From: Escherichia phage nomo
Sequence record: MN850578.1
Strand: one strand, 5' to 3'
Length of the DNA: 64,000 nucleotides
Shown here: piece by piece, positions 1 to 64,000 of the stretch
How the letters are laid out: each line of letters opens with the position of its first letter
Numbering within the stretch: the first letter of the stretch is position 1
The notes under the pieces: generated by a model
What the model saw: the letters and a program-made list of their open reading frames with translations, nothing else
Databases searched by the model: none
Told to the model about the DNA's origin: nothing
Translations under genes and position numbers: made by a program

Positions 1-2061
1 GAGAAGCCGAAAGGGTTCAAGAAAATCACCTGGAAGAACGCATTACGCCGAGGCATGCTGCAGCACTTCCTGATGGAGCTGCAGGCCCGTCAGGGTGTGT
101 ATTTCGACATAGATGGGGCTATTGCTTTACGTGACCGTTGCGATGCGTGGATGAAAGAGATCGCTGATCGTGTTGAACCTCAACTTCCTTTAAAAGAGTT
201 GTCAATGTCTCAGCGGCCCAAGTTCCCTGAAAAGCCGTTTAACCAAGATGGGACAATCTCCAATAATGGTTGGAAATGGTTAAAAGATAAGCTTGGCTAT
301 CCTGTAGACATGAGCGCTTTAGAATTCAAAGCCCCGCCTAAGCGAGCATTTACCTCCACAGGAGATGTCAGCAAGATGGGGATAAAATGGTGCGAAGAGA
401 TGGGCTGCAAAGACCCCGACAAGATGGCTGATTTCTTGAGAGGTTATATTAAGGGCACCTCCACACCACAACCTTTACCTAAAGAGCTGATGGATCAGGC
501 AATAAGTGATCTGCAGCAGAAGCGAATGCCTGACTGCAAGATACCTATGAAAATCAGCAATCAGGACGACATTAAGCGATACCTGATCAGTGCTGGTTGG
601 CTTCCGACAATGTGGAGAACTAAGGATGTAACTAAGGACAGCAAGAAGAAAGCTCTACCTGATGCAGATGTTGATGCACGAGTATATGCATACATGGACG
701 AGCTTTTAGAGTCAGAGTATTGTGACCTAATTATCAACTTCTGGAACAAAACTGATGCTAAGTTTCAGACAACAGTGCACAAGTTCCGAAGCTTTCCTAA
801 CTCCGAAAGGATTAAAAAGGAAGTGTTCGGGAAAATACGCAGAAAAGCCAGGGCACTTATTACTTCTCCGCAACTGAAAGATACGTTTGGACACCTATGT
901 CCGAATCTTGAAAAATTGAACGGAGAGATGGCTAAAGATATCGTCTTGTGGTTATCATTGCGAAACCGCAGATCGGTCCTTGATCCAATCAAGGAGGATA
1001 AGGTTGATACTGGTCTTCTTAATCACCCACGTTTGAAGATTGACCATAAGCTTCCTGCTAAAAGCTCTGGATTAACAAACACTTCCCGACAGAAACACAG
1101 TATTTGTGCAAACATGCCTAAACCATCTCCTAAAGTGGTTATGGGTAAAGAGATGCGTAGCTTGTGGGGTGTTCCTCCTGGATACTTTGAGATCGGTATT
1201 GACGGGTCCAACTTAGAGCAGCTTATCGGGGCTTGGGGTGCCTTTGAGTTCGACAACGGCTTGTACTATGATGTTGTAAGTAACGGGGACGCACACCAAA
1301 ACAATGCTGAGGCATATACAAAAGTAGCAGGCAGAGAGGTGTCTCGTAACGACGGTAAACCTATCACGTATGGGGTTATGTACGGGGCACAAAAAGATAA
1401 AGTTGCAGATATGCTGGATATCTCCCCAGAGTTAGGGCAAAGAGTGATCGATGCACTTTGGGATGCCAACCCCGGTCTTAAGGGGCGCAAAGAGGATCTG
1501 GAGAAATTCTGGGAAGCAACAGGTAAGAAGTTTATCTACTCTTTTGATGGTCATGCTATCTGGACCCGATCTAAACACTCTTTACTTAATGCATACCAAC
1601 AAAATGGTGGTGCATCGCTGTGTGACTTAGTTGGGATACTCATGCACCACCAAATGGTGAAGCGTGGGTGGTACGATGAAGGTGTCCGTCGTATTATCTA
1701 TTACCATGACGAATATCAGCTTCAAGTGCCTGACACACCGAAGTATAAGACTGTGTACACCTTCGACACAATTGAAGAACTGGAAGCATTTAAGGCAGAG
1801 CAGGAAGCCAAACTTCATGTGTTCGACGGTCATAAGTACAAAAAGGCACGCAAGGATGAGGACGGAAACGAAGTGGTTGACAGAGACGGAAACACGGTGT
1901 ACGATCCTATCCTGAACGATGACGGAAAGCTTGAACTTATCTGGAGCCCTGTGGGTGAAATGGTGGTGCATTGCTTCTGGCAAGCTTCTAAAATGATGGG
2001 AGTCCCGTTCCAGATCACAGGTGAATACTTGTGTGGTCGTAACTGGGGTGATTGTCACTAA
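1..2061 (+). CDS. DNA polymerase, family A (PolA-like), C-terminal portion; 5' end lies outside the window
   Basis: Reading frame open from position 1; translation has motif B-like RNDGKPITYGVMYGAQ and motif C-like YYHDEYQ typical of family A polymerases. Confidence 0.85.
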   Translation, partial: EKPKGFKKITWKNALRRGMLQHFLMELQARQGVYFDIDGAIALRDRCDAWMKEIADRVEPQLPLKELSMSQRPKFPEKPFNQDGTISNNGWKWLKDKLGYPVDMSALEFKAPPKRAFTSTGDVSKMGIKWCEEMGCKDPDKMADFLRGYIKGTSTPQPLPKELMDQAISDLQQKRMPDCKIPMKISNQDDIKRYLISAGWLPTMWRTKDVTKDSKKKALPDADVDARVYAYMDELLESEYCDLIINFWNKTDAKFQTTVHKFRSFPNSERIKKEVFGKIRRKARALITSPQLKDTFGHLCPNLEKLNGEMAKDIVLWLSLRNRRSVLDPIKEDKVDTGLLNHPRLKIDHKLPAKSSGLTNTSRQKHSICANMPKPSPKVVMGKEMRSLWGVPPGYFEIGIDGSNLEQLIGAWGAFEFDNGLYYDVVSNGDAHQNNAEAYTKVAGREVSRNDGKPITYGVMYGAQKDKVADMLDISPELGQRVIDALWDANPGLKGRKEDLEKFWEATGKKFIYSFDGHAIWTRSKHSLLNAYQQNGGASLCDLVGILMHHQMVKRGWYDEGVRRIIYYHDEYQLQVPDTPKYKTVYTFDTIEELEAFKAEQEAKLHVFDGHKYKKARKDEDGNEVVDRDGNTVYDPILNDDGKLELIWSPVGEMVVHCFWQASKMMGVPFQITGEYLCGRNWGDCH

Positions 2062-2110
2062 TGTAAACTATCAGCACAGGGAGGTGCTGTTGAGCAAAGA
2101 GGAGACTTTT

Positions 2111-2395
2111 ATGGTAGTAGAGCCAACAAAAACATTTACATCCATGACCATTCCTGTTATTATGCAGGTGGAGTGTGTTCAGGTATCTCAAGTGTGGCCT
2201 GGCACCAAAATCCCAACAGGGCCTGATTTCTTTCAGGTTGGGAAAGTGTACAATGTCTGGAAGGCACCAGATTGTTACCCTTTCATTAAAGATGACCGTG
2301 GGATGCTGTGGTATCTTGGAAATGACTTGACACTGCACCTTGGGAATGCTATTATTGCAGTATTCAGACTTAACAAGAAGGAGACCGATCAATGA
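2111..2395 (+). CDS. hypothetical protein (94 aa)
   Basis: ORF with RBS agaggag 7 nt upstream of ATG; co-oriented tightly packed array. Confidence 0.4.
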   Translation: MVVEPTKTFTSMTIPVIMQVECVQVSQVWPGTKIPTGPDFFQVGKVYNVWKAPDCYPFIKDDRGMLWYLGNDLTLHLGNAIIAVFRLNKKETDQ

Positions 2396-2619
2396 CGACT
2401 TTGGTTAAAGCTACTTTTGTAGAAGAAAAGATGACAGACCTGTCATTCTTTAAAGAAGGAAAGACCTACGAGGTTTATTACGATAAAGCTCGTGCAAACA
2501 AAATGATTAAAGATGAGGAAGGGGTTGCCTGGTATATCTCTCACCTGGCAAACGGTGAGTATCATATCTACGGAACCACTTTGCTTGCCAAGTTTGTAGT
2601 TGTTGAAGAGGACCTATGA
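2392..2619 (+). CDS. hypothetical protein (75 aa)
   Basis: ATGA start/stop overlap with upstream ORF; RBS aaggag. Confidence 0.45.
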   Translation: MTTLVKATFVEEKMTDLSFFKEGKTYEVYYDKARANKMIKDEEGVAWYISHLANGEYHIYGTTLLAKFVVVEEDL

Positions 2620-2810
2620 AAGTAAAGTATCTTGCTGAAGGTATGAATAGGTATTTTACCCTTGGGGAAGAATATTGGCCCTTTACAAACAACGGTGATG
2701 TCTACGTGAAAGATAATTTCGGCACGCCGTGGTTTCTGCACTCTAATGGGCTGGGATACTCCATTTACTGCGGTGCAGTGAACAACACAACTCTTGCAGA
2801 GTTCGTTTAG
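2616..2810 (+). CDS. hypothetical protein (64 aa)
   Basis: ATGA overlap with upstream ORF (translational coupling). Confidence 0.4.
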   Translation: MKVKYLAEGMNRYFTLGEEYWPFTNNGDVYVKDNFGTPWFLHSNGLGYSIYCGAVNNTTLAEFV

Positions 2811-2820
2811 AGGAGGTAGG

Positions 2821-3192
2821 ATGTTAGTAAAAGGTACCCACACAGTCAAACAACGTATTGAAGTTGAGATTGATGATTGTGAGCTGAAGCATATTTTACG
2901 GTCATGCTCCAACGTTTTGCTCCTTAGTATTCTTCAGGAGCGAGCGGAGAACGAGTTCTTAAATGCATTGGCAGGCCGTCCCGGTGACTTCTGTGTGCGT
3001 AAGCGTGGTGACAACAAGTCATGGTTGTGGGAAATCGATGCCGACTGGGATTACCACAAAAATGAGGGTATAGATGAGCCTATTCGTGAACTGACTGACA
3101 AAGAGATTCAGATGTACAATGAAGTTTGTCATTGGGCAACACGCCAACAAATTTACCTAGACCCTGTGTGGCTGATTGAAAATAGCCATTGA
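2821..3192 (+). CDS. hypothetical protein (123 aa)
   Basis: ORF with strong RBS agaggagg directly upstream of ATG at 2821. Confidence 0.45.
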   Translation: MLVKGTHTVKQRIEVEIDDCELKHILRSCSNVLLLSILQERAENEFLNALAGRPGDFCVRKRGDNKSWLWEIDADWDYHKNEGIDEPIRELTDKEIQMYNEVCHWATRQQIYLDPVWLIENSH

Positions 3193-3268
3193 CAAGAAGT
3201 AAGATTAGATATAAGATGCTTCGCACAAACAGAGTGTTGATTTTTAAATAACTAAGGAGACTGCTAAG

Positions 3269-3523
3269 ATGAAAATTACTTTGAAGTCAGAATGCGTTGC
3301 AAATGACCGAGCTTTTAAAGATTGCACAGTCGGTGCAATTTATGAAGCAGAGTTTTGTGAGAACCCTCTGGTAAAAGCCCTCCTGGAAGAAGGGGCCCCT
3401 TTATCACAAGAAGAGATCGATGAGCTGGAAAACTCAGCACAGTGCCTTACCTTTAAAGATGATGAAGGAGACTCTGTATGGTGCACTGTTAATGAAGTAG
3501 TTTTTGTAAAACCTGAACATTAA
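3269..3523 (+). CDS. hypothetical small Cys-containing protein (84 aa), paralog of 3587-3847
   Basis: RBS taaggag; shares F(K/R)DCT...DDxGDxV(W/F)CT pattern with the next ORF. Confidence 0.5.
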   Translation: MKITLKSECVANDRAFKDCTVGAIYEAEFCENPLVKALLEEGAPLSQEEIDELENSAQCLTFKDDEGDSVWCTVNEVVFVKPEH

Positions 3524-3526
3524 TAC

Positions 3527-3555
3527 TTGACAACAGTGATGGGGCCTAATATAAT
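3527..3555 (+). promoter_or_regulatory. sigma70-type promoter (TTGACA-17-TATAAT)
   Basis: Perfect -35 ttgaca 3527-3532, 17-nt spacer, perfect -10 tataat 3550-3555, upstream of ORF 3587. Confidence 0.6.
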
Positions 3556-3586
3556 GGCCCTATCAAAACGAAAGGGGACCACAGCA

Positions 3587-3847
3587 ATGACCAAACAATA
3601 CCAACGAATTAAAGCCAAGGTTAAGCCAGACTATCTGGAGAAAGACTCTGCTTTTCGGGACTGCACAGCCGACAAAGTTTACACAGGGGCTGTCCTGTTG
3701 AACGATAAACTTGAAGTAGATGTGCTGGGTAAAGAGGCCGTTATCGAGGATGACAACGGTGACTGTGTTTTCTGCACCACACGGGAGCTAGAAGTCTTAG
3801 AATACTTCGGTGAAATCTTCAACTCTTTAGACGACGAGGAAGCGTGA
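3587..3847 (+). CDS. hypothetical small Cys-containing protein (86 aa), paralog of 3269-3523
   Basis: ATG downstream of consensus promoter; RBS aaagggga; sequence similarity to preceding ORF. Confidence 0.5.
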   Translation: MTKQYQRIKAKVKPDYLEKDSAFRDCTADKVYTGAVLLNDKLEVDVLGKEAVIEDDNGDCVFCTTRELEVLEYFGEIFNSLDDEEA

Positions 3848-4236
3848 TGAAAAATATTTGGGATATTGATATCTTTGAAGCCTCTAAGCTTGACGGTGCT
3901 GATGGAGTTATTATGGTGTCTGATGGCAAGGCAACACTAACTTCCGGAGATATCATCTATGCCTTGGACGAGCTGGCGCTTCTGAAATCTACCGGTAACA
4001 CTTTAGAGGAGCGTCTTCAAGGCTTCGCCTTCAAAGAAGGCACAAATACCGCCATGATGTGCACCACACGGACAGTTCAGGTTGGTAACGGTGTCTATAT
4101 GATCATTGCGGTGTGTCCTAAATTCAGCAACGTCAATAAAGATGATGCTGACGCTGTCAACGATGTGGTTGTTCTCTTCGTAGGTGACGCTATGGCAGAC
4201 CTGATGAATGCAGGAGAAGCGGCAAATGAAGACTGA
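3844..4236 (+). CDS. hypothetical protein (130 aa)
   Basis: ORF overlapping stop of upstream gene (GTGATGA). Confidence 0.45.
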   Translation: MMKNIWDIDIFEASKLDGADGVIMVSDGKATLTSGDIIYALDELALLKSTGNTLEERLQGFAFKEGTNTAMMCTTRTVQVGNGVYMIIAVCPKFSNVNKDDADAVNDVVVLFVGDAMADLMNAGEAANED

Positions 4237-4528
4237 AAACATTACCCCAGCAGGGTTCTTAAAAGTATACCGTGAACTGCTATATACTACAGAGGACAGT
4301 GTTCTAGAGTATCCAGAATATCTTTTGCTGTATAAGTATCTGCAGGAGGCTGGTGAAAATCTGCCAGTTAGTGCAGAAGGTGGTCCGAACTGGATATACA
4401 GCGCATGGAGAAAGGTTGACATTCTCCCAGATCCAGGTAAAGATATGGTAGTTTGGCAGCTTATCAACAACATTGGGATTCCAATCTTTGATGAAGCTGT
4501 TAAAATCTATTTTGAACTTGACGATTAA
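4226..4528 (+). CDS. hypothetical protein (100 aa)
   Basis: ORF with RBS aggag upstream of ATG 4226. Confidence 0.4.
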   Translation: MKTENITPAGFLKVYRELLYTTEDSVLEYPEYLLLYKYLQEAGENLPVSAEGGPNWIYSAWRKVDILPDPGKDMVVWQLINNIGIPIFDEAVKIYFELDD

Positions 4529-4545
4529 TATCAGGAGACCTTAAG

Positions 4546-4791
4546 ATGACTGAAGTAGTTGCTCGCGCAGGACAGAAAGTACGTTGTGTTGAAGTAGGTT
4601 TTGGTGGCAAAGGGTGTCAAAACTTGACTCAAGGTAAGGAATATGCTGTTATTTCTGGTGGTGGCGACGAAAGTATTGTGTTCGAGGGCCACATCCTGGA
4701 TGCTGAAAACTTTGAAATCTTTGACGACGATGGGGATCCAATCACCTGCCTGCTGGACGGGAATTGGGGAACTTTCGAAGTGATTGGCTAA
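4546..4791 (+). CDS. hypothetical protein (81 aa)
   Basis: ORF with RBS caggag upstream. Confidence 0.45.
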   Translation: MTEVVARAGQKVRCVEVGFGGKGCQNLTQGKEYAVISGGGDESIVFEGHILDAENFEIFDDDGDPITCLLDGNWGTFEVIG

Positions 4792-4874
4792 CAAATACCT
4801 ATTGTAATTTGCAGAAGGGGATGCTAAAATAGTGTCTCCTTCTATGTTGTTCAAATAAAATCGGAGATTCCATA

Positions 4875-5240
4875 ATGGAACAAATGAACGATCAAGCGTC
4901 GGTTGCGATGAACGAGCAAGAACAACCTCAAGAATTTTTCTTAGGGTTAAGTAAAGATCAAGTGTCTCTTCTGCTAGTGCTTTCTTCTTTCATGGGAAGA
5001 CTTCAGGAGCTCACACAACAACCAGAGGCTGAACAATTATTTCAAGCTCTGCGTGAAGAAGAAAAATATCGTCGTTTGGACTATGCCTTAGGTTGGGTAG
5101 CTCAACAACGAGATATGCTGATGGCCCTCTCTGGGACCACAAGTTTTGCAATGGGGCTGTTGGCTCAAGTTCAGGACAAATTAATTCAAGCAGGGTTTGC
5201 ACACACGGCAAACACTAACGAAGAACAAGGAGACAAATAA
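4875..5240 (+). CDS. hypothetical protein (121 aa)
   Basis: ORF with RBS ggag upstream; stop overlaps start of next gene (TAATG). Confidence 0.45.
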   Translation: MEQMNDQASVAMNEQEQPQEFFLGLSKDQVSLLLVLSSFMGRLQELTQQPEAEQLFQALREEEKYRRLDYALGWVAQQRDMLMALSGTTSFAMGLLAQVQDKLIQAGFAHTANTNEEQGDK

Positions 5241-6466
5241 TGAGCGTTATTCAACAATTCGCTAACCCGATGAATCCGCGTGAAACTGTTTTACTGGCTC
5301 ACGGCATGATTAAACGTGTCAGCATCAAGCCTATCAAAGGTGCTGATCCTACAACAGGTATTAAAACCACTGTGTGGCAAGGTAAGAAAATTGAATCCAG
5401 CCACACCATCTCTTTACTGATTTCTGAACTGGATTCCTCTGATAACCTGCTTCAAGGTGGTGAAGAAGTTTGGATCAGCATGGGTGATAAGCTGCTTAAA
5501 CCTGGTCATCAAGACTCTGTCTCTGTTAAAATTGATGACAAGTGGGAAACCGTAACGCCGGGATGGATCGTAAATATTCCTTTGAAGGCAAACGAGCATA
5601 ACGGTAAGACCTATTACAAAGGCTCACTGGCTAAGATGGTCAAGCTGGGTGCAGGAGAGGCTCCAGCAGCGACTCAGCAGCAAAAACAGCAACAAGGTGC
5701 ACAATCACAAGGCCAGAAGCAGAAACCTCAGCAGAATGCCAATCAGGACGTTTTACGCATCTATGGCGATGTGACTCAGATTGTTGGCAACGTGGTTACT
5801 GTTAATGACCACAAGATTGGCGAAGGTGCTATGGTTGTAACTGATGAGCAGCTTAAAGACCTGGTGGTAGGTGGTCGTGTTGCAGCCATTGTTGACAAAG
5901 ACACCGGAAACATTATCAGTGGTTTCAAAGCCTATCCCCCTAAGGCAGAGAACGGCACTCAAGGCTCCGGTGGCAAGCGTAAATCCTCTTACGACCCTAT
6001 CGGTGTGGAAACGGGGCATAGCATCAATGCGTTGCAGATCATCCTGGATCGCGGGTTTAAGGTAGACGACCCACTGGGCGTGGCTAAAACACTGCACGTA
6101 GTCACCATTGAGCTTAAGAAAGAGTATGCTCAAGCCACCAACCGAACTGAAGATGAAGTAGGTGCCAGTGTCGGTAATGCGGTGTTGAACGCTTGTCGCC
6201 GTATTGACAAGAAAACGAAAGTTGATGATTTTGCAGCGGCAATTACTGCAGAAGCAAAAGATGTCTTGACTAATCTGGCTGAACCGTTGTACGATTGGAT
6301 CAAGAACGGTGCTGGGTCAACTGACTATCAAGAACCCCAGGCTGCCAAACAGGAAGCAGCTCCACAGCAAAACACTGTAGACGCTCCTCCTGTAAATGAT
6401 GAGGAAGATGACCCAATGGATCAGAATCCAGCACAGTATACCTTTGATGATGACATCCCTTTTTAA
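5240..6466 (+). CDS. putative single-stranded DNA-binding protein with Gln-rich linker and acidic C-terminal tip DDDIPF
   Basis: Translation ends ...YTFDDDIPF, identical to the conserved C-terminal tip of bacterial SSB; central QQQKQQQGAQSQGQKQKPQQ low-complexity linker. Confidence 0.55.
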   Translation: MSVIQQFANPMNPRETVLLAHGMIKRVSIKPIKGADPTTGIKTTVWQGKKIESSHTISLLISELDSSDNLLQGGEEVWISMGDKLLKPGHQDSVSVKIDDKWETVTPGWIVNIPLKANEHNGKTYYKGSLAKMVKLGAGEAPAATQQQKQQQGAQSQGQKQKPQQNANQDVLRIYGDVTQIVGNVVTVNDHKIGEGAMVVTDEQLKDLVVGGRVAAIVDKDTGNIISGFKAYPPKAENGTQGSGGKRKSSYDPIGVETGHSINALQIILDRGFKVDDPLGVAKTLHVVTIELKKEYAQATNRTEDEVGASVGNAVLNACRRIDKKTKVDDFAAAITAEAKDVLTNLAEPLYDWIKNGAGSTDYQEPQAAKQEAAPQQNTVDAPPVNDEEDDPMDQNPAQYTFDDDIPF

Positions 6467-6481
6467 CATCTAGTTAACATA

Positions 6482-6509
6482 GCCCTGCCCGAAAGGGTGG
6501 GGCATTTTT
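6482..6509 (+). terminator. rho-independent terminator candidate
   Basis: GC stem with GAAA loop (gccctgcccgaaagggtggggc) followed by atttttg, just after SSB-like gene stop. Confidence 0.5.
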
Positions 6510-6528
6510 GTATAAGGAGATCTGAAAA

Positions 6529-6945
6529 ATGACATTAGAAGATATCATTGTTAAGCCTGAGAACTATGACCAATACAACCTGTCAACTCAATCTGTAGAC
6601 CTTGGATGCGCCACGGTCAGTGCGTGGCTGGTTAACGGAAAAGAGCTGGATAAATGCTTAGAAGCTCACATGTCTATTAACAAGTTTCTGGATGAAAATA
6701 CTCACTGGCTTGAGGGTGCAGGCGTATATGCTTCATGGTTGGATAGTATGGGATTCGACTACCAATCTGAAGAGGGGTGGTGGAGCTATTTAGCTATCTG
6801 TCCAGAGACGCTACAATGCTTCATGAAATATTCTGAAGATTTGGAGTACCGGGCGGTGGTTGATAGTGCTATTGCCCGTTATAGCCGTAAACCTTTTTCC
6901 CACGACATTAAAACTGTGGAAGAATTTGTTGAAGTTTTCTGTTGA
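6529..6945 (+). CDS. hypothetical protein (138 aa)
   Basis: ORF with RBS taaggag upstream. Confidence 0.5.
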   Translation: MTLEDIIVKPENYDQYNLSTQSVDLGCATVSAWLVNGKELDKCLEAHMSINKFLDENTHWLEGAGVYASWLDSMGFDYQSEEGWWSYLAICPETLQCFMKYSEDLEYRAVVDSAIARYSRKPFSHDIKTVEEFVEVFC

Positions 6946-7041
6946 CACAGATTGAAAGGTGTGCAATTATAACTTCATAGAACGGGAGGACGTGATGAAC
7001 GAAGAAAACTGGGATGTATAACTAACAGGAGGCCACTGCCC

Positions 7042-7239
7042 ATGATTTATCGAATCCGTGTAAGAGAAGATGCACCAGGCTGTTACTTTGACTGGCGTGG
7101 GTGGTGGTTTATCCACCCAATGGATGGACTCACAGATAGAATGCTGGATGCTGCCCTTTACACAGATACCGACATAGAATATAATCTCTATCTGAAGGAC
7201 GGTATAGATAACGGCCTGTTTGAAGCAATTCCTGTGTAA
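7042..7239 (+). CDS. hypothetical protein (65 aa)
   Basis: ORF with RBS caggagg upstream. Confidence 0.4.
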   Translation: MIYRIRVREDAPGCYFDWRGWWFIHPMDGLTDRMLDAALYTDTDIEYNLYLKDGIDNGLFEAIPV

Positions 7240-7307
7240 GAGACTGTGATAGCTATGTTTTATGATCTTCCTGTAGCGCCACCACCTGTTGAACCAGGAG
7301 AACTAAG

Positions 7308-7733
7308 ATGATCTATGAAATGCCAAAACTGATTCGTGACGATGCCCAAAACGCTCACACCATTATTATGGGCAAACGCATGGATATTATTTGTCATAAA
7401 GATTTCTGGGAAGGAAGTTACTTCACAGAGTATTTTGGTAAACTGGACAATGGTCTGCTGATCCAGTTCTACACCGATGCGGAAAACAACATTCCCTGGG
7501 AGTTCGAAACTGAAGATGTCCATAAACTTTTCACCTTCCTCGGTATTAAGGTTAAGGCCAAGTTTGAAGAAGGTGAGTGCGACGATTGTGGATTTTATGA
7601 GGTAACAGATTTCTACCTTCCTAGCGGTAAGAACCTTTACTATGAAAGCCACTTCGGTAACTCCAATATGCCACAGTGCTGGACTGAGTTTTTTGAAATT
7701 GCGGAAGAGGAGCTGGCTTACCGTGATTATTGA
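7308..7733 (+). CDS. hypothetical protein (141 aa)
   Basis: ORF with RBS caggag upstream. Confidence 0.5.
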   Translation: MIYEMPKLIRDDAQNAHTIIMGKRMDIICHKDFWEGSYFTEYFGKLDNGLLIQFYTDAENNIPWEFETEDVHKLFTFLGIKVKAKFEEGECDDCGFYEVTDFYLPSGKNLYYESHFGNSNMPQCWTEFFEIAEEELAYRDY

Positions 7734-8181
7734 TACTGTAGAGGGGGATTTAATCTCCCTTTTTAAGAGCGGTGCTGGTCACCTGATCCACGGTTGTAAC
7801 TGCTTCCACACAATGGGCAAGGGTATAGCAAAACAGATTGCCCGTGAGTTTCCTCAAGCACTGTCAGCCGACAAAGAGACTAGATACGGTTGCCTAAGTA
7901 AACTGGGTGCGTTCTCCCGATGGGAGCACTTATCTCCGATAGGTATTGTCTACGGAATCAATCTATATACCCAGTTCTACCCAGGACCTAATGCTGAGTA
8001 TTTCTCAATCCTGAAAGGCTTTGAGCTAGTCAATGAAGTATTCAGCGGATCGACTTTACCATTCTACATCCCTAAGATCGGGTGCGGCATAGGCGGTTTG
8101 AAGTGGGAACACGTAGAGGACGTTATTAACCTTGCCACTTTCGACATAGATATTGTCGTGGTGGAGTACAAAAAGTGTTGA
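7723..8181 (+). CDS. macro-domain protein (ADP-ribose binding / processing); start codon uncertain (GTG 7723, or ATG 7642 with 92-nt overlap)
   Basis: Translation contains GHLIHGCNCFHTMGKGIAKQI, matching the conserved macro-domain core; RBS gaagaggag precedes GTG. Confidence 0.6.
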   Translation: MIIDTVEGDLISLFKSGAGHLIHGCNCFHTMGKGIAKQIAREFPQALSADKETRYGCLSKLGAFSRWEHLSPIGIVYGINLYTQFYPGPNAEYFSILKGFELVNEVFSGSTLPFYIPKIGCGIGGLKWEHVEDVINLATFDIDIVVVEYKKC

Positions 8182-8432
8182 CGACCATCTTCTGAGGTGA
8201 TATAGTTTCCACGACAACTAAGAGAGGAGAGCACTGTGGAGACTAAAATCTTAATTCTTGCTGTGGTAGATACAACCGAAGGAGCTATATTCGAATCTGC
8301 AGGAGGGTATTTCTACCTACCATACGGAAAAAGAACTTCCGAGCCAAGTAAAGATTCAATCATCAAAGTGTTCCCGTGTGCTTTCTGGCTGGAGATTTTG
8401 GTATAAGATTGCAGAGGATTTGGGAGAGAATT

Positions 8433-8627
8433 ATGAGAAACAAGAAAGAACTTTACTCCGGTGAGTGGATCAACGATCAACAGGTGGGAGAGGTAACCTG
8501 CTTCCGATGTTTTACCAGGTACAATCTTAAAACTGCACCAAAAAGTGTTCCAAAGACTGACGGTTACTACATAAAAGAACCTCATTGCCCAAAATGTAAA
8601 TGCCGATTGTACTGGAGCAATCTGTAA
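8433..8627 (+). CDS. small zinc-ribbon protein (64 aa)
   Basis: ORF with CxxC...CxxC pattern (CFRC ... CPKCKC). Confidence 0.4.
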   Translation: MRNKKELYSGEWINDQQVGEVTCFRCFTRYNLKTAPKSVPKTDGYYIKEPHCPKCKCRLYWSNL

Positions 8628-8631
8628 GAGG

Positions 8632-8659
8632 TTGACATCTGAAAACTGCAGTGTATAAT
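8632..8659 (+). promoter_or_regulatory. sigma70-type promoter (TTGACA-16-TATAAT)
   Basis: ttgaca 8632-8637 and tataat 8654-8659, upstream of ORF 8691. Confidence 0.6.
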
Positions 8660-8690
8660 ATACGCATAAACTAACAGAGGGTGATGTATT

Positions 8691-8882
8691 ATGGTAATTT
8701 TTAACCGGGATGGTATCATAGTTAGACAGCACCCGTTCCTTGAATACTATCAAATTGAGCAATGGTGCTACGGGGATTGCAGTCACTCCTATGGGCAAAG
8801 TTGGGGATATCGTACAGTTTTTGAATCCACAGACCTTGACAAAGTAAAACAGAAAGTTTTAGAACTTCTTAACAACAAGTGA
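8691..8882 (+). CDS. hypothetical protein (63 aa)
   Basis: ORF downstream of consensus promoter; RBS agagggtg. Confidence 0.45.
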   Translation: MVIFNRDGIIVRQHPFLEYYQIEQWCYGDCSHSYGQSWGYRTVFESTDLDKVKQKVLELLNNK

Positions 8883-8892
8883 GTATCGTGCC

Positions 8893-9225
8893 ATGGTAAC
8901 ATTGGAAAGACGTAAAGCTATTGCCGCCACACTGGCAGACATCTTTTGGGATTGTAATTTAAAATCTACCCGAAATTGTGGTGCATCTGTAGATGTATTA
9001 TTCCCACGGCCTACTATTGTTGCAATGGGCAACCTGCTCGATGTGGTATATGGAGCATGGGACAAGGAAGGTGGATTCTATATCTGGCAACCTGACTACG
9101 GGACTTGGAAAGAGGTTAGTGGTTCTTCGGACTTCACTCCTGCAGTGGCTAAAATGGATGGCTGGAAAATCTATGTCGGTAACGACATGGAACTGAAAGG
9201 CGAAATTGTTTACTGGTTACCTTAA
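8893..9225 (+). CDS. hypothetical protein (110 aa)
   Basis: ORF in co-oriented array. Confidence 0.45.
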   Translation: MVTLERRKAIAATLADIFWDCNLKSTRNCGASVDVLFPRPTIVAMGNLLDVVYGAWDKEGGFYIWQPDYGTWKEVSGSSDFTPAVAKMDGWKIYVGNDMELKGEIVYWLP

Positions 9226-9246
9226 GAAAGTCCAGGAGATAAAGTT

Positions 9247-9492
9247 ATGAACAAAGGGTGGACATTTGTAGACGGCGTTAAAAACATGCCTCTAGGAAAG
9301 TATATTGTAGCCATGGCAGATGAGAATGGCAAGGTTGATTTCGGAGTTTGCGAGGTTGTTCTTGCAGGATCTGGTGACTATGCTCACAAAACTGGGATAA
9401 TTAACGGTCATTTCTACTTTGATTACAACCCTGTTGTGGCGTATATGGCTATGCCAGAGTTCGAGCTCCCAAAGGAAGGTGCAGATGTTTAA
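9247..9492 (+). CDS. hypothetical protein (81 aa)
   Basis: ORF with RBS caggag upstream. Confidence 0.45.
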   Translation: MNKGWTFVDGVKNMPLGKYIVAMADENGKVDFGVCEVVLAGSGDYAHKTGIINGHFYFDYNPVVAYMAMPEFELPKEGADV

Positions 9493-9682
9493 GCTTAAAT
9501 CTGCATGGAACATCGCTGTGGGGGACGAGATCCGTATCCCAGGTGGAAAGACCATTATGAAAATATCTCGTATCGAGTACGAAGGTGATCGTGTATTTCA
9601 TATCTTTGCAGAAGATGGTCGAGAAATTTATATACAGGCAGGCTCTCACATCTATATTCGTAAGAAAGGGGAGGACAAATGA
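9485..9682 (+). CDS. hypothetical protein (65 aa)
   Basis: ATG 9485 with RBS ggaaggtg; overlaps neighbours by a few nt. Confidence 0.4.
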   Translation: MFKLKSAWNIAVGDEIRIPGGKTIMKISRIEYEGDRVFHIFAEDGREIYIQAGSHIYIRKKGEDK

Positions 9683-10008
9683 CAGAGATCATCATTTCAA
9701 CTGCAGGGTATGTATTCCTGACAATCATTGCGCTGGCTATTCTGGTGGCGGTGTATGGATTTGTTATCCTTCCTATCCTTGAGACATTTAGTTTGTGTCG
9801 GTGTTGGAGAAAAGCTTACGGTCCACAACCATGGAAGGACTGGCCCCACCTGGTGCGCTTAGCGTTCTCTTATGCTTACGATCACTCCAGTAGTGCATGC
9901 ATAACCGGATACCACGCCAACAACTGGAGCTGGGAAGGGTTGAGGAAATGGAATGTTACAAAGACCATACCTCTGCGCATGTACAAACCTAAAAACAAAG
10001 ACAACTGA
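9679..10008 (+). CDS. hypothetical membrane protein (109 aa, N-terminal TM helix)
   Basis: RBS aaaggggagg; hydrophobic segment VFLTIIALAILVAVYGFVILPIL. Confidence 0.45.
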   Translation: MTEIIISTAGYVFLTIIALAILVAVYGFVILPILETFSLCRCWRKAYGPQPWKDWPHLVRLAFSYAYDHSSSACITGYHANNWSWEGLRKWNVTKTIPLRMYKPKNKDN

Positions 10009-10039
10009 TACTTGAAAATTCCTGGCATATCAAGTATAA

Positions 10040-10500
10040 GGGGGATTTCTAAAATGGATTTCCTCCTTTTGATATTTCACCGGGCTGGATATTTTAAAAT
10101 TCTTAGAAAATCAGAAAATGGATCGAAAACTAAAATGGATTTTTCAGAGTAGGCGCGACAAGCTGAATAACTCATCCTATCGTTTGCACCATATTCCAGG
10201 CCACCATTATAGATTTCCCACACATGCTAACCTCCCTCTACTAGAACTTCCTCCACTTACCCTTGACCTTCTATGGTAACAATCTAACCGCTATCTTGAA
10301 GTTGCGGTGCAGCTTTCCAGGTACTCGATCTACTTTTCATTTCAGGGCTTGGATTTTCTGAAAATTTTTCTCGATAAATTTCTCAGTACTCGATCTGTTT
10401 TTCGTCTTCTGAATCGGATTTTCTGGAAATCGTTCCGGCTCTCAACCTGAAATTTTTGGGGACGAAATCGATTTTTCGTTTTCAGAAATGGATTTTTAAA
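10040..10500. repeat. iteron-like direct repeat region (AAATGGATTT x4; ~50-bp units GTACTCGATCT...GGATTTTCTGRAAAT x2-3)
   Basis: Direct repeats read at 10051, 10117, 10133, 10487 and tandem units 10317-10367 / 10382-10432; no ORF. Confidence 0.6.
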
Positions 10501-10610
10501 ATTTCTATATGGGAATATTTTAGTGGATACTATTTTATAGTAAATTGTTACGGAGGGTAATTAGCGTGCTAATTAAATTTATTAAATGCGAGGAGTTCTC
10601 ATTTAGAATC

Positions 10611-10629
10611 TTGAATGATAATCATTCTC
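10611..10629 (+). promoter_or_regulatory. Fur-box-like operator 1
   Basis: ttgaatgataatcattctc: 15 of 16 core positions match Fur consensus AATGATAATCATTATC. Confidence 0.55.
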
Positions 10630-10642
10630 GTTTGCAGAATAA

Positions 10643-10682
10643 CGGGCAGGCCCGGTGATTGTCTCCCGGCCCCTGTTGCCCC
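10643..10682 (+). repeat. conserved GC-rich element copy 1 (GGCAGGCCYGGTGATTGTCTCCC...CCTGTTGCCC)
   Basis: Near-identical copy in reverse orientation at 20262-20300 and diverged copy at 10787-10810. Confidence 0.5.
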
Positions 10683-10746
10683 GGCTTGTTATTATAGTAT
10701 CACACAGGACAAAGAAAGCAAGGATTTTTTTTTGCATAAATTTTTA

Positions 10747-10765
10747 AATGATAATGATAACCGTT
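10747..10765 (+). promoter_or_regulatory. Fur-box-like operator 2
   Basis: aatgataatgataaccgtt: 11 of 12 match to GATAATGATAAT half of Fur consensus. Confidence 0.5.
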
Positions 10766-11024
10766 CTCATTTTATGCAGCGCTCATCCCTGGTGGTTGTC
10801 TCCCCCGTCACCGGTGCCTGCCGTCCTTTCGATAGGTATATTGTGCCACCTGTCGGGGCCGCTGTCAACACTTTTCAAAAAATTTTTCTAACCTGATGCG
10901 CTAACCGCTGCAACCTGGCGGGGCCAGCCTGGCAGGACCTAACTGACCAGGTGGGAGAGGGTGAAATCTTGCAAACCTGGTAGGCCCATGCTGTAGGGTA
11001 AACAATTGAAGAGGAGGTACAAAA

Positions 11025-11150
11025 ATGAAAGGTAATGCTACTCACCTGGGAAATGTAGTGATTAATGATACAGAAGCGCGGGAACATAAAGAAGAGTACG
11101 AAAAAATGGTGGTTAACCTGGCGGGGGGCGGCAGGTGGATTCTATCATAA
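11025..11150 (+). CDS. hypothetical micro-protein (41 aa)
   Basis: Strong RBS gaggagg 6 nt upstream of ATG; below ORF-track size cutoff. Confidence 0.3.
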   Translation: MKGNATHLGNVVINDTEAREHKEEYEKMVVNLAGGGRWILS

Positions 11151-11247
11151 AAATAATTTAAAATAATCGTTGACAACAAGGTTAATCATGGTATTATTAC
11201 CCTACAAGGTGAACAACACCGCACTAACCAGTAAAGAGGATAAATTT

Positions 11248-11445
11248 ATGAACGCATACGGGATCAAAGTACGTCGCAACACTCGCCAGGTGGTCACCGA
11301 TCAAATGGTTTGCCAGGTGGACGTAACCATCAACAACGGGCAAGGCCTTTATAAATTCCGTCGCGGTCAGAGCTATACCCGGCAACAGCTTAATCGTTGC
11401 GCCCTGACAAAAGGACAGATCAACCACTGGTTTAATAAAAAATAA
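11248..11445 (+). CDS. hypothetical protein (65 aa)
   Basis: Promoter ttgaca at 11171; RBS aagagga upstream of ATG 11248. Confidence 0.45.
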   Translation: MNAYGIKVRRNTRQVVTDQMVCQVDVTINNGQGLYKFRRGQSYTRQQLNRCALTKGQINHWFNKK

Positions 11446-11509
11446 GTATTGACATATAGTCCGACACCAAATACACTAAAAGCACAAAAGACACTAAGAG
11501 GATAAAATC

Positions 11510-11908
11510 ATGAAAACCACTACCTTTAATTTTGATAATGCGGACTTTTCTTTTTCTGATGTCAAGAACTACCGCCGTGATCGTGGATTTTACAAGGCTT
11601 ATAATCTGGTGGGCCTGGACGATGACAATAATTTGCACGAAGTAGCTGAGATCCGGTATTATGCCGCCGCCAGCGGGAACACTCACTACTGCGTGTTTTG
11701 GATTCACGACAACAAGAACAATAAGTACGGTTATACTGGCGGCAAGGCGAGCGGTCACGGTTACGATAAAGCTAACGCAGCACTTGAGAGCGCATTAAAT
11801 GCTATGGGGATCACTGCCGACGGCTGGATCTACGAAGAAGAGTTTTTGTCGGCACTTGCTGACCACCTGGGCTATAAAAAACACATTGTAACATGCGCCC
11901 ACGAATAA
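11510..11908 (+). CDS. hypothetical protein (132 aa)
   Basis: Promoter ttgaca at 11450; RBS taagagga. Confidence 0.5.
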   Translation: MKTTTFNFDNADFSFSDVKNYRRDRGFYKAYNLVGLDDDNNLHEVAEIRYYAAASGNTHYCVFWIHDNKNNKYGYTGGKASGHGYDKANAALESALNAMGITADGWIYEEEFLSALADHLGYKKHIVTCAHE

Positions 11909-11990
11909 AAATCATTGACACGCTGCAAAATTTAAGTAAACTAGACACAAAAGGCGGGAATGTTTCCCGCCAGCACAAAGGAAAAAGATC

Positions 11991-12386
11991 ATGAATAAGA
12001 ACGTACGCCGCATCATGAACGAACTGGCAAACGATGAAAAAATTATTGATATGCATTTGGTCAACATTTGCCGCCGTTGTGTAACATATAACAACCGCGC
12101 CGCAAAAGCGTGTGAGATGAACGCAAAAGGCACCTTAAAGCCCTTTCAGGTGGTTGTAAAATCTATAACTAGCGCAGCAGGCCAGGCGCAGGACCACAAC
12201 AACGAGAGCGCTAATATTGATCCGTCTTACGTAATGAAACGGATCCGGACTTGCAAGAATAAAGAGCAGGTATATAACGTCATAGATTGGCTGGACTCCC
12301 TGGGCGATGTGGTTTACAATAGGTTTTCTGCAGCTATCGAGATCCAGCTTGACAGATTGGACGGGAAAGTACTAAAAACTTATTGA
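11991..12386 (+). CDS. hypothetical protein (131 aa)
   Basis: Promoter ttgaca 11915; 5' stem-loop ggcgggaatgtttcccgcc; RBS aaaggaaaaag. Confidence 0.5.
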   Translation: MNKNVRRIMNELANDEKIIDMHLVNICRRCVTYNNRAAKACEMNAKGTLKPFQVVVKSITSAAGQAQDHNNESANIDPSYVMKRIRTCKNKEQVYNVIDWLDSLGDVVYNRFSAAIEIQLDRLDGKVLKTY

Positions 12387-12387
12387 G

Positions 12388-12434
12388 TTTATTTTTAGAT
12401 GGCCTTGACACCAGGGCCATCAATAAAGTAAACT
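12388..12434 (+). promoter_or_regulatory. repeated ~47-bp promoter/palindrome element, copy 1
   Basis: tttatttttagatggccTTGACAccagggccatcaataaagtaaac; inverted repeat gatggcc/ggccatc flanks -35. Confidence 0.5.
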
Positions 12435-12466
12435 AACCACAGTTGAGCGGAAAAGGAGGCTTAAAG

Positions 12467-12586
12467 ATGAGCACTACACGCCAGCACACAAAGGTAACCA
12501 TCATCGTTTGCATCATTGGGTACATCCTGGCGCAAATGTTGATGGGTAGCGCCAACGGTGTCGCAAAATTTTTCTTAAACTTTTAA
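12467..12586 (+). CDS. small hydrophobic peptide (39 aa, one predicted TM helix)
   Basis: RBS aaaaggagg; translation MSTTRQHTKVTIIVCIIGYILAQMLMGSANGVAKFFLNF. Confidence 0.3.
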   Translation: MSTTRQHTKVTIIVCIIGYILAQMLMGSANGVAKFFLNF

Positions 12587-12665
12587 TTGACAAGCTAACT
12601 TAAATCGATATAATAAGCACATAAACGGGAAAACTTCCCAGAACACACAAAAGGAGAAAAACACC

Positions 12666-13007
12666 ATGACTACTATGACCGCCTCAGAAAAAGCTATGCA
12701 GATCGCTGAACTGAAAAAACAGATCGCAGACCTTGAGAATAAGATCGATAACTTTGAAATCGACGAGGACAAGTACGACGAAAACTATGATGAATGGTTA
12801 GACGAGATCTACGGAGAAATTATGATCGGAAACATTTCTTTTCTTCCGTCGCGTATCCTCAAGGAGCTAGATCCTATCGCTTACCGCTGCGGATTTAGCG
12901 ACTACATCGACAGCCTGGATATTGAGGACGATGAAGAATACCAGGAATTACAGACAGAGTTAGAAGAAGCAAAAGAAGAGCTTGCGGAGCTGGAAGAAAA
13001 CGAGTAA
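12666..13007 (+). CDS. hypothetical acidic protein (113 aa)
   Basis: Promoter ttgaca 12587 with tataat; RBS aaaggag; highly acidic, coiled-coil-like. Confidence 0.5.
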   Translation: MTTMTASEKAMQIAELKKQIADLENKIDNFEIDEDKYDENYDEWLDEIYGEIMIGNISFLPSRILKELDPIAYRCGFSDYIDSLDIEDDEEYQELQTELEEAKEELAELEENE

Positions 13008-13009
13008 GC

Positions 13010-13054
13010 TTATTTTTAGATGGCCTTGACACCAGGGCCATCAATAAAGTAAAC
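13010..13054 (+). promoter_or_regulatory. repeated ~47-bp promoter/palindrome element, copy 2
   Basis: Identical to 12388-12434 over about 45 nt. Confidence 0.5.
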
Positions 13055-13096
13055 TTTATACTGTTAACACTGAACTAATGCATAGGAGTTAAAACC

Positions 13097-13342
13097 ATGG
13101 CAGCACTAATCACCAAATATTATGCCCCTACCAACACCAAAAGCGCCCGTATCATGGTAAAAGGCTTCGGACGTAAAAAGGTGTACACCTGGGATTATGC
13201 CTTAGACACGGAAGACAACTACACCAACGCAATGACCGATTTTATTAATGAACTAAATAAGCAGATCTTGACAAGTTATAAAGTGACTGATATTGCTTAT
13301 ATAGGTGAAGGCGGGATCTGTTTTGTAGGCATTGTGAAATAG
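13097..13342 (+). CDS. hypothetical protein (81 aa)
   Basis: ORF downstream of repeated promoter element; RBS ataggag. Confidence 0.5.
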   Translation: MAALITKYYAPTNTKSARIMVKGFGRKKVYTWDYALDTEDNYTNAMTDFINELNKQILTSYKVTDIAYIGEGGICFVGIVK

Positions 13343-13416
13343 TTATTTTTTCGGTGGTCCTGGCTGCAGGGCCATCTATAAAGATAATTTATCAACACCA
13401 TGAAAGGAGAAAGTAC

Positions 13417-13770
13417 ATGATCAGCGGGGCTAGTTTTATTATTGGCGCTATTGCTACGGCTTTAATTGTAAACAAGATCCAATCTAAAAACGAAAAAGAT
13501 AGCAACGCGCTCACAGAATACCCATTTTGGGTATTCAACGACAACGAAGACTACATAATCAAGTACAAAGATGAGAGAGGCGACCAGGTAACACCGCGAC
13601 CGATCCCAGCTTACAAGATGCAGGAAACACTATACCGCCTAAAGGCCGGAGGCGCAAAGATCGTAGACTTTTGGGGATATGATTGCAAGGATCAGGAGGT
13701 CATAAAACGTCGTATCCGGGCGATTCAGGCAAATATTGAAATTAGTAAAGGGGAAATTTATGAAAATTAA
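13417..13770 (+). CDS. hypothetical membrane-anchored protein (117 aa)
   Basis: RBS aaaggag upstream of ATG 13417; N-terminal hydrophobic helix. Confidence 0.45.
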   Translation: MISGASFIIGAIATALIVNKIQSKNEKDSNALTEYPFWVFNDNEDYIIKYKDERGDQVTPRPIPAYKMQETLYRLKAGGAKIVDFWGYDCKDQEVIKRRIRAIQANIEISKGEIYEN

Positions 13771-13957
13771 TTTCGAAAAAATTGTAAAGCGCCCCCACGA
13801 TTCCGAAGAGCTGCCGGAACGCCGCCAGCGTAACAATAAACTGAATAAACCGAAAAGGTTCGGGAAGATCTGGAGGAATCACTATGATCGCAAATTACCG
13901 GGCCTGCTTTTGGAACGTGAACGACAGGCGGAACGATACCGCCACAAAGGCAAATAA
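13760..13957 (+). CDS. hypothetical basic protein (65 aa)
   Basis: RBS aaagggga; Arg/Lys-rich translation. Confidence 0.35.
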   Translation: MKINFEKIVKRPHDSEELPERRQRNNKLNKPKRFGKIWRNHYDRKLPGLLLERERQAERYRHKGK

Positions 13958-13963
13958 CAACCA

Positions 13964-13994
13964 ACGCCCCGCCATTGTGCGGGGCTTTTTATTT
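13964..13994 (+). terminator. rho-independent terminator
   Basis: Hairpin gccccgccattgtgcggggc followed by tttttattt. Confidence 0.6.
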
Positions 13995-14127
13995 CTATCC
14001 TACGAATAGCGCCCCTGGTTGGCACCACAAACGCCACAAAAGCCCCTACCTATGCAATCCCCTTTCTTAGCCTGAAAACATCACCCAGGACCGTTTTATG
14101 GTGTTAAAAATATCTTTTATTTAAAGC

Positions 14128-14156
14128 TTGACACCTTGGAATCGCCTGGATATACT
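14128..14156 (+). promoter_or_regulatory. sigma70-type promoter (TTGACA-17-TATACT)
   Basis: ttgaca 14128-14133, tatact 14151-14156, upstream of ORF 14192. Confidence 0.55.
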
Positions 14157-14191
14157 AACCACATCAAAGCAAGAAGAAAGGAGTAAACGCC

Positions 14192-14452
14192 ATGCGTAAA
14201 TTAAAAAATTTTGATAAAGTCGATGTTGTCCTGAATAATTTTTACTACTGCAATAATAAGGCCGTTTGGTGGCGTGATAGTTCCACCGATAAAGTTAAAG
14301 CGCGCTTTCTCCAGGGGCACTGGCAAGGCCGCCCAGTGATTAAGATCCGGGGGCAATTGGTAGCGTTTAAAAATTGCCGCCGTGTTGATGACGTTGAAGA
14401 GATTCTAAACATTTTACGCCACAATAATTTAAAAAATAGTGTTGACAAGTAA
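14192..14452 (+). CDS. hypothetical protein (86 aa)
   Basis: RBS aaaggag upstream. Confidence 0.5.
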   Translation: MRKLKNFDKVDVVLNNFYYCNNKAVWWRDSSTDKVKARFLQGHWQGRPVIKIRGQLVAFKNCRRVDDVEEILNILRHNNLKNSVDK

Positions 14453-14526
14453 GCCTCAATAAGTATACTTAAACACACAGGCGGGAAAACTTCCCGCCAC
14501 TAACAAAGAAAATAGGAGAAAATATC

Positions 14527-15150
14527 ATGACCACCGTTAACATTACCGCAGGTTACAATTTATCTTTCGACGTGCTGACCGACGAACAAAAAGAAAAAGC
14601 CGTTGAAATGGTCCGCGAAAGAGAAGAACACAGCGGGGATAACTTTTTTGCAGAAAGTGTAATTGAATACTATAAAGAATATGTTTTTCCAGAGTATGGC
14701 CTTGAAGATACCGAAGTACATTGGTCAGGCTTTTGGTGCCAGGGTGACGGCGCGTCAATCAGTGCTGAAAACGTGGATTTAGAAAAATTTTTGCGTAAAG
14801 TAAAGGCCCTGACCAAGTTCCGATCAATTCGTCACTTGTTCGGCACAATGCACGATGGCGAGTTATCAGCCAGTGTTGAGCGTGATCCATATAGCCGCTA
14901 TAGTCACGAAAACACTGTAAGCGGATACATTGATACCACCTGGCTAGATCTGACCGCCAAACAAGAAAACAAAGTGGAAGACTTGGAAGAGCTGATCACC
15001 GAGACGGTACGGGAGCTATCCCGCAAGGTTTACGTAGACCTGGAGGAGGCCTATCTTGAACAGTTTACTACCGAAAACCTGATCGGCCTTATTGAGGCCA
15101 ATGATTGGCGGTTTGATGTGGATGAATATGGCGAGATGACTTTTTCATAA
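14527..15150 (+). CDS. hypothetical protein (207 aa)
   Basis: Promoter ttgaca 14442; 5' stem-loop ggcgggaaaacttcccgcc; RBS aataggag. Confidence 0.5.
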   Translation: MTTVNITAGYNLSFDVLTDEQKEKAVEMVREREEHSGDNFFAESVIEYYKEYVFPEYGLEDTEVHWSGFWCQGDGASISAENVDLEKFLRKVKALTKFRSIRHLFGTMHDGELSASVERDPYSRYSHENTVSGYIDTTWLDLTAKQENKVEDLEELITETVRELSRKVYVDLEEAYLEQFTTENLIGLIEANDWRFDVDEYGEMTFS

Positions 15151-15239
15151 ATAAAGTGTTGCAATAACCTAAAAACCTGCTATATTAAAACTCAAGGGGG
15201 CAAGACGTTTGCCCCACACAAAACAAAGAGGAAAACATT

Positions 15240-15620
15240 ATGAAAAACACTACCAAGGCTATTGACACCGTTATGTTTAACCTGGTTACATTCCGTGAAG
15301 ATATGAAAGATCTTCCACGTGAAACAGTGTGCGATCACATTGAAAACTATCGCAAACTAATCAAAGAGTTGCCCCTAAAACGTGACCAGTATGCGGCTAA
15401 CGCTATGCTCAACGCCATGATCAAAAAGATGATCCAGTGTGATTTAACCCTGGCCTATGACTATGCGGGTGGTCGTTTTGCAGTATACAATCAGCCCGTG
15501 CCCGGTATGGGCACCACCGAAGAATTGCACGCGCTCAATCTAAAACAAGACGTATGGGATAACATGCCCCGCGTGGTGGTGTGGGCAGAAAGCGGAAAGA
15601 TTTACGGCGATAATTTTTAA
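15240..15620 (+). CDS. hypothetical protein (126 aa)
   Basis: 5' stem-loop ggggcaagacgtttgcccc; RBS aaagagga. Confidence 0.5.
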   Translation: MKNTTKAIDTVMFNLVTFREDMKDLPRETVCDHIENYRKLIKELPLKRDQYAANAMLNAMIKKMIQCDLTLAYDYAGGRFAVYNQPVPGMGTTEELHALNLKQDVWDNMPRVVVWAESGKIYGDNF

Positions 15621-15684
15621 TCAGGTAACAGGCGGCATATTTGCCGCCTTATTGTTAAACAGAACTGCAAAAGAGGTACATAGA

Positions 15685-16056
15685 ATGGAATTTATTATTT
15701 TGGCTGTAGTAGTTGCCTTGTTCAACGCCTGGATCGCTGGCAAGATGGGTAGATCCGCCTTTTTATGGTTTATTATATCTATTTTCCTGGGGGTGGTTGC
15801 AACTATTGTACTTGTTATCCTTGCAATTGTTGACAAGGGGAATAATAGAAAGGGTAAAGTATTTTCAGACCTGTACGACGCTCAAACGTTTGTCAACGCC
15901 TATTATAGTGATCTTCCAGTCTCCCTACGCTGCAGCCTGGCACAACAAGTTTTCGATGAGGCTAAAACCAGAGATCAAGCCCATGAGATATGTTTAACTG
16001 AGGCGGATCGCCTATTTGAGAGGAATAGAAAATATGTGGGCCAACCGTTTAAATAA
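15685..16056 (+). CDS. hypothetical membrane protein (123 aa, two predicted TM helices)
   Basis: RBS aaagagg upstream of ATG 15685; hydrophobic helices. Confidence 0.45.
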   Translation: MEFIILAVVVALFNAWIAGKMGRSAFLWFIISIFLGVVATIVLVILAIVDKGNNRKGKVFSDLYDAQTFVNAYYSDLPVSLRCSLAQQVFDEAKTRDQAHEICLTEADRLFERNRKYVGQPFK

Positions 16057-16541
16057 TGCCACGTTAATTAATCCCTTTAGTGAAGATTTGAAGCCAGCCG
16101 CCTGGCGTGATGGATTCAATAACGAACGCTTTATTTTCAAGCCTGATCTTGAGGAATTTTATAACAATGGATCGAACAACGACAGAGATAATTTTTCTTG
16201 TGGTGTGCGTAGTGATGGTACTCCTGGGGGCCATTGTAAACCACGTCGCTACTAACAGGGGGAAAGGGGGAGACGATGACACCCAAGGATAAGCCCCGCA
16301 CCGATAAGGCGCGCCGTGTTATGGTATGGCTTGAGATCATCGCCCTTGAAATATTGTTAGGGGTAGGGATGTACTTTATCGCTGTAAGTAACTAAGAACG
16401 GCCCCCCGATCATGGGGGCCTATCTTTAAAAAAAAAAAAAATTCTTCCGGGGTGTTGCAATCCGGTCCGGAATGTGGATAATAACAATCAACGGGGAGAC
16501 ACTCCCCACCGCATAGACAAAGTTCCAAAAGGAGAAACAAA

Positions 16542-16742
16542 ATGAGCAACAATATCCGCGTTATTAACTTCAAAAAAGAAGAAAAAATTGCCGTGCTGAT
16601 TGACGGTCAAGAAATCTTTAAAGGTGATTATGAAGATCATCAAACGGCGATTAGTATCACTCGCGTGATTGGTTACCATAATTTTTACCCTCAAGGCGCT
16701 GAGGCAGCAGTAAAACGAATTAAAGAGATTGTAGGCCTGTAA
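16542..16742 (+). CDS. hypothetical protein (66 aa)
   Basis: Promoter ttgcaa-17-taataa; RBS aaaaggag. Confidence 0.5.
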   Translation: MSNNIRVINFKKEEKIAVLIDGQEIFKGDYEDHQTAISITRVIGYHNFYPQGAEAAVKRIKEIVGL

Positions 16743-16743
16743 A

Positions 16744-16790
16744 ATTTATTTTTAGATGGCCTTGACTCCAGGGCCATCAATAAAGTAAAT
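16744..16790 (+). promoter_or_regulatory. repeated ~47-bp promoter/palindrome element, copy 3
   Basis: tttatttttagatggccttgactccagggccatcaataaagtaaat; one mismatch in -35. Confidence 0.5.
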
Positions 16791-16833
16791 TTAAACCCTG
16801 TTAAAATAATCAGTGCAAAAAGGAGTAATGATC

Positions 16834-17133
16834 ATGTTTATCCAGGCTAATAATCTTTATTTCTTTGATGGTCAGATCGTAGACGGCGTGGAGGTGGAAA
16901 TCACCGGGTGCCCTGGCGGTCAGGTTATGACTTTTCGGAATAATGCCTTTGATGATTCTCATATCGTTATGAGAATGGAAGTTAGTAAGCTGGATGACAA
17001 GAAAACACTTATCGACTATTCCGTCAAAGATCATCCAGACTACCACATGATCTATGGTGATTTGTGCATTGTTGACCGTGACAAGGTGGGCGGCATTGTG
17101 ATCGCTATTGTGAACGATGTTTTCTCAAACTAA
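16834..17133 (+). CDS. hypothetical protein (99 aa)
   Basis: RBS aaaaaggag about 8 nt upstream of ATG 16834. Confidence 0.45.
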   Translation: MFIQANNLYFFDGQIVDGVEVEITGCPGGQVMTFRNNAFDDSHIVMRMEVSKLDDKKTLIDYSVKDHPDYHMIYGDLCIVDRDKVGGIVIAIVNDVFSN

Positions 17134-17150
17134 TTTCAGCAGGTGATTTT

Positions 17151-17501
17151 ATGAAAGTAAAACTATATTACCTTAATGAGCTTAACCCCCTTGCCCAGGT
17201 CCGCGCCCTGGCTAATACCTTGATTTGTGAGAAATCTGTATATTGTGTTGAGCTTAACGCCATGCGTGAACGTCTCAAAGGTGGTTACTTTGACATCCAT
17301 GCTGCAATCAACGGCCTGAATATAGAATTTATCCGCTTACGTAACAGCCGCCAGAATCTGGCAAGAATGGAACAAGATCCGGCCCACCTTCGTAAGCTGG
17401 TTATTGAAAATCATCTGATGTTTAATGCCGATGGTGATTATTACCATTTTCACCGTAAACGCTGGTACCGTGGCGGCAATACAGGCAAGAATGCAAAATA
17501 A
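17151..17501 (+). CDS. hypothetical protein (116 aa)
   Basis: ORF with RBS caggtg upstream; hairpins follow the stop. Confidence 0.5.
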   Translation: MKVKLYYLNELNPLAQVRALANTLICEKSVYCVELNAMRERLKGGYFDIHAAINGLNIEFIRLRNSRQNLARMEQDPAHLRKLVIENHLMFNADGDYYHFHRKRWYRGGNTGKNAK

Positions 17502-17702
17502 GGCCCCAGGCAGGGCCTGCAGCGATATAATCACATAAAGGCTATGCGGTTGCATGGCCTTTATTATTTTAGCGTTACAGCGGCCCCAAGGCGCTTAAAA
17601 AATTTTTAAAGAAGTACTTGCATCAAGTCCTACAATATGGATAATAGGACGTGTCAGGGGGGCGGCCCCCAATCATTAACCGGATAGATAGGAGTTAAAA
17701 TC

Positions 17703-17987
17703 ATGGCTATTGTCACCGTTGGCGATGTAGTGGAAATGGAAGCAAAATACTTAAAAGCGGGTATGCATATCCTACGGAATGATCAAGAATTGTTATTAAC
17801 GATGGTAGACTATAATCCCGGCCAGGATTATCCAAGCATCGACTACTTTTTTGAGTATGTTGATGAAGAATTGAAAGAGGATGAGGCTTATCAGGGTGAA
17901 TTCTGCAATTTCTTTTGCCCTGATGAGGTTGTAAAAGTTATCTATCAACCTGGAGTACCTTTCCCGCTGCACGCTATCAATAAATAA
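17703..17987 (+). CDS. hypothetical protein (94 aa)
   Basis: Promoter ttgcat 17615; 5' hairpin gggggcggccccc; RBS taggagt. Confidence 0.5.
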   Translation: MAIVTVGDVVEMEAKYLKAGMHILRNDQELLLTMVDYNPGQDYPSIDYFFEYVDEELKEDEAYQGEFCNFFCPDEVVKVIYQPGVPFPLHAINK

Positions 17988-18041
17988 ACCTGGCGGGGCC
18001 GAAAAGGCCCCAATTATGAAAATAAAGAGAGGTAAATCATC

Positions 18042-18275
18042 ATGATGGAACAAATTAAACGCGCTGAGGCTATTAATGGCAATGTGATCTATTTTGTCAG
18101 CAAAAACGAAAAAGGCGTACCATATGCGGCGGTAATAGTACAACCTGACGGCGATTATTGGTTTACTGTATACGGATCTTATTCTTTCGGGCGTCCGGTT
18201 CATGATAGAATTTTGAAAGTAGCAAATCCGACCGGGAAAAATATCACAGCAGAAAAATTTTTTGAAAATAGTTGA
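18042..18275 (+). CDS. hypothetical protein (77 aa)
   Basis: 5' hairpin ggggccgaaaaggcccc; RBS agagagg. Confidence 0.5.
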   Translation: MMEQIKRAEAINGNVIYFVSKNEKGVPYAAVIVQPDGDYWFTVYGSYSFGRPVHDRILKVANPTGKNITAEKFFENS

Positions 18276-18351
18276 CATGACCATATAAGACTGTAATATA
18301 TAAATCAAAGGGGGGCAACAAGCCCCACCAACCACAAAGAGGATAAAAATC

Positions 18352-18531
18352 ATGGCTATTATTGCAAAGACTGAGATCGTAGGCTTAGATTCTATTCTCC
18401 TCGCATATGAGGAAGCTATAGAAATGTATGTGGTTTCCTATGGTGAATATATCCGTGAATATAAATCTATTGATCTAGCTTTTGAATGTTATATTCGCCA
18501 GGTCAATAAAGCATATGATGATTATCGTTAA
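18352..18531 (+). CDS. hypothetical protein (59 aa)
   Basis: Promoter ttgaca 18272; 5' hairpin; RBS aaagagga; below ORF-track cutoff. Confidence 0.4.
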   Translation: MAIIAKTEIVGLDSILLAYEEAIEMYVVSYGEYIREYKSIDLAFECYIRQVNKAYDDYR

Positions 18532-18613
18532 AATAGTTTGACAACAGTCAACAATCTGGTAAAGTGTACTACATAGCGCGGGAATACTTCCCGCCATTAA
18601 TGAGGGTAATTTA

Positions 18614-18751
18614 ATGAAAACTTTCAACGCAACAGCCTCGACAATTGGTTATATTATTACAGTACAAGCCGTGGATCTGGTAGCAGCAGCAAACAAGATT
18701 AAAAAGATGATTCCGCCAGGTAGTGAATTTTCCGTTTGGGAAGTAAAATAA
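18614..18751 (+). CDS. hypothetical micro-protein (45 aa)
   Basis: Promoter ttgaca 18538; 5' hairpin gcgggaatacttcccgc; RBS tgagggt. Confidence 0.3.
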   Translation: MKTFNATASTIGYIITVQAVDLVAAANKIKKMIPPGSEFSVWEVK

Positions 18752-18940
18752 ATCTTGACAATAATTTATTACTTGATAGACTGTATTTCGTAGTGCGGGG
18801 CAATAAGGCAACGCCCATTAATGAGGGTAGAATCATGTTAGAGAAAATTTTCACGGTTGTAGTAGTTGGCCTGGCATTATCGGTTGGATGGGTTGCAACT
18901 ATGGCTAACATGATCCTATCTTCCCACGGTATCGGTTAAA

Positions 18941-19165
18941 GTGAATCAAATGATCACGAATAAAACAGGTAAAACGGAATTCTTGCGCGGCTTGCAGGTC
19001 GGCAAGCCTGAGATCTGGCATTGCACTAAAACACCACGTGACGAAATGAAAGACTTCACCGCCACGCTGCAACGGGTAAAGATATCCATCACGCAGAAAA
19101 AGGCCTTGATAGTGGTGGAAGGTGAGATCCCTCAAACCGTTGTTATAGTTGAGCGTACAGCATAG
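18941..19165 (+). CDS. hypothetical protein (74 aa); start may be ATG 18950
   Basis: ORF in array; start codon ambiguous. Confidence 0.4.
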   Translation: MNQMITNKTGKTEFLRGLQVGKPEIWHCTKTPRDEMKDFTATLQRVKISITQKKALIVVEGEIPQTVVIVERTA

Positions 19166-19256
19166 TTTAATTTATACCGATACCCGAAAATTAACCAACA
19201 AAGCATAAACAGGCGGTTACCGCCGCCTTAAACGTAGCAGAAAGAGGATAGACACA

Positions 19257-19541
19257 ATGAAAAAGATGATCGCAGTGGTTGCCCTGGTTGTTGGACTTAA
19301 TGCGCCTGTAATGGCTAAAGAGCTGGCAAAAGAGGTTAATCTAACGGATATCCATGCCGTCAATCAAATCGGGGTTACTTATCGCTTATGCCTTGCCGCT
19401 AAAACTTTTAATGACGGTACAACAGAGTACTACGGATTCGAGGGTATCCGGTGCGGTGAGCTTGCTCGCGACCTTAAGGAAGATCCAGACCTGGAGGATC
19501 TACCCATAACCGTGAACGGTAAAGCTTACTTTAACCGTTAA
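19257..19541 (+). CDS. hypothetical secreted/periplasmic protein (94 aa) with N-terminal signal peptide
   Basis: RBS aagagga; translation starts MKKMIAVVALVVGLNAPVMA (signal-peptide-like, AxA cleavage motif). Confidence 0.5.
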   Translation: MKKMIAVVALVVGLNAPVMAKELAKEVNLTDIHAVNQIGVTYRLCLAAKTFNDGTTEYYGFEGIRCGELARDLKEDPDLEDLPITVNGKAYFNR

Positions 19542-19690
19542 CCGTGAAAAAGATAATCATTACCTTGGGGATTGTGGCGGGATCGCTGGCGCTCTTTCCC
19601 CTTATGGTTAGATATGTGCTGATCAGTATTGTCCTGGTGGTCAGTGATCTACTAGAAACGGTTGGCACCTTGTTTTAAAGAGCGATAAAA

Positions 19691-19882
19691 ATGAATGTTG
19701 AACAAGTTAGAAAGGTATTGGCGGTACTGCGTTATCATAATCATTGCAAGGTGAAGAATGATCCTGATTATCTTGATTCATCCCTTGAAGAGGATACACT
19801 ACAAGCCATAAGCAACATGCAAGAATTGCTTAAGCGTATGACAGAGAAAAACCGACCGGACTACATAGGGGGTAAAATATGA
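19691..19882 (+). CDS. hypothetical protein (63 aa)
   Basis: ORF in array. Confidence 0.4.
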   Translation: MNVEQVRKVLAVLRYHNHCKVKNDPDYLDSSLEEDTLQAISNMQELLKRMTEKNRPDYIGGKI

Positions 19883-20190
19883 TCGCTATTACGCCAACCG
19901 TTTTAGATTGGTATCGGCAACGCATAGCGCCTCCGCTGGCTATCTTCAAAGATGCGGAAGCAAAACAACGCCGGATCTCAATACATGAGATCATCAACCT
20001 TAACGCTGGAGGCACACCATACCGCCCAGGACCTGGCCGTGAGATGGACAATACGTTAGCGATCCTGAAGATACGCCGTAAACGGTCCTCCCTTACGCTG
20101 GACTCATTACACACAATGCAGCCTCCGTTCCAGGTGACCGGGAAACGGATCGCCAGGTCCTGGACAAAGGCCAATGATCGGACCGTATAA
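19879..20190 (+). CDS. hypothetical protein (103 aa)
   Basis: ATGA overlap with upstream ORF. Confidence 0.4.
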   Translation: MIAITPTVLDWYRQRIAPPLAIFKDAEAKQRRISIHEIINLNAGGTPYRPGPGREMDNTLAILKIRRKRSSLTLDSLHTMQPPFQVTGKRIARSWTKANDRTV

Positions 20191-20261
20191 ATAAAAGTGT
20201 TTTGGTACTGATTTTGGGGTTGACTTGTTCGGCCCCTTTTGCTATTCTTATTAAACGGGCG

Positions 20262-20300
20262 GCACTTGGGAACAGGGGGAGACAATCACCAGGCCTGCCT
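20262..20300 (-). repeat. conserved GC-rich element copy (reverse orientation) matching 10643-10682
   Basis: Reverse complement reads ggcaggcctggtgattgtctccccctgttccc. Confidence 0.5.
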
Positions 20301-20407
20301 GTCATATAAGAACTATAAAAACCGTTGACATCTGCCATGGGGTGAGGTAACATTTATCTTGAAGGGGCAAAAGTGCCCACACAACAACCAGAAGAGAGGA
20401 AAACATT

Positions 20408-20680
20408 ATGTCAAGCTGGATTAATCAAGAAGTCGAATCACGTTTTAATGCTATTTGGGATCTCATCGAAAAAGAGGACGGAACATCAAGCCCTTATCTC
20501 AATAATCTTGAATTCCATTTCGTGGAAGCGATGAACGCAGAACATGATCACGAAGGTGGTGCGGATGAGTTCGCTAAAGGGTATGGCTTCAACAATGCCA
20601 ACGAAATGATCGAGGCGGTTGTACTCCAGGCTGAGGAAGATTATCAATTAAAAACGCTTGAATTCTGCCGCCGTAAGTAA
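20408..20680 (+). CDS. hypothetical acidic protein (90 aa)
   Basis: Promoter ttgaca 20325 - 17 - taacat; 5' hairpin gggcaaaagtgccc; RBS agagagga. Confidence 0.5.
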   Translation: MSSWINQEVESRFNAIWDLIEKEDGTSSPYLNNLEFHFVEAMNAEHDHEGGADEFAKGYGFNNANEMIEAVVLQAEEDYQLKTLEFCRRK

Positions 20681-20742
20681 TAAGATAATGACACGGGCCA
20701 AAAGGCCCACTAAACAAAAACCACATAAAGAGGAAAAACATC

Positions 20743-21006
20743 ATGAAACGTCTTGACCAGCTCAAACTAGTTCAATATATGGCTTATCGTGTTCTGGAAG
20801 TCCAGAAAGGTAGCAAAAAAGAGGTTTGCGAGAAAGCTTATAAGATCTTTACCCGCAAAAAAGATGACTGGATGCTACGCCAGACCAAAAAGGCTGACAT
20901 CTTGGGGTACCTGGAAGAAGAGATCCGACTTGAAGAACAAGAAGAGATCCGCCGTAGTGAGGCAGATTATCAGGCAGCTTGGGAAAACTGGATGAGCAAC
21001 AAATAA
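20743..21006 (+). CDS. hypothetical protein (87 aa)
   Basis: 5' hairpin gggccaaaaggccc; RBS aaagagga. Confidence 0.5.
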   Translation: MKRLDQLKLVQYMAYRVLEVQKGSKKEVCEKAYKIFTRKKDDWMLRQTKKADILGYLEEEIRLEEQEEIRRSEADYQAAWENWMSNK

Positions 21007-21025
21007 TACAACAAGATGAACGGTC

Positions 21026-21050
21026 AGGGGCTTAAAGCCCCTTTCTTTTT
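21026..21050 (+). terminator. rho-independent terminator ending the + strand gene block
   Basis: Hairpin aggggcttaaagcccct followed by ttcttttt. Confidence 0.65.
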
Positions 21051-21059
21051 GTCTTCTCT

Positions 21060-23500
21060 TTTCCTACCATAAACGGCCCTACCTGGCAAGTGGAATAATT
21101 GACGAGCCATCAATCCCACACACTGTACAAATATACATGGAAAATAACTATTGCATAATTTTTCATTGTGTGGTAGCAAGGCCATTTTTACACGTTTTTC
21201 CTTCCAAAATTGCACGTAATGCAGCATTTGCACAAAATTTAACCTGATGCATATCTTCAATAGCTTGTCAACAACTAAAAATCTTTATAAGTCATACACT
21301 TACATAACTACAAAAACGTTTTCTACGTGAAAAATCGAGTATAACTATAGCCGCCAGATCTCAGAATTTACGTACGCTCGCCATTCTATAGCCTGCTAAG
21401 CATTTATTCCAACCATAGAATAACTGAATAGTCAATACCTGCATAAAATAATTATTCGTGTAAACTGCATAACATAAATCGGCCCAGGTGTCAACATTTT
21501 TCGTAAACAGTCTGGAATTGTCACGTTAGGTTACCATAAGTAGAGAAATCTTTAGTCGTCTAATGTTTACTGTACGTTACTATATTAACTGAAATCATTA
21601 GATGACTAATAGAAAGATAAGAAATAATTAACAATACAATTATTTTATCTGTAACAATAAGGCAACTATGCAAACGAATGGCATGGCGCGACGGAGTCGC
21701 GACATAATATAAAAGCAGTAACCATCACCCCCGTGATAGTTTGTCTGCAAACTATTAATCAGATCATAGTTGCCTTGTATTTAGTTAATCATGACATAAC
21801 AAGCAAGGCAACTATAGATCTGCTAATAGTTGCCCTGCTTTTATATTATGTCATGCTAATTATAATCAGTGCGATTATTGTCATGTATAATTATTGTCAT
21901 GCAAACGAATGGCATGGCTGATTATCGGTGTGTAAACAGTCAATCATGTAAATGGTTAGCATGTGAACAATCAGGAATGTAAACAATCCAGTGTGTAAAC
22001 TAATAGGTGTGTAAAAGTGTCATGTTGTGTCAGTTAGGTCACATTATGTCAGACAAGTTTTTCTCCTCTTTGTCAAGTGCTGCATGAAAAATTTACAAGC
22101 TTGTATGGTAGCATTTTTGCGGCCCTGTTTACATTCAGGAGTGTATGTATAATCCTTGTTGTGTGGGCGTTTAGACGTCTGGACGGTCAGAAGTCTGCAG
22201 GTCAATATCTAATCTATTGGCTGCTAACTATATCCCCCACAAATAATAAGAAATATAATTGTTATGTGCGTAAACAGTAACCCATGTTATCAATCCCTGT
22301 ATGTATCGCCAGTTGTGCGCATAATGGGTATTATGTTAAATTGCCCGTAATGATAACTATTCTCACAATGATAGGTATTCTCATTCACCCCCACAAGATA
22401 GGTTGCAAATGTTGTGCCACTGTGTGAACGGCCTCACCTATTAATTTGCCTCACTGCCTCGATATTTGAGAATTGTTATAAGAATGAGAAGTATTCCCAT
22501 TCCGTCCGCCTGGCAGCACTCCAGTCGCTACGGCTCCTGACAGGGCAGCACTCCTGTAGGTCAGGTCAAAATCGTGGTAGAACTGGACCTGTTCGGATAT
22601 TTCTGGCTGACTCTTCAGGTCTGTGTGGGAAAAGCCAACCCCTCCGGCGGGGCAGGGGATATCTGCAGGAAAATTGCAGGTCAATTAAAAATTTACGTGG
22701 TGTATGAAGCGCTCTTCAGGCAAGGCATGTATTAGAGGATGAAACCCTCTTCAGGCAATGATATTTGTGGGTGGGATATTTGCTGGAAAGCCAGATATGA
22801 CGGGACTCCCGGCGGGGCAGGGGTAGTACAGACAGGGAAAATATGAGGATGTAATTGGGGAAATTGATCAGACAGGTAGAGTATGGAATATGTTACAGGT
22901 ATGTTAAATATGGAGGTTGAATATCTGTAGGATTTGTGTGTAAAATCAAAGACTTAAGGGGTGTTGTGGTATTTTCTATAAATAATTCAAGTTTAATAGG
23001 CAATATTTGTCTCTATCCGCTTTGTGTGGTAAACAGATTCAGATGAAATTGGTTTACAAGTGTATACATAATATACAAATTAAAGATACAAGAAACCCCC
23101 CTCCCCCCTCGGCTACCATTCACCTTTTCCTCTGACTGGTACTTAAACACTTATTCAGACTCTTCAGGTTATCACCCATATATCATATGGCAGTGACTGG
23201 TGTCCTCCGGCCCCTCTTTCGTCACCCGTCCGCTTCGCCATGCTAATGCCATAGCCAATGGTTCGGTTGTTCACCCTGTTCACTCAGGTGTATCTCCATA
23301 CCCCTTCAAACCGAAGAGAACAGAAAACCCGAATTACTCGGTAAAAGAAAAGAGAAGAACTTAATTTTATCAGGATAGGCAAGAATGTCAAGGCATGACT
23401 GCTCACTAAACAAGCAAACAGTCATGTGTGGAAGGTAAGTGATTGTGGTGGTGGGAAATTTAGTTGAAAGATGTGTTATAGGTGCGCTTCCAGCACTTTA
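21060..23500. other. 2.5-kb non-coding convergence region with several repeat families
   Basis: No convincing ORF; repeats gcaaacgaatggcatggc (x2), tgtgtaaac-like array 21928-22016, ctcttcagg...ccggcggggcagggg units 22606-22840. Confidence 0.55.
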
Positions 23501-23520
23501 GCCTGGCAGCTAATTGTGTG

Positions 23521-23736
23521 TCAGTCCAGCGGTTCATCCTCTACTTCACTGAAATCAATGTTCATGGTCTCTTCCCAACCATCGATCTCAGCACAAGAGT
23601 GGAGTTCTTTAGGGTTTACTCCCAAAGCCTCAGCAACAGAGTCTATATTTAACACCTCTGGTAGGTATGATTCATCGAATTCAAGGTAAATCAGGCCACG
23701 AGTGTTGTCAGCCCCACCAAATATTTCTATCTTCAT
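23521..23736 (-). CDS. hypothetical small acidic protein (71 aa), MKIEI-type N-terminus
   Basis: ORF with RBS; first gene of leftward block. Confidence 0.4.
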   Translation of the reverse strand: MKIEIFGGADNTRGLIYLEFDESYLPEVLNIDSVAEALGVNPKELHSCAEIDGWEETMNIDFSEVEDEPLD

Positions 23737-23857
23737 GAAATCTCCTCTGGAAATGAGAGTGTGAACAGGGTTTTATACGTTCCAATGCACAAGAATTATA
23801 CACGTTTGCCTCTTCAGGCCATGCTTTAGCATGAGGAACCTGTGTGGGCTCGGTGCT

Positions 23858-24073
23858 TCATAGTCTACCACCTCTGAACTCTTCGTGCTCAGGCATAATA
23901 GAGAACCAGATATCTACGATGTCTCCCCACGTCAGGTCATCAGCCTCAGGATCTATCTGGGACGAAGATGAAGAGTCATCAGAATCTAAGTTTTCCTCTT
24001 TCACTGGCTCAGCCAATGGACAACATATGGTCACTCCTTCAGATGTCTCTTCAGATGCATGCGTGTTGATCAT
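23858..24073 (-). CDS. hypothetical acidic protein (71 aa); start uncertain
   Basis: ORF downstream of - strand consensus promoter (ttgaca...tagtat near 24215-24245). Confidence 0.3.
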   Translation of the reverse strand: MINTHASEETSEGVTICCPLAEPVKEENLDSDDSSSSSQIDPEADDLTWGDIVDIWFSIMPEHEEFRGGRL

Positions 24074-24433
24074 GTTCCACCCGTGAGTATTCCGGCAACA
24101 GCCGCTATGGACGTAATGATCATCAGGATCACCACTAAAACTTCGGACAATGTTCTCATTGTGTATCCCATATTCTCCAAACGATGTGTGGATACTATCA
24201 CTGGAACGGTAATGTGTCAACAGAAACGCCGCGAGGGTTTGGTTAAAATCCGAGCGTATGGTGATTTGGGTCAAAACGGACGTGCGTTCTCGCTACGCTC
24301 GAAAGAGAGATTTGTTTGTAGGAAGCTCTTAAACGCTCTGTAATGAGATTATCTGTCCAAGGTATGCAATCGTGCACCAGATAAAGAAAAGGACGCCACA
24401 GAGCGTCCTAGGTGTCTTAAATTTGATATTTTG

Positions 24434-24745
24434 TTATACCCATGAGGGTTTATCAAGGTTGGAGTAGCTGAAAGGTGTCAAAAGGTGATTGTCAAAATCT
24501 CTCAAACTATCCAGATCTTTCTCCTCGTCCTGACACCATCTGTGCCTACATTTATTGTTGTAGTGCATAGAATGCATAGCGTTCTGCAACTTAACAGGTA
24601 CAAGTGATTCAGGAGTAGATAGTATTGTTGGGTATGCCAGAACCACCTCAAACAGTGGAAACACATCGAAACTAAAGTCTACCTCTGCAGAGGTTGATGG
24701 CATATAGGAGTATTTAGCCGCCTTTGTAGACATAATCCACCTCAC
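24434..24745 (-). CDS. hypothetical protein (103 aa)
   Basis: ORF in co-oriented array; ATGA overlap with upstream gene. Confidence 0.4.
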   Translation of the reverse strand: MRWIMSTKAAKYSYMPSTSAEVDFSFDVFPLFEVVLAYPTILSTPESLVPVKLQNAMHSMHYNNKCRHRWCQDEEKDLDSLRDFDNHLLTPFSYSNLDKPSWV

Positions 24746-25074
24746 ACAGGTTTGATAATACCTTCACCGAATAGCTCTTCGTATCTAATCTTGTCCGGAT
24801 CCCACTCCTGGATAATTTCGAAGACAATATCCAACCCAGGAACAATCACTTCTCCAGTGTCAAGCTTAGCAAGAACAAAACCTGAAGGTTGAATGGTTTC
24901 CCAGTTACGGCGATCAGAATAAAATACTTCGAAAATATCACCAACCTCAATCCGTTTCTGTTGCTCAAGATGCTCAAGGTTCTCTTTCATACGGATGCAG
25001 CGTATTTTTCGTGCAGGCCATAGACCACCTGCATCACGTTCATTCAATTCTTTTACAGTGATCGGTATACCCAT
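24742..25074 (-). CDS. hypothetical protein (110 aa)
   Basis: ORF in co-oriented array. Confidence 0.45.
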   Translation of the reverse strand: MGIPITVKELNERDAGGLWPARKIRCIRMKENLEHLEQQKRIEVGDIFEVFYSDRRNWETIQPSGFVLAKLDTGEVIVPGLDIVFEIIQEWDPDKIRYEELFGEGIIKPV

Positions 25075-25129
25075 CTCAAATCTCCTTCATAGATAGTAAA
25101 AAGAGGGGCCCAAGCCCCTCTCTTTGTCA

Positions 25130-25435
25130 TTATTCTACAGAGCGTTTGAACAGAATGTCTGCCTCGGACATGTGCTCAACCTCTTCTTCGATTTTAGCTC
25201 GACGTTTTTCAGCCTCATAGCGAATATCGAACTCGGTAGCCACCAGAGATTTGATGAATTTAGGAGAATACAGGTGATCCTGCTTCTCAACGAGAATGAT
25301 ATCCTTAATGGCATCTTTCAGATCTTTAATCTGAAGTTGGAGTTCCACCAGTTCTTCGATTGTCTTGCGAAGGCGATCACGCTCTGCAGTGTCAGAAGGA
25401 AGAGAGGTGAACAGTTCAACTTTAGATTTAGCCAT
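25130..25435 (-). CDS. hypothetical protein (101 aa)
   Basis: ORF with RBS; charged, helical-looking translation. Confidence 0.45.
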   Translation of the reverse strand: MAKSKVELFTSLPSDTAERDRLRKTIEELVELQLQIKDLKDAIKDIILVEKQDHLYSPKFIKSLVATEFDIRYEAEKRRAKIEEEVEHMSEADILFKRSVE

Positions 25436-25463
25436 AGTAAGAGTCTCCTTATGTTGTTTTAAA

Positions 25464-25715
25464 TTAACGTTCTACAAAAATACCGTTCAGTTCAATAACC
25501 AGGAATTTCTGGTCTTCACTGTCGTCTCGTGCCAGCACCTCACAGACGTATCGGTCATCTCCATCATCATCGCAGTCAAATACAAGACTGAGGACTTTAT
25601 CATGATAAACCTTCGCCACTACCGCCTCGTAAGTATTGCCGATTGTGAATCCAAGATAATCTCCGATGCATTTGACAACAACATGGTCGCCAGCATTCAA
25701 GTCAATCTTCGTCAT
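25464..25715 (-). CDS. hypothetical protein (83 aa)
   Basis: RBS aaggag upstream of ATG at 25715. Confidence 0.45.
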   Translation of the reverse strand: MTKIDLNAGDHVVVKCIGDYLGFTIGNTYEAVVAKVYHDKVLSLVFDCDDDGDDRYVCEVLARDDSEDQKFLVIELNGIFVER

Positions 25716-25870
25716 TACTGCGCTCCTTGGGTAATAATACTGTATGTAAAACTTTAACCAGAGATGTGAATAACGCCCCAAAACACACCGATAGCGCTAA
25801 AACAGACAAGGCCATCATCAAAGCTTCAGTAAAATCAGTCATTCCTCACCTCTTGTTAGTCACTATACTA

Positions 25871-26134
25871 TCATTTATCCTTGCCGTCAAGAACTTTTTT
25901 AAATCTTTCAGGGATATCCCCCGTTCTTAGATAGTTCATGACCTCACAAGGTTCCCACTTGAATTTCTTACAGAGCAGGGCGGCTGAGATTGTTTCATTG
26001 CGAAAAGAAAGGATATTAATATCCCACTCTGAGAACCCCAACTTCCGAAGGGTAGCTACAGAAATCCTCACCGCAACCCAGCAGCAAAAACATGCAACAA
26101 ACGCCACTGCTACAACCCACATCAGGATGTTCAT
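25871..26134 (-). CDS. hypothetical membrane protein (87 aa)
   Basis: N-terminal hydrophobic helix MNILMWVVAVAFVACFCCWVAV. Confidence 0.4.
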   Translation of the reverse strand: MNILMWVVAVAFVACFCCWVAVRISVATLRKLGFSEWDINILSFRNETISAALLCKKFKWEPCEVMNYLRTGDIPERFKKVLDGKDK

Positions 26135-26223
26135 ATAAGCACCTTACTGAAATACAAGACACAGTGTTAAGGTTACTGACCAGCAAATAATTAACAGTGC
26201 CGTTGCAACCTTGGCAAGATTTA

Positions 26224-26511
26224 TCATAGTGCCTCTAAGATTTCATACCCTTCGGGTCGGAATACAAGCCACTCCGTGGCTCCGTTTGGTCGATACGCTT
26301 TATACAGAACAACCTGGTCTCGGCACATGCACATGGCTACATAGTTTTCATCCACACCTGCAGCCTGCATTGCATCTTCTTCTCCGGCAACTGCTTTGCT
26401 TACAACTTCCTTGGTAGGCAGGTGTGCGATCAGCTCGTCACCATCATTAATTCCAAAATGGCTGAGTTCGCCGTTGGTATCTTTAATCTTAATCTTAACC
26501 AGATCTTTCAT
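26224..26511 (-). CDS. hypothetical small acidic protein (95 aa)
   Basis: Translationally coupled array (TAATG/ATGA overlaps). Confidence 0.45.
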   Translation of the reverse strand: MKDLVKIKIKDTNGELSHFGINDGDELIAHLPTKEVVSKAVAGEEDAMQAAGVDENYVAMCMCRDQVVLYKAYRPNGATEWLVFRPEGYEILEAL

Positions 26512-26840
26512 TAGTCTTCCCCCAGGTTCAAAGGTCCTAAGATTTCATATGCCAGATTAGAAGTTACCAGAGGGTCTTCTGCATCTTTAGTATTGTACCA
26601 CCCGTGAATAACCAGAGTCCCACTTTGTTTCATATCCAACTGGAACTGTTCTGCAGTTTCCTCATCCATCTCTAAGATCTCCATGAGGTATTTGATGTTA
26701 GGAAGGTATGCAGCTGTTACAGTTCCCTCCACCAAACCTTCGGGCCAACCTACATCCGGATGACAAGTAGGAACCAGATTAGTCAGCTTAATAGTGTACG
26801 CTTTTTCTGCACGAGCCTTCAGTAACGGGTCAATCTTCAT
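26511..26840 (-). CDS. hypothetical protein (109 aa)
   Basis: TAATG overlap with neighbours. Confidence 0.45.
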   Translation of the reverse strand: MKIDPLLKARAEKAYTIKLTNLVPTCHPDVGWPEGLVEGTVTAAYLPNIKYLMEILEMDEETAEQFQLDMKQSGTLVIHGWYNTKDAEDPLVTSNLAYEILGPLNLGED

Positions 26841-27190
26841 TATTCGTCCTCCTCTTCGGTGCCTGCTTCCAGTAATAAGTTAAGAATATCTTCTGCACAA
26901 GGTTCATAGAACTCTTGGCCTTCATTATCGATGATTTTGTAGTCATCTCCACGAATAATCAGGGGATCACTCTCAAAATTATCGAGACCTTTAACAACTA
27001 CAACACGATCGATTGCCATCATCGTAAGAACTTTATCGACATCTTCCTCTGCTACACCATACTGCAGCAGAATGTCTTTGGTAGGAGGAACAGCATCCAC
27101 CACAACGCCGTTACCAAAACCTTCTGGAAGTTTAGCTAAAATATCTTCCGGAACCACATTCACATCAAAACCGGTAATTTCTACTTTCAT
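26840..27190 (-). CDS. hypothetical small acidic protein (116 aa), MKVEI-type
   Basis: Tightly packed array; N-terminal MKVEITG shared with other members. Confidence 0.45.
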   Translation of the reverse strand: MKVEITGFDVNVVPEDILAKLPEGFGNGVVVDAVPPTKDILLQYGVAEEDVDKVLTMMAIDRVVVVKGLDNFESDPLIIRGDDYKIIDNEGQEFYEPCAEDILNLLLEAGTEEEDE

Positions 27191-27451
27191 TTACAGCACC
27201 TCTTCGTCAACTACTTCATAAAAATGGCCTGGGATTGCAATAGCGTTCTCACCTTCACCTACAAACACAGTTCCGTCAAGAATCAACATCATAAGAATTT
27301 CTGTAATATCCTCTTCCGGAACGTTGCCAAAACCTTTAATCAGCTCGTAGGTTGGAATATTTACCTCTAAGATGTCACCATCTTTAGAACGGAAATCAAC
27401 ACCGTCCTGAATCTCTGCCTTTTCAAGGTTTTTCAATTTAATCTTCATCAA
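27191..27451 (-). CDS. small acidic protein, paralog family A (86 aa)
   Basis: N-terminal MMKIKL and C-terminal FYEVVDEE pattern shared with 28615, 30135, 30379, 34029. Confidence 0.45.
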   Translation of the reverse strand: MMKIKLKNLEKAEIQDGVDFRSKDGDILEVNIPTYELIKGFGNVPEEDITEILMMLILDGTVFVGEGENAIAIPGHFYEVVDEEVL

Positions 27452-27527
27452 TCGGTCTCCTGTCTTGTTAAGATGAAGGTATTATTTCACACAGGGTTGG
27501 CGTTGTCAACACCTGTGTGCAAGAAAA

Positions 27528-27923
27528 TTACTGAAACAGTGCGGATAAATTACCTTCTGGTGGGAACTTATCTGCCAAAAACGGTGTTAGCACAGTAGCC
27601 TTCTGAAGATCTGGGGTCCACTCGTTGTTCAGAACATCCCAGTAGTACGCAATGTTGCTGTGTGGGTGCCGCATTACGAACTTTTTCCCTTCGTAGTCAT
27701 CTGAAACCTCTACAGAAGAAATAACAACAGAATCTTCAAGGGTTTCTTCATAGAAAGATCCGCCTTCAAATTTCCAACGAGATGCAAGAGCCCCTGCCTT
27801 GAACGCTGCAGATAACGGACTGTCGGCAAGAACATACATTTCTTGCACTCTGTCGCTGCGATCTTTGCTTCTTACGTTGTATACAGTATCTGAGCTATAC
27901 TCAACACGGTATAGGCTTACCAT
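27528..27923 (-). CDS. hypothetical protein, paralog family B (131 aa)
   Basis: Shares HPxS...YW...WTP...AT.L motif with 29735-30133. Confidence 0.45.
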   Translation of the reverse strand: MVSLYRVEYSSDTVYNVRSKDRSDRVQEMYVLADSPLSAAFKAGALASRWKFEGGSFYEETLEDSVVISSVEVSDDYEGKKFVMRHPHSNIAYYWDVLNNEWTPDLQKATVLTPFLADKFPPEGNLSALFQ

Positions 27924-28255
27924 TACCGCACCTCCTCAATAACTTCCACATCTGAACCTACCACAAATGCAAAAGGACAGGTTTCATGAAAGACATCCGG
28001 ATCGCCGCCAAGCTTGCTAACAATCTCTCCACCACTAATAAACACAAGCTCACCGATATTCATCAGATTGCTGAAATAGTACCCATAATGATTAAAGAAT
28101 GCAGCAGGGTCAGGTAGATTAGTAGCCTCAAGCACTACATCGGTTGAGGTTACTTTCTTATCATAACCTCTCGCCTTTTGAGATGCAAGATCTGCAGAAT
28201 CCTCAGGCGACCGGAGATGCACAGGAATTGTTTCACCAATAAAGCGTACTTTCAT
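27923..28255 (-). CDS. small acidic protein, paralog family A (110 aa)
   Basis: Starts MKVRFIG, ends SDVEVIEEVR. Confidence 0.45.
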   Translation of the reverse strand: MKVRFIGETIPVHLRSPEDSADLASQKARGYDKKVTSTDVVLEATNLPDPAAFFNHYGYYFSNLMNIGELVFISGGEIVSKLGGDPDVFHETCPFAFVVGSDVEVIEEVR

Positions 28256-28259
28256 ATTA

Positions 28260-28523
28260 TCACCCAACAACCATAGCTTCAAAAGGAGTCATGAACGAAT
28301 AAACGGCATCATCATCTGCTTCAGGGAATGCTCCCAAAGACTTCATATCTGAGCCCTTGACAAATACAAGGTTTTGATCAAAGGCTTCTTGGGGGTCAAT
28401 CCGATACATATTTCGTAAAATATCGCTTACCTCCTCATCAAGAGGTGAGTATGCTGTGCACGTTTTTCCGATCAAGCTTTGAGAATCAGGGTATCCACCT
28501 GAAGTTTTAAAATAAACAATCAT
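28260..28523 (-). CDS. hypothetical protein (87 aa)
   Basis: ORF in array. Confidence 0.4.
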   Translation of the reverse strand: MIVYFKTSGGYPDSQSLIGKTCTAYSPLDEEVSDILRNMYRIDPQEAFDQNLVFVKGSDMKSLGAFPEADDDAVYSFMTPFEAMVVG

Positions 28524-28614
28524 ATAGTATCACCTCTGGTAAGAGATTGGGACTCCTTTCCCACAAATAATTACAAATCTTCCTTAGCGAGGAAGTATGC
28601 TAATCCAAGCAGGA

Positions 28615-28884
28615 TTATTCCTCTACAATCTCATACACATCAGGAGTTACAATCAACTCTTCTCCGTTACCCGGTGCAACAAACACCACCAAACCTTCAG
28701 GTGTGTGCTTTTTAGCCATCTCGATAACATCTTCTCGCAGAGCTGGCTCCATCAGATCAAAACCTTCACCTAGGGCATCACGAACCACCTTCATATAGTC
28801 CACTGGTTGTGCTTCAACAATCATGCCTTCAACCAGTCCACAGTTTTTGTCTGCCAGCTCAGTTTTGAATAATTTAATTTTCAT
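28615..28884 (-). CDS. small acidic protein, paralog family A (89 aa)
   Basis: Starts MKIKLFK, ends PDVYEIVEE. Confidence 0.45.
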   Translation of the reverse strand: MKIKLFKTELADKNCGLVEGMIVEAQPVDYMKVVRDALGEGFDLMEPALREDVIEMAKKHTPEGLVVFVAPGNGEELIVTPDVYEIVEE

Positions 28885-29021
28885 TTAGAGGTCTCCTCAA
28901 TTATTTGATATTAATAGCCGTAACCTAACACATTAACTACAACTGCGATTGCAAACATAATTTCAAAGCATGCAATCTCTACATTTGGGACTAATTTCTT
29001 AATCACACCCATTGTAGCACC

Positions 29022-29342
29022 TCATTCTCCAAAGTCAATCTTTACTTTGCCTTTCCCCTTACCTTTCTTTCCACCGCATTTAGCCAGCTGACGTGCTGCG
29101 ACATCTACCATACGGTCAGTTGCCTCGTAAGCATCACTGACTTTAGCCTTGGCAATAACTTCTTTTCCAGAATTGTCAAAAATGAACGCCATAACTTCCT
29201 GGTGATCATTTTCAACTTTTACACTCACACGTGCATAGTTAACAGAGGGATGTAAACGCTCCAGCTTGGACATTTTGCGGGAAATAAAAGATACCATACC
29301 TTCTGTGATTTCTACATTGTTGCCAGTGATTTCAATTTGCAT
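29022..29342 (-). CDS. ribosome hibernation factor homolog (RaiA/YfiA/HPF family)
   Basis: Translation begins MQIEITGNNVEITEG, nearly identical to the conserved N-terminus of bacterial RaiA/HPF (MQLNITGNNVEITEA), with further conserved positions. Confidence 0.75.
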   Translation of the reverse strand: MQIEITGNNVEITEGMVSFISRKMSKLERLHPSVNYARVSVKVENDHQEVMAFIFDNSGKEVIAKAKVSDAYEATDRMVDVAARQLAKCGGKKGKGKGKVKIDFGE

Positions 29343-29426
29343 AACGTGTTCCTTTTAAGGAAGAGGGAATAACTATCTCTCTTTGAAAACAATGATACTA
29401 AATCTGAAGCGTTGTGTCAACAGTTT

Positions 29427-29717
29427 TTACAGCTTGTTGTCGATAGTTTTTAAAATATCCACAGCAAGATCTGCCATTTTTCGAACATACTCTGCAAACT
29501 CAACAGGATCCTTGATCAAAGAATTCACAGGGTCGTACCCTAGAGCGTTTAAAATGGCTGCAGCATCTACAACCTTCTCATCATTTGCGAAGATCTCTCC
29601 GTCAAACTTGTAGGTCCATTTTGAGTCAACCTTAGCAGAGCAGGGTTTGTCCATGCTTGTTACACCATCGTCTTTAAACTCTCCTGCGTTATCAATATTT
29701 AGAATTAAATCCATCAT
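29427..29717 (-). CDS. hypothetical protein (96 aa)
   Basis: ORF in array. Confidence 0.45.
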   Translation of the reverse strand: MMDLILNIDNAGEFKDDGVTSMDKPCSAKVDSKWTYKFDGEIFANDEKVVDAAAILNALGYDPVNSLIKDPVEFAEYVRKMADLAVDILKTIDNKL

Positions 29718-29734
29718 GGTGACACCTCACTGTT

Positions 29735-30133
29735 TCAGTCTAGCTTTTCTTCAACAACCCCATAACTTGGGGCAGAGTCAAGAGCTTTCTGGTTTAAAAG
29801 TGGCGTAGCAGAATCTGCAAACGGTGTCCAAGTTTTTGTTCTGGCATTCCAGTAATGCTTCACTCTGGAATCTGGATGCACTATAACAAAAACTTTTTCA
29901 CTTGTCAACACATTAATTTCTTCTACACCCTTGCTGATAATTTCTCCGTCGTAGCCCCCAGTCTGGTATCCTTCGTACCAGGTTCTTGCATAGGCATAGC
30001 CAGCCTGCCAGCATGCAGCCTCCTCCGAGGTGGAGACTACGTAGAAGTCTTTCTCAAATTCCGGAATACGCCCTTGCTTTACGCTCCAAGCTCCGCGAAT
30101 TTTCATTGTTACTTTGAAAAGCTTGTTCTTCAT
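29735..30133 (-). CDS. hypothetical protein, paralog family B (132 aa)
   Basis: HPDSRVKHYWNARTKTWTP matches HPHSNIAYYWDVLNNEWTP of 27528-27923. Confidence 0.45.
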   Translation of the reverse strand: MKNKLFKVTMKIRGAWSVKQGRIPEFEKDFYVVSTSEEAACWQAGYAYARTWYEGYQTGGYDGEIISKGVEEINVLTSEKVFVIVHPDSRVKHYWNARTKTWTPFADSATPLLNQKALDSAPSYGVVEEKLD

Positions 30134-30134
30134 A

Positions 30135-30389
30135 CTACCGCTCTACAATCTCTACGTCTGTTCCTACACCGAAGGCATAGTAATGTTCTTCCCCAAAGTA
30201 ATACTTGGGGACACCCGCTTTGATCAGATCTAACCCGCGAATAAATACCACACCGTGTGATACAGTGGAATGCTTCTGACGCACAGGATCGTTGTCAGGC
30301 AACCATTCAAAGTACACCGCAGGTACAACCTTTCCCTTCAGGAAGGATTGTCCCAAGTAGACGTTAGAATCAAGAATTTTAACCTTCAT
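30135..30389 (-). CDS. small acidic protein, paralog family A (84 aa)
   Basis: Starts MKVKILDSNVYLGQ, ends TDVEIVER. Confidence 0.5.
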   Translation of the reverse strand: MKVKILDSNVYLGQSFLKGKVVPAVYFEWLPDNDPVRQKHSTVSHGVVFIRGLDLIKAGVPKYYFGEEHYYAFGVGTDVEIVER

Positions 30390-30606
30390 TCTCGTCCTCC
30401 ACTATCTCTACATCCTCACCAAGGGCAAAGTTGTAGGTCCACTGGCTGTCAAAGCAGTCCTGAGATGCACCAGCGGCAATAAGATCTGCACCTTTTATTT
30501 TTAAAAGGTCAGGATAATCTTCGTTAGGGATAGCGGTAAACACTTTCCCCACTAAGGGCTCCTGACCAATATAGAAGCTTGAATCTAAAACTTTAACTTT
30601 CATCAA
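30379..30606 (-). CDS. small acidic protein, paralog family A (75 aa)
   Basis: Starts MMKVKVLDSSFYIGQ, ends EDVEIVEDENEG. Confidence 0.5.
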   Translation of the reverse strand: MMKVKVLDSSFYIGQEPLVGKVFTAIPNEDYPDLLKIKGADLIAAGASQDCFDSQWTYNFALGEDVEIVEDENEG

Positions 30607-30890
30607 CGGTCTCCCTCAGGCGGTTGTGGGACGTAAACACTGTTACGAATATCGTCAGCAGTGTAGTAATAAGTGGTTCCAACCCTATCTCGGGCTGCAA
30701 TGTACTCTGCTATACCAACAAGTGCCATTGATTTGGTGGCGTATCTTCCCCACTCGTTAGCTCCCCAGTAGAATTTAGACCAGTAGGGAATAAGACCGAA
30801 CAAATATACCTTTTGACGAACTTCCCAGTAAGTGCCTTTTCCGACAAGTTTAAACTCTACTTCACTACTGTTAATCTTTTTCATTATCAA
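30603..30890 (-). CDS. hypothetical protein (95 aa)
   Basis: ATGA overlap with neighbours. Confidence 0.45.
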   Translation of the reverse strand: MIMKKINSSEVEFKLVGKGTYWEVRQKVYLFGLIPYWSKFYWGANEWGRYATKSMALVGIAEYIAARDRVGTTYYYTADDIRNSVYVPQPPEGDR

Positions 30891-31183
30891 TCTCCCTCTA
30901 CCGTGGTCGGATTGTCAGTAAGAAATTGAGCATTGGCTGGAGGCACGCCTGACATTTTCCACACAACCATAAGTTTATAACCAGGCACTCTATTAAGTGC
31001 AGATCGAGTAGAGTTTGTGCACGTATACTTTCGCTTTCCAAACCCGTTCTCCATCATAATCCAGTACCCAGTATCTTTGTCACCAGGTATCGGTAGACCA
31101 CCTTCATCAACCCACTGAATTGACCACGGCACGATGGCTACAGCTTTATATTTAAACTTTTTAAACCACTCAAAAAGTTTCAT
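30887..31183 (-). CDS. hypothetical protein (98 aa)
   Basis: ORF in array. Confidence 0.45.
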   Translation of the reverse strand: MKLFEWFKKFKYKAVAIVPWSIQWVDEGGLPIPGDKDTGYWIMMENGFGKRKYTCTNSTRSALNRVPGYKLMVVWKMSGVPPANAQFLTDNPTTVEGD

Positions 31184-31278
31184 AATTCAGCCCCGCATAG
31201 ACATAATCACTATAAACAGGCAAACAATGAATCCGAATGCCACGCCACCCATAAACGTTAATATTGATGCAATCATAG

Positions 31279-31464
31279 TCAATCAGCCTCGCCTGGCAAC
31301 TCTTCTACCTTAACATGCCGAAAAGTGTTACCGTAATGGTTGATCCATGACATCAGCTCACTTTCTTGCTCTTCCTCTGGGATGAACTCTCGAATACTGA
31401 CAAGTTTTAAGAAAACCCAATCACAATCTGCACCCATTCTACCAGACAGACAATAGTGCTTCAT
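31279..31464 (-). CDS. hypothetical protein (61 aa)
   Basis: Strong RBS gggaggg upstream of ATG at 31464. Confidence 0.4.
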   Translation of the reverse strand: MKHYCLSGRMGADCDWVFLKLVSIREFIPEEEQESELMSWINHYGNTFRHVKVEELPGEAD

Positions 31465-31483
31465 AAAAACCCTCCCGCCCGGT

Positions 31484-31678
31484 TTAGAATATTGCTTCTT
31501 CCATTGCGCCTGAGAGCAACAAAGAGGTGATCTGGCTAACATTCATCTCAGACTCTACTTCCTCCCCTTTGAAAGGTTCGCGGCAGAATAGGACTGTTTC
31601 AGGACTTTTACTTCGAACAATATAATACAAATCATTCAATGTGTTGTAGTAATAAGTGTTAAAACGTAAGTTTTTCAT
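31484..31678 (-). CDS. hypothetical protein (64 aa)
   Basis: ORF in array. Confidence 0.4.
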   Translation of the reverse strand: MKNLRFNTYYYNTLNDLYYIVRSKSPETVLFCREPFKGEEVESEMNVSQITSLLLSGAMEEAIF

Positions 31679-31962
31679 TTTCTAGTCCTCTTCTTAGATT
31701 TTTGGGGAGAAACGCTTTCTGCAATACGAGACAGACGTTCTTCTGAAGCCTTACCTACTCCAGGTTTTTTGAGTGGATTATCTTTATGACCACAATCCAA
31801 CTGGATATTGGATACCTCTCCAACTTTGTAAGTCAATTCTAGCAAAAGGTTGTCGTCCTTGTCAAATGTTTTTACGATAAATTTTTTATCGTTCTCCTGA
31901 ACTTCATATCTGGTACCTGCAGTATACAGCATGGTGCCATCAGCATAGGATATCCAGATCAT
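31675..31962 (-). CDS. hypothetical protein (95 aa)
   Basis: ATGA overlap with neighbours. Confidence 0.45.
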   Translation of the reverse strand: MIWISYADGTMLYTAGTRYEVQENDKKFIVKTFDKDDNLLLELTYKVGEVSNIQLDCGHKDNPLKKPGVGKASEERLSRIAESVSPQKSKKRTRK

Positions 31963-32306
31963 TGAGCCTCCTTTTGCTGCAACAGCATTAACTCTTTGTT
32001 AGAGATCTTTACTGCTGTTTTTATTGTTCCATCTTCACGAAACCACGACCAGAACTCTACAGTGTCACCACTATCAAGTAAAGCATGCCCATGGTAAAAA
32101 TCTTTGTCCTTAGACAGTTTCTCATCTATATCTGCATCAACACATTCGTGATCCAGAGCATTTTGCCTGAACGCATCGGTTATGCCAATGCACGCCTTGC
32201 TCTCAAGACTGGTATATCCGATATCTTTTAATTCAGTTTCCCAAGTCCAGTACCCTATAAAAGCTAAAACAGCTACCCACAGTAATAACGTTTTAATCTT
32301 TGGCAT
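31959..32306 (-). CDS. hypothetical exported or membrane protein (115 aa)
   Basis: N-terminal hydrophobic segment MPKIKTLLLWVAVLAFIGYWTW. Confidence 0.45.
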   Translation of the reverse strand: MPKIKTLLLWVAVLAFIGYWTWETELKDIGYTSLESKACIGITDAFRQNALDHECVDADIDEKLSKDKDFYHGHALLDSGDTVEFWSWFREDGTIKTAVKISNKELMLLQQKEAQ

Positions 32307-32368
32307 TCTCTCTACCTCTTTCTTAGTTTATTTCACTATGGCATATCCTTTGTGCCATATCTCAACTA

Positions 32369-32839
32369 CTACTTAAATAGTAGTTCAAAATAGTGCAAAA
32401 TTAACAGAAGTTGAACTACACCTAGTGCAACGGCGAGTATGTTAATCTTAGAATCGAAAAACTTCTTAACTTTTACTCTAAAAGGTTCCTTAATGTCCTT
32501 TACGATCCTATCTATAGATGACCTCATATCTCTGATTACCATCCTGAACATTAAAGACGGATGCTCCCCCATCTCTGTAACGGAATCGAAAACATACTCT
32601 CTTCGGTCATAAGGGCCGCCAGCTCTGCGTATTAACCTCTCCACAGAGACCTCGAACGTCACACCTGTAACGTAATCATCTATAACAAGTCGTGACGGGT
32701 CTTTACCTTTACTATCAAGAGGTATCAAAGTTATCTTTCCAGATTTTGTTAAAATTTCCCCTTTTTCAAGCAAGGTGTACCAATGCTCTCTGCCAAGACT
32801 GTTGAGGCACGTTTTTACATATTTAACAAACATCGTCAC
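32369..32839 (-). CDS. hypothetical protein with C-terminal TM helix (156 aa)
   Basis: C-terminal INILAVALGVVQLLLILHYF hydrophobic segment. Confidence 0.45.
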   Translation of the reverse strand: MTMFVKYVKTCLNSLGREHWYTLLEKGEILTKSGKITLIPLDSKGKDPSRLVIDDYVTGVTFEVSVERLIRRAGGPYDRREYVFDSVTEMGEHPSLMFRMVIRDMRSSIDRIVKDIKEPFRVKVKKFFDSKINILAVALGVVQLLLILHYFELLFK

Positions 32840-33039
32840 CCCTCATCGCACGTCTGATATAACCACTCTATAAAATCTTGATACCATTCGCCCTCTGAGC
32901 GCTCCGTAGGCCAATAATCTTCACCCTCTCGTGCATTAAAATCTGAGTATTCAACTTTCCACTCCTTTACCAGCTCGTGGAGAAGGTTTTCAGCCTGCTC
33001 TAAAGATTTATTTTTTACCATTACTGTCTCCTTTTTCAA
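32836..33039 (-). CDS. hypothetical protein (67 aa)
   Basis: ATGA overlap with downstream gene. Confidence 0.4.
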   Translation of the reverse strand: MKKETVMVKNKSLEQAENLLHELVKEWKVEYSDFNAREGEDYWPTERSEGEWYQDFIEWLYQTCDEG

Positions 33040-33240
33040 GATAGTTATACATCAGAACTGCACCACCTAAGATGGCTACCAGTAACAATATCCCAGATAG
33101 CATCTCAATAAACATGGCTTGAAACACTGGAAGGTCTCCCTAAATTAACGCACCATTTTAAATACATGCTCTTTTCCCATAAAGGTGCCTGGCTAAGATC
33201 TGCGTAGAACGCAATCTCTTTAAGAACAGTATAGATAGTT

Positions 33241-33468
33241 TTAGGTGCGGTCTCCATCCCTACTCTCCTTCCTGATATTCTTGTAGTAATCAACTAGGCA
33301 CATTATTACGATGAAGATAACAACAGGCCAAAAAGGTGCAGCAGTGATGATGGTGATAAAATCATCAAACTTCACCCTTCGTCTGGACACGATGCATACA
33401 CCTGTCAAGAATACCGCTGTTATAACGGACATTACCAGGTAACCTATTAGCACAACATTTATACTCAT
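33241..33468 (-). CDS. hypothetical membrane protein (75 aa, two TM helices)
   Basis: Two hydrophobic helices in translation. Confidence 0.45.
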   Translation of the reverse strand: MSINVVLIGYLVMSVITAVFLTGVCIVSRRRVKFDDFITIITAAPFWPVVIFIVIMCLVDYYKNIRKESRDGDRT

Positions 33469-33498
33469 TGGTCCTCCCTTTGTAGGTTAAATTGTATA

Positions 33499-34032
33499 CT
33501 ACAAATGGTCGCTGAGGGTGTCAAGAAAATTATCCCGTTCTTTCTCAGAGTTTTCATGTGTGTAGCTGAAAAACATATCGAGAATAACCTTATTGATATA
33601 TTCCAGCTCCTCTGTGTTCAGATGCTTAGCAGGATCTACAATGACATCCCAAATATCATACAGACCACACTCATGATACCCATAACGCCACTCAATTGTC
33701 AAGCTGAGCGGCAAATCTTTACCTTCACAAACAACCTTCCATCTACATATGTTGGTATCTGGTCGTACCTGTGCACGGTACACCTGCACAAAATCCAATT
33801 TGAATTTGAGGTACTCGTCATACAATTTAAGCACAAAGCTCTCGATTTGTGGAGACACTTTTGCAGCAAACTGTGCGTATTTGTACTTGCACTGGATGAT
33901 CTTTCTGCGTTTTGCAGTTAAATTTTTTGCCGCCAGTTGTTCTTCAGTGTATCTCCACCTACGATCAACAAACGCAACAGGGTCTTTGTCCCCATATAGG
34001 TCTTCCCAGTTAATCAGAAGCATACCTGTCAC
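33499..34032 (-). CDS. hypothetical protein (177 aa)
   Basis: ORF in array. Confidence 0.5.
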   Translation of the reverse strand: MTGMLLINWEDLYGDKDPVAFVDRRWRYTEEQLAAKNLTAKRRKIIQCKYKYAQFAAKVSPQIESFVLKLYDEYLKFKLDFVQVYRAQVRPDTNICRWKVVCEGKDLPLSLTIEWRYGYHECGLYDIWDVIVDPAKHLNTEELEYINKVILDMFFSYTHENSEKERDNFLDTLSDHL

Positions 34033-34262
34033 TCCTCCACAACTTCAAGGCCTTTACCGCCTCGCTCTGGCAGATTACTTAAAGATAGGTAATACATATA
34101 ATCAGGAGAGATCCTGCCAGACTCTGCACCTGCAGCTAGTAAATCCTTCCCTTTAACCAGGACAACATTCTCGTTTGCAGATAGCCGTTTTGCTTCCACA
34201 ATTTTACCAACACAGTCAACCAAGGAAGGGTACCCTAAATCTGTAAGAAATTTAACTTTCAT
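34029..34262 (-). CDS. small acidic protein, paralog family A (77 aa)
   Basis: Starts MKVKFLTDLGY, ends GLEVVEE. Confidence 0.45.
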   Translation of the reverse strand: MKVKFLTDLGYPSLVDCVGKIVEAKRLSANENVVLVKGKDLLAAGAESGRISPDYMYYLSLSNLPERGGKGLEVVEE

Positions 34263-34299
34263 GCTACCTCCTACCTACCGTCCCTGGTGAGATAAATTA

Positions 34300-34698
34300 T
34301 TACTGAACAGAGCGCGGTGCTGGGAAGGATAACTCTTCTAAAGAGAAGATTTCATTTCCTACCACCCAAGTTGCTGGGTCATCTGGATCAACAGGTTGGA
34401 TAATCATTACCTCATCCGCCTCGCACACACGTTTCCCACCCATAGTAGCGTCAGCCACTAACATACGCGGCTCTTCAGAAATGCACAGGTAGCCACCTCG
34501 GCCCACTGTTCCTTCCACGGGATCCTGCCCTTTGACCACAATGAATACCTTCTCTCCTGTGGCGATATTACTTTTCACACTAACAGTTTGACCAACTTTA
34601 GATGTACCGATCTTGGTGGCTTCAAACATTAAATCCCGAATTACTGTTGCATAGTTGCCGGACACTTTCTTACCTTCTTTAGTAATCTCAATCTTCAT
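34300..34698 (-). CDS. hypothetical protein (132 aa)
   Basis: ORF with RBS; MKIEIT N-terminus. Confidence 0.45.
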   Translation of the reverse strand: MKIEITKEGKKVSGNYATVIRDLMFEATKIGTSKVGQTVSVKSNIATGEKVFIVVKGQDPVEGTVGRGGYLCISEEPRMLVADATMGGKRVCEADEVMIIQPVDPDDPATWVVGNEIFSLEELSFPAPRSVQ

Positions 34699-34970
34699 AA
34701 TCTAGGCTCCTTAAATGAATCTATGTAATCAATTAAATCCCAAGCATCGCGATGGGCTGTCAGAGGGTATACTTCTCCGAGAGGGATCATAGCAATAAGT
34801 CTATCAAAAACCCAGTCTGGACGCAACATTTTATGGTGATATTCCCACTCACCTTCCACAGATTTTTTCTCAGTGATCAGGATCTCTGTGTAGTGTTTCG
34901 CCTGTCTTGAGTAGATTGAAAATGACTTGTACATAAATGACCCCCTCTTGTTGAAAACAACAATACACAA
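34695..34970 (-). CDS. hypothetical protein (91 aa)
   Basis: ATGA overlap. Confidence 0.45.
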   Translation of the reverse strand: MCIVVFNKRGSFMYKSFSIYSRQAKHYTEILITEKKSVEGEWEYHHKMLRPDWVFDRLIAMIPLGEVYPLTAHRDAWDLIDYIDSFKEPRL

Positions 34971-35285
34971 CTACCAGGTTACTGTCAAGTAGGCAACCGT
35001 ATTATTTTTCTCTGGGGAGATGCCAACAACATCTACCTGCAGACCTCCTGCCCTTAAATCTCCAACAATGTGCGGGAAGTAATCTGAGAGATGCGAGGGT
35101 AGATTTATCGAAAATCCGCACCCCAGAAAGCCTGCTAACGCTTTATTTTGTATCTCCCCTACAATCGCATCATAAATGGAGTTAAGCTCGTCAGGGAGCG
35201 TTACAGGACGTTTTAGCGCTAACTGGTGTAATTTGTCCTTAGCACTCATTTTCATTTCAGGTCTACCTCTGGTGGTGCCAACCAC
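34971..35285 (-). CDS. hypothetical protein (104 aa)
   Basis: ORF in array. Confidence 0.45.
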   Translation of the reverse strand: MVGTTRGRPEMKMSAKDKLHQLALKRPVTLPDELNSIYDAIVGEIQNKALAGFLGCGFSINLPSHLSDYFPHIVGDLRAGGLQVDVVGISPEKNNTVAYLTVTW

Positions 35286-35785
35286 ATAAATGGCGGCAAG
35301 CCTAAACGGTTTTTCTTATCCCACACAAAATATGCATATGCTTGCCCGTCAGTTCTGCCATTTGATTGAAAAGATGGACGCTTAGATATTGTGATCACAG
35401 TGGTAGGTGCATTATCAAGCCACCATTCAAATCTGGCTTTGCTTTCCAGAAAATTAAGACGCAAAAGCATAATAACTACGTCAGCATCTTTCAACGCCTT
35501 GTCTACAAACTCACGAGCCAAACTGTATGGTGGGTTGGTGATAATACAGTCAACATGGTTGTATTCTGTATTCAGATAGTCAACACCTTCTTGGATTTCT
35601 CCCCATGCAGATCCTAACGGCATACGGGAGTAGAACACACCTGAGGCACTATTCCTGCAAGGCTCTAAGTAGGTCCAGTCTTCTGGGAACGGAATAAGGT
35701 CATACAGCCCTTCTGCACACCACTCCGGTGTCACATACTCATCGTAGGCGTTACGTTGTTCATCAGGTTTTCGAGCACAAGTCAT
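35252..35785 (-). CDS. DNA N6-adenine methyltransferase, small phage Dam-like
   Basis: Translation contains IITNPPY (motif IV NPPY of amino-methyltransferases) in a ~177-aa protein. Confidence 0.6.
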   Translation of the reverse strand: MTCARKPDEQRNAYDEYVTPEWCAEGLYDLIPFPEDWTYLEPCRNSASGVFYSRMPLGSAWGEIQEGVDYLNTEYNHVDCIITNPPYSLAREFVDKALKDADVVIMLLRLNFLESKARFEWWLDNAPTTVITISKRPSFQSNGRTDGQAYAYFVWDKKNRLGLPPFMWLAPPEVDLK

Positions 35786-35836
35786 GCAAATCTCCAGATC
35801 ATAAAAGCCCTCCGAAGAGGGCTTTAGAATTAATGT

Positions 35837-36886
35837 TTAAGCTTCTTCGACAATCCCTGCACCCAGGATTTTTTCATTGAGCTCTTTTGCTGTTTTAATA
35901 ATATTGTCCACCAGACGCTTGCGAGTCTTATCTTTTACCTTAACCTCTTCACCGCCGTTCAGGGTTGTCTTCAATTGGGACAGAATGTCTTGAAGTTCAA
36001 CGACAGAGAATCGCTGCAGATCTTCTGAGGTAATCTCGCCTAAGGCAATCTTAACGGTCTCACCACTTTCCATCTGCAGGTTCAGGAACACAGTGTGAAC
36101 ATCACCTTTCGAACCACCCGCTTTTGCAGATTCAACAGCATGAACTAGCTCATCTAAAGAGGTGCACTGGTGAATCTCCGGAAGACCTGCTTCACCTAGC
36201 ACACCTTCTTCATCACCTTTTGCCAAAAGCTTTTTAGGTTTTTGTCCGTTCTGGATGCGTTGTATGTTGCCTTCATCCAGAATGATAGCTCCAGTTCGAG
36301 CTGCCAGCTCCTCTCCGTCCAACCACACTTCGCCACCAGCTGTGATGGATGCGATCTCATCTTCTGTCAGCACCCAACCGTAGTATTTTTCGATCAGGCG
36401 TTCGAAACGTTTTTTCCAGTAGCTGACCTGAGTATTCATGTTCACACCATTGCCATAAGTGCCGCCTTGATAGTAGTGGAACATAAACTCTGTGTCCGGA
36501 GCCACAGTGCGTTCTTTGCAACCCAGCCATAGGATTGTTCCAGCAGAGCAGCACATCCCTTCAGCATGTGCAACAACGCTTGCCTGAGACTCGCGGAATG
36601 CCTGTAGATAAGCCATTGCAATGTGCACGCAACCCCCAGGGCTATTGATGATCACACGAATGCTTTCTTCCGGCTGAGCCATACGGATCGTCTGCAGACG
36701 AGACATATGATCCTGCAGGTCCTCCAAATCGTCGATATAAAGAACGTGGTCAACAACAGGTGTTGGGTAGCTGTATGTTTCCATAATACCACCCGGCATA
36801 CCAAACATTTTATTACTCATAGGTTCGAAACCGTTCTGTTTTTCTTTCATGCCGTGTACCATGGTGCTGCGAGGTGTTAAATTCAT
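35837..36886 (-). CDS. ClpP-like serine peptidase (S14/S49 fold) with C-terminal extension
   Basis: INSPGG motif identical to the ClpP oxyanion-hole region; downstream GMCCSAGT resembles the catalytic Ser segment. Confidence 0.5.
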   Translation of the reverse strand: MNLTPRSTMVHGMKEKQNGFEPMSNKMFGMPGGIMETYSYPTPVVDHVLYIDDLEDLQDHMSRLQTIRMAQPEESIRVIINSPGGCVHIAMAYLQAFRESQASVVAHAEGMCCSAGTILWLGCKERTVAPDTEFMFHYYQGGTYGNGVNMNTQVSYWKKRFERLIEKYYGWVLTEDEIASITAGGEVWLDGEELAARTGAIILDEGNIQRIQNGQKPKKLLAKGDEEGVLGEAGLPEIHQCTSLDELVHAVESAKAGGSKGDVHTVFLNLQMESGETVKIALGEITSEDLQRFSVVELQDILSQLKTTLNGGEEVKVKDKTRKRLVDNIIKTAKELNEKILGAGIVEEA

Positions 36887-36946
36887 GAGAAATCCTTAAT
36901 ATTGGAAGTTGAAAGCTATTTATTTAAACCTGATTCACATTTACCT

Positions 36947-37258
36947 TTATTTAGCAATCACTATGGAATACTTACGATTGTCAGAAGCATCACAACTCAA
37001 TGATTGCCAGTCTACCACATACCACGTATCATTGTCAACAATTACTTTATCGCCTGTTCTGTAGCAGATGCTGCTTTCAATAATTCGAGACTCGATAAAG
37101 AATCTGTGTCGGCGCTCACGTAGCAACGCTAAGTTGATTATGTTACCACCGCTGTCCTTGATCCACACATTCTTGGATCCTTTATTTGCCAAAATTGTCT
37201 CGCCGTTATAGACAAACAGGCAGTATATTTTATTCAGTTTCTCTTGTATTGTAGCCAT
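36947..37258 (-). CDS. hypothetical protein (103 aa)
   Basis: ORF in array. Confidence 0.4.
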   Translation of the reverse strand: MATIQEKLNKIYCLFVYNGETILANKGSKNVWIKDSGGNIINLALLRERRHRFFIESRIIESSICYRTGDKVIVDNDTWYVVDWQSLSCDASDNRKYSIVIAK

Positions 37259-37359
37259 ACTGTCCTTCTCTCTGTTTTGTCCGATAATAATATCTAAAGT
37301 TTACCTATTTGTCAACAACTGTTTTAGATATTTAAGGGTGGAATAACCACCCTTCTGTA

Positions 37360-38148
37360 TTACTCGGAAACAGGGGTCCAAATATGATTTGCACGATCCT
37401 CAATAAGATTGAGTGCGATCTGACGACCCAACCCAGAACGAACGACATCGTCTGGACTATCAAAGCTGATCATTCCAACCTCAGGATCTGGATGACGAGT
37501 AAAGAAATCCGTCACCCATGCAAGGCCAGATTTACCAGGGATGTCACGTTGGCTATTATCACCCATAATTACAAGGGTGGCTTGATCAGAGATCCTTGTG
37601 ATAATTGACAACATTTCTTCAGGGTTAGTTTGCTGTGCCTCGTCAATCAGGACAAAGCATCGCTCATCGAAACTACGACCACGAATGCTTTCAACTTCAC
37701 AAATCTCGATACGGCTGTTCTGACCGTCTCCCAGCATTGCGGCAAAAGCACCTTTGCCAACACGACGACAAATCGTGTCCATCATGCTTCGAAGATAGGG
37801 CCACAGTTTCTGCATTGCATTTCCAGGTTTAAATCCTGAAGTCTTTCCTGTCTGAACGTAAGGACGTGCAACAATAATCTTATCAATCTCGTTCTTACGC
37901 AGAAGATCACCTGCATATGCAGATGCCATGAATGTCTTACCGGATCCAAACACACCGTTTACAATAATAATCTTACGTGACCCTAGATAATCAAGATACT
38001 TTTGCTGCTTCTTATTCATTGGTCGGAGAGCTGGAGCGGTGTGCTCTCTTTCGTCAGCAAATTTCTCAGCAGCCTTACGCAGGCGATCAGATTTGCGAGC
38101 CTCTCTAGCTTCATCACGCATGCGTTTTGTTTCTTTAGCTCGACCCAT
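37360..38148 (-). CDS. phoH: PhoH-like ATPase
   Basis: Walker A GVFGSGKT, DEAQ and GD..Q.D motifs in arrangement typical of PhoH family. Confidence 0.75.
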   Translation of the reverse strand: MGRAKETKRMRDEAREARKSDRLRKAAEKFADEREHTAPALRPMNKKQQKYLDYLGSRKIIIVNGVFGSGKTFMASAYAGDLLRKNEIDKIIVARPYVQTGKTSGFKPGNAMQKLWPYLRSMMDTICRRVGKGAFAAMLGDGQNSRIEICEVESIRGRSFDERCFVLIDEAQQTNPEEMLSIITRISDQATLVIMGDNSQRDIPGKSGLAWVTDFFTRHPDPEVGMISFDSPDDVVRSGLGRQIALNLIEDRANHIWTPVSE

Positions 38149-38186
38149 GTTGGGACTCCTTTCAGATTGAGATGTGCCAAGTACTT

Positions 38187-38537
38187 TTACTGCAACAGTT
38201 TTTCAATAGCCGCTTCCATGCTGCTTGCAACAGCCTGAACTCGGATATTCATCTCTTCTTGGTGGATCAGCTCCTTAAGCTCTTTAATGGTAAATTCTTT
38301 AGAGAAACCTTCCACCATAATCTTGTGCAAGGCTTCTTGCGTGTCTACTTGCAAGAACTTTTCCAGTTTGTTGGCAGAGGCTTCTAAATCAGCCCGAATA
38401 CGAGGGTCATCTGTGCGATTCAGCATTAGGCGTAAGCCATCAAGATTAGTAGAAATAGCATCTGCATGTTGAGTAACTAACCGTGGCAAAATGAGGTCTA
38501 CAAACTTATTAGCCAAATCGATACGTTCTTGTGTCAC
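38187..38537 (-). CDS. hypothetical protein (116 aa)
   Basis: ORF in array. Confidence 0.45.
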   Translation of the reverse strand: MTQERIDLANKFVDLILPRLVTQHADAISTNLDGLRLMLNRTDDPRIRADLEASANKLEKFLQVDTQEALHKIMVEGFSKEFTIKELKELIHQEEMNIRVQAVASSMEAAIEKLLQ

Positions 38538-38709
38538 TGTTGCACCCCCTCTTCATCTTCATGATGTTTCTTTTCACGCTTGTGTTTTTTCTTAAGCTCA
38601 AGCGCAATCTCTTTCTTGTACGCCTTCTTCAAGGCTTTTTTAGCCATTTGGCACCTCCTCTGCTTTCATTACGGCAATTATAACCAACTCAACAAAGCTT
38701 TGTCAACAA

Positions 38710-39183
38710 CTAGTCTACCTGAACCCAACCGCCTGATACTTTTTTAAACATTCTTTGGTTATCACTGCCTCGGAACGGTTTCTTGGTTGGTAAATCTTTT
38801 ACATACTTACCGTCAATGATGATATCAGCCAGTTTAAGAACATCACTAGAGATATGGTCAAATGTGAACCCAGTATATACAAGAATAGTTTTCTTGTCAC
38901 CAAATTTTTCCTTAATTTTCTCCATCAGGCTAATAATATCTGGCTCATTATAGTATGCTAAGGGTTCTCCACCCAGTAGAGAGATACCGCACACAGACGG
39001 GTTATCTAAATCTGACAAGATTTTTTGCAAGTCTTCTTCAGTGAACTTCCTCCCCTTATCTTTTGACCAAAATGCCTGATTAAAGCAACCAGGGCAAGCG
39101 TGTGGGCACCCAGATACCCACAAGGCAGTTCTAATACCTGGTCCTTCGGTGTAAGATATTTCTGTGTATCCAGCAATGTTCAT
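38710..39183 (-). CDS. nrdG: anaerobic ribonucleotide reductase activating protein (radical SAM)
   Basis: N-terminal GPGIRTALWVSGCPHACPGCFN cysteine cluster; adjacent to nrdD. Confidence 0.7.
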   Translation of the reverse strand: MNIAGYTEISYTEGPGIRTALWVSGCPHACPGCFNQAFWSKDKGRKFTEEDLQKILSDLDNPSVCGISLLGGEPLAYYNEPDIISLMEKIKEKFGDKKTILVYTGFTFDHISSDVLKLADIIIDGKYVKDLPTKKPFRGSDNQRMFKKVSGGWVQVD

Positions 39184-39296
39184 AGATACTCCGCATCACA
39201 TTTAGGGCAATGCCAAATAAAATCGTCTAGTGCCTTGCACCAACGAAGATTACAACTACAGCCGCACTTGCAAATTTTATAAATACCTGATGACAT
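39180..39296 (-). CDS. zinc-ribbon micro-protein (38 aa) between nrdD and nrdG
   Basis: Strong RBS aggagg; translation MSSGIYKICKCGCSCNLRWCKALDDFIWHCPKCDAEYL; stop overlaps nrdG start (ATGA). Confidence 0.4.
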   Translation of the reverse strand: MSSGIYKICKCGCSCNLRWCKALDDFIWHCPKCDAEYL

Positions 39297-39359
39297 ACTG
39301 CACCTCCTAGCTCACTGTGTGTCAATAATATGCCACATCCTTGTGGCTTTTGTCAAGAA

Positions 39360-40568
39360 TCAGCAACCACAACTTCCGTAGTGCTTAACTCGCTCGATAA
39401 CTTCCGCTTGCTTACCTTTATTGTAAGGACGGGAGTTAGGACTGGAAAGGTATCCAGACACACGTCGAATTACACTGATCGTTCCCTCTTCATGGTTTCC
39501 ACACTCTGGGCATACAAAGCCTTTAGCTGTTGCACTGAACTCACCAGAGAAACCACACTTGAGACATTTATCCACAGGTTGGTTAATACCAAAATACATA
39601 ATGTGTTTATACCCGAAGTCAACAAGAGCCTCTAAAGCATCCAGGTTGTTTTTCAGGTTAGGTGTTTCTACGTATCCGATGTTGCCACCAGAGGAGATCA
39701 TAGCAAAACCTTCCTCATACTCCCACTTATCAAAAGGAGAGCTATTTATCCATACTGGCTGATGGAAACTGTTGGTGAGATATTCATGCTCGTGCTTCAA
39801 CACTTCAGGATATTCACGATCCAGACAGGTTGCAGCTTTATAGCATAGACTCTCAGAAGGAGTGCCGTACAAGCTAAATGCTAGTCTACTTTCCTTCTTG
39901 TACCGCTCACAAGCATCTCTCATGTGCTGAAGGATTCCAAGAGCTAAAGCCTTGTCACCTTCTCTGCCCAAAATCTGACAGGTTTCATACACACCAATAT
40001 ACCCAATGCTGATGGAAGCGTACCCATCATAGAAGAGTTTATCAATACTTTCTTCAGGATCCAGGCGAGCAAGAGCGCCTTCACACCACATGATGGGGTT
40101 CTGCCCTGCCTTTGTTCCTTTTAGACGGTTAACCCTTACAAGGTGAGCCTCGTATGCAAGATCCAAGTATTCGTCAAGAACTGCAAAGAAATCAACACCT
40201 TCCGTCTTAGCTTTTGCCGCAATCATTGGCAGGTTAAGGCTAACAACGCCTAAGTTAAATCTGCCAAGGTATTTCTCCTCGCCTGTTTCCAAGTCATTGT
40301 ATTTGCTAAGAAAACTCCGGCAACCCATGCTCGTTACTTTGCCATCTGTCGAGCCTGTCACTTTCCTATTTAGTGGTACAGATACGAAGTCAGGATAGAT
40401 ACGTTCTGCACAGCATTCCAGAGCTAATCGTTTCAAATCATAGTTAGGATCTCCAGGGTTCATGTTGACACCCTCTTCTAGGAAGAACAGCACTTTAGGG
40501 AACACAGGTGTGATCCGTTCTTCACCAAGACCCATTTTGTGGACTTTCAAGTAATTTTTGGTAATCAT
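39360..40568 (-). CDS. nrdD: anaerobic ribonucleoside-triphosphate reductase, C-terminal part (glycyl-radical domain); true 5' boundary may lie upstream of the first ATG
   Basis: C-terminal RRVSGYL glycyl-radical motif and CxxC...C cluster; frame stays open upstream of annotated ATG. Confidence 0.7.
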   Translation of the reverse strand: MITKNYLKVHKMGLGEERITPVFPKVLFFLEEGVNMNPGDPNYDLKRLALECCAERIYPDFVSVPLNRKVTGSTDGKVTSMGCRSFLSKYNDLETGEEKYLGRFNLGVVSLNLPMIAAKAKTEGVDFFAVLDEYLDLAYEAHLVRVNRLKGTKAGQNPIMWCEGALARLDPEESIDKLFYDGYASISIGYIGVYETCQILGREGDKALALGILQHMRDACERYKKESRLAFSLYGTPSESLCYKAATCLDREYPEVLKHEHEYLTNSFHQPVWINSSPFDKWEYEEGFAMISSGGNIGYVETPNLKNNLDALEALVDFGYKHIMYFGINQPVDKCLKCGFSGEFSATAKGFVCPECGNHEEGTISVIRRVSGYLSSPNSRPYNKGKQAEVIERVKHYGSCGC

Positions 40569-41416
40569 TCTACCAAAGACCGAGGTATCCAGTCCTAAAC
40601 TTAATGTGATGAATGGAGTCTGCTGTCTCCTCCCTGTGTTTCCACAGGGCCAGACTATCTCTTACTCTACTTCAATAAGATAATAACCCTTTATTGTGAG
40701 ATGCTTACCTTCGGCATTTCCTTCAATAGCCCTATGAACGTTACCTACGTTCAAATTTAAGGCTTTTGCACAGGCATAGAGTGAAGGATATTCACCCACC
40801 AAGGTTTTCCCTTTGTATGCCTGCACTTTCCTATAGCACTTACCTGGACAAAGTCCTGTTCGGAAAGCATGTCTCTTATTATCTTCCGGCAAAACCCACT
40901 CTAGGTTAGACGGATGATCATTCAATGTATTGCCATCTTTATGATTCACTTCCCAGTTTTCAGGGTCTTCTGGGACATCCGGCAAACAATACAAGGCAAC
41001 AATCCTTGAGGTTTGGATTCGAATCTTTTTACCTTTGTGGTTGAAAGAGTACATATAACGGCGTTTAACATGCTTGTTACCTTTTCCATAACCTCCCCAC
41101 AATATTGGGTGTAGCATTCCACGTTTTCCGTATACGTTTCCAACCTCATCAATCACATAGTTTGATTCTTCACCATTAAGAATGATCTTTTTCATAGAGC
41201 CTCTCCATTTCGAAGTTAGTATTTCAACTAACCCCTACACTACTTGGTTCAGAAATGTTTGTCAAGCATTTCTGCCTTTCGTTAGTCGTTACAACCGTTC
41301 CAACTCCTGTAAGAACTAGTCACGGGATTGGCATAGCTTTCGCCTTAGCGTTCCCCGTTAGCCGGATTTACCGACCCCTCTTATGAGGTTAGGAGAGTTT
41401 TACAACGGCCAGTTTG
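40569..41416 (-). mobile_element. ~850-bp insertion splitting nrdD, carrying an HNH homing endonuclease gene; candidate group I intron
   Basis: Separates the N- and C-terminal nrdD reading frames; contains free-standing HNH ORF; flanking segments non-coding. Confidence 0.5.
40662..41195 (-). CDS. HNH homing endonuclease
   Basis: Translation contains EVNHKDGNTLNDHPSNLEWV (HNH motif); located inside nrdD. Confidence 0.65.
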   Translation of the reverse strand: MKKIILNGEESNYVIDEVGNVYGKRGMLHPILWGGYGKGNKHVKRRYMYSFNHKGKKIRIQTSRIVALYCLPDVPEDPENWEVNHKDGNTLNDHPSNLEWVLPEDNKRHAFRTGLCPGKCYRKVQAYKGKTLVGEYPSLYACAKALNLNVGNVHRAIEGNAEGKHLTIKGYYLIEVE

Positions 41417-42280
41417 TTAACCGTTGACAGAAGTTAATGTATTGATTTGATAGAGCAAAGTCTGCATGCTGTCAAATACGTCTTTATCTGTCATTTGCAT
41501 TGCAACAGTTTCAGCATCCGGCAACCAATGTTCCTGGCAAAATTTAAGGTTCTTCTCATAGGTTGCTTCAGCATACTGTGCCAGATAATGATCAATATGG
41601 CTCATAGTCTGACCACCATATTGAGCACTAGCTACCGCACTAGAGATTTGGCTAAGGATTGTTGTTGCAACCCCTATTGACTTCGGCTTACTGACATGGG
41701 CGTTACCAATGTTGAATCCGTTTTCCAACATATCTGGATAATTTACCAAACAACAGTTTGTTAACGGACTGATCAAGTAGTCAAGATCATGCACATGGAT
41801 GAATCCTTTATTGTGCTCTTCGGAGACACGGTCTGGCAGGATCTGTGTTGATGCAAGGTGTTTGCTAAGAATACCTGCAAGCAGGTCGCGATGAGTGTGT
41901 ACATGATTAGTAGGCTTATTTGCGTTTTCTTTTGTAAATTCATCACAAGTTCGATCCAAGAAGCCACTAATATCTGCAAGCAGTTTTCCACCTGCCTCTC
42001 TGTTATTATCTCTTGTCTGTCTATACTGGATGTATTCTCTGGCTGCACATTTTAAACCCATATCCATAAGAGCATCTTCAACAAGGATATGGATATTTTT
42101 TACAGAGATCGTGCACTGGTCGGTTGGTAGATTGTTAGCAACAACTTCATTAACCGCGCAGGCGATCCGGTAAGCTTCTTCTTCAGTATGTCCAGACTCA
42201 AGTAAGGCGGACTCTGCCGCCTTGATCACCTTAATTCCGTTATAGAACTCTTCTCTACCGTCCCGTTTTACAACTTTCAC
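41417..42280 (-). CDS. nrdD: anaerobic ribonucleoside-triphosphate reductase, N-terminal part (ATP-cone)
   Basis: Starts MKVVKRDGREEFYNGIKVIKA (ATP-cone-like); frame terminates at the insertion. Confidence 0.7.
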   Translation of the reverse strand: MKVVKRDGREEFYNGIKVIKAAESALLESGHTEEEAYRIACAVNEVVANNLPTDQCTISVKNIHILVEDALMDMGLKCAAREYIQYRQTRDNNREAGGKLLADISGFLDRTCDEFTKENANKPTNHVHTHRDLLAGILSKHLASTQILPDRVSEEHNKGFIHVHDLDYLISPLTNCCLVNYPDMLENGFNIGNAHVSKPKSIGVATTILSQISSAVASAQYGGQTMSHIDHYLAQYAEATYEKNLKFCQEHWLPDAETVAMQMTDKDVFDSMQTLLYQINTLTSVNG

Positions 42281-42555
42281 TTTTTCTCTCCAAAACCATT
42301 CTTAACAAAAGAGATGAAATCGTCGGCACCGCCTATATGGACACTGTCAAGATCGCTTTCTAAGAAGATCTGCGGCAACGTTCTGGGGACAATTGGACTG
42401 CACTTCTTAATAAGCTCTTCTTTTGTGTAGCCCTCGCCAAGTGTCTTATATACAAAAGGCAGACCTTTGCTGATTGCAAATTCTTTTGCTCTGACACAAT
42501 GTGGGCAGTTATCCTTACCGTAAATGATGATGAAAAAAGATTTTTCGCAGCTCAT
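42277..42555 (-). CDS. glutaredoxin/thioredoxin-like protein
   Basis: IIIYGKDNCPHCVRAK active-site CxxC in thioredoxin-fold context; adjacent to nrdB. Confidence 0.6.
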   Translation of the reverse strand: MSCEKSFFIIIYGKDNCPHCVRAKEFAISKGLPFVYKTLGEGYTKEELIKKCSPIVPRTLPQIFLESDLDSVHIGGADDFISFVKNGFGEKK

Positions 42556-42558
42556 ATA

Positions 42559-43647
42559 TTAAAACTCCCAAATTTCTTCTTCAGCGTCGTTAACAGTTGT
42601 GTTGACGCGGTAGTCAGTGTTCGACATTTCTTGGTTCGCCGTCTGTTGTAATGAAGGTTTCATCCACACCTGCATAAACGGTAGCGGGTCCTTTGTTGGC
42701 GGCACAAAGTCTTTGTCGATGTCGTAGTAATCATAAATCGGTGAGCAGTTATAGTCAACCCACTCTTTAAGCAACGGTGAGTTAAGACCTATAATCGCTC
42801 TTCCTTCGCTGAAAATATAGTCACTCCAACCGTACTCTTTGGTTCGTACTTCATCAAGAATCTCTTTTAACTCCCCTTTTATCTCCAGGAAGCTTTTCTC
42901 CCATGCGGGATCGTTAAGCAAGATATCAATGATGGCAAAATCACCTTTCGAATGTAGCATTTCGTCAAGCATGATTTTTTGAACAAGCTGCGCCACCTGA
43001 ACAAAAATACCCTGTTCAGCTACTGCGAAAGTGCATGCAAAACTTGCAATAAACTCAATACTTTCCAGGGCTAAAAGTGCAAAAAGCGCTCTAAGAATGC
43101 ATTTCCGCACAATATCTTCTTCAACACTAGAAGGATCCAGTCGGTATTTTGCACCAATAACCTCAAGCTCTTGCATGTATTTGACAATAACGCCAGATCT
43201 GCTCAGAACGTTTTGGTTTTCCTGAATCTCTTCTATAATCTCACGGGCATTGGGGAGGCATTGTCTAACAATCTCTGAGTAAGTTAGTGCGTGAAGAACT
43301 TCAATCTCTGACTGTTTCATCAATAGAGTGAAAAGCTCACTATTAGTGATGAATGGTGAAAAGAGGCAGATGATCGATCTTGCCGCAACGCTATCAGCCT
43401 CCCATTGCCACATCAAGGTCTGCACCATCACGTCATAAGTTGACTTTGAGCATGTTACAAAATCTGAAATAGATTGCGACAAATCCACTTCATCCTCTGC
43501 CCAATCTTGCTCTTTTTGTTTTTTGTATAGTTCAAACAGTTGTGGATATTTTTTGTTGATAGAGTCGTACATACCCATTTGCTGTCCCAGAAACAGCGGA
43601 TAGTCACCAGTTTTATGAGCGGTGTTCTCAGCATTAAATACAGCCAT
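42559..43647 (-). CDS. nrdB: ribonucleotide reductase class I small subunit
   Basis: Ferritin-like ExxH motif (EVLHALTYSEIV); RBS agagg upstream of ATG at 43647; downstream of nrdA. Confidence 0.75.
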   Translation of the reverse strand: MAVFNAENTAHKTGDYPLFLGQQMGMYDSINKKYPQLFELYKKQKEQDWAEDEVDLSQSISDFVTCSKSTYDVMVQTLMWQWEADSVAARSIICLFSPFITNSELFTLLMKQSEIEVLHALTYSEIVRQCLPNAREIIEEIQENQNVLSRSGVIVKYMQELEVIGAKYRLDPSSVEEDIVRKCILRALFALLALESIEFIASFACTFAVAEQGIFVQVAQLVQKIMLDEMLHSKGDFAIIDILLNDPAWEKSFLEIKGELKEILDEVRTKEYGWSDYIFSEGRAIIGLNSPLLKEWVDYNCSPIYDYYDIDKDFVPPTKDPLPFMQVWMKPSLQQTANQEMSNTDYRVNTTVNDAEEEIWEF

Positions 43648-43685
43648 TATTCTACCTCTAAAATGGGGCCGAAGCCCCTTTAAAA

Positions 43686-46001
43686 TTATAGTGCACAGCT
43701 TTCGCAATACGGATCTTCAACTGAACTATCTGCAATCAAAGGATAGTTCTTTCTGGTTTCATCTTCAGCCTGTTTCTTGGCATGGAGTTCCTCTGCCAAG
43801 GAGTCACCAGCACCAACCCTAGAGTTTAAATAATACCATGTCTTCATCCCGAATTTAGTGGCACGGATAAGGTACCCTAGCTGCTCCTTCATTGAAATTT
43901 TACCATCTTTCAACTTGGTGTAGTCTATGTATAAATCCGCGCTGATTGCCTGACCTGTGAATTTTTGAATCACAGCATACATATCGATCATGTCGTTAGT
44001 ATCAACGTCCCAAGCCGAAGTGTAATACTCTTTCAACTCATCGTATTCAGGAACGATAAACAGCACCTGCCCTTGTGGCGACTTTTTAAAGATAATGTGC
44101 TCACGGACAGGATAAACCCCGTTAGTGGTGTTTGTTGCCAGAGAAGAGCTTTCATTAGGCATATATGCTTCAAGAACGCTATTACGTAGCCCACCATTTT
44201 CAATGATTTCTTTACGTAACCCTTCCCAATCCTGTTTAAGAGAAGGATCTTTCACCACACTATCGACCTCTTTGTTATAAGTGTCGATTGGTAACCAACC
44301 TTCTGGATATTTTGTTTTATACATCCACTCGCAGACACCACGCTCTTTTGCCAACCGTAAACTTGCCTTATGCAAGCTGTAGCTGTGAAGTTCTGCAAGA
44401 TCGTGAACAAGCTGTTTACTTTCAGGAGATCCGTAAGTAACCTTGTGGCTGGCAATAAAATGTGCAACATTGGTAAGGCCAACCCCGATGGATCTGCGTT
44501 TTTTAACAGTACTCTCCATGTTTTCATACGGATATGTCATGATTTCCATAACATTGTCAATCATAAGCACCGTGTAGTATGCAACATCCTCATACTCCTC
44601 TGGGGTAACCCTTCCAGCTACAAGAGATGACAGGAAGCACAATGCAACCTCACCATCATCAACATCGTACTTGAAGATATTACGCATATCTGAATAGCCT
44701 TTTGTCGGGAGGGCTATTTCTGCACACAGGTTGCTTGAATAGATCACATCTTTAAAAGGTGTATGTCTATTCATCTCATCTGTCCAGTATACGTACAGCC
44801 TTCCCACCTCAGTACGCTGCGTGATCAGCTCAACAGCAAGATCTCTAGCCCGGATCCATGTCTTAGGAATACTGTCATCTTTAGCAATACGCTCAACCTC
44901 TGCATCGAACTCCTCCATAGACATGGTGAAGATACCCTCATGCAGTTGAGGAGCGTGCTTATAAGAAACAAGCATCCAATCTAAATTCTTAGCCACACGG
45001 TTGATAAACGACCTATTAATACCGATGGAGTAGTCCATGGTGTTGATTCTTTTTGAAGCAACAGTCATAGGGTTTCTCAAACGGATTAGCTCATCAATCT
45101 GCGGGTCCAGTGCAAGGAATGATACTGTTGCAGAACCGCCACGTGATTGTTGTCTGTTCTCCTTAACACCAGCATCAATACCTCGATAATATGGAATCTT
45201 ACCCATGTGTTTAATAGTGTTACCGCGAACACCATCACCTGCAGATCTTGATGATAAATAGTAGCCGATACCTGCTTGGTTAACCGTCATTGTGTACGCA
45301 ACTTCACGTGCCACACCAATAGATTTTGCTGTATCGTCAGCTTTTATTACACAACAAGATGCATACCCTGTCTTACCTGTGCGCAGCCCGTTTAAGTACG
45401 GTGTCGGGGCATTGATCTTTAAGTCGGACAGATAAGTGTATAATTTTACAACATCGTTGATACGACGTTCTTTCGGCATATTCTTCATGACAGCCATTGC
45501 TATCCCCATAAACATCATCTGGGGAGATTCAAACAAGGTGTCTTTAAGAGTATCCTTGATCCCGTATTTGTCGCGAAACTGTTTAAGGACTGCATAGCCA
45601 TAACCGAGATCTTTACTGTGGTCAATAACAGCGTCTAAAGTGTTTAGCTCGGTAAAGCTATATCCCATATCCTCCCAATACCCTTTCTCAACCATGTCGT
45701 TGTAAAATGATGGTAAGGAAGGGATCTTTGTAAACCCTCCAAAAGCCTCTTTATAAATCTGACCAATAAGAACACGACCAGCCATACGGGAATGTGCTTC
45801 GTCTTTACGGCTAACACAGGAGTCTATGATAGCTTGGTTAACTTCTTTGGTTGTACATCCATCATACAGTCGTTTGTATGCATCCAGTGCAATATGTGAC
45901 CAATTGCCGTTACCGTCGTCACCGAAAATAGCTGCCTTATTTAAACGTTCTGGATCGAATGCCACTTCACATCCGTTGCTTTTAATTACCTTGGTGATCA
46001 A
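43686..46001 (-). CDS. nrdA: ribonucleotide reductase class I large subunit
   Basis: 771-aa ORF with ATP-cone N-terminus and NLCAEIALP active-site segment. Confidence 0.85.
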   Translation of the reverse strand: MITKVIKSNGCEVAFDPERLNKAAIFGDDGNGNWSHIALDAYKRLYDGCTTKEVNQAIIDSCVSRKDEAHSRMAGRVLIGQIYKEAFGGFTKIPSLPSFYNDMVEKGYWEDMGYSFTELNTLDAVIDHSKDLGYGYAVLKQFRDKYGIKDTLKDTLFESPQMMFMGIAMAVMKNMPKERRINDVVKLYTYLSDLKINAPTPYLNGLRTGKTGYASCCVIKADDTAKSIGVAREVAYTMTVNQAGIGYYLSSRSAGDGVRGNTIKHMGKIPYYRGIDAGVKENRQQSRGGSATVSFLALDPQIDELIRLRNPMTVASKRINTMDYSIGINRSFINRVAKNLDWMLVSYKHAPQLHEGIFTMSMEEFDAEVERIAKDDSIPKTWIRARDLAVELITQRTEVGRLYVYWTDEMNRHTPFKDVIYSSNLCAEIALPTKGYSDMRNIFKYDVDDGEVALCFLSSLVAGRVTPEEYEDVAYYTVLMIDNVMEIMTYPYENMESTVKKRRSIGVGLTNVAHFIASHKVTYGSPESKQLVHDLAELHSYSLHKASLRLAKERGVCEWMYKTKYPEGWLPIDTYNKEVDSVVKDPSLKQDWEGLRKEIIENGGLRNSVLEAYMPNESSSLATNTTNGVYPVREHIIFKKSPQGQVLFIVPEYDELKEYYTSAWDVDTNDMIDMYAVIQKFTGQAISADLYIDYTKLKDGKISMKEQLGYLIRATKFGMKTWYYLNSRVGAGDSLAEELHAKKQAEDETRKNYPLIADSSVEDPYCESCAL

Positions 46002-46228
46002 TTTGCTTCCTCCACTTCATCAACGTATTTATCAAGGCAGGTATCAGTATCTTGCTGGATAAAGGTATCCTCTTCTACAGAGATATTTATAATTTTGCCT
46101 GTATACTCGTCATAATAAACATCATCATACATTTTAATATCGTTTGTCAGGCCGTTGAACCAAAGCCAACCAACATACTCTGACCGACTTGCAAAACCAA
46201 GATCCTTCCACTTGGAGTTATGACTCAT
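45998..46228 (-). CDS. hypothetical protein (76 aa)
   Basis: RBS aaggtgg upstream of ATG at 46228; ATGA overlap with nrdA. Confidence 0.4.
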   Translation of the reverse strand: MSHNSKWKDLGFASRSEYVGWLWFNGLTNDIKMYDDVYYDEYTGKIINISVEEDTFIQQDTDTCLDKYVDEVEEAN

Positions 46229-46238
46229 CTTCACCACC

Positions 46239-46739
46239 TTAGCTTTCAATACCGAATAATTTTTCCAGGCGATGCAGATCTTCAAAATTGAAAGGTTCAT
46301 CAACAATATGAATATCTTCAGCCTTTTCAGATTGTTTTGTATACTTTCTTACATTAACACGATCCTCTACAGGAATATCATACGGAAGATCTTGAACAAG
46401 CATTGCCTCACCAGGTGCTTTATCCACATCTAAAATATCTACACCGTTATACATTTGCGGGTATCTAAAGTCTGCACGCATGACACCAGCAAATACATCT
46501 GCCTTTCGATAATGTGTTGGCTTATTTTTGCATCGAACGTTTTTTCCACGAAGAACATCAATACTTTTTAAATCAAACCCTACGGCAAAGAGTGCAGCTC
46601 GGAGACCGTTTCGTGTGCGAACGTTAAACCCGGGAACGGTAGATAGGAAATCCAAAGTAACTGAAATAAATGTCTTTTTAGGAATCATAACATTACTCAT
46701 ATCTGTCTCCATTTCTGGCTCACCAACAAAGTGAGCCAT
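46239..46739 (-). CDS. hypothetical protein (166 aa)
   Basis: ORF in nucleotide-metabolism cluster. Confidence 0.45.
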   Translation of the reverse strand: MAHFVGEPEMETDMSNVMIPKKTFISVTLDFLSTVPGFNVRTRNGLRAALFAVGFDLKSIDVLRGKNVRCKNKPTHYRKADVFAGVMRADFRYPQMYNGVDILDVDKAPGEAMLVQDLPYDIPVEDRVNVRKYTKQSEKAEDIHIVDEPFNFEDLHRLEKLFGIES

Positions 46740-46798
46740 TATTATAGATTATCTAATACTATTAGTCAACACAAAAGTTACCTATCGCTGTGATAGGA

Positions 46799-47782
46799 TT
46801 AACCTTTCACGAAGTGGTTATTAAGCAGTTGTCTGTGCTGAACCCACCCACAAAAGTTGGCAGACCAGAATTTACCATCACGGTCTTGATGGGTTACACC
46901 TTCCTGCCAAGTACTGATGTCTTGTGTGATTTCACATGAAGACAGGTAGTAGTTTAAACGTTCCATTGCGTTATCGTGATCCATAGGTGTTGCCTGGTGC
47001 TCGTAAGGGCTTGCATGAATACGATCCCCACCAATCAATTTTTTAGCCACACTGTCTGCCTTTTCAAACGTGCTGTCAATATTTCGATAAGATACTTGTG
47101 CACAGCAACTAGCACTGATAGACAGAGCTTCTTTAGTATCGAGAATGCAGAGCTTTCCTTCTGTGTCACGTACAGCGTAGTTAAACTCCCCGTCCAAATA
47201 AACGTGCTCTACATATGGAGTGTGCCATTGACCCGGTTTAAGGATTTCAGGAGTGCTATTCACAAGAGCCTCCCACATACAATTAGCTAACATCTGAATC
47301 GTAGGATCCGCATCGTGCCAGCAACGGAGGTGGAAAAAATTATTCCACTCGGTGCTTGTTACAACTGTTTTCATGCGCTGAAAAGGCTCCACTAAGCGGT
47401 TACATACTTGCTTATGGTAACCAGCAAGGGCAAACTTCTCTGCATGCCAAGCGGCGTTTTTTGCAGCTTCTTTCCAAAACTCTTCCGGAGTTAGCTCCAT
47501 ATCAGTGTACTCTACACGGATCTTTTGATCGTGTTCCCCACCATCTTCCATTCCTCGCTTATTTACACCGAAGCGAACTGGCATTGCCGGATTCTCCACA
47601 ATCTGTTGCAGCATCTTTCCGACAGGCACTGCACGGGAAGACATGGCGTTTCGGCTGAACACTCGGTGCGTCATAAGCTCTGAGTGAATAATTCGAGGAT
47701 ACTCTAGCTCAAAAGTGGTGATGCGCTTACCTTTCTCGGAAATGCTGTCAGCAATGATCTTTGCAGTGCACAGTTTTAGCAT
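46799..47782 (-). CDS. thyX: flavin-dependent thymidylate synthase
   Basis: ThyX signature (R/T)HRx7S present as ELMTHRVFSRNAMSSRA. Confidence 0.7.
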   Translation of the reverse strand: MLKLCTAKIIADSISEKGKRITTFELEYPRIIHSELMTHRVFSRNAMSSRAVPVGKMLQQIVENPAMPVRFGVNKRGMEDGGEHDQKIRVEYTDMELTPEEFWKEAAKNAAWHAEKFALAGYHKQVCNRLVEPFQRMKTVVTSTEWNNFFHLRCWHDADPTIQMLANCMWEALVNSTPEILKPGQWHTPYVEHVYLDGEFNYAVRDTEGKLCILDTKEALSISASCCAQVSYRNIDSTFEKADSVAKKLIGGDRIHASPYEHQATPMDHDNAMERLNYYLSSCEITQDISTWQEGVTHQDRDGKFWSANFCGWVQHRQLLNNHFVKG

Positions 47783-47982
47783 TATTTAGCTCTCCTTGTT
47801 TTAATTTTGGAAATTTCGTCTGGGTTTATGTTGGCCTTAAATGCAAGGTATCTGTTGAACATATCGGAGCACATGTCTTGGGTGATCCTGGAGGCATACA
47901 CCAGCTTACCTCCCAGATCATACACCTCTAGCCAGTCACCGTATCTGACTACAGGATCGCCACCTTTAGAACATCTGCCCAT
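47782..47982 (-). CDS. hypothetical protein (66 aa)
   Basis: ORF abutting thyX. Confidence 0.4.
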   Translation of the reverse strand: MGRCSKGGDPVVRYGDWLEVYDLGGKLVYASRITQDMCSDMFNRYLAFKANINPDEISKIKTRRAK

Positions 47983-47983
47983 T

Positions 47984-48577
47984 TCAAATACCTTCTAAAA
48001 ACTTTCCTATTTTATACCAGCTATTAGCGGTATAGTCAACACTGACCTTTAACTCCTCAAATTGCTCATAAGGCGTATCTTTTAGGATTTTAATAACTTC
48101 AGGGCGTGAAGCGAATTGGTTCAGGTATTCATGCCTGTCGTCAATTATAACATCTACAGCCACATTTCCCTTGAAATGCGTGGCGTAGAAGCCGTGACCC
48201 TGGGTGTGATCGTCCAGATCCATAAAATCACTAGTCCAACGCTTTAAGAACCTTGATTTAGATGCAAGGTGACCTTTCTTGCATACCGAGATAAATGCAA
48301 GCTTGTGACCACGAGCCACCAAATCTTTCATAACCTCAATAGCCCCCTCTTCAGGCTTAAGAAAGTCGTAGAGGAACGGGTCACTCCAGAAATCAAAAGG
48401 TCCTATGATGTTTTCTTTGGGGCGATCAGGCCAATACTTTGACAGATCGTAATACATTAACCCATTAGAAGGTTTAGTGACTGTCTTACTGGCTGGACCA
48501 TATAAACGCTCCAACCACTCCCACCATGCTGTTCCTGAATCTACCAGTGTCAAATCTACATCAATACCGATTAACAT
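47984..48577 (-). CDS. HAD-superfamily hydrolase (putative nucleotidase/phosphatase)
   Basis: N-terminal IGIDVDLTLVD resembles HAD motif I (DxDxT). Confidence 0.45.
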   Translation of the reverse strand: MLIGIDVDLTLVDSGTAWWEWLERLYGPASKTVTKPSNGLMYYDLSKYWPDRPKENIIGPFDFWSDPFLYDFLKPEEGAIEVMKDLVARGHKLAFISVCKKGHLASKSRFLKRWTSDFMDLDDHTQGHGFYATHFKGNVAVDVIIDDRHEYLNQFASRPEVIKILKDTPYEQFEELKVSVDYTANSWYKIGKFLEGI

Positions 48578-49188
48578 TCTTCTTGGGCCTCTTTAGCATC
48601 AATATACTTGCACACAATCTCCGATGCACATTCCCAAGGTGCACCTTCAGGGTTTACAACATCTAACTCAATTCCTTTTATTCCGTTCTTTTCCAGACTT
48701 AGATAGGTTCTGGAATCATTTCCCCAGTCATATCCGACACGGTGAATACGGAACAACAACAGATCTCCACCTGTGCTGTACGCGTACTCGCTAAGGCATG
48801 CCAGCTCCTCTTTGAATCCACCATCGGAGTAAACAACAACCCCTTTACCTTTAGGGAAATCTTTCTTCAAAGATGCGACTGCGGCTTTACCGAAAGCATC
48901 TTCACCAAAGATAGGTTTAATCAGATTTTCACTACAATGGATCATCCATTCTCGCGGAGAAACATGCTTGCCGTCTATCATTAAGAAAGGGCAAGGCTCT
49001 TCTTTGTAGTGGCGGTCATAAAGTGCATTCCAGAGTTGAGGAGTTACACCAGCTGCCTTAATTGCCACACTGAAGAGCATCTCCTTAACCTCACGGTGGT
49101 GTGAGTTAGGAATAGCTTCCAACAAGAGATCTGCAATGTGATCCTTACCACTGCTGGGTGGGGCGTTAAGAACAATAATATCCATCAA
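48571..49188 (-). CDS. P-loop kinase, putative deoxynucleoside monophosphate kinase
   Basis: N-terminal IIVLNAPPSSGKDHIAD resembles the P-loop of phage dNMP kinases. Confidence 0.4.
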   Translation of the reverse strand: MMDIIVLNAPPSSGKDHIADLLLEAIPNSHHREVKEMLFSVAIKAAGVTPQLWNALYDRHYKEEPCPFLMIDGKHVSPREWMIHCSENLIKPIFGEDAFGKAAVASLKKDFPKGKGVVVYSDGGFKEELACLSEYAYSTGGDLLLFRIHRVGYDWGNDSRTYLSLEKNGIKGIELDVVNPEGAPWECASEIVCKYIDAKEAQEEC

Positions 49189-49388
49189 AAACCTCCGTGG
49201 TATTCTTCAACTGCATCAATAATACTTTTACACTTATCTACCAGCTCGTTAGCCACTACAGCATCGTCTTCCCAAACAGCTTCCTCGATCTGATCAAGCA
49301 ATGATCGCATCTTACCCATCATTTCTGGGATAAAGTCTTCTGAAAAGCTGTCTGGAATTGTTAACTTTAGTGTCATTGCGTTCTCCAA
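49185..49388 (-). CDS. hypothetical protein (67 aa)
   Basis: ATGA overlap with downstream gene. Confidence 0.4.
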   Translation of the reverse strand: MENAMTLKLTIPDSFSEDFIPEMMGKMRSLLDQIEEAVWEDDAVVANELVDKCKSIIDAVEEYHGGF

Positions 49389-49403
49389 TCATACTATGCG
49401 TTA

Positions 49404-49862
49404 TTAGAAGTTTGTTTTTACACGTCCCTTTTCATCAACCTCGTTGTTGGCTAGAAGCGTTACAAAGTCTGTGAAACGGACATGAAGAACTCTTTTCTTA
49501 TCAAGGTATCCTAAAGCCACCCCTGAGAAATTTAGCATCAAAGGGGCTAAAGAAGCTCTGGCACTGAAATGCTGTTGTTCTACCCTTCCAACACCCTTAG
49601 TGTAGGATGGGTTAAGATTGTAAGTTCTGAATCCCAGTTTTGTTGGAGCTTTAGAATTAAAAACAACTTTATAGCGTTTCTTACTCAACTTATGCTCCAG
49701 GATAAGCATTCCCTTATCACCCTTGATAAGTTGAAAATCTGTAAAGTGCTCTTTTAATACGAAAGGTAGTGCCAGTCCCATCGCCTGCCCCCTTTGTACC
49801 GCTGTCTCACCAAAAGCTTTTGCATCAGTAAGTTCTTTGGTCAAGTCTATGCTTTTGATCAT
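49404..49862 (-). CDS. hypothetical protein (152 aa)
   Basis: ORF in array. Confidence 0.45.
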   Translation of the reverse strand: MIKSIDLTKELTDAKAFGETAVQRGQAMGLALPFVLKEHFTDFQLIKGDKGMLILEHKLSKKRYKVVFNSKAPTKLGFRTYNLNPSYTKGVGRVEQQHFSARASLAPLMLNFSGVALGYLDKKRVLHVRFTDFVTLLANNEVDEKGRVKTNF

Positions 49863-50673
49863 ACCTAGTCTCCAAAATGTATTGTAGTTCTTTCTTACCT
49901 ATACTCTTCATTCCGGCAGTCTTACCTGCTTCTTCTTGAAAAGAAGAATAGCATTCAGCAAACACTCTGTCAACACCGTCAACTAAAGATTTTATGAAAT
50001 ATGTTGATTCTTCAGATTTTGGGTCATCCTCCCCCAATACTTTTCCAGCATTATACCCAACACGTCTTACACAGAAGTCGTAGTCATCTGGAGTGCTAAA
50101 AGAAAATAACTTATTCTCCCCAATCTCTACAGGATCCCTGTTGCACGCCTTTTTCTCCCAAATTTGGAAAACACACGGCACGTCATAAGGTTTGCCATTA
50201 AGTAGAAACGAGTTCTTAGGGCACCTTTCACTGTAGACAAGGTGCATCGACATGTCCAGTTTGTTTGCAAAAAATATTTTTTCAAATGTCCGTGGCAAGA
50301 TGAAGGCTATAGCCCCTCCAAGCTCTAGCAATGATGCACAATGGTTAAAGAATTTGCAAGCTAAAGATGAATTCTTGCCAAATGGTGGGTTACCTATGAA
50401 GACATCTGCCTTGGGATGCACCTCCAAGAAGTTTGCCTGAATGCACGGTGTTGGTCCTTCAAATTCAGGATCTGGTACTAGATCGTAAGACAGTATCTCT
50501 GAAAATAGTTTTGAAAAAGAACCCCTTCCAGCAGAAGGCTCAACGTATGCACAATTTCCATACTTATCTTTTACTTTACCAACAAGATATTCTGCATACT
50601 CAGGGTTTGTGTAATATTTGTCGTTGGACTCTTTCTTGCTCAAAGTGCCTCCAAAAGGAAAAGGGAGGCGCAA
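49825..50673 (-). CDS. DNA adenine methyltransferase (NPPF-type)
   Basis: VFIGNPPFG motif IV and N-terminal YYTNP segment. Confidence 0.55.
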   Translation of the reverse strand: MRLPFPFGGTLSKKESNDKYYTNPEYAEYLVGKVKDKYGNCAYVEPSAGRGSFSKLFSEILSYDLVPDPEFEGPTPCIQANFLEVHPKADVFIGNPPFGKNSSLACKFFNHCASLLELGGAIAFILPRTFEKIFFANKLDMSMHLVYSERCPKNSFLLNGKPYDVPCVFQIWEKKACNRDPVEIGENKLFSFSTPDDYDFCVRRVGYNAGKVLGEDDPKSEESTYFIKSLVDGVDRVFAECYSSFQEEAGKTAGMKSIGKKELQYILETRYDQKHRLDQRTY

Positions 50674-50689
50674 GCCTCCCTATACTTGA

Positions 50690-51679
50690 TTAGATTATCT
50701 GAATCAGGGTGTTTTTCATTTCTTCTCTGGTACGGATGTTGTTACGGTCACGAACAACAGATCCACAACCTTCGCAGCGATATGTTTTAAATGCACTCAG
50801 TTGAGTATACGCCAAAGCTTCTTCCTCGTGAAGGTGTTCTCCACCGCAGCGTGGGCAACGAACTTTTGGCTCCTCATCATGGTAGTACAATGACATGTTG
50901 GGGTGCTGCTTAGCAAACGGGCGTGCCAGCAAATACAGGCCTTCCAGAGATAGGATATCACCAACATTGTACTCCCGCATCTGTTTAAACGCCTCAAGAT
51001 CACCATGAACACACTTGATCCACATTTCAAATGTGTGGTCAATCAGTTTCTGTCGGGCAAGTTGGAAGTATTTGCATGCATACTCCAAAGTGTTTGCATT
51101 CAAACGGAATGCCTTCTTGATCATTTTAAGGGTGTCAACCTCTTTGTATGGGCTTGTTGGAGGCAACCCGTGAAATGCAAATCGTTGGTTTGCCCACCCA
51201 CAGTCAAAACCTGAATTGTGGGCTACTGCGACATCACATTTATCCAGATAATACCACAAGTCCTGAATCAATTCGAGGTCATTGTGAATATCCTCATCCC
51301 ACATTTTGTAATCGGGAAGAGCGCAGTCAACCACACTAGGACTGTCTAACCACTTACCTGCGAAAGTTAGCATATAGGGCATAATTTCAATACCGCAGGT
51401 TTGAATGTTGGTCTTATAGTGCCCAAAGAACCAGCCGTTTGTTGGTGATGTTTCTGTATCATACACCCAAACTTTAGCTCCTTTGTGTTCTTCAAGGAAG
51501 CGCTCCGTTGCTTCTCCTACAATCTCTGACATATTCTCTTGTGCACGTTTAAGCTGTAGTCGGATCCAACTCTCACGTGACTCACGGCCTAAAAATTCAC
51601 GAGCAATTTGTCTATTAGTGTATCCCTGCTGCTTTAGTGTTAAAATTTGCTCAAGAGTTAACTTTGTCATCATCGTCAA
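50690..51679 (-). CDS. DEDD-family 3'-5' exonuclease with N-terminal HTH and C-terminal zinc ribbon
   Basis: VWVYDTETS (Exo I), AHNSGFD (Exo II), C-terminal CPRCGG...CEGCG. Confidence 0.5.
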   Translation of the reverse strand: MTMMTKLTLEQILTLKQQGYTNRQIAREFLGRESRESWIRLQLKRAQENMSEIVGEATERFLEEHKGAKVWVYDTETSPTNGWFFGHYKTNIQTCGIEIMPYMLTFAGKWLDSPSVVDCALPDYKMWDEDIHNDLELIQDLWYYLDKCDVAVAHNSGFDCGWANQRFAFHGLPPTSPYKEVDTLKMIKKAFRLNANTLEYACKYFQLARQKLIDHTFEMWIKCVHGDLEAFKQMREYNVGDILSLEGLYLLARPFAKQHPNMSLYYHDEEPKVRCPRCGGEHLHEEEALAYTQLSAFKTYRCEGCGSVVRDRNNIRTREEMKNTLIQII

Positions 51680-51685
51680 AATTCC

Positions 51686-51907
51686 TTAGTAAAACTGAAG
51701 AATGTCTTTTAAAGCGAAGTCACGATATTCGCCCTTGTCTACATCAAAGGCATGCATCAACCACTGCTCTTCTTTATGATACTCTGTAGAGCCAAACCAT
51801 AAATTAGGCTCAGTAACGCAGCGATCTGCAACAACACCTTTCCAGTTACGGTATTTCATCCTGATCAGGACTGAGTCGCAAGGATTGAATACCTTTTTCA
51901 TCCCCAT
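51686..51907 (-). CDS. hypothetical protein (73 aa)
   Basis: ORF overlapping 3' end of upstream gene. Confidence 0.35.
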   Translation of the reverse strand: MGMKKVFNPCDSVLIRMKYRNWKGVVADRCVTEPNLWFGSTEYHKEEQWLMHAFDVDKGEYRDFALKDILQFY

Positions 51908-52451
51908 AGAAATCTCTCTCCTCAGTTTTCTTTATAAACTCCTGCATGTAGGACTCAATAGCCTCATGCTTGGTGCACTCTGGATTAATGACAAGATTGA
52001 GATCTGATTCTGCTCGTGCAATAATCGTAGCTTTAGAGCATCTCCTCAAGAACTTTGTCATATCATCTCTGTAGTTTTTGTGGAGCGGGAAGTCGCTGTA
52101 GTCTTTCTCCAGATAGTCAGCCATCCGGCGCAACGCCTCTGATAAACTGCAATCTGTATACTCGTTACAGTATTTCATCCAGTATTTAAGCACATACCCC
52201 TCAAAGGTATTAGTGCACTGAGACAAAACACCCCTGCAACGACCAGTCAGATGATCATGATCTAAACAAGGCTTACGGAGTGGCTCGCACAAGATCGGAT
52301 CAAGACCATCCTGCTCCTCTGACAATTCTTTTCGAAAGTTGGCTATGTCCTTAGAATCTTTTAGCCACCCGCTATGAACGGGGGCTTTGACAGCTTTCTT
52401 TCTTATTTTACGCTTTGCGATAACCCCTCCAGATGCGCCCTGCCTATCCAA
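51846..52451 (-). CDS. endonuclease VII-like (His-Me finger) junction-resolving nuclease
   Basis: CEPLRKPCLDHDHLTGRCRGVLSQCTN resembles T4 endonuclease VII Zn/HDH core. Confidence 0.55.
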   Translation of the reverse strand: MDRQGASGGVIAKRKIRKKAVKAPVHSGWLKDSKDIANFRKELSEEQDGLDPILCEPLRKPCLDHDHLTGRCRGVLSQCTNTFEGYVLKYWMKYCNEYTDCSLSEALRRMADYLEKDYSDFPLHKNYRDDMTKFLRRCSKATIIARAESDLNLVINPECTKHEAIESYMQEFIKKTEERDFYGDEKGIQSLRLSPDQDEIP

Positions 52452-53032
52452 TAAGCATCTGCGAGATCGGCCTTACCTTGTACCAAATTGATCCCATCTA
52501 GGAACCCTGGTTCAGATACTTCGCAGGCCTTAACCATCAACTTTTTATCCATCGTAACAGGTTTCTTCACAGTATGCTCTTTACCTGTCTTTTTGTCAAG
52601 CTTTTTCTTCTCCTCAAAAGCAAGTTCTTCAGGAAGATGACTACGAGCAAACTTTTTGGCAGTTGTTGGTGTCACTGTGTGAACCTTAAACAGGCCGTCA
52701 TTTTCACAATCAGCTAAAGCATCCCAAAGCATAACTTCGAGACCGTAAAACAACCCAGCCAGTTCACGTGTGGCATCCCCGCGAGATCCGAAGGAAAGTC
52801 CTTCCATAACCACGGTGTCAACTCCGTGCGTGTGGATATAATATCTGACCTGTTTGCAGATCCAGTCAATACGCTCAGCAGCTGTTGCAAAAGAAACCGT
52901 CCCTGGTTTCTTCTCTTTTGCAGATGAGCTTTGAGTTCGTAACACAACCTTATGAACAGGCTTTCCATCGTCCCATACAACGCAAGCTGTGTGTGTCAAC
53001 GACTGGTCTATGGATAATAGACGCTCTCTCAT
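52403..53032 (-). CDS. RuvC-like Holliday junction resolvase
   Basis: N-terminal LLSIDQSLTHTACVV, VVMEGLSF and DLADAYWIGR segments match RuvC catalytic D/E/D positions. Confidence 0.55.
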   Translation of the reverse strand: MRERLLSIDQSLTHTACVVWDDGKPVHKVVLRTQSSSAKEKKPGTVSFATAAERIDWICKQVRYYIHTHGVDTVVMEGLSFGSRGDATRELAGLFYGLEVMLWDALADCENDGLFKVHTVTPTTAKKFARSHLPEELAFEEKKKLDKKTGKEHTVKKPVTMDKKLMVKACEVSEPGFLDGINLVQGKADLADAYWIGRAHLEGLSQSVK

Positions 53033-53364
53033 ACTTCCTCATCCTCCTCTCCTTCATCAGGAGCATAAGCCTTATCTTTGAACAAGACGAGAGAGCAAAG
53101 CTTAACATCTGTTTCCACACTGGTGAACATGCATAACCGCTCGCCCTCAATCAGTTCACAATCCTCTTTTAAAACAGCAGACCATACACGGTCATCTGCG
53201 TAATCATCAGTGTACAGGATGTATGAAATGGTGTCATCTTCATACAACCGCCACATACCTGTGGCAACAACGAATGTATTTTTTGTTTTAAGTGTCCCTG
53301 TTGTATGATCATCCTCAAAAACAGCTTCCATAATTGCACTATCTACAGAATTTTTAGTCATCAA
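53029..53364 (-). CDS. hypothetical acidic protein (111 aa)
   Basis: ATGA overlaps on both sides. Confidence 0.45.
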   Translation of the reverse strand: MMTKNSVDSAIMEAVFEDDHTTGTLKTKNTFVVATGMWRLYEDDTISYILYTDDYADDRVWSAVLKEDCELIEGERLCMFTSVETDVKLCSLVLFKDKAYAPDEGEEDEEV

Positions 53365-54500
53365 ATTGCTCCAACATTTCTAAGAACGTTAACAAGTTTT
53401 GTTTGATCATTGAATGTTCGCTTCATATACAAACAGTCAAAAATTATACTCATCCACTGACCTACGGAAATTCTACGATCAACACCATTGAAGTCAGTAT
53501 ACTTAACAACACCTTTCGGGAACCACTTCTTGTACTGATCAATAATAGCCACCCACATCTCCTTTGGAGTGCTGCACTGAGACAGTAGGTAGAATGCTGA
53601 GGCATCCCCGAACTTACCCTTACCGATAAGTCCTTGATACGGCTTGATATTGTCGGCAGAGTCACCACACAGCATTTGGTATCCGAAGAACAGCATTCCG
53701 TAACCACCAACCTCTCCATTAGGCTTCATGAAGATGTTCCCCATACCGTTATCGATCAGCATAGGGGTTTCCCTTACAAAATCTCCCTTATCGTTTCGCA
53801 TGGGATCGAACACAAGCCCCGGCAGTGTTCTTTGGTCCTTATCAATAGAGATAATAAACTTGTTGAACTTACCTGTTTTTTGGTAGTGGTTCCAACCTTC
53901 AAATTGCTGGATAGCTAACCAGTCGTCAGCCTCGATACCGTTGATCACTTGAGCATTATACTGCTTTTGGAGATACTGTCTTGCATCTCCAAGCAGCAGT
54001 GGTCGAAGAGTATTGTTACGGTTGGCTTTATATCTTTCCGGCATGGGAAGATCTAGTCTGAAATTACCTGTGCCTCCAAGTACCCCCACGCACCGATCTT
54101 CCGGAATACCGAGATAATTAAGGACTGCATTCGCTTTACACTTAATTGTGTGCAAGCAGTTCTCTACAGGATCAGGGGTTTGGATATCCAAGACATCGAA
54201 ATCTTCTCGTGTCCACGGAATAAACTCCTTGCCAGCCTTTTTACATGCAGCTTCACGGTTGGTATTCTCAGCTTTTAACCAACCACCAACTGTGTTCTTC
54301 TGCCGCCCCCAGAACTCTGTTCGTGTTTTAAACATCTTCTTACGTCCGGAGGCTTTGTGTGTTACCTCAATTGTCCTTTTTTCACAACTTGCTGCAGCTT
54401 GATATGCAACCTGATCGAAGTCATAATAAACTATAGCGTCAGGTTCAAGAAGATCAGCCAGACAATCTATGGACTCAATAAGTGGATATTCTCTACTCAA
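53361..54500 (-). CDS. RNase H / flap endonuclease (5'-3' exonuclease family, T4 rnh-like)
   Basis: GIEADDWLA and MLCGDSADNIKPY resemble FEN-family acidic-cluster and H3TH motifs. Confidence 0.55.
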   Translation of the reverse strand: MSREYPLIESIDCLADLLEPDAIVYYDFDQVAYQAAASCEKRTIEVTHKASGRKKMFKTRTEFWGRQKNTVGGWLKAENTNREAACKKAGKEFIPWTREDFDVLDIQTPDPVENCLHTIKCKANAVLNYLGIPEDRCVGVLGGTGNFRLDLPMPERYKANRNNTLRPLLLGDARQYLQKQYNAQVINGIEADDWLAIQQFEGWNHYQKTGKFNKFIISIDKDQRTLPGLVFDPMRNDKGDFVRETPMLIDNGMGNIFMKPNGEVGGYGMLFFGYQMLCGDSADNIKPYQGLIGKGKFGDASAFYLLSQCSTPKEMWVAIIDQYKKWFPKGVVKYTDFNGVDRRISVGQWMSIIFDCLYMKRTFNDQTKLVNVLRNVGAI

Positions 54501-54801
54501 AGACCCTCCTGTTAGTTATTCTGCAAGATGGTTGGATGCTGTAATGGAATGCATCATCACTCTCTGCAATAAGTGACTCAACATCCCAATACTTTTCAAA
54601 AAGGAACGGATTAGACCCCCAGTGGTGGGTTATTTTCATCAAGGAGTCTGGTATCATATAACCACAGATCTTAATTACATCGCCAGGTTGAATTGTGTTT
54701 TCATGAAGGTTGCTTGCCTTCTTCAGAATCATACCTTTATGATTCTCGTTTGCATACAACTGGACAATATCTTTATCTTCAACAATAAAAATTTTAAGCA
54801 T
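54493..54801 (-). CDS. hypothetical protein (102 aa)
   Basis: ORF in array. Confidence 0.45.
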   Translation of the reverse strand: MLKIFIVEDKDIVQLYANENHKGMILKKASNLHENTIQPGDVIKICGYMIPDSLMKITHHWGSNPFLFEKYWDVESLIAESDDAFHYSIQPSCRITNRRVFE

Positions 54802-54860
54802 ATCTAGTTCTCCTAGTTTATAGATATCTGACCGATAATATCAGATTAATAACACTTTTG

Positions 54861-55154
54861 TCAAGACTTTTTAGTCTTTCTTGGAGAGCTTTTTGTTGAT
54901 CTTTTCCTTTTGTGGTAGATTCCAAGTGCAGCGTTTTCTTGGGCGCACGTTTTAACAGTTCTCAGAGAAGAACTTTCAGCTTTAGGCAGGTTTAACTCCC
55001 ACCAACCGAGCCAGTAAAGTTCTGATTCCGACAGCTGCTCAGATTCAGCCTTCCGATACAATGATTGCATACCTCTAATGATGTCGTCCAGAGGTGTATC
55101 GAATACAAAAGCTGTCTTATCGAATTTCTCTTTTACAGGTCTCTTAGCCATCAA
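54861..55154 (-). CDS. hypothetical basic protein (97 aa)
   Basis: ORF; Lys/Arg-rich C-terminus. Confidence 0.4.
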   Translation of the reverse strand: MMAKRPVKEKFDKTAFVFDTPLDDIIRGMQSLYRKAESEQLSESELYWLGWWELNLPKAESSSLRTVKTCAQENAALGIYHKRKRSTKSSPRKTKKS

Positions 55155-55590
55155 GGTAACCCTCTATCCACGAAAAGTCAGTCTTCCATTCTGGAACTTT
55201 ACTAAGCTCACGCCACTCTGCAAAGCAGTCTCGGTAATACGCCTCTGCCATACTCTTGGTGATCTTATTCACCTTAGCCAACTGATTAACTGCCTGAGCA
55301 TACTTTCCACGGATATTTGCTAACCCAGGATGCACCGATGTGTGACAATCCGGGCACAGTGCTATCAGTCCGACAAGCCGGATCACTCCCTCTTCGAAAG
55401 TGTAAAGTTCATGACACTCCACTGGGTGTTTGCTGCCTTTACCGCCGCACACCTCACAAGTGTAGTTGGCTTCTCTATAGCACTTCTTACGTATCTTATC
55501 CCACTCACTCTTCTTCACAGCGTTTCGGAGGTTATTATACCAAGCTGTTTCTGGGATCAGTTGCACAATAAGCCTGCGTTCAGACTTCAT
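55144..55590 (-). CDS. zinc-finger protein, possible HNH-type nuclease; start uncertain (55590 or 55659)
   Basis: CEVCGG...H...CPDCH pattern. Confidence 0.3.
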   Translation of the reverse strand: MKSERRLIVQLIPETAWYNNLRNAVKKSEWDKIRKKCYREANYTCEVCGGKGSKHPVECHELYTFEEGVIRLVGLIALCPDCHTSVHPGLANIRGKYAQAVNQLAKVNKITKSMAEAYYRDCFAEWRELSKVPEWKTDFSWIEGYLDG

Positions 55591-55618
55591 TAAACGTCCG
55601 TCTTCCACGTGTTCTCTC

Positions 55619-55825
55619 TCATTCAAAGAAATGGGTGCGAGGGCAGGAACCTGCCTCACCTTGTTTCACAAGCTCGTAGAGCTCACCTTGACTTGTCTCA
55701 TAAAGGCAAATACGTTTACCATTGTCCCGATATACATCGACAAGATACGCTGTTTCACCTGCAAACACGACACCACAGGACAGACATGCTACCATGAACA
55801 AAATTGCCAACAGAAAATCTTTCAT
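55619..55825 (-). CDS. small secreted protein or lipoprotein (68 aa) downstream of endolysin
   Basis: Signal peptide MKDFLLAILFMVACLSCGVVFAG with possible lipobox. Confidence 0.4.
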   Translation of the reverse strand: MKDFLLAILFMVACLSCGVVFAGETAYLVDVYRDNGKRICLYETSQGELYELVKQGEAGSCPRTHFFE

Positions 55826-55888
55826 GGTTAAGCCCTCCTAAACATTTTATGAGGTAACAATACCACGTCCGTGTGGTTATGTCAATGA

Positions 55889-56359
55889 TCAATCAAGGAC
55901 AACACCGCCTGCCTTTTTAAACACCTCGATCAACTTCTCGATCTTCTGTTCATGCTGACCATATCCAGCACCAGGTAACGAAGCCCAGCGGGAACGGCAT
56001 TTATGGATAGCCTCGTGGATACGCCCTTCGTCAATGTCGGCGAGAGCCTTGCACTCACGGATCAGTTGCAACGCAATCTTGTCCTGACTGGCGGGGCCAA
56101 AATCTGGCAATCCTAACTGTTCCATGTAGTGTTTAGCAAACTTCTCCAAAACCTGGTAACGACCAGCAGCGGAGGAGGTAAGTTTAGCATTTAGCTTAAC
56201 GTACACACCTGGATGCTTGCTGTAATCGCTAAACAGCTTGCCACCAACTATGACATCGTATCCCCGATCCTTAGTGGGTTGCCTACCATTATCTGTGCCT
56301 TCCGAATATGCGATCATGTCCAAGAAAGCTTTTCGTTGAACATTTTTATCAAGTTTCAT
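55889..56359 (-). CDS. endolysin, lambda R-type lytic transglycosylase
   Basis: QRKAFLDMIAYSEGTDNGRQ...GYDVIVGG...RWASLPGAGYGQ closely matches lambda R lysozyme. Confidence 0.9.
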   Translation of the reverse strand: MKLDKNVQRKAFLDMIAYSEGTDNGRQPTKDRGYDVIVGGKLFSDYSKHPGVYVKLNAKLTSSAAGRYQVLEKFAKHYMEQLGLPDFGPASQDKIALQLIRECKALADIDEGRIHEAIHKCRSRWASLPGAGYGQHEQKIEKLIEVFKKAGGVVLD

Positions 56360-56482
56360 TTTTCATACTCTCCAGTTTACTCATAACTAACACGATCAAC
56401 AACACTACACAGTGTGGTTATGTAGGTGCCGATTGAAAACCATCATTCAATTGGCTACCGTTACCTACTGAACCTTCCTACA

Positions 56483-57766
56483 TCATTCAAGCACCTCCCA
56501 AGTGTCTGGGTTAACATTTCGGACGCAGATACCGACAGGGAATTGGTAGTTGTTGTCTTCTGTCCTTGCTTGGTATTTGAAGGTGACAAACTTGCCGATC
56601 ATTTCCTGCATCCTGTCATAGCTACGCTCCTCGTGCGTGCCTTTCATCTTCATTTTAACAACAACACCTTCCTTGTCAACACAGATAAGAACACCTTCAT
56701 CATTCTTATCTTTCTCAACGTCAATAACTTTCACCTCTGCGTCGTTGAACTTTTTCCATTTCAATGCTTCAGATGTTCGCTGACCATACTCATATTTACC
56801 GCAGAAATTACGCATGATAGTACCTTCATATCCTTCGGACATGAATATACCAACAGATTCTTCGCAATGATCAACTGTGTACGCAAGCTCTGCGTCAACA
56901 ACCTTGATATGATCAAGCATCAGAGTGGTAACGGTATCCTCTGCATCCATAAGATCCTTGCAGCGTCCAGACTCTGTTTCTGGATCCCACCACACCTTGT
57001 CGCTAGGAATATCAAAAATGTGATACTCCAGATCGTAGCTACAGTATCCACCGTAACGCAAATCATCACGAACAGGCTCAACATCGACAGGAATATCTAC
57101 CTTGTTGAAGTTTTTGTATGTTGATAAGCCTGCCTTAATTGCTGCATGACGGCGTTTTTTATCTGCCTCATAGTCTTTATCGATCTCGGCCTGAATCTCT
57201 TCCTGTGTGCGCCACCGTTTAGCAAGAGACACTATTTTCTGCAAAGGAAGACCATGAATGTATAGTTCCCCATCAAGTTGTTTAATCCCAGTGGTAGAAT
57301 GGAAAGAACGAAGTTGCTCTAAAAGCTTTCCTTGAATAGGGTAGGACTTATTACCACGGGAAATAAATTTAGGCTCACCATTTTGGAAAACAACAAGCAG
57401 ACGAAGGCCATCTAACTTACGCAAGATCCAGCAAGGTAATTTAAGTGCCTTGCCACGCTTCAGGTAGTCATGCACCAGCATAGGTAAAAGATCAACACCC
57501 TGCTCGCAATCTTCCATGTTTTCAACATACCCCAGACGGACTTGTTTTTCCCACTTGCTGATAGCCTCAAGCTCGGCCTGTTGCTCAGCTGTAGTCTCGT
57601 TGGCACGACCTACGTTTTTAGGTGTACATACCGTCTCTTTGTACTGCAATTTACCGTCAAGCTTGCCAAACTCTACGATAACCTTTTCGCCATCAGTGAA
57701 TACTTTCCACTGTTGGTAGCTGCCATCTTTGTTCAGTGCGTACAGTGTTGTTTTGATTTGATGCAT
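56483..57766 (-). CDS. ATP-dependent DNA ligase
   Basis: Nucleotidyltransferase motif I KLDGLR, motif III DGELYIHG, motif IV EGTIMR, motif V LKWKK. Confidence 0.7.
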   Translation of the reverse strand: MHQIKTTLYALNKDGSYQQWKVFTDGEKVIVEFGKLDGKLQYKETVCTPKNVGRANETTAEQQAELEAISKWEKQVRLGYVENMEDCEQGVDLLPMLVHDYLKRGKALKLPCWILRKLDGLRLLVVFQNGEPKFISRGNKSYPIQGKLLEQLRSFHSTTGIKQLDGELYIHGLPLQKIVSLAKRWRTQEEIQAEIDKDYEADKKRRHAAIKAGLSTYKNFNKVDIPVDVEPVRDDLRYGGYCSYDLEYHIFDIPSDKVWWDPETESGRCKDLMDAEDTVTTLMLDHIKVVDAELAYTVDHCEESVGIFMSEGYEGTIMRNFCGKYEYGQRTSEALKWKKFNDAEVKVIDVEKDKNDEGVLICVDKEGVVVKMKMKGTHEERSYDRMQEMIGKFVTFKYQARTEDNNYQFPVGICVRNVNPDTWEVLE

Positions 57767-58035
57767 TACTCGGCCTCTTCCTTAAAAATTTTAAACATCT
57801 CTTCTTTACTCATTACCAACCAGTCTCCCATAAAGTCAACTAACCAATCTCCCTGGTACAAAACCAAGTTGCCAAACGGCTCAACAAGCTCACACATGCG
57901 ACGAATATCTCTGGTCCGAACAGGTGACGATGTAAACACACCTGTATCAATCCACCGTTGCAGATCAGATACTGATGAAGAGCTTCCATCAAACTGGTGT
58001 GCTTCTACAGGTTTAGCAAGATTAAATAACGGCAT
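57766..58035 (-). CDS. hypothetical protein (89 aa)
   Basis: ORF abutting ligase gene. Confidence 0.4.
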   Translation of the reverse strand: MPLFNLAKPVEAHQFDGSSSSVSDLQRWIDTGVFTSSPVRTRDIRRMCELVEPFGNLVLYQGDWLVDFMGDWLVMSKEEMFKIFKEEAE

Positions 58036-58330
58036 TGCAGTCCTCCTTCTGTAGTAGGTCTTTTATAGGATAAACAAGTAAGTGTGGATCGGAATAACGT
58101 ATAGTCCTATTCTGCCACACTATGAACTTTATTACAACCAAATTTACAATATCTTTATCACCATGTAGCCCAACACACACATTTGTCCATATTTTGTGGT
58201 TGAAGATCTTGCTATCGATGTAGATTTTAGTGTCAAACTTATCTTCCATTCTACCTATAAGTTTGATCAGCTCCTTCATCTGGTCGCCAAACACAGCATC
58301 TTTTTCAAGATCTCTGGAATGCTTGTACAT
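58022..58330 (-). CDS. hypothetical protein (102 aa)
   Basis: ORF in array. Confidence 0.4.
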   Translation of the reverse strand: MYKHSRDLEKDAVFGDQMKELIKLIGRMEDKFDTKIYIDSKIFNHKIWTNVCVGLHGDKDIVNLVVIKFIVWQNRTIRYSDPHLLVYPIKDLLQKEDCNAVI

Positions 58331-58392
58331 AACTAACTACCTCACTGCATACTTTCCATAATAAGTAAAGCCGGGTAATCCCGGCTATGTTG

Positions 58393-59106
58393 TTAAATAT
58401 ACTCTGTTACATCCTTGAAGCTCGAAGGCTTCATAATCTTACCTTTACTGTCAAGGAATATAATAACTTTATTACCGTTGTAGAACTCCTCTTTAGCAAC
58501 GAAACCTTCGTAGCGACCACCAAAACGACGCTCAAGATCTTCAATCTCTAACTCTATGAGCAATTCAGTAGACATATCTGCACTGGCACCGTGAGAATAT
58601 CGTAGATGGTTGATCCGTGCAAACTTGCTGTCATTAGATTTGAGAACCTTCCGCATCATCCCACACACATCGCCGCGAAGCTGGAACAGCAAAGCTGTTG
58701 ACAACTCCGCTAAGCGGTAAGCTGACGCTCTTTGCTTGGATGTGTTTTTCGCAGCGATCAGTGTATCATAGAACTCACCGATCTTGAACTTAAGACCTCG
58801 TGGATTATCAAACAGGTTTGACCACTTTTCGTGATTATCATTAACAAGATAAGCGGCATAACTTGTGACAACGTGAAGATCGCAGGCCTCTTTTAGCAGG
58901 TGATCTCCACCATCACCTTTCTCCAGCTCTTCCAAAACCTCATTGAACTCTTCCTCAATGAAGCTAAGCTGTAATTCGAATGGTGTGTATGATTTTTTCA
59001 CTTTAGCTGCCACACGGTTCCAGTTTTCCACCCAGTTGGCAGACCAAAGGTAGTTTTCAGGCTGAGACAGTTTTTCCAGGTTGTCGATCAGTTTAGTATT
59101 CAGCAT
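58393..59106 (-). CDS. MazG-like nucleotide pyrophosphohydrolase (putative)
   Basis: EEEFNEVLEELEKGD...EACDLHVV resembles MazG EExxE...D motif region. Confidence 0.4.
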   Translation of the reverse strand: MLNTKLIDNLEKLSQPENYLWSANWVENWNRVAAKVKKSYTPFELQLSFIEEEFNEVLEELEKGDGGDHLLKEACDLHVVTSYAAYLVNDNHEKWSNLFDNPRGLKFKIGEFYDTLIAAKNTSKQRASAYRLAELSTALLFQLRGDVCGMMRKVLKSNDSKFARINHLRYSHGASADMSTELLIELEIEDLERRFGGRYEGFVAKEEFYNGNKVIIFLDSKGKIMKPSSFKDVTEYI

Positions 59107-59119
59107 TAAAGGTCTCCTT

Positions 59120-59881
59120 TTAAAGTTCCATAAAGTTTTCTACGGTCTCAATGAATGTTTTATCAGAGAAAGCGTCAACCGCCCCGTTAAACCAAACCGG
59201 GATGCCGCGATCCTCGTACTGGTAAATATCACTACGTGAAATGCCATTCTCCTCTAGATGCTGTGAGTCGTATTTGTTAACGATCAGCAGTTTGGTGCCC
59301 TTATTGCAGGCAGGGAATAGCTCCCAGTTAAAATTGATAACTGTGTTGGAACACCCTACAAGGATAACCATATCATTGCTTGTAAGAGAAGTCAACAGGT
59401 CATACATGTCTGTATACTTCGGAGCTACTTCTCCGAAGAACACCACATTAGGTTTAACCCAGGTATACTTTCCTGCATCTACCTCAGAGTATCCAATGTC
59501 CTTAATGACGTCACTTCCTTCATCGTCCTCATAGACTATTTCTGGCAAATACCCGTGAACATGTAAAATATCTTCATGTTTTACACCAGCACGCTCCAGC
59601 AAATCATCTACATTGGTGGTAAGGTTGATCACACGACCAGACCAGCGGGAATACCACTCAGCGATCCGAAGATGTGCAAGGTTAGGCTCAACACCGCCTA
59701 GAGCTACACGACGTGCATTGTAAAAGTCATGCACCTTGTAGTAGTTCTTGGCAAAGGTGTGGATGTTGCACACCTCATCGATGCTGAAATTCTCCCACAT
59801 TGCAGTGCTACCAGATCGGAAAGTGGGAATACCAGATTCAGCGCTCAAACCAGCACCGGAGATAATAATCAGTCGTCGCAT
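59120..59881 (-). CDS. Sir2-like (sirtuin-fold) NAD-binding protein lacking the canonical zinc ribbon
   Basis: GAGLSAESGIPTFR matches sirtuin NAD-binding signature; no CxxC...CxxC module seen. Confidence 0.65.
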   Translation of the reverse strand: MRRLIIISGAGLSAESGIPTFRSGSTAMWENFSIDEVCNIHTFAKNYYKVHDFYNARRVALGGVEPNLAHLRIAEWYSRWSGRVINLTTNVDDLLERAGVKHEDILHVHGYLPEIVYEDDEGSDVIKDIGYSEVDAGKYTWVKPNVVFFGEVAPKYTDMYDLLTSLTSNDMVILVGCSNTVINFNWELFPACNKGTKLLIVNKYDSQHLEENGISRSDIYQYEDRGIPVWFNGAVDAFSDKTFIETVENFMEL

Positions 59882-59889
59882 AAGTGTCC

Positions 59890-60240
59890 TCAGTAGATGT
59901 TTTGTTTAATCTCTATTCCAAACTTTTTAAACGAGTCAGCTGCAAGCATGAATTTACGAGCCGCTGATGGGTTAGAAGTATGCACGAAAATCTTCACGTT
60001 GTCAACTACAGGGGGCTTACCAAATACAAATTTTTCCTCCAACATAGATAGGCAATCGTACCCTTCGAACAACTCTCCAAGGTCGTTGTCCATGTGCCAC
60101 TCAGAAACGCGTCTGTAGAGCTTTCCCCTATCGTTAATAAAATCTATAAACTCGGAGGAATTCTTTAGCCAAATAGCGTCGGGGAGCCCATAATTTGACG
60201 GATCTCTCAAGTCATCCAGCCACACAATCAACTTCTTCAT
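59890..60240 (-). CDS. hypothetical protein (116 aa)
   Basis: ORF between Sir2-like and ligase-like genes; ATGA overlap. Confidence 0.4.
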   Translation of the reverse strand: MKKLIVWLDDLRDPSNYGLPDAIWLKNSSEFIDFINDRGKLYRRVSEWHMDNDLGELFEGYDCLSMLEEKFVFGKPPVVDNVKIFVHTSNPSAARKFMLAADSFKKFGIEIKQNIY

Positions 60241-61172
60241 TGCATATAGTTCTCGTTGTGGAAATAGTAATCAAGTATCTCACGGCGTTCCTGCTCCAGG
60301 AGGCAGTTCCACACATCTTCTGTGTAATTGTTACGAATGAAGTTTACCATGCCGTAAAACTCTTCGTCAACACGTTTAAAGATATCATCATCCCAAATCT
60401 TCCAAGCTTTACCCCTCATTACGGCCTTCCGTGCCAGGTAGTATGGAGACTTGATCTTCAGCTGCAGGTCATAAGGGTAGTAAGGCTTACGGATCATATA
60501 CCCTTCGCCCCTTGTTTCTGCGGCTAATTCTTTTGCATAGCTGAACGGGATTTCACGCACAGTGTGAGGACGTTTTGCACCAAGGTATTTGGCAATCCCA
60601 TCTAAAGCTGCTTCTGGTAGCATTATTCCAGAATCATTATATCTGCAACCTATCAAATATGCGCCATGGTCTTCTTGAACAATATGCGGATCTGAAGGGT
60701 GACAAATTTCAAACATGAATGTCATGTTTTCATTGCCCATAACCTTCTTGATAAGATCTAAATTACCACATTGCTCTTGGATGGTTTCCTTTGCAAGGTT
60801 ACAATATGGAGAATCAAGAGACCCGGTTGTTGAGAACAATAGGTCACCTTTATGAGATGATACCACACCAAGGAATCCGTTCTTTTTCTCTACCGCAGTC
60901 ACAAGCTTATTGTCAGGCAGGTTGGTGGAGTTTTCTCCCAAGTTAAACACTTTTGTGAAGGGCCATGCCACAACATTTCCTTCATTACCTACAACAATGC
61001 CTCGGCACTCCAGTAAACGAGGGGACAAATGCCATAAATTGTTGTAAAATACTTTTCTAGCATATTTATAGATCTTTAACCCGAGATCTGGGTAATACCT
61101 ACTGGTTACAAGACCTTTGTCAACCAGGTCGTCTGCATTAAAATACTTCATTATACGTTCCTCATTTGTCAT
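60237..61172 (-). CDS. RNA-ligase-like nucleotidyltransferase (putative RNA repair ligase)
   Basis: Motif I-like EKKNG, motif IV-like EGYMIR, motif V-like LKIK; distinct from the DNA ligase at 56483. Confidence 0.5.
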   Translation of the reverse strand: MTNEERIMKYFNADDLVDKGLVTSRYYPDLGLKIYKYARKVFYNNLWHLSPRLLECRGIVVGNEGNVVAWPFTKVFNLGENSTNLPDNKLVTAVEKKNGFLGVVSSHKGDLLFSTTGSLDSPYCNLAKETIQEQCGNLDLIKKVMGNENMTFMFEICHPSDPHIVQEDHGAYLIGCRYNDSGIMLPEAALDGIAKYLGAKRPHTVREIPFSYAKELAAETRGEGYMIRKPYYPYDLQLKIKSPYYLARKAVMRGKAWKIWDDDIFKRVDEEFYGMVNFIRNNYTEDVWNCLLEQERREILDYYFHNENYMQ

Positions 61173-61272
61173 TTTGTCAGTCTATCCTGCCACACAAATA
61201 ACCTAGTGTCAACACTTGAAATTAACAAAACAGTTAGGTATACTACCGTTGAAATTAAAACGGAGGGTCACT

Positions 61273-61683
61273 ATGTCTAAAATGCTATATATCGTGCGTG
61301 GTCTACCAGGGTCTGGCAAATCAACACTGGCGAATGCGCTATCTTTAGAGGGTCTGTATCCACATTTTGAGAACGACATGTTCTGGTATGACGATGACGG
61401 CAATTACAACTGGGATGCAAGTAAAGTAACACTCGCAGCAAAATGGTGCAAAGATAACGTAGAAGATATGATGCGTATGGGATACGACCGTATCGTGGTA
61501 AGTAATACGTTTACAAAAGAAAAACATGTGCAGGAATATGTTGACATGGCAATCAGTCATGGGTATAGTTATACCGTGATCGTGGTTGAAAACCGCCACG
61601 GTAATAAAAGCATTCATGATGTTCCAGACAAGGTTGTGGATCGTATGGAACGCCAGCTTAAAAACTGCATTAAACTTAAATGA
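61273..61683 (+). CDS. P-loop kinase (polynucleotide kinase-like)
   Basis: Walker A GLPGSGKST near N-terminus; RBS ggaggg upstream of ATG 61273; small kinase-only protein. Confidence 0.55.
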   Translation: MSKMLYIVRGLPGSGKSTLANALSLEGLYPHFENDMFWYDDDGNYNWDASKVTLAAKWCKDNVEDMMRMGYDRIVVSNTFTKEKHVQEYVDMAISHGYSYTVIVVENRHGNKSIHDVPDKVVDRMERQLKNCIKLK

Positions 61684-61690
61684 GGAATGT

Positions 61691-62245
61691 ATGAAATACT
61701 TTGTAACAAGCGACACACACTTTCTCCACCAGCGGGTCATGGAGTTTGATTCATGTCAAAAACACAGATCTCAGTATGATCACAATCTTGACAGTATGAA
61801 TGCTGGAATCATCGCCGAGTGGAACTCTGTTGTGTCACCTGCAGACACTGTGTTCCACTTGGGAGATATTGCGTGCACTAATGATAAGAATATCAACAAC
61901 TTACTTCCAGATATTCTAAATATGTTGAACGGACATATTATTCTTGTTCGTGGCAACCATGACACAAGGACGACTGTCAGAATTATGAAAGAGTTCGGTC
62001 ATGAGGTTGTAGATTATTACGAGCTTCGCCACAACAAGAATTTGATCTGTATGAGCCATTACCAGTTTGCAAAGTGGAACAGAAAGCCTCACGGATCAGT
62101 CCAACTGTTCGGTCATGCTCACGGAACCACACAACAGTTGTTTGGCAGGCAGCTTGATGTCGGTTGGGATGTGTGGGGGAGACTCTTACCATTAGAAGAG
62201 GCATACCGTATTGCAATGAGTTTTGATATTGACAGCAGGGAGTAA
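61691..62245 (+). CDS. calcineurin-like metallophosphoesterase
   Basis: SDTHF, HLGDIA, RGNHD motifs of metallophosphoesterases; RBS gagga upstream of ATG 61691. Confidence 0.6.
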   Translation: MKYFVTSDTHFLHQRVMEFDSCQKHRSQYDHNLDSMNAGIIAEWNSVVSPADTVFHLGDIACTNDKNINNLLPDILNMLNGHIILVRGNHDTRTTVRIMKEFGHEVVDYYELRHNKNLICMSHYQFAKWNRKPHGSVQLFGHAHGTTQQLFGRQLDVGWDVWGRLLPLEEAYRIAMSFDIDSRE

Positions 62246-62292
62246 TCCCTGCTATTTTAAAGAAAATTGCCACACAAGGAGAATCAGGAGAT

Positions 62293-62643
62293 ATGAAAGA
62301 TGGGGATAAGCTGCTATATCTTAAAGTCCCCCTTGAAATACTATCTATGTCAAAAGTTTTGAATGACACAACTGGGGAGGTTGTTGTTCTTGACTTGTAT
62401 GACAAGATCGTATACTGCTACCTGCACAACTGGTATAAGCTTGGAGGAAATTCACGCTTCACACCAAGCACAAGGAAAATTGCAGCAGATGTTGGGATAA
62501 AGAAAACAAAAGCAGCAGCGTGCGTTAAAACTTTAGAATGTGCAGGAGTGGTTGAAACATCCACACAAGGGAGAGGTAAAAGATGCACATTTTCCAAAGT
62601 TTTGCCACCAGAAGAAGTTATTCGGATGTCAACAACTGGTTAG
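62293..62643 (+). CDS. putative winged-helix DNA-binding protein (116 aa)
   Basis: RBS aaggag; segment STRKIAADVGIKKTKAAACVKTLECAGVV resembles an HTH. Confidence 0.4.
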   Translation: MKDGDKLLYLKVPLEILSMSKVLNDTTGEVVVLDLYDKIVYCYLHNWYKLGGNSRFTPSTRKIAADVGIKKTKAAACVKTLECAGVVETSTQGRGKRCTFSKVLPPEEVIRMSTTG

Positions 62644-62699
62644 ACCAGTAAAAACTTAAATATCTGTACTATAAGGATTCGTATGTTTTATGTTCGCCA

Positions 62700-62890
62700 T
62701 GGAACGGATACTATTAACTGTCCGTCACGCGGACACATCTGCCCGTAATACGGACACTAACTGTCCGTGATACGGACACATAAAGAATATAACTAAAATA
62801 ACTAAATAATAAAAAATAAAAGATCTAGTACTTATGGTACTAAGTACATATACTTAACTTATGTAGAATATACTAGATCCTAAGTACCAT
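62700..62890. repeat. palindrome cluster: GTCCGT/ACGGAC dyads (e.g. tgtccgtgatacggaca), AT-rich spacer, and long dyad around agatctagtact...agtactagatc
   Basis: Inverted repeats read directly; intergenic. Confidence 0.55.
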
Positions 62891-63282
62891 GTTTTAAATT
62901 TATTACTTACTATGGGCAGTGTCGGCCCTTCATTGGCACTCGCCTACGAGGGGCGAGATGCCGGGCCTCCTTGGTGCACACAATAACAGAAGTTCATACA
63001 TGCAGGTCTGTTAACATGTGTGGGAGCGAAGCGATAGCGCAGGCCAAAGGCCGAGCACTGATGTGGACCACCGACGAAAGCTTGCCAGCGCCGTAAGGAG
63101 TCGGTTGAGAGTCTCCCGCGCGAGCTTGGATGAAGTTTATGTGTGGAAACTGACAAGAAGGCCCCTAAATCGCTCCACAGCTATATAAACTATACCAGGT
63201 AATGCAATCGCACCAGTTTGATAGAAAAGCTCGTTACAAAGCGATACAGTGAGTTTTTCTATAACTTGAAGAGGAGGCAGCT

Positions 63283-63861
63283 ATGGGTTCACGCAAAGAT
63301 GACCGTGAAAAGATTGCAAAACGTTATCAGAATGAAGAACAGATGGAGAAAACTTTCAAGTGGAAGCCCGGTTTCCAGCGTAATCATTCTAACGCTCGTG
63401 ATCGTAAGCATCCGGATAAGTGGCTAACACCGCCAAATGATGGCATGCAGGTTGGGGATGAGAAGGAGATGTCGCCTGGAAAAGATGGCAACTACATTCG
63501 CACTAAGGACGCTGGTCCAAAGGATGACAGCTATCTTGTAGATAAGGTTCTTGATGGTATCAATGTAGATGTTGACACTGCACGAAACCTTTTTCTTGGG
63601 TGGTATCGCACAGGTTTTTTCGACATCAAGGCTATTCGTCGTGTTTGTGATATTAAAAAGTCTGTATATGATGACGACTCGTTACATCGCACCCTGAGAC
63701 AATATTCAGAAAGATATGGTCATCCGGTTATCACTCTTGACGATGTTAACGAAGTGATGTATCATGCAGAGGTTGTTGCAGGAAGATTTGGTGATGCATA
63801 TCTTGATATCCTTTCTGCAAAGGATGAGGTAATGTTAAATAAGATTTACTATGAACGCTGA
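63283..63861 (+). CDS. hypothetical protein (192 aa)
   Basis: Strong RBS agaggagg upstream of ATG. Confidence 0.5.
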   Translation: MGSRKDDREKIAKRYQNEEQMEKTFKWKPGFQRNHSNARDRKHPDKWLTPPNDGMQVGDEKEMSPGKDGNYIRTKDAGPKDDSYLVDKVLDGINVDVDTARNLFLGWYRTGFFDIKAIRRVCDIKKSVYDDDSLHRTLRQYSERYGHPVITLDDVNEVMYHAEVVAGRFGDAYLDILSAKDEVMLNKIYYER

Positions 63862-63871
63862 GGAGCGCTTA

Positions 63872-64000
63872 ATGAACAACCCGGTAGCAAAGAACTGTAA
63901 TAAGTTCAACAAGTCTGCAATTCACACTGACAGGAAAAAGAGCTGGTCTCCTGACATTGACGAGGAGCTTGAGAGTTACTTTGAAGACCTGGTCACTAAT
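63872..64000 (+). CDS. hypothetical protein, 5' portion (continues beyond window)
   Basis: RBS gaggag upstream of ATG 63872; frame open to window end. Confidence 0.35.
   Translation, partial: MNNPVAKNCNKFNKSAIHTDRKKSWSPDIDEELESYFEDLVTN

Follow-up and report, generated by a model that had tools for sequence, protein, structure and literature searches.

Background

The block is compared here with the PeSL elements, whose definition and model come from the literature on the hyperplastic regions of T4-type phages, and one of whose stem-loops, according to the authors, reduces downstream expression in a terminator-like manner. The small-gene block treated here has itself already been published for rV5, as were several of its promoters and terminators, and independent predictions made there cover eight of its promoters and four of its terminators. 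The late genes of rV5 rely on a different motif, so the small-gene block fits a non-late class; a search of the literature on rV5-like phages found neither a transcriptome nor data on start sites, timing or RNA half-life.

The window (64,000 nucleotides of Escherichia phage nomo, record MN850578.1) belongs to a Vequintavirus, an rV5-like coliphage with 98% identity to phage nimi by sequence comparison. Its intergenic cassettes share the composition of the PeSL of T4-type phages (AT-rich UP region, σ70 promoter, GC stem-loop, Shine-Dalgarno (SD) sequence), and a style of plasticity known from those phages is found here in another phage family, with tiny genes as plug-in units, furnished with a host-type promoter, a small hairpin and a ribosome-binding site, in a 10-kb stretch. 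We regard as probable, with some reserve, the explanation as a whole: a hyperplastic accessory-gene block of an rV5-like phage, made of PeSL-like cassettes with 5' hairpins and shuffled through repeats.

Genes and transcription signals of the block

Between positions 11025 and 21006 the block carries 30 ORFs, all on the plus strand and 34-207 aa long, with a median of 83.5 aa. Each matches a PHROG family, and close relatives have nearly all of them annotated as genes; 22% of the block is non-coding (Table 1). A sequence-only reading of this DNA had announced about 30 very small genes of 40-207 aa, of which the number and the upper limit stand and the lower limit has to be moved down.

Table 1. 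Genes, cassettes, hairpins and terminators of the small-gene block, in window coordinates
Feature	Position	Strand	Description
G01	11025..11150	+	41 aa; strong SD; own promoter not found; phrog_21957
G02 cassette	11170..11247	+	TTGACA-16-TATTAT, 11/12, TG-extended -10; leader, SD; hairpin absent
G02	11248..11445	+	65 aa, basic; phrog_7119; 121Q homolog at 43% aa
G03 cassette	11449..11509	+	TTGACA-17-TACACT, 10/12, = rV5 P195; hairpin absent
G03	11510..11908	+	132 aa; phrog_7028
G04 cassette	11915..11990	+	TTGACA-16-TAAACT, = rV5 P194; A/C-rich leader, SD
G04 cassette hairpin	11953-11971	+	begins 10 nt past -10; dG -14.6, z -4.1
G04	11991..12386	+	131 aa; phrog_13245; missing by deletion in rV5_ev146
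G05 cassette (48-bp repeat copy 1)	12387..12466	+	-10 TAAACT, SD
G05 cassette hairpin	12398-12421	+	10-bp, around -35 TTGACA (12405)
G05	12467..12586	+	39 aa membrane micro-protein; phrog_16391; missing in ECP26
G06 cassette	12587..12665	+	TTGACA-16-TATAAT, 12/12, = rV5 P192; A/C leader, SD
G06 cassette hairpin	12627-12639	+	begins 12 nt past -10
G06	12666..13007	+	113 aa, very acidic (36 D+E, 9 K+R); phrog_9294; missing in ECP26
G07 cassette (48-bp repeat copy 2)	13008..13096	+	-10 TAAACT, SD
G07 cassette hairpin	13019-13042	+	around -35 (13026); dG -20.1, z -5.5
G07	13097..13342	+	81 aa; phrog_3199
G08 cassette (degenerate 48-bp repeat copy 3)	13343..13416	+	-35 lost (CTGGCT), -10 GATAAT, 8/12
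G08 cassette hairpin	13353-13376	+	10-bp stem preserved via wobble and compensatory changes
G08	13417..13770	+	117 aa; N-terminal TM segment; phrog_12734
G09	13760..13957	+	65 aa, basic; 11-nt overlap with G08; phrog_8176
Intrinsic terminator of G08-G09 unit	13966..13985	+	7 GC pairs, tail TTTTTATT
G10 cassette	14128..14191	+	TTGACA-17-TATACT, 11/12, = rV5 P186; hairpin absent
G10	14192..14452	+	86 aa; phrog_11241
G11 cassette	14442..14526	+	TTGACA-16-TATACT, 11/12, = rV5 P185; -35 overlaps 3' end of G10; leader, SD
G11 cassette hairpin	14480-14498	+	begins 10 nt past -10; z -5.2
G11	14527..15150	+	207 aa, net charge ~ -25; phrog_5162
G12 cassette	15159..15239	+	TTGCAA-16-TATATT, 9/12; leader, SD
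G12 cassette hairpin	15197-15215	+	begins 10 nt past -10; entire hairpin flipped in YN3
G12	15240..15620	+	126 aa; phrog_7352; 121Q homolog at 68% aa
Hairpin upstream of G13	15630..15649	+	weak T tail, = rV5 t184; no promoter after
G13	15685..16056	+	123 aa; N-terminal TM segments; phrog_13090
G14	16034..16255	+	73 aa; 23-nt overlap with G13; phrog_12060
G15	16276..16395	+	39 aa membrane micro-protein; phrog_13629
Terminator	16400..16420	+	= rV5 t181; then A14 run, length variable among relatives
G16 cassette	16455..16541	+	TTGCAA-16-GATAAT, 9/12; leader, SD
G16 cassette hairpin	16493-16507	+	begins 10 nt past -10
G16	16542..16742	+	66 aa; phrog_12347
G17 cassette (48-bp repeat copy 4)	16743..16833	+	-10 TAAATT, SD
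G17 cassette hairpin	16755-16778	+	around -35 TTGACT (16762)
G17	16834..17133	+	99 aa; phrog_7366
G18	17151..17501	+	116 aa; 17 nt after G17; own promoter not found; phrog_8549
Terminator	17535..17564	+	= rV5 t177
G19 cassette	17618..17702	+	TTGCAT-16-GATAAT, 8/12; leader, SD
G19 cassette hairpin	17658-17670	+	G/C; begins 12 nt past -10
G19	17703..17987	+	94 aa, acidic; phrog_12610
Intercistronic hairpin	17995..18011	+	GGGGCCGAAAAGGCCCC; no promoter, no T tract
G20	18042..18275	+	77 aa; phrog_9227; 121Q homolog at 55% aa
G21 cassette	18272..18351	+	TTGACA-16-TAATAT, 10/12, = rV5 P174; leader, SD
G21 cassette hairpin	18312-18326	+	begins 12 nt past -10
G21	18352..18531	+	59 aa; phrog_9374; 121Q homolog at 73% aa
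G22 cassette	18538..18613	+	TTGACA-16-TAAAGT, 10/12; SD
G22 cassette hairpin	18578-18594	+	begins 12 nt past -10
G22	18614..18751	+	45 aa; phrog_29854
G23 cassette	18755..18834	+	TTGACA-16-TAGACT, 10/12; SD
G23 cassette hairpin	18795-18816	+	imperfect; begins 12 nt past -10
G23	18835..18939	+	34 aa membrane micro-protein; phrog_14631
G24	18950..19165	+	71 aa; 10 nt after G23; phrog_5988
Intercistronic hairpin	19211..19228	+	no promoter, no T tract
G25	19257..19541	+	94 aa; N-terminus signal-peptide-like (MKKMIAVVALVVGLNAPVMA/KE); phrog_9845
G26	19544..19678	+	44 aa, GTG start, membrane micro-protein; phrog_16005, E 9e-27
G27	19691..19882	+	63 aa; phrog_9599
G28	19879..20190	+	103 aa; ATGA overlap with G27; phrog_13681
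Composite terminator/promoter	20216..20248	+	hairpin with TTGACT inside, T run, -10 TATTCT
G29 cassette	20325..20407	+	TTGACA-17-TAACAT, 10/12, = rV5 P168; A/C leader, SD
G29 cassette hairpin	20365-20378	+	begins 11 nt past -10
G29	20408..20680	+	90 aa, acidic; phrog_7287
G30 cassette	20658..20742	+	TTGAAT-17-TAAGAT, 8/12; -35 within G29 3' end; leader, SD
G30 cassette hairpin	20695-20708	+	begins 8 nt past -10
G30	20743..21006	+	87 aa; phrog_11701
Terminator at block end	21026..21042	+	= rV5 t164

The promoters of the block are real, judging from 13 strong σ70-type matches (at least 10/12) on the plus strand against none on the minus strand and 1.9 ± 1.4 expected (maximum 7 in 200 dinucleotide shuffles), and from -35 hexamers that are almost invariant: across 10 relatives, 2 of 96 alignment columns vary there, compared with 66/266 in the spacers, 11/96 in the -10 hexamers and 16/160 in the SD zone. 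The UP regions have an AT content of 76%, versus 57% for the block. The claim of such a promoter before nearly every ORF was nonetheless overstated, since only 15-18 of the 30 genes have one (at least 9/12 upstream of 15, 8/12 for three more) and none was found for the remaining 12 (G01, G09, G13-15, G18, G20, G24-28). In most cases such a gene overlaps its neighbour or starts 2-20 nt after it, and the block therefore falls into some 18 short units, each with 1-4 genes. Two further claims of that reading were confirmed, namely good SD sequences (anti-SD duplex of -4.4 kcal/mol or lower in 27/30 genes, -6 or lower in 22/30; a comparable duplex in 10% of 165 control ATGs) and terminators after several genes, present as six terminator-like hairpins with T tracts.

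Cassette grammar and hairpins

The elements of a cassette follow a PeSL-like order: AT-rich UP region, σ70 promoter, GC hairpin, A-rich and U-poor leader (54% A, 13% T) and SD. The sequence-only reading does not mention this grammar. The hairpin of 11 cassettes begins 8-12 nt past the -10 hexamer (10.8 ± 1.3 nt) and 26.2 ± 5.9 nt (18-34) separate it from the ATG; it has no U tract, the 8 nt on its 3' side holding on average 1.1 T versus 5-7 in the six terminators. Hairpins of the block have folding z-scores from -2.7 to -5.5. Within the window, the promoter-hairpin layout is specific to the small-gene block, being found at 6/13 strong promoters there vs 1/48 in the rest (Fisher p 2e-4).

The hairpins are kept in 10 relatives despite sequence changes, flips and G-run variation: the loop of the G11 cassette hairpin is flipped in APECc02, that of the terminator at 17535..17564 is the reverse complement in HdK5 and FFH2, and the G-run of the G19 cassette hairpin varies in length, up to ~17 G in V18. 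Stem columns are as variable as the neutral leader (27/122 vs 105/449), which leaves the formal support from covariation weak, with a few flips and compensations as its basis. Seven block promoters have no hairpin at all, and in five elements it surrounds the -35, namely the four copies of a 48-bp promoter-hairpin repeat (G05, G07, G08 and G17 cassettes) and the terminator/promoter composite, a design also present in HdK5 and 121Q. Three intergenic hairpins (15630, 17995, 19211) have no promoter, and that of repeat copy 3 is kept without one, which argues for some hairpin role independent of the 5' end.

Host σ70 RNA polymerase would read the 30 genes, presumably early in infection, from ~18 promoters at short intervals. 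The resulting units contain 1-4 genes, with the six terminators to close them, each unit opening with a PeSL-like cassette of UP region, near-consensus -35 and -10, GC-rich hairpin, leader and strong SD. From its distance to the -10, the hairpin of the 11 cassettes is predicted to lie ~2-6 nt from the mRNA 5' end. RppH and RNase E require single-stranded 5' ends, which accounts for the stabilising effect of 5' structures (review PMC3997798), and such a 5'-terminal stem-loop may protect these short mRNAs from 5'-end-dependent decay, and it might also insulate each cassette from its neighbours. Hairpins around the -35 would form only in read-through transcripts from upstream.

Gain, loss and exchange of cassettes

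The sequence-only reading had proposed a comparison among related phages, which, once run, revealed that close relatives differ by gain and loss of whole cassettes. The extra cassettes are bordered by repeats of one of three kinds, promoter core, leader/SD or the hairpin of a terminator: one lies at the G22 cassette site in nimi and EmilHeitz, between copies of the core TAGTTTGACAAC; an additional 72-aa gene occupies the G30 cassette site in APECc02, EmilHeitz and ev146, between repeated leader/SD; and between two copies of the hairpin at 21026..21042 relatives carry a gene of 139 aa that has a promoter to itself. In ECP26, G05 and G06 are missing and one chimeric copy of the 48-bp repeat is left, which shows that both genes were lost via clean recombination between two repeat copies. 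Besides, the segment 18581-18893, containing G22, is substituted in several relatives, and G28 is missing from HdK5, APECc02, V18, bov22_2, YN3, FFH2 and EmilHeitz.

Of 14 breakpoints, 9 fall in non-coding DNA, more than its share of the block, and part of this excess is what selection against disrupted genes would produce; the indels of G18 (deleted precisely in V18, bov22_2 and YN3) and of rV5_ev146 are microhomology deletions in which cassettes are not involved. As to cassette shuffling, the indels and junctions of the relatives demonstrate it directly at the sequence level. Regulatory sequences, because they recur, would act as portable homology, and recombination between them would insert, delete and swap whole cassettes, also with unrelated coliphages.

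The jumbo phage 121Q is unrelated, yet it has the same cassette grammar and homologs of 6/30 block proteins, in a different order and in one 19-kb sub-block, where 14 promoters have a hairpin 11-14 nt past the -10 and then an AC-rich leader, versus 0/45 in a 50-kb control region of that phage. G27 reaches 89% aa and 82-87% nt identity with a gene of 121Q-like jumbo phages, and the G23 cassette sequence also occurs in Phapecoctavirus and Justusliebigvirus phages. The likeness to T4-type hyperplastic regions that had been put forward is thus upheld by PeSL composition, whole-cassette indels and sharing with 121Q.

Protein products

A Pfam search matched none of the block proteins except G09, assigned to Phage_1_1 (T7 gp1.1 family, PF08200; E 1.2e-10, 42 bits vs a cut-off of 21); NCBIfam gave no match for the 10 searched, nor did a PDB sequence search for G03. 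The name 'DNA translocase FtsK', borne by G30 in some records, is unsupported, with no Pfam match. The G11 family is present also in many jumbo phages; its structure model is confident (pLDDT 87), and comparison of the modelled fold yielded no convincing match to a known one. The proteins may serve in host takeover or anti-defence.

Membrane micro-proteins and one signal-peptide protein had also been claimed, in agreement with the TM-like or signal-like hydrophobic segment of seven products (G05, G08, G13, G15, G23, G25, G26), G25 being the signal-peptide-like one. G26 has no annotation in nimi or HdK5, and G13 is labelled 'putative holin' in EmilHeitz.

Identity and layout of the small-gene block

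The small-gene block of phage nomo (10980-21060) matched 289 phage records in megablast, the best of them being Escherichia phages nimi (98.1%, with 100% coverage) and HdK5 (98.5%), two rV5-like myoviruses of about 137 kb belonging to Vequintavirus. The records of both annotate the block as a one-strand run of 25-29 "hypothetical proteins", and it is the equivalent of rV5 genes ~164-197, which form the distal part of a unit of transcription ("10-1-238-164") proposed for rV5 that converges with genes 82-163 (PMC3606486). This convergence is also seen in the window, where the GC skew changes sign at ~23-24 kb. Mapping the nimi and HdK5 annotations onto the window, plus one unannotated ORF, gave 30 plus-strand genes (G01 to G30, in order) between 11025 and 21006, whose products range from 34 to 207 aa (median 83.5). 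All 30 match a PHROG family (E 1e-14 to 1e-88), every one of these families being of unknown function, and the 64-kb window holds no tRNAs. Coding density in the block is only 78%, because most intergenic regions measure 60-100 nt.

A sequence-only reading of this DNA had described small ORFs preceded by good Shine-Dalgarno (SD) sequences, several of them coding for membrane or signal-peptide proteins, and both points hold. The duplex with the anti-SD sequence reaches -4.4 kcal/mol or lower at 27 of the 30 genes (-6 or lower at 22), against 10% of 165 other ATGs in the block, and seven products carry a TM-like or signal-like hydrophobic segment, G25 having a signal-peptide-like N-terminus. Two gene calls deserve a separate mention. 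The call of G01 is unstable because its ORF end differs by a 1-nt indel among relatives, and this gene has the strongest SD in the block, yet no recognisable promoter. G26 (44 aa, hydrophobic) lacks an SD and starts with GTG, 2 nt behind G25. It is annotated in EmilHeitz and unannotated in nimi and HdK5; it matches phrog_16005 (E 9e-27) and is probably a real, translationally coupled micro-protein.

Promoters, transcription units and terminators

A consensus scan for sigma70 -35 and -10 hexamers found 13 sites with at least 10 of 12 matches on the plus strand of the block and none on its minus strand; 200 dinucleotide-shuffled versions gave 1.9 +/- 1.4 such sites, with a maximum of 7. All but one of these strong sites (12/13) lie directly upstream of a gene start, and the 20 nt 5' of the -35 box, where an UP region is expected in such promoters, have an AT content of 76%, compared with 57% for the block. 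In alignments of 10 relatives, the columns that vary amount to 2/96 in the -35 box, 11/96 in the -10 box and 16/160 in the SD zone, to be compared with 66/266 in the spacers and 105/449 in the remaining leader. Moreover, eight of the promoters and four of the terminators had been predicted independently for rV5, whose Table S4 lists P168, P174, P185, P186, P192, P194, P195 and P195A, together with t164, t177, t181 and t184 (PMC3606486). About 10 promoters are thus new relative to the rV5 annotation, while the block itself and the idea of promoter-rich small genes were already published.

The claim that nearly every small ORF has a promoter of its own stands only in part: 15 genes are preceded by a site with at least 9/12 matches and three more by one with 8/12, whereas 12 genes have none. 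The block is consequently better described as some 18 units of one to four genes each, and six T-tract hairpins close some of these units, so that the several terminators noticed previously are also present. In its strict version, in which each small gene would be an autonomous cassette with its own promoter, the claim is very unlikely. It can draw on the 15-18 genes that do have one and on the fact that weak or non-consensus promoters might evade a consensus scan, but the other 12 genes lack any site of at least 8/12 with a plausible geometry. Most of them overlap the upstream gene or trail it by 2-20 nt, and for the nine that overlap it or follow within 20 nt there is therefore no room for a promoter outside coding sequence.

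Coordinates of features in and around the small-gene block (window coordinates)
Position	Feature	Observation
~7720-8181	Gene just 5' of the small-gene run	Macro-domain (ADP-ribose-binding) protein in relatives' annotation
10009-11024	~1 kb 5' of the block	No gene in nimi; HdK5 ORF calls look non-genic; several GGATTTTCTG/AAATGGATTT motifs
10314-10370, 10379-10435	57-nt element, present twice	65 nt apart
10868	Strong promoter-like site, minus strand	
11025-11166	G01	41 aa here, 46 aa in nimi, 35 aa in HdK5
12387, 13008, 13343, 16743	48-bp repeat, copies 1 to 4	Before G05, G07, G08 and G17
12435-12995	Exactly G05 and G06	Absent from ECP26
13966, 15630, 16400, 17535, 20216, 21026	T-tract hairpins	5-7 T each
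14211	Strong promoter site inside G10	
14480-14498	G11 leader hairpin	Loop flipped in APECc02 (AAC<->GTT)
15197-15215	G12 leader hairpin	Flipped in YN3 (CAAGACGTTTG<->CAAACGTCTTG)
15630, 17995, 19211	Promoterless intergenic hairpins	
16425-16443	A14 run just 5' of the G16 promoter (its UP region)	Length differs among relatives
17535-17564	Terminator loop at ~17.55 kb	Flipped in HdK5 and FFH2 (GGTT<->AACC)
17655-17672	G19 leader hairpin	G-run length differs among relatives, ~17 G in V18
18530-18585	Extra cassette (promoter, hairpin, SD, 74-aa gene) in nimi and EmilHeitz	Promoter core TAGTTTGACAAC repeated either side
18581-18893	Replaced in several relatives	
19544-19678	G26	
20216-20236	Composite at the right junction of G28	G28 missing in seven relatives; in HdK5 the composite here is another one, alike in design
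20216-20248	Terminator and promoter in one element	Hairpin with TTGACT, then T run, then TATTCT
20216-20325	Composite and the stretch up to the promoter at 20325	~75 nt behind the composite without a convincing gene; 29-aa ORF annotated there in EmilHeitz
20709-20736	Extra 72-aa gene in APECc02, EmilHeitz and ev146	Leader/SD repeated either side
21026-21043	Terminator hairpin	In six relatives, two copies enclose a 139-aa gene with its own promoter (rV5 P164)
21060-23500	~2.4 kb without credible ORF (longest 97 aa, GTG start)	Between converging gene blocks; rich in direct and inverted repeats
21185-22276	Motif [GA]TGTAAAC[AT]	8 of the 34 near-matches in the window
23391	Strong promoter, minus strand	Faces into 21060-23500

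Hairpins at a fixed offset from the promoters

Read side by side, the intergenic regions follow a recurring order that the sequence-only reading overlooked: after the stop codon come an AT-rich stretch and the -35 and -10 boxes, then a short GC-rich hairpin, and finally an A-rich leader with the SD before the ATG. A stem-loop is found in 16 of 19 promoter elements, after the -10 box in 11 of them and enclosing the -35 box, or between the -35 and -10 boxes, in the other five. The 11 leader hairpins (those of G04, G06, G11, G12, G16, G19, G21, G22, G23, G29 and G30) start 8-12 nt past the -10 box (10.8 +/- 1.3), and their distance to the ATG is variable (18-34 nt, 26.2 +/- 5.9), which means that the hairpin keeps its register with the promoter and not with the ribosome-binding site. 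They fold more stably than shuffled controls (z -2.7 to -5.2), and the layout is specific to the block, being present at 6/13 of its strong promoters and at 1/48 strong promoter-like sites elsewhere in the 64-kb window (Fisher p 2e-4). In the leader behind the hairpin, A makes up 54% and T 13%, compared with 25% T in the block as a whole. Every leader hairpin is kept in 10/10 relatives despite sequence drift. The loops are the most variable class of columns (18/36). The stems (27/122) vary about as much as neutral leader, so that formal covariation support is modest.

Several known types of RNA element can be discarded for these hairpins. They are not canonical intrinsic terminators, since there is no U tract: the 8 nt behind the leader hairpins contain 1.1 T on average, against 5-7 at the six terminators, and the range is 0-3 when the promoterless hairpins at 17995 and 19211 are included. 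Stems of 5-10 bp do not correspond to RNase III sites of the T7 early type, with their ~20 bp of double-stranded RNA. As for lambda-type nut/boxB sites, no shared boxA-like motif was seen, inversion is tolerated and the loops differ (TGT, AAC, GACGT, ACA, AACAA, AAAA, among others), this lack of conservation arguing against a sequence-specific protein site such as boxB. A search of Rfam 15 gave no credible match, the sole hit at E <= 1 scoring 36.8 bits against a gathering score of 94.4.

There is a second class of hairpins, with five elements, in which the -35 hexamer is located inside the hairpin. It includes a 48-bp element (TTATTTTTA-GATGGCCTTGACACCAGGGCCATC-AATAAAG-TAAACT) with four copies in the block, whose 10-bp stem has a folding energy of -20.1 kcal/mol (z -5.5). 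Copy 3 has lost the TTGACA, but wobble pairs and compensatory changes preserve its ten base pairs in full, and it thereby resembles the "half" copies reported for the promoter-early stem-loop (PeSL) cassettes of T4-like phages (Comeau et al., PMC4122927). Matches to the repeat come from Vequintavirus in 119 of 120 records, usually with three detectable copies each, the one match outside being partial and belonging to a 149-kb phage. The fifth element is the terminator/promoter composite at 20216-20248, and the stretch behind it may correspond to a very small ORF or to a small RNA.

Cassette exchange among related phages

Comparing the window with eleven related Vequintavirus loci confirmed that cassettes are gained and lost. 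The clearest case is ECP26, which retains one chimeric copy of the 48-bp repeat, with the left flank of copy 1 and the right flank of copy 2 (the BLAST segments overlap by 61 nt), and which lost G05 and G06 by recombination between the two copies, exactly as in the excision model drawn for the PeSLs of T4-like phages. Repeated promoter, leader or terminator sequence borders another three indels, for which the same cause is plausible. This does not extend to all indels: G18 was precisely deleted in three phages through ATG/AATG microhomology, with no involvement of cassettes, and rV5_ev146 lost 0.5 kb and 6.4 kb through microhomologies of 10-15 nt, so that ~6.9 kb of the block is gone. The losses in rV5_ev146 also show the greater part of the block to be dispensable. 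Altogether, 9 of 14 breakpoints fall in the non-coding 22% of the block (binomial p 8e-4), an excess that is partly expected from selection against broken genes.

The hairpins themselves also change among relatives. In three cases, two of them leader hairpins and one a terminator, relatives carry the exact reverse complement of the loop or of the entire hairpin, which is a signature of template switching at palindromes. The varying G-run of the G19 hairpin, as well as the A14 run before G16, could tune expression via slippage.

A shared format in jumbo phages

The sharing of genes reaches beyond the Vequintavirus relatives. G27 shows 82-87% nucleotide identity, exactly ORF-wide, to a gene of the 121Q-like jumbo phages (Asteriusvirus, ~350 kb), and tblastn against 50 kb of 121Q found homologs of six of the 30 proteins (G02, G11, G12, G20, G21 and G27; 43-89% amino acid identity), whereas none of the 30 has a homolog in another 50-kb region of 121Q, dedicated to replication and structure. 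A single 19-kb sub-block of spaced small genes contains all six homologs, in an order unlike that of the window. This sub-block has 14 strong promoters with a GC hairpin (typically GGGGAGAATAGTTCTCCCC) 11-14 nt past the -10 box, followed by ACTAA...AGGA, a layout found at 0/24 sites on the other strand and 0/45 in a control region. Furthermore, 121Q too has a composite with the -35 box in the loop, a T run and the -10 box, and individual cassette sequences are common to relatives in Phapecoctavirus, Justusliebigvirus and Certrevirus.

Taken at its broadest, this would mean that unrelated coliphages have in common one position-locked cassette format, which armours early mRNAs against RNase E/RppH decay and serves as exchange homology for small takeover or anti-defence genes, a proposal that is possible but on the doubtful side. 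The format would consist of an UP element, a sigma70 promoter, a hairpin ~4 nt into the transcript, an AC-rich and U-poor leader and an SD; its carriers would be the Vequintavirinae with their phi92/phAPEC8-like relatives and the 121Q-like jumbo phages, the PeSLs of T4-like phages being a looser form, and the decay resisted might be the host's own or phage-boosted. If so, it would amount to a pan-coliphage exchange standard for accessory genes.

Proposed role of the leader hairpins

The promoters, SD sequences, hairpin positions and recombination junctions observed in the block can be joined in a mechanism of four steps. In the first, host sigma70 RNA polymerase would read the units without phage factors, which would make them an early or pre-late class. 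This fits the different, T4-late-like motif of the rV5 late genes (PMC3606486), the membership of G09 in the family of the T7 early protein gp1.1 and the early interpretation of an analogous promoter-rich small-gene region in the jumbo phage CBB; a literature search found no transcriptome or transcription start map of a Vequintavirus. In the second, a transcription start ~7 nt past the -10 box would place the first nucleotide of the 11 leader hairpins roughly at +2 to +6. The stabilisation of ompA and papA by 5' stem-loops is generally explained by the fact that neither RppH nor the 5' sensor in RNase E can do without a single-stranded 5' end (PMC3997798). By analogy, the leader hairpin may be a 5'-terminal mRNA stabiliser against RppH and RNase E, a tentative reading with slightly less than even odds and with whose logic the U-poor, A-rich and unstructured leader agrees. 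In the third step, the hairpins enclosing the -35 box and the three promoterless ones would act only on transcripts coming from upstream, and may be attenuators or 3'-end protectors, as the PeSL authors proposed (PMC2839356; PMC4122927). In the fourth, the repeated regulatory sequences supply the homology by which cassettes are gained, lost and exchanged, a step that ECP26 demonstrates and that is plausible in the remaining flanked indels.

The view of the PeSL authors could also be applied to all the hairpins, which would then damp upstream read-through while each promoter sets its own level, with no protection of the 5' end. In its favour, the stem-loop of PeSL211/210 cut lacZ expression about as much as rrnB T1 (PMC2839356; PMC4122927), hairpins also occur without any promoter and in repeat copy 3 without a -35 box, and the five that enclose the -35 box can act only on upstream transcripts. 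However, the 11 leader hairpins are downstream of their own promoters, so that their own transcripts would be attenuated too, they lack the U tract of the true terminators and their position is fixed with respect to the -10 box, not to the upstream stop codon, all of which makes this extension unlikely. More improbable is that the palindromes work only as DNA, either as hot spots of recombination or template switching or as promoter-tuning cruciforms. The three flipped hairpins or loops, the varying G-runs, the PeSL crossover points mapped in or beside the stem-loop (PMC2839356; PMC4122927) and the repeat hairpins enclosing the -35 hexamer agree with it, but it leaves unexplained the constant offset of 8-12 nt and the U-poor, A-rich leader in two unrelated lineages, and the ECP26 crossover requires the 48-bp homology alone, not the palindrome. 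Finally, that the leader hairpins stop minus-strand transcription entering from the converging downstream cluster is hardly credible, despite the T-rich minus-strand tail of eight of them, flagged as terminator-like (e.g., 11971, 14498, 15215 and 18326), and the convergence with minus-strand genes at ~21-24 kb, since the block has no strong minus-strand promoter, one terminator at its end would suffice and the T-rich sense strand between the -10 box and the hairpin in 121Q gives an A-rich antisense tail with the layout unchanged.

Relation to known systems

Based on its sequence, the closest known system to the block is the PeSL cassette, known from RB49/phi1, PST/T4 and nt-1/KVP40 (Arbiol et al. 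2010, PMC2839356; Comeau et al. 2014, PMC4122927), most of whose testable defining features are found in it. Both combine a near-consensus sigma70 promoter, preceded by an AT-rich UP region, with a G(n)-loop-C(n) stem-loop and, at the 3' end, an SD with the start codon; both are concentrated among small ORFans and show cassette indels between close relatives (at repeats in the block), excision by recombination of two copies and degraded "half" copies. The carrier is a Vequintavirus (Vequintavirinae) instead of a T4-like myovirus, a difference in scope and not in mechanism, and in the literature searched PeSLs are treated only for T4-like phages, with passing mentions elsewhere. Regarding the stem-loop, it follows the -10 box, within the mRNA, at 11 of the 16 hairpin elements of the block, whereas in PeSLs it is mostly between the -35 and -10 boxes or over the -10 box, its positions being described as "various" (PMC2839356; PMC4122927). 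Also unlike PeSLs, the copies in the block are mostly alike in design and not in sequence, the 48-bp repeat being the only true sequence family. Lastly, activity and circular excision of PeSLs were shown in T4-like phages, while the likeness of the block is one of sequence.

The rV5 annotation (Kropinski et al. 2013, PMC3606486) covers the identical block, but without the post-promoter hairpins, the 48-bp repeat, the cassette indels and the sharing with jumbo phages. The E. coli ompA and papA stabilisers (Emory, Bouvet, Bricker and Belasco, cited in PMC3997798) resemble the block leaders in placing a stable hairpin a few nucleotides from the 5' end, ahead of an unstructured leader and an SD; the hairpins of the block are shorter (5-8 bp) and occur at many neighbouring genes, with 5' ends only predicted from promoter geometry. 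The Rak2-like jumbo phages (CBB, PMC5259590, and 121Q) resemble the block in their RpoD-type promoters with UP elements before short hypothetical genes, which in CBB were read as early host-takeover genes (PMC5259590). Besides this, 121Q shares with the block six proteins and the promoter-hairpin-leader grammar, a layout not described in the CBB paper (PMC5259590). It differs in its 350-kb genome and its unrelated virion and replication lineage, and its hairpins are more uniform. If these likenesses are true, PeSL-type shuffling would not be specific to T4-like phages but part of a general trade of small genes among large virulent coliphages, across families too, and the cassette grammar would offer a simple signature by which to locate early blocks of ORFans, and the limits of their cassettes, in newly sequenced genomes. 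For phage engineers, the position-locked 5' hairpin would be a testable design rule for the stable and insulated expression of short genes.

Products of the block

Pfam matched 1 of the 30 proteins, and NCBIfam 0 of 10 tested. The exception is G09, assigned to PF08200 (T7 gp1.1 family, of unknown function) with 42.1 bits (E 1.2e-10; cut-off 21); as tblastn found no G09 beyond Vequintavirus, the link to T7 exists at the profile level only. For G11 (207 aa, net charge ~-25) the model is confident (pLDDT 87), yet no known structure came credibly close to it. The G11 family, whose invariant residues include G68, F69, Q72, G73, D74, G75 and A76, is widespread among jumbo phages of Escherichia, Klebsiella, Salmonella, Erwinia, Yersinia and Caulobacter. 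The names that it receives in databases, "YeeU-like antitoxin" and "acetyltransferase", are unsupported. Strongly acidic too are G06 (net charge ~-27), G19 and G29, and the composition of the four is compatible with DNA-mimic-type inhibitors, which proves nothing. The role in host takeover or anti-defence that was suggested for the block proteins is a reasonable prior and not a result. Screens for toxicity and anti-defence could draw on the 30 proteins, six of them common to jumbo phages, as a defined set that is dispensable.

Regions flanking the block

The macro-domain gene located beside this block of ORFans has a possible counter-defence or host-modification function. On the other side, the long stretch without credible ORF is probably the "non-coding" box of the rV5 map and may act as an origin, serve in packaging or hold an array of sites for a regulator. 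Additionally, about 20 MG0656xx records (e.g., C12, D1 and A147), deposited as "Campylobacter phage" with Campylobacter jejuni as the host, are 93-100% identical to E. coli rV5-like phages across the block, and are probably mislabelled or derived from contaminating coliphages.

Follow-up and report, generated by a model that had tools for sequence, protein, structure and literature searches.

The window analyzed here, a 64,000-nucleotide stretch of Escherichia phage nomo (MN850578.1), derives from an rV5-like myovirus (Vequintavirus) with 98% identity to phages nimi and HdK5. Many of the small, function-unassigned genes in its early region are preceded by a compact cassette that comprises, in order, a promoter, a gap of 10–12 nt, a hairpin with a G-run and a C-run, an open leader rich in A and poor in U, a Shine-Dalgarno sequence, and an ATG. 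The initial annotation listed 8 GC stem-loops, each placed between a −10 box and a ribosome-binding site. All 8 exist, and 4 had been given correctly (11953–11971, 14480–14498, 15197–15215, and 17657–17670); the other 4 were off by 2–8 bases and span 17995–18011 (instead of 17999), 18578–18594 (instead of 18586), 20365–20378 (instead of 20363), and 20695–20708 (instead of 20697). A sigma70-like −10 box lies upstream of 6 of the 8, whereas the placement fails for 17995 and 20695 because both are located just past a stop codon without a recognizable promoter. Absent from the list were 3 promoter-coupled hairpins (12627–12639, which is weak, 16493–16507, and 18312–18326), a decayed hairpin (approximately 18795–18815), and a promoter-less one (19211–19228). 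No hairpin in the window has a sense-strand U-tract.

All cassettes are on the plus strand, and their hairpins are referred to by first position. The cassette at 11915–11993 contains the promoter TTGACA-16-TAAACT (residues 11915–11942), which matches rV5 P194, a 10-nt gap, the hairpin GGCGGGAA-TGT-TTCCCGCC (−14.6 kcal/mol, z −3.4), an A-rich leader, and an ATG at 11991. The cassette at 12587–12668 (TTGACA-16-TATAAT, 12587–12614; gap 12 nt; ATG 12666) carries the weak hairpin GGGAA-AAC-TTCCC, which is not significant alone (−5.5 kcal/mol, z −1.7), and its module is paralogous to that of hairpin 14480 (repeat families D2 and D6). The latter module belongs to the cassette at 14442–14529 (TTGACA-16-TATACT, 14442–14469; gap 10 nt; ATG 14527), and its hairpin, GGCGGGAA-AAC-TTCCCGCC (z −5.2), is kept in 8 relatives, with the loop CAC in locus L007. 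In the cassette at 15159–15242 (TTGCAA-16-TATATT, 15159–15186; gap 10 nt; ATG 15240), the hairpin is GGGGCAA-GACGT-TTGCCCC (z −3.0); its orthologues have other loops (ACGTC, ATGA) and, in L005 and L007, one G:U pair. The hairpin GGGGAG-ACA-CTCCCC (z −3.2) of the cassette at 16455–16544 (TTGCAA-16-GATAAT, 16455–16482; gap 10 nt; ATG 16542) has orthologue loops of 3, 4, or 5 nt, and a terminator-like hairpin (16400–16420) lies upstream.

A terminator (17535–17564) likewise precedes the cassette at 17618–17705 (TTGCAT-16-GATAAT, 17618–17645; gap 11 nt; ATG 17703). Its hairpin, GGGGG-(G)CGG-CCCCC, has a whole-UTR z of just −0.2, owing to the high G/C content of the region; a variant with a CCTCC 3′ arm was read manually as G:U pairing in 5 relatives, whereas RNAalifold gave G:U in 2 and unpaired C:U in 3 for that column. 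The cassettes at 18272–18354 (TTGACA-16-TAATAT, 18272–18299, matching rV5 P174; gap 12 nt; ATG 18352) and 18538–18616 (TTGACA-16-TAAAGT, 18538–18565; gap 12 nt; ATG 18614) contain GGGGC-AACAA-GCCCC (z −2.8) and GCGGGAA-TAC-TTCCCGC, respectively. The decayed hairpin belongs to the cassette at 18755–18837 (TTGACA-16-TAGACT, 18755–18782; ATG 18835): relatives have GGGCG...CGCCC there (5 bp, 14-nt loop), and the window copy is weakened by a G-to-T change. The last cassette, at 20325–20410 (TTGACA-17-TAACAT, 20325–20353, matching rV5 P168; gap 11 nt; ATG 20408), lies downstream of a terminator-like hairpin (20216–20236) and contains GGGCA-AAAG-TGCCC (z −2.5), with a longer variant, GGGGCAAGACGTTTGCCCC, in L005.

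The 3 hairpins that lack a promoter are also on the plus strand. The 17995 hairpin, GGGGCC-GAAAA-GGCCCC, begins 7 nt past the stop codon at 17985–17987, is followed 30 nt on by the ATG at 18042, and is kept in 9 of 9 relatives; no promoter was called upstream of it. The 19211 hairpin, AGGCGG-TTACCG-CCGCCT (z −1.9), is kept in relatives with loop indels and has its ATG at 19257, 28 nt on. The 20695 hairpin, GGGCC-AAAA-GGCCC (z −3.8), lies 14 nt past a stop codon, has its ATG 34 nt on, at 20743, and lacks a convincing promoter. These similar but promoter-less hairpins speak against a 5′-end role.

A short GC-rich hairpin at this spacing follows most of the strong early promoters, and the coupling of promoter to hairpin is far beyond chance. 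Hairpins start 10–12 nt past the −10 box in 9 cassettes by eye and in 7 of the scored set, in which only one further start, at 18, falls within 0–40 nt past a −10 box. When hairpins were relocated at random, the mean number of couplings was 0.5 in the whole early region and 0.7 in intergenic DNA only, compared with the 7 scored, and none of 20,000 trials reached 7. Between hairpin and ATG lie anywhere from 19 to 34 nt; this spacing is loose whereas that to the −10 box is tight, and the hairpin position is therefore constrained relative to the promoter. Three good promoters (8632, 11449, and 14128) have no hairpin at all. Other GC hairpins of the early region overlap a −35 box (a 49-nt repeat in four copies) or a −10 box (approximately 3540–3566) and thus cannot belong to their own transcript.

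The cassette layout is real and common to related phage genera. It recurs with many differing stems in Phapecoctavirus, Seunavirus, Certrevirus, and phage UPEC06 (approximately 15 promoters in tuntematon, approximately 13 in UPEC06, 4 in KE22, and 2 in CR3), and was not found in RB49. In a comparison that did not require a hairpin in advance, 23–72% of the strong promoters of these phages had a downstream fold at least as stable as −8 kcal/mol, compared with 6–20% of random 34-mers; the corresponding values for the RB49 control were 7% and 6%.

RNA folding of the predicted 5′ UTRs shows the hairpin as the sole notable structure in most of them (z mostly −2 to −5), except that 12627 and 17657 are not significant; a further, weak helix is present in 3 UTRs. 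Most UTRs leave the Shine-Dalgarno sequence and AUG unpaired, and the remainder of the leader is open (55% A and 13% U, compared with 26% T overall). The RNA fold is more stable in the sense than in the antisense orientation for 54 of 68 unique hairpins, which are not independent, and the energy gap is largely due to one conserved flanking G:U pair and A-rich dangling ends. Of 329 stem positions, drawn from many stem types, 321 are paired, a figure that is partly circular because the hairpins had been chosen for near-perfect pairing. The mismatches comprise 3 G:T and 5 A:C, that is, no excess of sense-strand wobble across the 329 positions, and orthologue alignments contained no compensatory pairs (0 of 16). 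Loops (3–8 nt) and stems (5–9 bp) both differ among paralogues and orthologues, as would be expected of a structure and less so of an invariant binding site for a protein.

The closest known counterparts are the promoter-early stem-loop cassettes (PeSLs) of the T4-type phages RB49, phi1, PST, and nt-1 (Arbiol et al. 2010, PMC2839356; Comeau et al. 2014, PMC4122927). In both, a strong sigma70 promoter adjoins a G-run/loop/C-run stem, followed by a CA-rich leader, a Shine-Dalgarno sequence, and an ATG; the cassettes are densely repeated ahead of small orphan genes; gene insertions, deletions, and replacements coincide with cassette boundaries; and some stems overlap −35 and −10 boxes, as the 49-nt repeat and the 3540–3566 hairpin do here. 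The cassettes occur in unrelated phages, Vequintavirinae and Stephanstirmvirinae here and Straboviridae there. RB49 stems occupy the promoter spacer or the surroundings of the −10 box (offsets −23, −15, and −13 from its end, none downstream) and hence outside their own transcript, whereas those of the window and related genera mostly lie 10–12 nt past it, at a predicted position of approximately +4 to +22 and inside the transcript. One RB49 stem also has reported terminator activity. The most fitting interpretation makes the hairpins the stem-loop component of composite cassettes with an early promoter, PeSL-like except that the stem-loop lies inside the transcript.

It is possible, if on balance unlikely, that the hairpins are PeSL elements in the full sense, as in RB49 and phi1: the stem-loop half of mobile cassettes, present in their own transcript incidentally, and selected both for attenuating or insulating upstream read-through and for providing short repeats through which recombination can insert, delete, and swap small genes. 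One of the five positional subclasses in the PeSL papers is downstream of the −10 box, and the GCGGGAA...TTCCCGC hairpins form a dispersed repeat (family D2). One promoter module precedes different genes in different genomes, and homology breakpoints fall at hairpin modules (18575–18585, 18791, 20237, 20709–20736, and 21043), although this nearness is partly trivial because viable breakpoints must lie in short intergenic spacers. Homology to 7 relatives, for example, ends at 18575–18585, that is, at the 18578 hairpin, and the genes beyond differ. The leader right behind the 20695 hairpin (20709–20736) aligns twice in rV5 and EmilHeitz, in overlapping alignment pieces, which we read as a probable duplication flanking an extra gene. 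Against this reading, the tight downstream gap does not match RB49, and attenuation by the hairpin would equally hit the cassette's own promoter. The 16493, 17657, and 20365 hairpins each lie downstream of a U-tract terminator and a promoter, and are thus not required for stopping upstream transcription.

Intrinsic termination is itself unlikely, because the U-tract is missing. The hairpins resemble Rho-independent terminators in their GC-rich stem of 5–8 bp and short loop, and differ in being followed by an A/C-rich leader. The HdK5 GenBank record labels two of them (11953 and 18312) as terminators, which, for the same reason, is probably wrong.

Recognition of the 5′ hairpin by a phage or host RNA-binding protein, which would control the early mRNAs collectively (e.g., by translational shut-off, targeted decay, or antitermination), is improbable. 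Stems with their flanks do recur within and across genera, e.g., TAGG-GCGGCAATGGTGCCGC-TCAC and GCGGGAA-nnn-TTCCCGC, and the 17995 hairpin has a GAAAA pentaloop, which we take to resemble lambda boxB. However, the stems of the window are diverse (GGGGCAA, GGGGAG, GGGGG, GGGCA, and GGGCC), loops vary in sequence and length, and there is no space upstream of the hairpin for a boxA-like element. Rfam gave no match at gathering thresholds, only a single weak unrelated one (E = 0.05), and unrelated viral contigs contain the same palindrome, in approximately 40% of them with a terminator-like T-rich tail behind it.

It is similarly doubtful that the hairpins were merely inherited with duplicated promoter modules and now have little or no function. 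Clear paralogy links several modules (repeat families D2, D3, and D6), 12627 and 18795 are weak or decayed copies, and 3 promoters are predicted to work without a hairpin; however, the 10–12-nt gap is maintained despite diverged sequence between the −10 box and the hairpin, and both the pairing, partly circular as its count is, and the layout, across two subfamilies, have been maintained. A palindrome acting as DNA, either as an operator at approximately +4 to +22 for a dimeric repressor of early promoters or as a replication or recombination structure, is very improbable: perfect palindromes directly downstream of the start site would occupy a typical roadblock position, their arms are conserved around variable centers, and G:U is not in excess over A:C, but the centers (3–8 nt) and arms (5–9 bp) vary even between orthologues and thus fit a fixed dimer geometry poorly, more than 12 unrelated arm sequences are in use, and stems this short cannot extrude cruciforms.

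The preferred reading, an RNA stem-loop within the early transcript, has a second set of counterparts in the 5′-terminal stabilizer stem-loops known from the 5′ UTRs of ompA and papA and from the leader of T7 gene 10 (Emory, Bouvet and Belasco 1992; Bricker and Belasco 1999; both cited in PMC3997798). The arrangement is alike: the 5′ UTR opens with a stable stem-loop, behind which come an unstructured leader and then a strong ribosome-binding site, and the effect would be expected from structure, not sequence. Mapped transcription start sites were found for no rV5-like phage in the searchable literature; assuming a start approximately 7–8 nt past the −10 box, the hairpins would begin at approximately +4 to +7 and leave a 5′ tail of 3–6 unpaired nt. 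Known 5′ stabilizers begin approximately 0–4 nt from the 5′ end and reportedly tolerate roughly 2–4 unpaired 5′ nt, and RppH needs at least 2–3. The predicted tail is thus borderline, at or beyond that limit. In addition, RNase E, once loaded at a 5′ end, readily bypasses orthogonal stem-loops while scanning (PMC9943677). Intercistronic stabilizing hairpins (selective RNA processing and stabilization, e.g., REP elements; PMC10667835) are likewise GC-rich, lie between cistrons, and lack a U-tract. The copies without a promoter (17995, 19211, and 20695) match this type, whereas most copies keep a set distance to a promoter, something that would be unnecessary for an intercistronic role.

The initial proposal that a 5′-end hairpin protects these mRNAs from 5′-end-dependent RNase E decay agrees with the tight −10 spacing, the layout across genera, and the lack of a U-tract, and does not extend to the 2 listed hairpins without promoters. 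The predicted length of the 5′ tail, the hairpins over −35 or −10 boxes, the 3 promoters lacking a hairpin, and the absence of compensatory changes and of a wobble excess count against it, so that it is partly supported; such a stabilizing role is plausible. On transcripts from the cassette's own promoter, a hairpin at or beside the 5′ end would restrict access of RppH and the RNase E 5′ sensor. In polycistronic RNA, whether read-through or processed, the hairpins, including the promoter-less copies, may serve as barriers between cistrons and protect those on either side. As a whole, we tentatively favor, at somewhat less than an even chance, stem-loops at approximately +4 to +22 of sigma70-type early transcripts, in composite leader cassettes with a stabilizing role, an explanation in which start positions, folding in vivo, and the effect on half-life are all predicted. 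As context, a homologue of Srd, the T4 protein that stimulates RNase E, has been reported for rV5. If the explanation is true, any gene behind such a cassette would receive a standard, stable, and well-translated leader.

Bases 11900–20800 form a run of small + strand genes, nearly all of which are labeled "hypothetical protein" in annotated relatives. Nucleotide comparison revealed matches to this region in 289 phage records, the best of which were Escherichia phages nimi (97.9% identity) and HdK5 (98.4% identity), both members of Vequintavirus (rV5-like myoviruses). Rfam, searched over the whole window at gathering thresholds, returned no known RNA family; at an E-value threshold it gave a single weak Clostridium-PBP match (E = 0.05), which was taken as chance. 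The initial annotation had placed eight GC-rich stem-loops between the −10 element and the ribosome-binding site of early transcripts. A scan for perfect hairpins (stem ≥5 bp, including ≥4 G–C pairs; loop 3–8 nt) recovered all eight on the + strand, four of them displaced by 2–8 bases from their original positions, at 11953–11971, 14480–14498, 15197–15215, 17657–17670, 17995–18011, 18578–18594, 20365–20378, and 20695–20708. According to an independent consensus scan, six of these hairpins (named here by start coordinate) lie behind a sigma70-type promoter as proposed, and the promoters match ones predicted earlier in phage rV5, such as P194, P185, P174, and P168. The other two, 17995 and 20695, follow stop codons and have no credible promoter upstream. 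The set was also larger than first listed: promoter-coupled hairpins were present at 12627–12639 (weak), 16493–16507, and 18312–18326, together with a decayed hairpin near 18795 and a promoter-less one at 19211–19228. In the rV5 paper, the tabulated promoter sequences end 7–8 nt past the −10 box, and the text and the table passages compared here make no mention of the hairpins.

In all nine promoter-coupled cassettes, the hairpin begins 10–12 nt past the last base of the −10 hexamer. The seven gaps that could be scored automatically were 10 nt (four cassettes), 11 nt (one), and 12 nt (two), and only one other hairpin starts within 0–40 nt past a −10 box, at 18 nt. The distance from hairpin to ATG is 19–34 nt. 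When the hairpins were relocated at random, the mean number of couplings was 0.5 with the whole early region as target and 0.7 with intergenic DNA only; none of 20,000 trials reached seven. Eight of the nine promoter-coupled hairpins have fold energies of −8 to −15 kcal/mol. When the predicted 5′ UTRs were folded, the hairpin was the sole notable structure in most of them, with an extra weak helix in three, and the Shine-Dalgarno sequence and AUG were mostly unpaired. The z-scores in this test were mostly −2 to −5, those of hairpins 12627 and 17657 being not significant. The leaders are 55% A and 13% U, compared with 26% T across the region. The promoter–hairpin association is real, statistically solid, and wider than was noticed at first.

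Orthologous sites were compared in nine Vequintavirus relatives, and the hairpin was kept at every site in all nine. The loops vary freely (ACA, CAA, or CTAA at 16493; GACGT, ACGTC, or ATGA at 15197) and the stems remain paired, some of them through a register shift. Homopolymer lengths also differ among close relatives, in the A-run at 16428–16441 and in the G-runs at 15196–15200, 17657–17662, and 18308–18315; these runs adjoin hairpins or form their 5′ arm, so that the hairpin register shifts by 1–3 nt. Double-sided compensatory changes were found at none of 16 pairs in three formal orthologue alignments, because the relatives are too alike and their changes are indels or fall within loops. 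Other genera show the same layout, built on many unrelated stems. Promoters with a hairpin 8–14 nt (mostly 10–12 nt) behind them number approximately 15 in phage tuntematon (Phapecoctavirus, Stephanstirmvirinae), approximately 13 in UPEC06, 4 in KE22 (Seunavirus), and 2 in CR3 (Certrevirus). In a hairpin-blind test, in which we scored the share of strong promoters with a fold of at most −8 kcal/mol directly behind them, this share was 23–50% in Vequintavirus loci, 72% in tuntematon, 59% in UPEC06, 50% in KE22, and 39% in CR3, against 6–20% for control random 34-mers. Recurrence of the layout across genera is stronger evidence than the orthologue alignments. The idea of a sequence-specific motif was dropped, since the palindrome GGCGGGAAnnnTTCCCGCC is widespread in IMG/VR (115 contigs) and often terminator-like, with a T-rich tail behind it in approximately 40% of these contigs; four contigs, including three of 137–153 kb, have it coupled to a promoter and an rV5-like leader. 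The specific feature of these hairpins is their arrangement rather than their stem sequence.

Several known classes of element were weighed against this arrangement. RNase III sites were dismissed, as stems of 5–9 bp are too short for them. A lambda-type nut site (boxA and boxB) finds only 3–6 nt of RNA 5′ of the hairpin, and the loops differ in sequence and length, whereas a conserved GNRA-like pentaloop is required; there was also no Rfam match. Antisense terminators were suggested by minus-strand T-rich runs beside some hairpins of the window; such runs are missing in the other genera (upstream flank CACATAGG), and the idea was therefore abandoned. An operator for a dimeric repressor would have conserved half-sites at fixed spacing; here, the arms are of more than 12 kinds, the centers (loops) span 3–8 nt, and the stems span 5–9 bp, with variation even among orthologues, which argues against such an operator and for selection on base pairing itself. 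Whether that pairing occurs in sense RNA was approached in two ways. The 48 unique stems contain 321 Watson–Crick pairs, a partly circular count because the stems were picked for near-perfect pairing, and their 3 G:T and 5 A:C pairs are uninformative as a test of sense RNA versus DNA. Of 68 non-independent hairpins, 54 fold more stably as sense than as antisense RNA, by 1.0 kcal/mol on average, largely because of one conserved flanking G:U pair (GG-stem-TC) and A-rich dangling ends. The strand-specific evidence is therefore weak.

Rho-independent termination is the function under which two such hairpins have been deposited. HdK5 (MK373780) features 3054–3072 and 9427–9441, the counterparts of hairpins 11953 and 18312, are annotated as "putative transcriptional terminators"; in both, a gene starts 20–25 nt downstream. 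No U-tract was found behind the hairpins on the sense strand, where the sequences after the listed hairpins include ACACAAAA, ACTAACAA, and AGCACAAA, and no listed hairpin was called as a terminator on the + strand. Intrinsic termination is therefore unlikely for the listed hairpins. The HdK5 hairpins also lack a U-tract on the sense strand, so that "terminator" is probably the wrong label for them in GenBank.

Composite promoter cassettes fit in part. The promoter-early stem-loops (PeSLs) of the T4-type phages RB49 and phi1 consist of a strong sigma70 promoter, a G-run/loop/C-run stem, and a Shine-Dalgarno sequence with ATG, and lie beside orphan genes (PMC2839356). They have been proposed to attenuate upstream transcription and to drive modular gene shuffling (PMC2839356, PMC4122927), and five positional subclasses have been described, including a minor one downstream of the −10 box (PMC2839356). 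The window shares with them (i) an intergenic consensus sigma70 promoter with an adjacent G-run/loop/C-run stem and a Shine-Dalgarno sequence with ATG at the 3′ end; and (ii) a variable region in which repeated cassettes (repeat families D1–D6) are associated with small orphan genes. Therefore, we class the elements with composite promoter/stem-loop cassettes. They differ in stem placement. PeSL stems usually lie upstream of, within, or overlapping the promoter and would thus act on upstream transcription, whereas the nine stems of the window start 10–12 nt past the −10 box. Of the stems in a 50-kb stretch of RB49 covering several of its variable regions, seven were in the promoter spacer (offset −23) and six around the −10 box, with offsets of −15 and −13; none was found downstream of the −10 box. 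A strong fold followed only 7% of the strong RB49 promoters. Unlike the RB49 type, the dominant stem of the window keeps a fixed distance to the −10 box and would be part of the RNA made from its own promoter. The protein search with the gene at 20408–20680 gave no RB49 homologue among the matches listed.

Only three elements of the window overlap a promoter box. The first, PeSL-like in class, is a 49-nt repeat, TTATTTTTAGATGGCCTTGACACCAGGGCCATCAATAAAGTAAAC, with copies at 12386–12434, 13007–13055, and 16743–16791 and a decayed fourth copy at 13341–13389. A predicted promoter has its −35 box, TTGACA, inside the 10-bp stem of this repeat. The T-rich and A-rich flanks of the repeat can lengthen the helix, and its antisense strand would resemble a terminator; the decayed copy retains the stem and has lost the −35 box. 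The other two belong to positional classes described for PeSLs: GGGGCC-TAATATAAT-GGCCC (approximately 3540–3566), whose stem encloses a −10 box, and GGGGTTGACTTGTTCGGCCCC (20216–20236), which resembles both a terminator and a promoter because a −35-like TTGACT lies within its stem and TTTT comes directly after it. Among known elements, the hairpins of the window are best grouped with promoter/stem-loop cassettes and 5′ UTR hairpins, as a transcript-internal form of these.

The protection of mRNA from RNase E, which the initial annotation had proposed, is plausible for such hairpins, although somewhat strained by the predicted 5′ tails. Like the ompA/papA-type stabilizers, they are stable stem-loops in a predicted 5′ UTR. 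A stabilizing role is favored because the hairpin is tied tightly to the promoter and not to the ribosome-binding site, and because the U-tract is missing and the leader is open. Hairpins 16493, 17657, and 20365 stand behind a U-tract terminator and a promoter and are thus not required for stopping upstream transcription, which also supports this role. Transcription canonically starts 7–8 nt past the −10 box, and on this assumption the unpaired 5′ tail is predicted to be 3–6 nt long. In the ompA/papA-type stabilizers, the stem reportedly begins within about 2–4 nt of the 5′ end, and 3–6 unpaired nucleotides suffice for RppH; a tail at or beyond that range, and long enough for RppH, weakens the simple version of the stabilizer. 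The finding that RNase E loaded on the 5′ end readily bypasses orthogonal stem-loops (PMC9943677) also counts against the simple version. In searches of the literature, neither mapped start sites nor usable transcriptomes were found for rV5-like or phAPEC8-like phages. An additional action between cistrons, on read-through or processed RNA, is suggested by the promoter-less copies.

A homologue of the T4 protein Srd has been reported in phage rV5, encoded by a gene that lies outside the window. Since the T4 protein stimulates the action of RNase E on host mRNA, the phage's own transcripts may require protection; this link to the hairpins is speculative. We also consider, as a long shot, that a hairpin at about +4 to +22 would be either a lineage-specific "self" tag on the early mRNAs of rV5-like and phAPEC8-like phages or a read-through attenuator that spares its own promoter. 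As a tag, it would let phage transcripts escape while an Srd-like phage factor boosted host RNase E and cleared host mRNA. As an attenuator, the promoter-proximal hairpin would hinder polymerases arriving from upstream and spare those that start locally. In both cases, the function of a portable expression module exchanged by phages would center on the fixed spacing of 10–12 nt.

The genes behind one promoter module differ between genomes, and homology with relatives breaks at or beside hairpin modules (18575–18585, 18791, 20237, 20709–20736, and 21043). Bases 20709–20736 align twice in rV5 and EmilHeitz, which we read as an apparent leader duplication flanking an extra gene in these phages. 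Three gene-sized segments of the window (17151–17501, 18586–18892, and 19884–20236) are absent or replaced in several close relatives; most of their breakpoints abut GC hairpins or promoters, and viable breakpoints must fall in short spacers anyway. Two further stretches were noted. Bases 10280–10614 form a 335-nt ORF-free spacer, in which a long AT-rich hairpin (10452–10489) is accompanied by short direct repeats, such as TACTCGATCT and GGATTTTCTGRAAA. A stretch of approximately 2.4 kb (approximately 21050–23450) separates the early block on the plus strand from the block on the minus strand; it has only short ORFs with weak start codons and contains an 18-nt tandem repeat (22349–22383); the cumulative GC skew peaks just past it, and it is probably the "non-coding" box of the rV5 genome paper.

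If the hairpins set mRNA stability or insulation, the cassette would amount to a "promoter plus standard leader" module that is both natural and portable. With it, a large lytic phage could bring dozens of small genes, unrelated to one another and horizontally acquired, to predictable levels of expression. The layout also carries the PeSL idea of mobile regulatory cassettes past the T4-type phages, in another geometry, to Vequintavirinae and Stephanstirmvirinae, and the therapy and biocontrol phages of this group carry compact parts ready for synthetic-biology trials.

Follow-up and report, generated by a model that had tools for sequence, protein, structure and literature searches.

Sequence element and genomic context

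The window analyzed here, a 64-kb stretch of DNA from Escherichia phage nomo (MN850578.1), is the early region of a Vequintavirus (rV5-like) coliphage. A repeat search over this window located a 49-nt element in four copies between small genes, three of them 94-100% identical and the fourth, diverged one 73% identical, all on the + strand. Copy 1 (12386-12434) shares its first base with the end of the TGA stop codon (12384-12386) of ORF 11991-12386, with the next ATG downstream at 12467. In copy 2 (13007-13055, 98% identical to copy 1), the first base is the final A of the TAA stop codon (13005-13007) of ORF 12666-13007, and the next ATG is at 13097. The diverged copy (13341-13389) overlaps the TAG stop codon (13340-13342) of ORF 13097-13342 and is followed by an ATG at 13417, and copy 4 (16743-16791, 94% identical) follows the TAA stop codon at 16740-16742, with the next ATG at 16834. 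All four thus start at or overlap a stop codon and continue through the run TTTATTTTT and the core to an SD sequence and an ATG, which lies 27-42 nt beyond the end of the element. This agrees with an earlier note on this DNA, which had described three close copies, each placed directly after a stop codon and about 35 nt ahead of the next start, and a diverged one.

The core GATGGCCTTGACACCAGGGCCATC is present exactly at 12398 and 13019 and with one mismatch at 16755, and did not occur in 100 dinucleotide-preserving shuffles. When the 64-kb window was searched with a covariance model of these four copies, no further copy came up. The best matches in an Rfam scan over the elements were rhtB with 23.1 bits (gathering threshold 55) and snoZ194 with 23.2 bits (gathering threshold 50), at E > 3. 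Each genome carries only 3-4 copies.

Secondary structure and conservation

On the gene-sense strand, the entire 49 nt of each of the four copies folds into one interrupted 20-bp hairpin, in which a 2+3-nt internal loop separates the 10-bp A/U lower stem from the 10-bp G/C upper stem, itself closed by a tetraloop. In copy 1, the lower stem is formed by 12386-12395 and 12425-12434, the upper stem by 12398-12407 and 12412-12421, and the loop ACAC by 12408-12411, with an MFE of -25.1 kcal/mol (z -7.8); the range for the four copies is -21 to -25 kcal/mol (z -5.2 to -7.8). The inverted repeat that the earlier note had seen around the -35 hexamer is present; it does not end at the 7 bp described there, which are the core of the 20-bp hairpin. 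The diverged copy has the same 10 + 10 bp and 2+3-nt internal loop, with GCTG as apical loop. Its half-sites differ at 2 of 10 positions and yet pair fully as RNA, as pairing is kept via G·U pairs and compensatory changes; it folds with -23.5 kcal/mol (z -5.2) on the + strand and with -8.1 kcal/mol (z -0.8) on the - strand.

The structure alignment covered 14 phage sequences, namely the window and 13 relatives, with 51 copies in total, of which 30 are distinct. In this set 98.5% of the pair cells are paired, compared to only 33-57% in a control with slid 3' partners. Four pairs of the lower stem are changed on both sides, and every change in the upper stem keeps pairing through G·U. The cells comprise 517 Watson-Crick pairs, 74 G·U pairs and 9 mismatches on the + strand, and 517, 7 and 76, respectively, on the - strand, so that 74 of the 83 non-Watson-Crick cells of the + strand are G·U; mean MFE values are -23.3 and -14.6 kcal/mol. 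At sites 2-4, 22 of 166 columns are variable within the element, versus 182 of 674 in the mostly coding flanks. The element is hence a repeat with a conserved, strand-specific RNA fold, and is under purifying selection. Because the diverged copy retains this fold via G·U pairs and compensation while its complementary strand is unfolded, the object under selection is the RNA hairpin and not a symmetric DNA operator.

Putative promoter sequences within the hairpin

Three of the copies contain sigma-70-like hexamers in + orientation with an 18-nt spacer. The -35 hexamer TTGACA straddles the top of the upper 5' arm (TTG) and the loop (ACA), and the -10 hexamer TAAACT lies in the lower 3' arm. They are located at 12405-12410 and 12429-12434 in copy 1 (together 12405-12434) and at 13026-13031 and 13050-13055 in copy 2; copy 4 has TTGACT at 16762-16767 and TAAATT at 16786-16791. 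Copies 1 and 2 match the consensus at 10 of 12 positions, copy 4 at 9 of 12. The diverged copy has CTGGCT in place of the -35 hexamer, and promoter function is therefore not common to all copies; a sigma-70 promoter is plausible in the other three. Among the main-class copies, TTGA is almost fixed and the following C nearly so, and the sixth base, located in the loop, is freely A, T, G or C. An 18-nt spacer is suboptimal, and spacers of 19-20 nt occur in some orthologues (site 4 of L069 and L071, site 1 of L003). In the GenBank record of phage Gotham, sites 2 and 4 are annotated as promoters predicted by PhagePromoter.

The element was compared to the 33 canonical sigma-70 early promoters listed for rV5 (PMC3606486). 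It shares with them TTGACA or TTGACT, a TAAACT or TAAATT -10 hexamer with A2 and T6, and, as in canonical sigma-70 early phage promoters, a UP-like A/T-rich stretch upstream as well as the correct orientation and distance to SD and ATG. The -10 region AAGTAAACTA of copy 1 is identical to that of a neighbouring promoter (11915-11942), which is P194 in the rV5 list (PMC3606486, Table S4). The listed promoters differ from the element in having spacers of 15-17 nt instead of 18 nt; unlike them, the element is self-complementary over the whole promoter, and its sites are missing from the 33 promoters and 20 terminators published by the rV5 authors (PMC3606486). Searches of the accessible literature turned up no experimentally mapped transcript ends, 5' or 3', from a Vequintavirus. 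Overlap between hairpins and promoters is not general in the window (59 sigma-70-like sites versus 150 controls, p = 0.12), and this phage therefore has no dense landscape of such elements like that of phage RB49.

Deletion of the cassette between copies 1 and 2

Copies 1 and 2 bound a 621-bp cassette on the + strand (12435-13055, including one copy of the element), which contains a 39-aa ORF (12467-12586), a consensus promoter with a 5' hairpin (12587-12614) and a 113-aa ORF (12666-13007). In magaca, ECP26, ECP32 and the IMG/VR contig L039, exactly these 621 bp are gone, and a single chimeric element joins the left flank of copy 1 to the right flank of copy 2; the crossover can be located only to the repeat. 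The four deletions fall in three flank lineages, and the nearest relatives of each retain the cassette. Precise loss of the cassette by recombination between copies is thus recurrent. These deletions give direct support to the suggestion of the earlier note that the element could act as a recombination hotspot for cassette exchange.

Comparison with known elements

Promoter-early stem-loops (PeSLs) have been described in the T4-like phages RB49/phi1, T4/PST and KVP40/nt-1 (Arbiol et al., 2010, PMC2839356; Comeau et al., 2014, PMC4122927) as stem-loops in or next to a promoter, with G-T pairs in their stems and with subclasses overlapping either the -35 or the -10 box; in a reporter, the stem-loops of RB49 PeSLs caused transcription termination. 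Both PeSLs and the present element are repeated intergenic modules among small ORFs of a plastic early region, non-essential ones in the case of PeSLs, and both lead from a stop codon in an AT-rich stretch through a stem-loop towards SD and ATG. The sigma-70-type -35 and -10 boxes that belong to this layout make up a putative promoter in three copies of the element, and the stable 20-bp hairpin spans both boxes. In PeSLs as in the element, neighbouring copies recombine, so that precise losses or gains of ORFs distinguish close relatives (here the 621-bp cassette, missing from four genomes of three lineages), and 'degraded' copies occur. We therefore regard the element, whose inter-copy recombination repeatedly removed the genes in between, as a new example of these promoter/stem-loop cassettes in a phage group other than T4-like, the Vequintavirinae. 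Differences exist nonetheless. There are 3-4 copies per genome and not dozens; overlapping hairpins are not general among the promoters of this phage, unlike in PeSL phages; the stem-loop is an interrupted hairpin enclosing the whole promoter and not a short G(n)-loop-C(n) stem; and the terminator-like T-run after the stem is absent. A sequence search with the element returned Vequintavirus records only and no similarity to the RB49 elements. PeSL stem-loops act as terminators or attenuators, PeSL promoters are strong in reporters, and mini-circles are detectable; for the element, promoter, terminator and mini-circle activities are putative.

In its geometry, the hairpin resembles the RNase III sites of phage T7. 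The T7 early sites R0.3, R0.5, R1, R1.1 and R1.3 were folded for comparison. Their upper stems measure 9-10 bp, contain G·U pairs and end in a loop of 4-5 nt; a bubble followed by a lower stem of 5-8 bp was obtained for R0.3 and R0.5, and partly for R1.3, but not for R1 and R1.1. Like the element, they form a dispersed family of 40-50-nt hairpins just after stop codons, in their case in the polycistronic early mRNA that the host RNA polymerase synthesizes, and share its arrangement of upper stem, apical loop, internal loop and lower stem, with a total of about two helical turns and the internal loop about 10-11 bp from the apical loop. RNase III substrates comprise about two helical turns, the minimum from tetraloop to cut site is 11 bp, and internal loops confine cleavage to one strand, leaving a protective 3' hairpin (PMC1540722). 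The element offers 10 + 10 bp in all four copies, and in both sequence classes the 10-bp upper stem is followed immediately by the 2+3-nt internal loop. In sequence the element is not homologous to the T7 sites, which have an internal loop of about 4+5 nt and a shorter lower stem than the almost purely A/U one of the element, and which carry no sigma-70 promoter inside the hairpin. The distal- and proximal-box preferences of RNase III are matched in part, and cleavage is putative: when aligned to the layout of uR1.1, proximal-box positions 1-3 fit (G-C, U-A, A-U), position 4 has G-C, which would be a catalytic antideterminant, and the distal box has neither UA nor UG.

Interpretation

We consider it somewhat probable that the element is a PeSL-type composite of hairpin, early promoter and recombination substrate that bounds small early-gene cassettes. 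If the hairpin were instead only an RNase III site or 3' stabilizer in a polycistronic early mRNA, as in T7, and the hexamers inactive remnants or coincidence, it would be understandable that the hairpin is the sole feature common to all four copies including the diverged one, that its geometry matches both the folded T7 sites and the published requirements of RNase III, that several orthologous copies keep the fold despite promoter-incompatible spacers or -35 changes, and that the sites are omitted from the rV5 promoter list. We hold this for possible but doubtful: for a 49-nt element, the chance probability of a perfect TTGACA with a TAnnnT -10 hexamer 16-18 nt away, correctly oriented and spaced relative to SD and ATG, is roughly estimated at about 1e-3, the -10 context recurs unchanged in the neighbouring canonical promoter, the loop is conserved in the way that a -35 constraint would impose, and the sequence determinants of RNase III are matched only partly. 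The converse, an internal early promoter whose palindrome is incidental or matters only for DNA (cruciform formation, supercoil sensitivity) without a role in RNA, would explain the consensus match of 10/12 and the PhagePromoter calls in Gotham, and the main copies do fold as DNA on both strands (-12.3 and -10.7 kcal/mol). It is nevertheless improbable, given that the diverged copy has lost the -35 hexamer but kept all pairs of the 20-bp fold via G·U and compensatory changes while folding weakly as DNA (z -2.8 and -1.8), that the strand asymmetry is strong, and that other strong promoters of the region have no such hairpin.

Least credible of all is an operator for a dimeric DNA-binding regulator occluding the -35 hexamer, which the earlier note had proposed and for which the perfect 7-bp inverted repeat GATGGCC/GGCCATC flanking the hexamer in three copies would speak. 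Half-sites with two-fold symmetry as DNA were not found: they are not symmetrically conserved, and their departures are one-directional, being without exception transitions by which G·U pairs arise on the + strand (74, versus 7 on the - strand). Complementarity moreover spans 20 bp and takes in the covarying, A/U-rich lower stem, an extent that an operator would not need. The G·U bias of one strand, together with the fold of the diverged copy as + strand RNA only, thus indicates selection on the transcript and not on a two-fold protein-binding site. A Rho-independent terminator is also quite unlikely. Such an annotation exists in the record of phage Murica, where the sites orthologous to copy 4 and to the diverged copy are marked as 45-nt terminators, and the termination by RB49 PeSL stem-loops points in the same direction. 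An intrinsic terminator has a G+C-rich hairpin with a U-rich tract within 0-2 nt, which none of the four copies has: AAUAAAG follows the upper stem, and AACCAC, UUAUAC, UAUCAA or UAAACC the full hairpin, none of them a U-tract, and the element is for this reason not a canonical intrinsic terminator. A terminator scan of 9000-21500 returned 25 terminator-like sites, the four copies not among them. On the + strand the T-run precedes the hairpin, and the canonical hairpin-then-U layout therefore exists on neither strand.

For the PeSL-type composite, promoter activity and an effect of the hairpin on RNA are what we infer from the letters of the element. A transcript from an upstream early promoter would read through, and its 49 nt behind the stop codon would fold into the interrupted hairpin, by which the upstream message may have its 3' end set or protected; the likeliest route would be RNase III-type processing at the internal loop, or else action as an exonuclease barrier or attenuator. 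As DNA, three of the four copies would provide a sigma-70 promoter, with the T-rich upstream stretch, TTGACA, 18 nt and TAAACT, from which new transcripts would begin just 3' of the hairpin and thereby re-initiate transcription for the downstream gene. Since the copies are near-identical direct repeats of about 50 bp, homologous recombination between them deletes, and could also insert, genes while leaving one element intact, a step that the natural variants demonstrate for deletion.

Tentatively, and at lower probability than the composite as such, the element may be a bifunctional module that acts as a sigma-70 early promoter in DNA and as an RNase III-type hairpin in read-through RNA, the 3' edge of the hairpin coinciding with the start site. 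Cleavage would in that case leave each upstream message with a protective hairpin as its cap, at exactly the point where new transcripts begin, which would make the element a self-insulating, recombination-portable boundary of gene cassettes in a non-T4 phage, and would suggest that the 'terminators' of PeSLs may generally act by processing and not by termination. In phage Gotham, one site has decayed by a 5-nt deletion, and single copies are therefore dispensable.

Genome setting and the repeated element

The window comes from an rV5-like coliphage: over 12000-17000 it shares 99.8% identity with Escherichia phage HdK5, and more than 100 Vequintavirus records align there at 90-99%. Bases 1-21000 of the window carry small + strand ORFs of unknown function and many sigma-70-like promoters; the rV5 paper regards this block, genes 10-1-238-164, as a single transcriptional unit with host-type promoters (PMC3606486). 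The repeat described in the earlier note is real: a repeat search delineated a 49-nt family of four copies, all on the + strand, at 12386-12434 (copy 1), 13007-13055 (copy 2, 98% identity), 13341-13389 (site 3, a diverged copy with 73% identity) and 16743-16791 (copy 4, 94% identity). The 24-nt core of the repeat occurs three times in the window and in none of 100 shuffles, and a covariance model built from the four copies located no fifth copy in the 64 kb. The placement also agrees with the earlier description, as in all copies the element starts on or directly after a stop codon and the next ATG, preceded by a good SD, follows 27-42 nt past the element end.

The element is conserved in related phages: a 54-nt query matched 120 phage records, all Vequintavirus by sequence and typically in three places each. 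It was absent from 5,426 E. coli genomes searched, and the single matching PLSDB record, CP057073.1 (Escherichia coli, three element copies), filed as a non-mobilizable plasmid, is with its 137,565 bp as large as a Vequintavirus genome and is likely such a phage genome deposited as a plasmid; a host origin of the element was rejected on both counts. An exact-pattern scan of IMG/VR for CAGGGCCATCNATAAA returned 54 loci, of which two contigs were real Vequintavirus and the others chance matches. More distant IMG/VR relatives (contigs L004-L010), reached via the neighbouring 113-aa protein, gave no match to the covariance model, and their own repeats were discarded as homologues for their unrelated motifs. 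Rfam yielded no credible family over 9000-21500 (E <= 10), and the literature searched held no publication describing the element in rV5-like phages.

Seventeen of the 120 matching records are named 'Campylobacter phage' (MG0656xx, e.g. MG065635, MG065654, MG065672; host Campylobacter jejuni), yet their identity to Vequintavirus genomes of E. coli is 93-95% over the region; they are probably mislabelled or contaminant assemblies. The sequence of one of them, 'Campylobacter phage' C15, starts precisely at the element, as expected if the assembly broke at the repeat.

RNA folding and covariation

Folded as + strand RNA, the four copies adopt one common shape spanning the whole repeat, with an A/U-rich lower stem of 10 bp, an internal loop of 2 nt/3 nt, a G/C-rich upper stem of 10 bp (GAUGGCCUUG/CAGGGCCAUC, with one U·G) and a tetraloop at the apex. 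The palindrome of the earlier note was recovered as an inverted repeat around the -35 hexamer; its extent had to be revised, the whole repeat being a 20-bp hairpin of the sense RNA. Fold energies of the four copies are -21 to -25 kcal/mol with z-scores of -5.2 to -7.8, and no shuffle was equally stable. The diverged copy retains all pairs, with two upper-stem changes leading to G·U and lower-stem U-A pairs swapped to A-U; no fold forms from the complementary strand (-8.1 kcal/mol, z -0.8), and with DNA parameters this copy folds poorly on either strand.

For comparative analysis, 67 element copies (36 distinct) were gathered from 17 relatives, comprising GenBank records and two IMG/VR contigs; pair counts refer to the first 51 copies (30 distinct), which the window supplied together with 13 relatives. 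Of the cells, 98.5% pair on the named structure, a value that falls to 33-57% when the 3' partners are shifted by 1-3 columns. Close relationship among the sequences means that these cells do not count as independent events, and the alignment had been fitted to the model. Changes on both sides were seen at four lower-stem pairs (G-C/A-U, U-A/C-G, U-A/A-U and A-U/U-A), and the upper-stem changes were all one-sided and kept a wobble pair. G·U in the + sense accounts for 74 of the 83 non-Watson-Crick cells, whereas a - strand reading gives 76 mismatches; mean MFEs are -23.3 kcal/mol for the + strand versus -14.6 kcal/mol for the - strand.

It is still difficult to account for the direction of this asymmetry, and for how the diverged class behaves, other than by selection on the sense transcript, which argues against the symmetric DNA operator suggested in the earlier note: departures from symmetry appear as G·U on the + strand and as mismatches on the - strand, and the diverged copy folds as sense RNA only. 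A DNA cruciform was likewise set aside, being possible at the main copies and weak at the diverged one on folding with DNA parameters. We therefore regard the RNA hairpin, with considerable confidence, as the selected feature of the element.

Site alignments of the element with 110 nt on each side (11-14 genomes) contain, for sites 2-4, 22 variable columns of 166 in the element versus 182 of 674 in the mostly coding flanks. Within the element, most variation falls on the final two bases of the loop, on the internal loop and on the pairs at the outer end of the stem. Judged by these alignments, the element is under constraint. Single sites can decay: in Gotham, site 1 has lost its 3' arm through a 5-nt deletion, and in phage Aya site 1 reads TTTACT and site 4 reads TTGATT.

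Cassette loss between copies 1 and 2

In a blastn search with 12300-13500, phages magaca and ECP26 each aligned in two pieces that together cover just 52-53% of the query. The magaca gene that ends at copy 1 directly adjoins the gene that follows copy 2, and the junction consists of one element with the left flank from copy 1 and the right flank from copy 2. The same chimeric single-element arrangement is present in ECP26, ECP32 and the IMG/VR contig L039, so that the element was indeed found at a cassette boundary in relatives, at the deletion junction of four genomes. The flanks in magaca are 100% and 99.6% identical to the window, which keeps the cassette; the left flank of L039 is 98% identical to isim, which also keeps it; and that of ECP26 is 96-96.5% identical to rV5 and WM, both with the cassette. 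The losses thus sit in three backgrounds, and by these flank identities the 621-bp loss has arisen or spread repeatedly. The loss was very probably mediated by the repeats, and the exactness of the 621-bp deletion with its chimeric element directly supports the earlier suggestion of a recombination hotspot for cassette exchange.

The two sides of the cassette also differ in phylogeny; in Gotham, for example, the left flank matches the window at 97% identity and the right flank matches rV5 at 96%. Such a pattern indicates mosaic recombination that has its breakpoints somewhere in or near the element-bounded segment. In tblastn searches, the 81-aa protein encoded between copy 2 and the diverged copy (13097-13342) and the 207-aa protein at 14527-15150 had non-Vequintavirus relatives only in unrelated phage groups, the former at 35-46% in 9g-like coliphages and Pseudomonas and Klebsiella phages, the latter at 55-60% in 121Q-like jumbo phages. 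Going by these matches, both early genes move between unrelated phage families. In this tblastn search for sister-genus synteny with the two flanking proteins, no orthologous intergenic site outside the genus was available for comparison.

Candidate promoter, terminator and RNA-processing functions

GenBank labels for the element sites differ: terminator in Murica (two orthologous sites), promoter in Gotham (PhagePromoter calls at sites 2 and 4), and none in rV5 and HdK5; the promoter and terminator lists of the rV5 paper contain the element sites in neither (PMC3606486). A canonical terminator was rejected, as no U-tract follows the upper stem or the full hairpin, and a terminator scan that found 25 sites, including obvious ones at 13966, 15630, 16400 and 17535, picked up none of the four copies. 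For a promoter, TTGACA is formed by the final three bases of the upper 5' arm and three loop bases, and TAAACT (TAAATT in copy 4) lies in the lower 3' arm, 18 nt past the -35. Copies 1, 2 and 4 score 10/12, 10/12 and 9/12 against the sigma-70 consensus, orientation and distance to SD/ATG are right, and the -10 context AAGTAAACTA recurs identically in the neighbouring promoter at 11915, P194 of the rV5 authors. A T-run upstream of the element sits where we assume an UP-like tract would be expected, which we treat as a lead only. Also in favour are the PhagePromoter calls in Gotham and the pattern among 28 distinct main-class copies, where TTGA is almost invariant and C nearly so, whereas any of the four bases occurs at the sixth position of the -35. 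Against a promoter, the 18-nt spacer is suboptimal and some orthologues have a longer one of 19-20 nt, CTGGCT stands in the diverged copy where the -35 is expected, and the rV5 paper does not list the sites. A promoter is thus plausible though unproven, and we lean towards the three main copies being active promoters. Transcripts initiated at the element would begin immediately 3' of the hairpin; with the predicted start in this position, the hairpin would be present in read-through transcripts only.

Such transcripts could be processed. When folded, the five early intergenic regions of T7 proved to form one repeated family, in which the upper stems are 9-10 bp long and include G·U pairs and the loops measure 4-5 nt. 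Of these RNase III sites, R0.3 and R0.5 also fold with a bubble and a lower stem of 5-8 bp; R1.3 does so in part, and the folds of R1 and R1.1 do not show this. The element shares this overall geometry. RNase III substrates span about two helical turns, with a tetraloop-to-cut distance of at least 11 bp and an internal loop by which only one strand is cut and the 3' end keeps a protective hairpin (PMC1540722). The element has the two turns, the internal loop and the 11 bp, and conforms only partly to the box preferences; RNase III is a tentative candidate for the enzyme acting on the hairpin.

Comparison with promoter-early stem-loops

Promoter-early stem-loops (PeSLs) of T4-like phages begin with an upstream stop codon in an AT-rich stretch, followed by a sigma-70 promoter and a stem-loop. 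The stem-loop, shown with G-T pairs in its stem, lies either between the two promoter boxes or across one of them (-35 or -10), and an SD and an ATG close the module. PeSLs are clustered among small ORFs, at positions where close relatives differ by indels, and their promoter activity, terminator activity and mini-circle recombination were demonstrated experimentally (Arbiol et al., 2010, PMC2839356). Further T4-likes and degraded copies were described later (Comeau et al., 2014, PMC4122927). The element agrees with PeSLs in the sequence-level features, with a putative promoter in three of its four copies, and in its coincidence with an indel. It differs in phage group and copy number, in its long, interrupted hairpin enclosing the whole promoter, and in being without a T-run. 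The best-supported reading is a PeSL-type composite cassette boundary with a stem-loop selected as RNA; a boundary of this type is not previously described for rV5-like phages in the literature searched.

PeSLs, so far described in T4-like phages only, were proposed to be what drives the shuffling of gene cassettes in plastic regions of these phages (PMC2839356, PMC4122927). The rV5-like phages share their design of stop codon, AT tract and putative promoter overlapped by a stem-loop, repeated directly. Together with the exact loss of one cassette in three backgrounds, this carries the mechanism to a second phage group and provides a clean natural example. Strand-specific covariation adds selection of the stem-loop as RNA, a point not established by the original PeSL papers, and the T7-like hairpin geometry offers a concrete, testable alternative to 'terminator' for such stem-loops. 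Phages of the rV5-like group are widely isolated and are candidates for therapy and biocontrol.

Other hairpins, promoters and a non-coding stretch

Overlap of hairpin and promoter is not general in the window (59 promoter-like sites versus 150 random windows, mean z -0.50 versus -0.20, Mann-Whitney p = 0.12), the two consensus-matching element copies being extreme outliers; a sliding-window MFE scan for further long hairpins was uninformative, with too many coding-region matches. Repeat and promoter scans revealed a second repeated family on the + strand (11915-11971, 12587-12641, 14442-14498 and 18538-18595), consisting of four strong sigma-70-like promoters, each followed about 12 nt past the -10 by the conserved hairpin GCGGGAA(N3)TTCCCGC(C), with an SD and an ATG further downstream. 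At this distance the transcript would carry the hairpin right at its 5' end, possibly as a 5' stabiliser, or the family may belong to the 'stem-loop downstream of the -10' subclass of PeSLs. Single promoter-like sites with stems were found at 27509 (- strand; -35 in the loop of an 8-bp stem, CACACAGG...CCTGTGTG; orthologue of rV5 P150) and, on the + strand, at 62229 (stem between -35 and -10), 3527-3565 (TATAAT in the loop of a 10-bp stem) and 20216-20248 (GGGGTTGACTTGTTCGGCCCC and a T-run overlapping a TTGACT-17-TATTCT promoter).

The genome map of rV5 shows a 'non-coding' box (PMC3606486). In the window, about 330 bp at ~10285-10620 have no annotated gene in HdK5; they hold an imperfect direct repeat of 57 nt (10314-10370 and 10379-10435, 72%), and at 10452-10489 an A/T-rich hairpin of 16 pairs.
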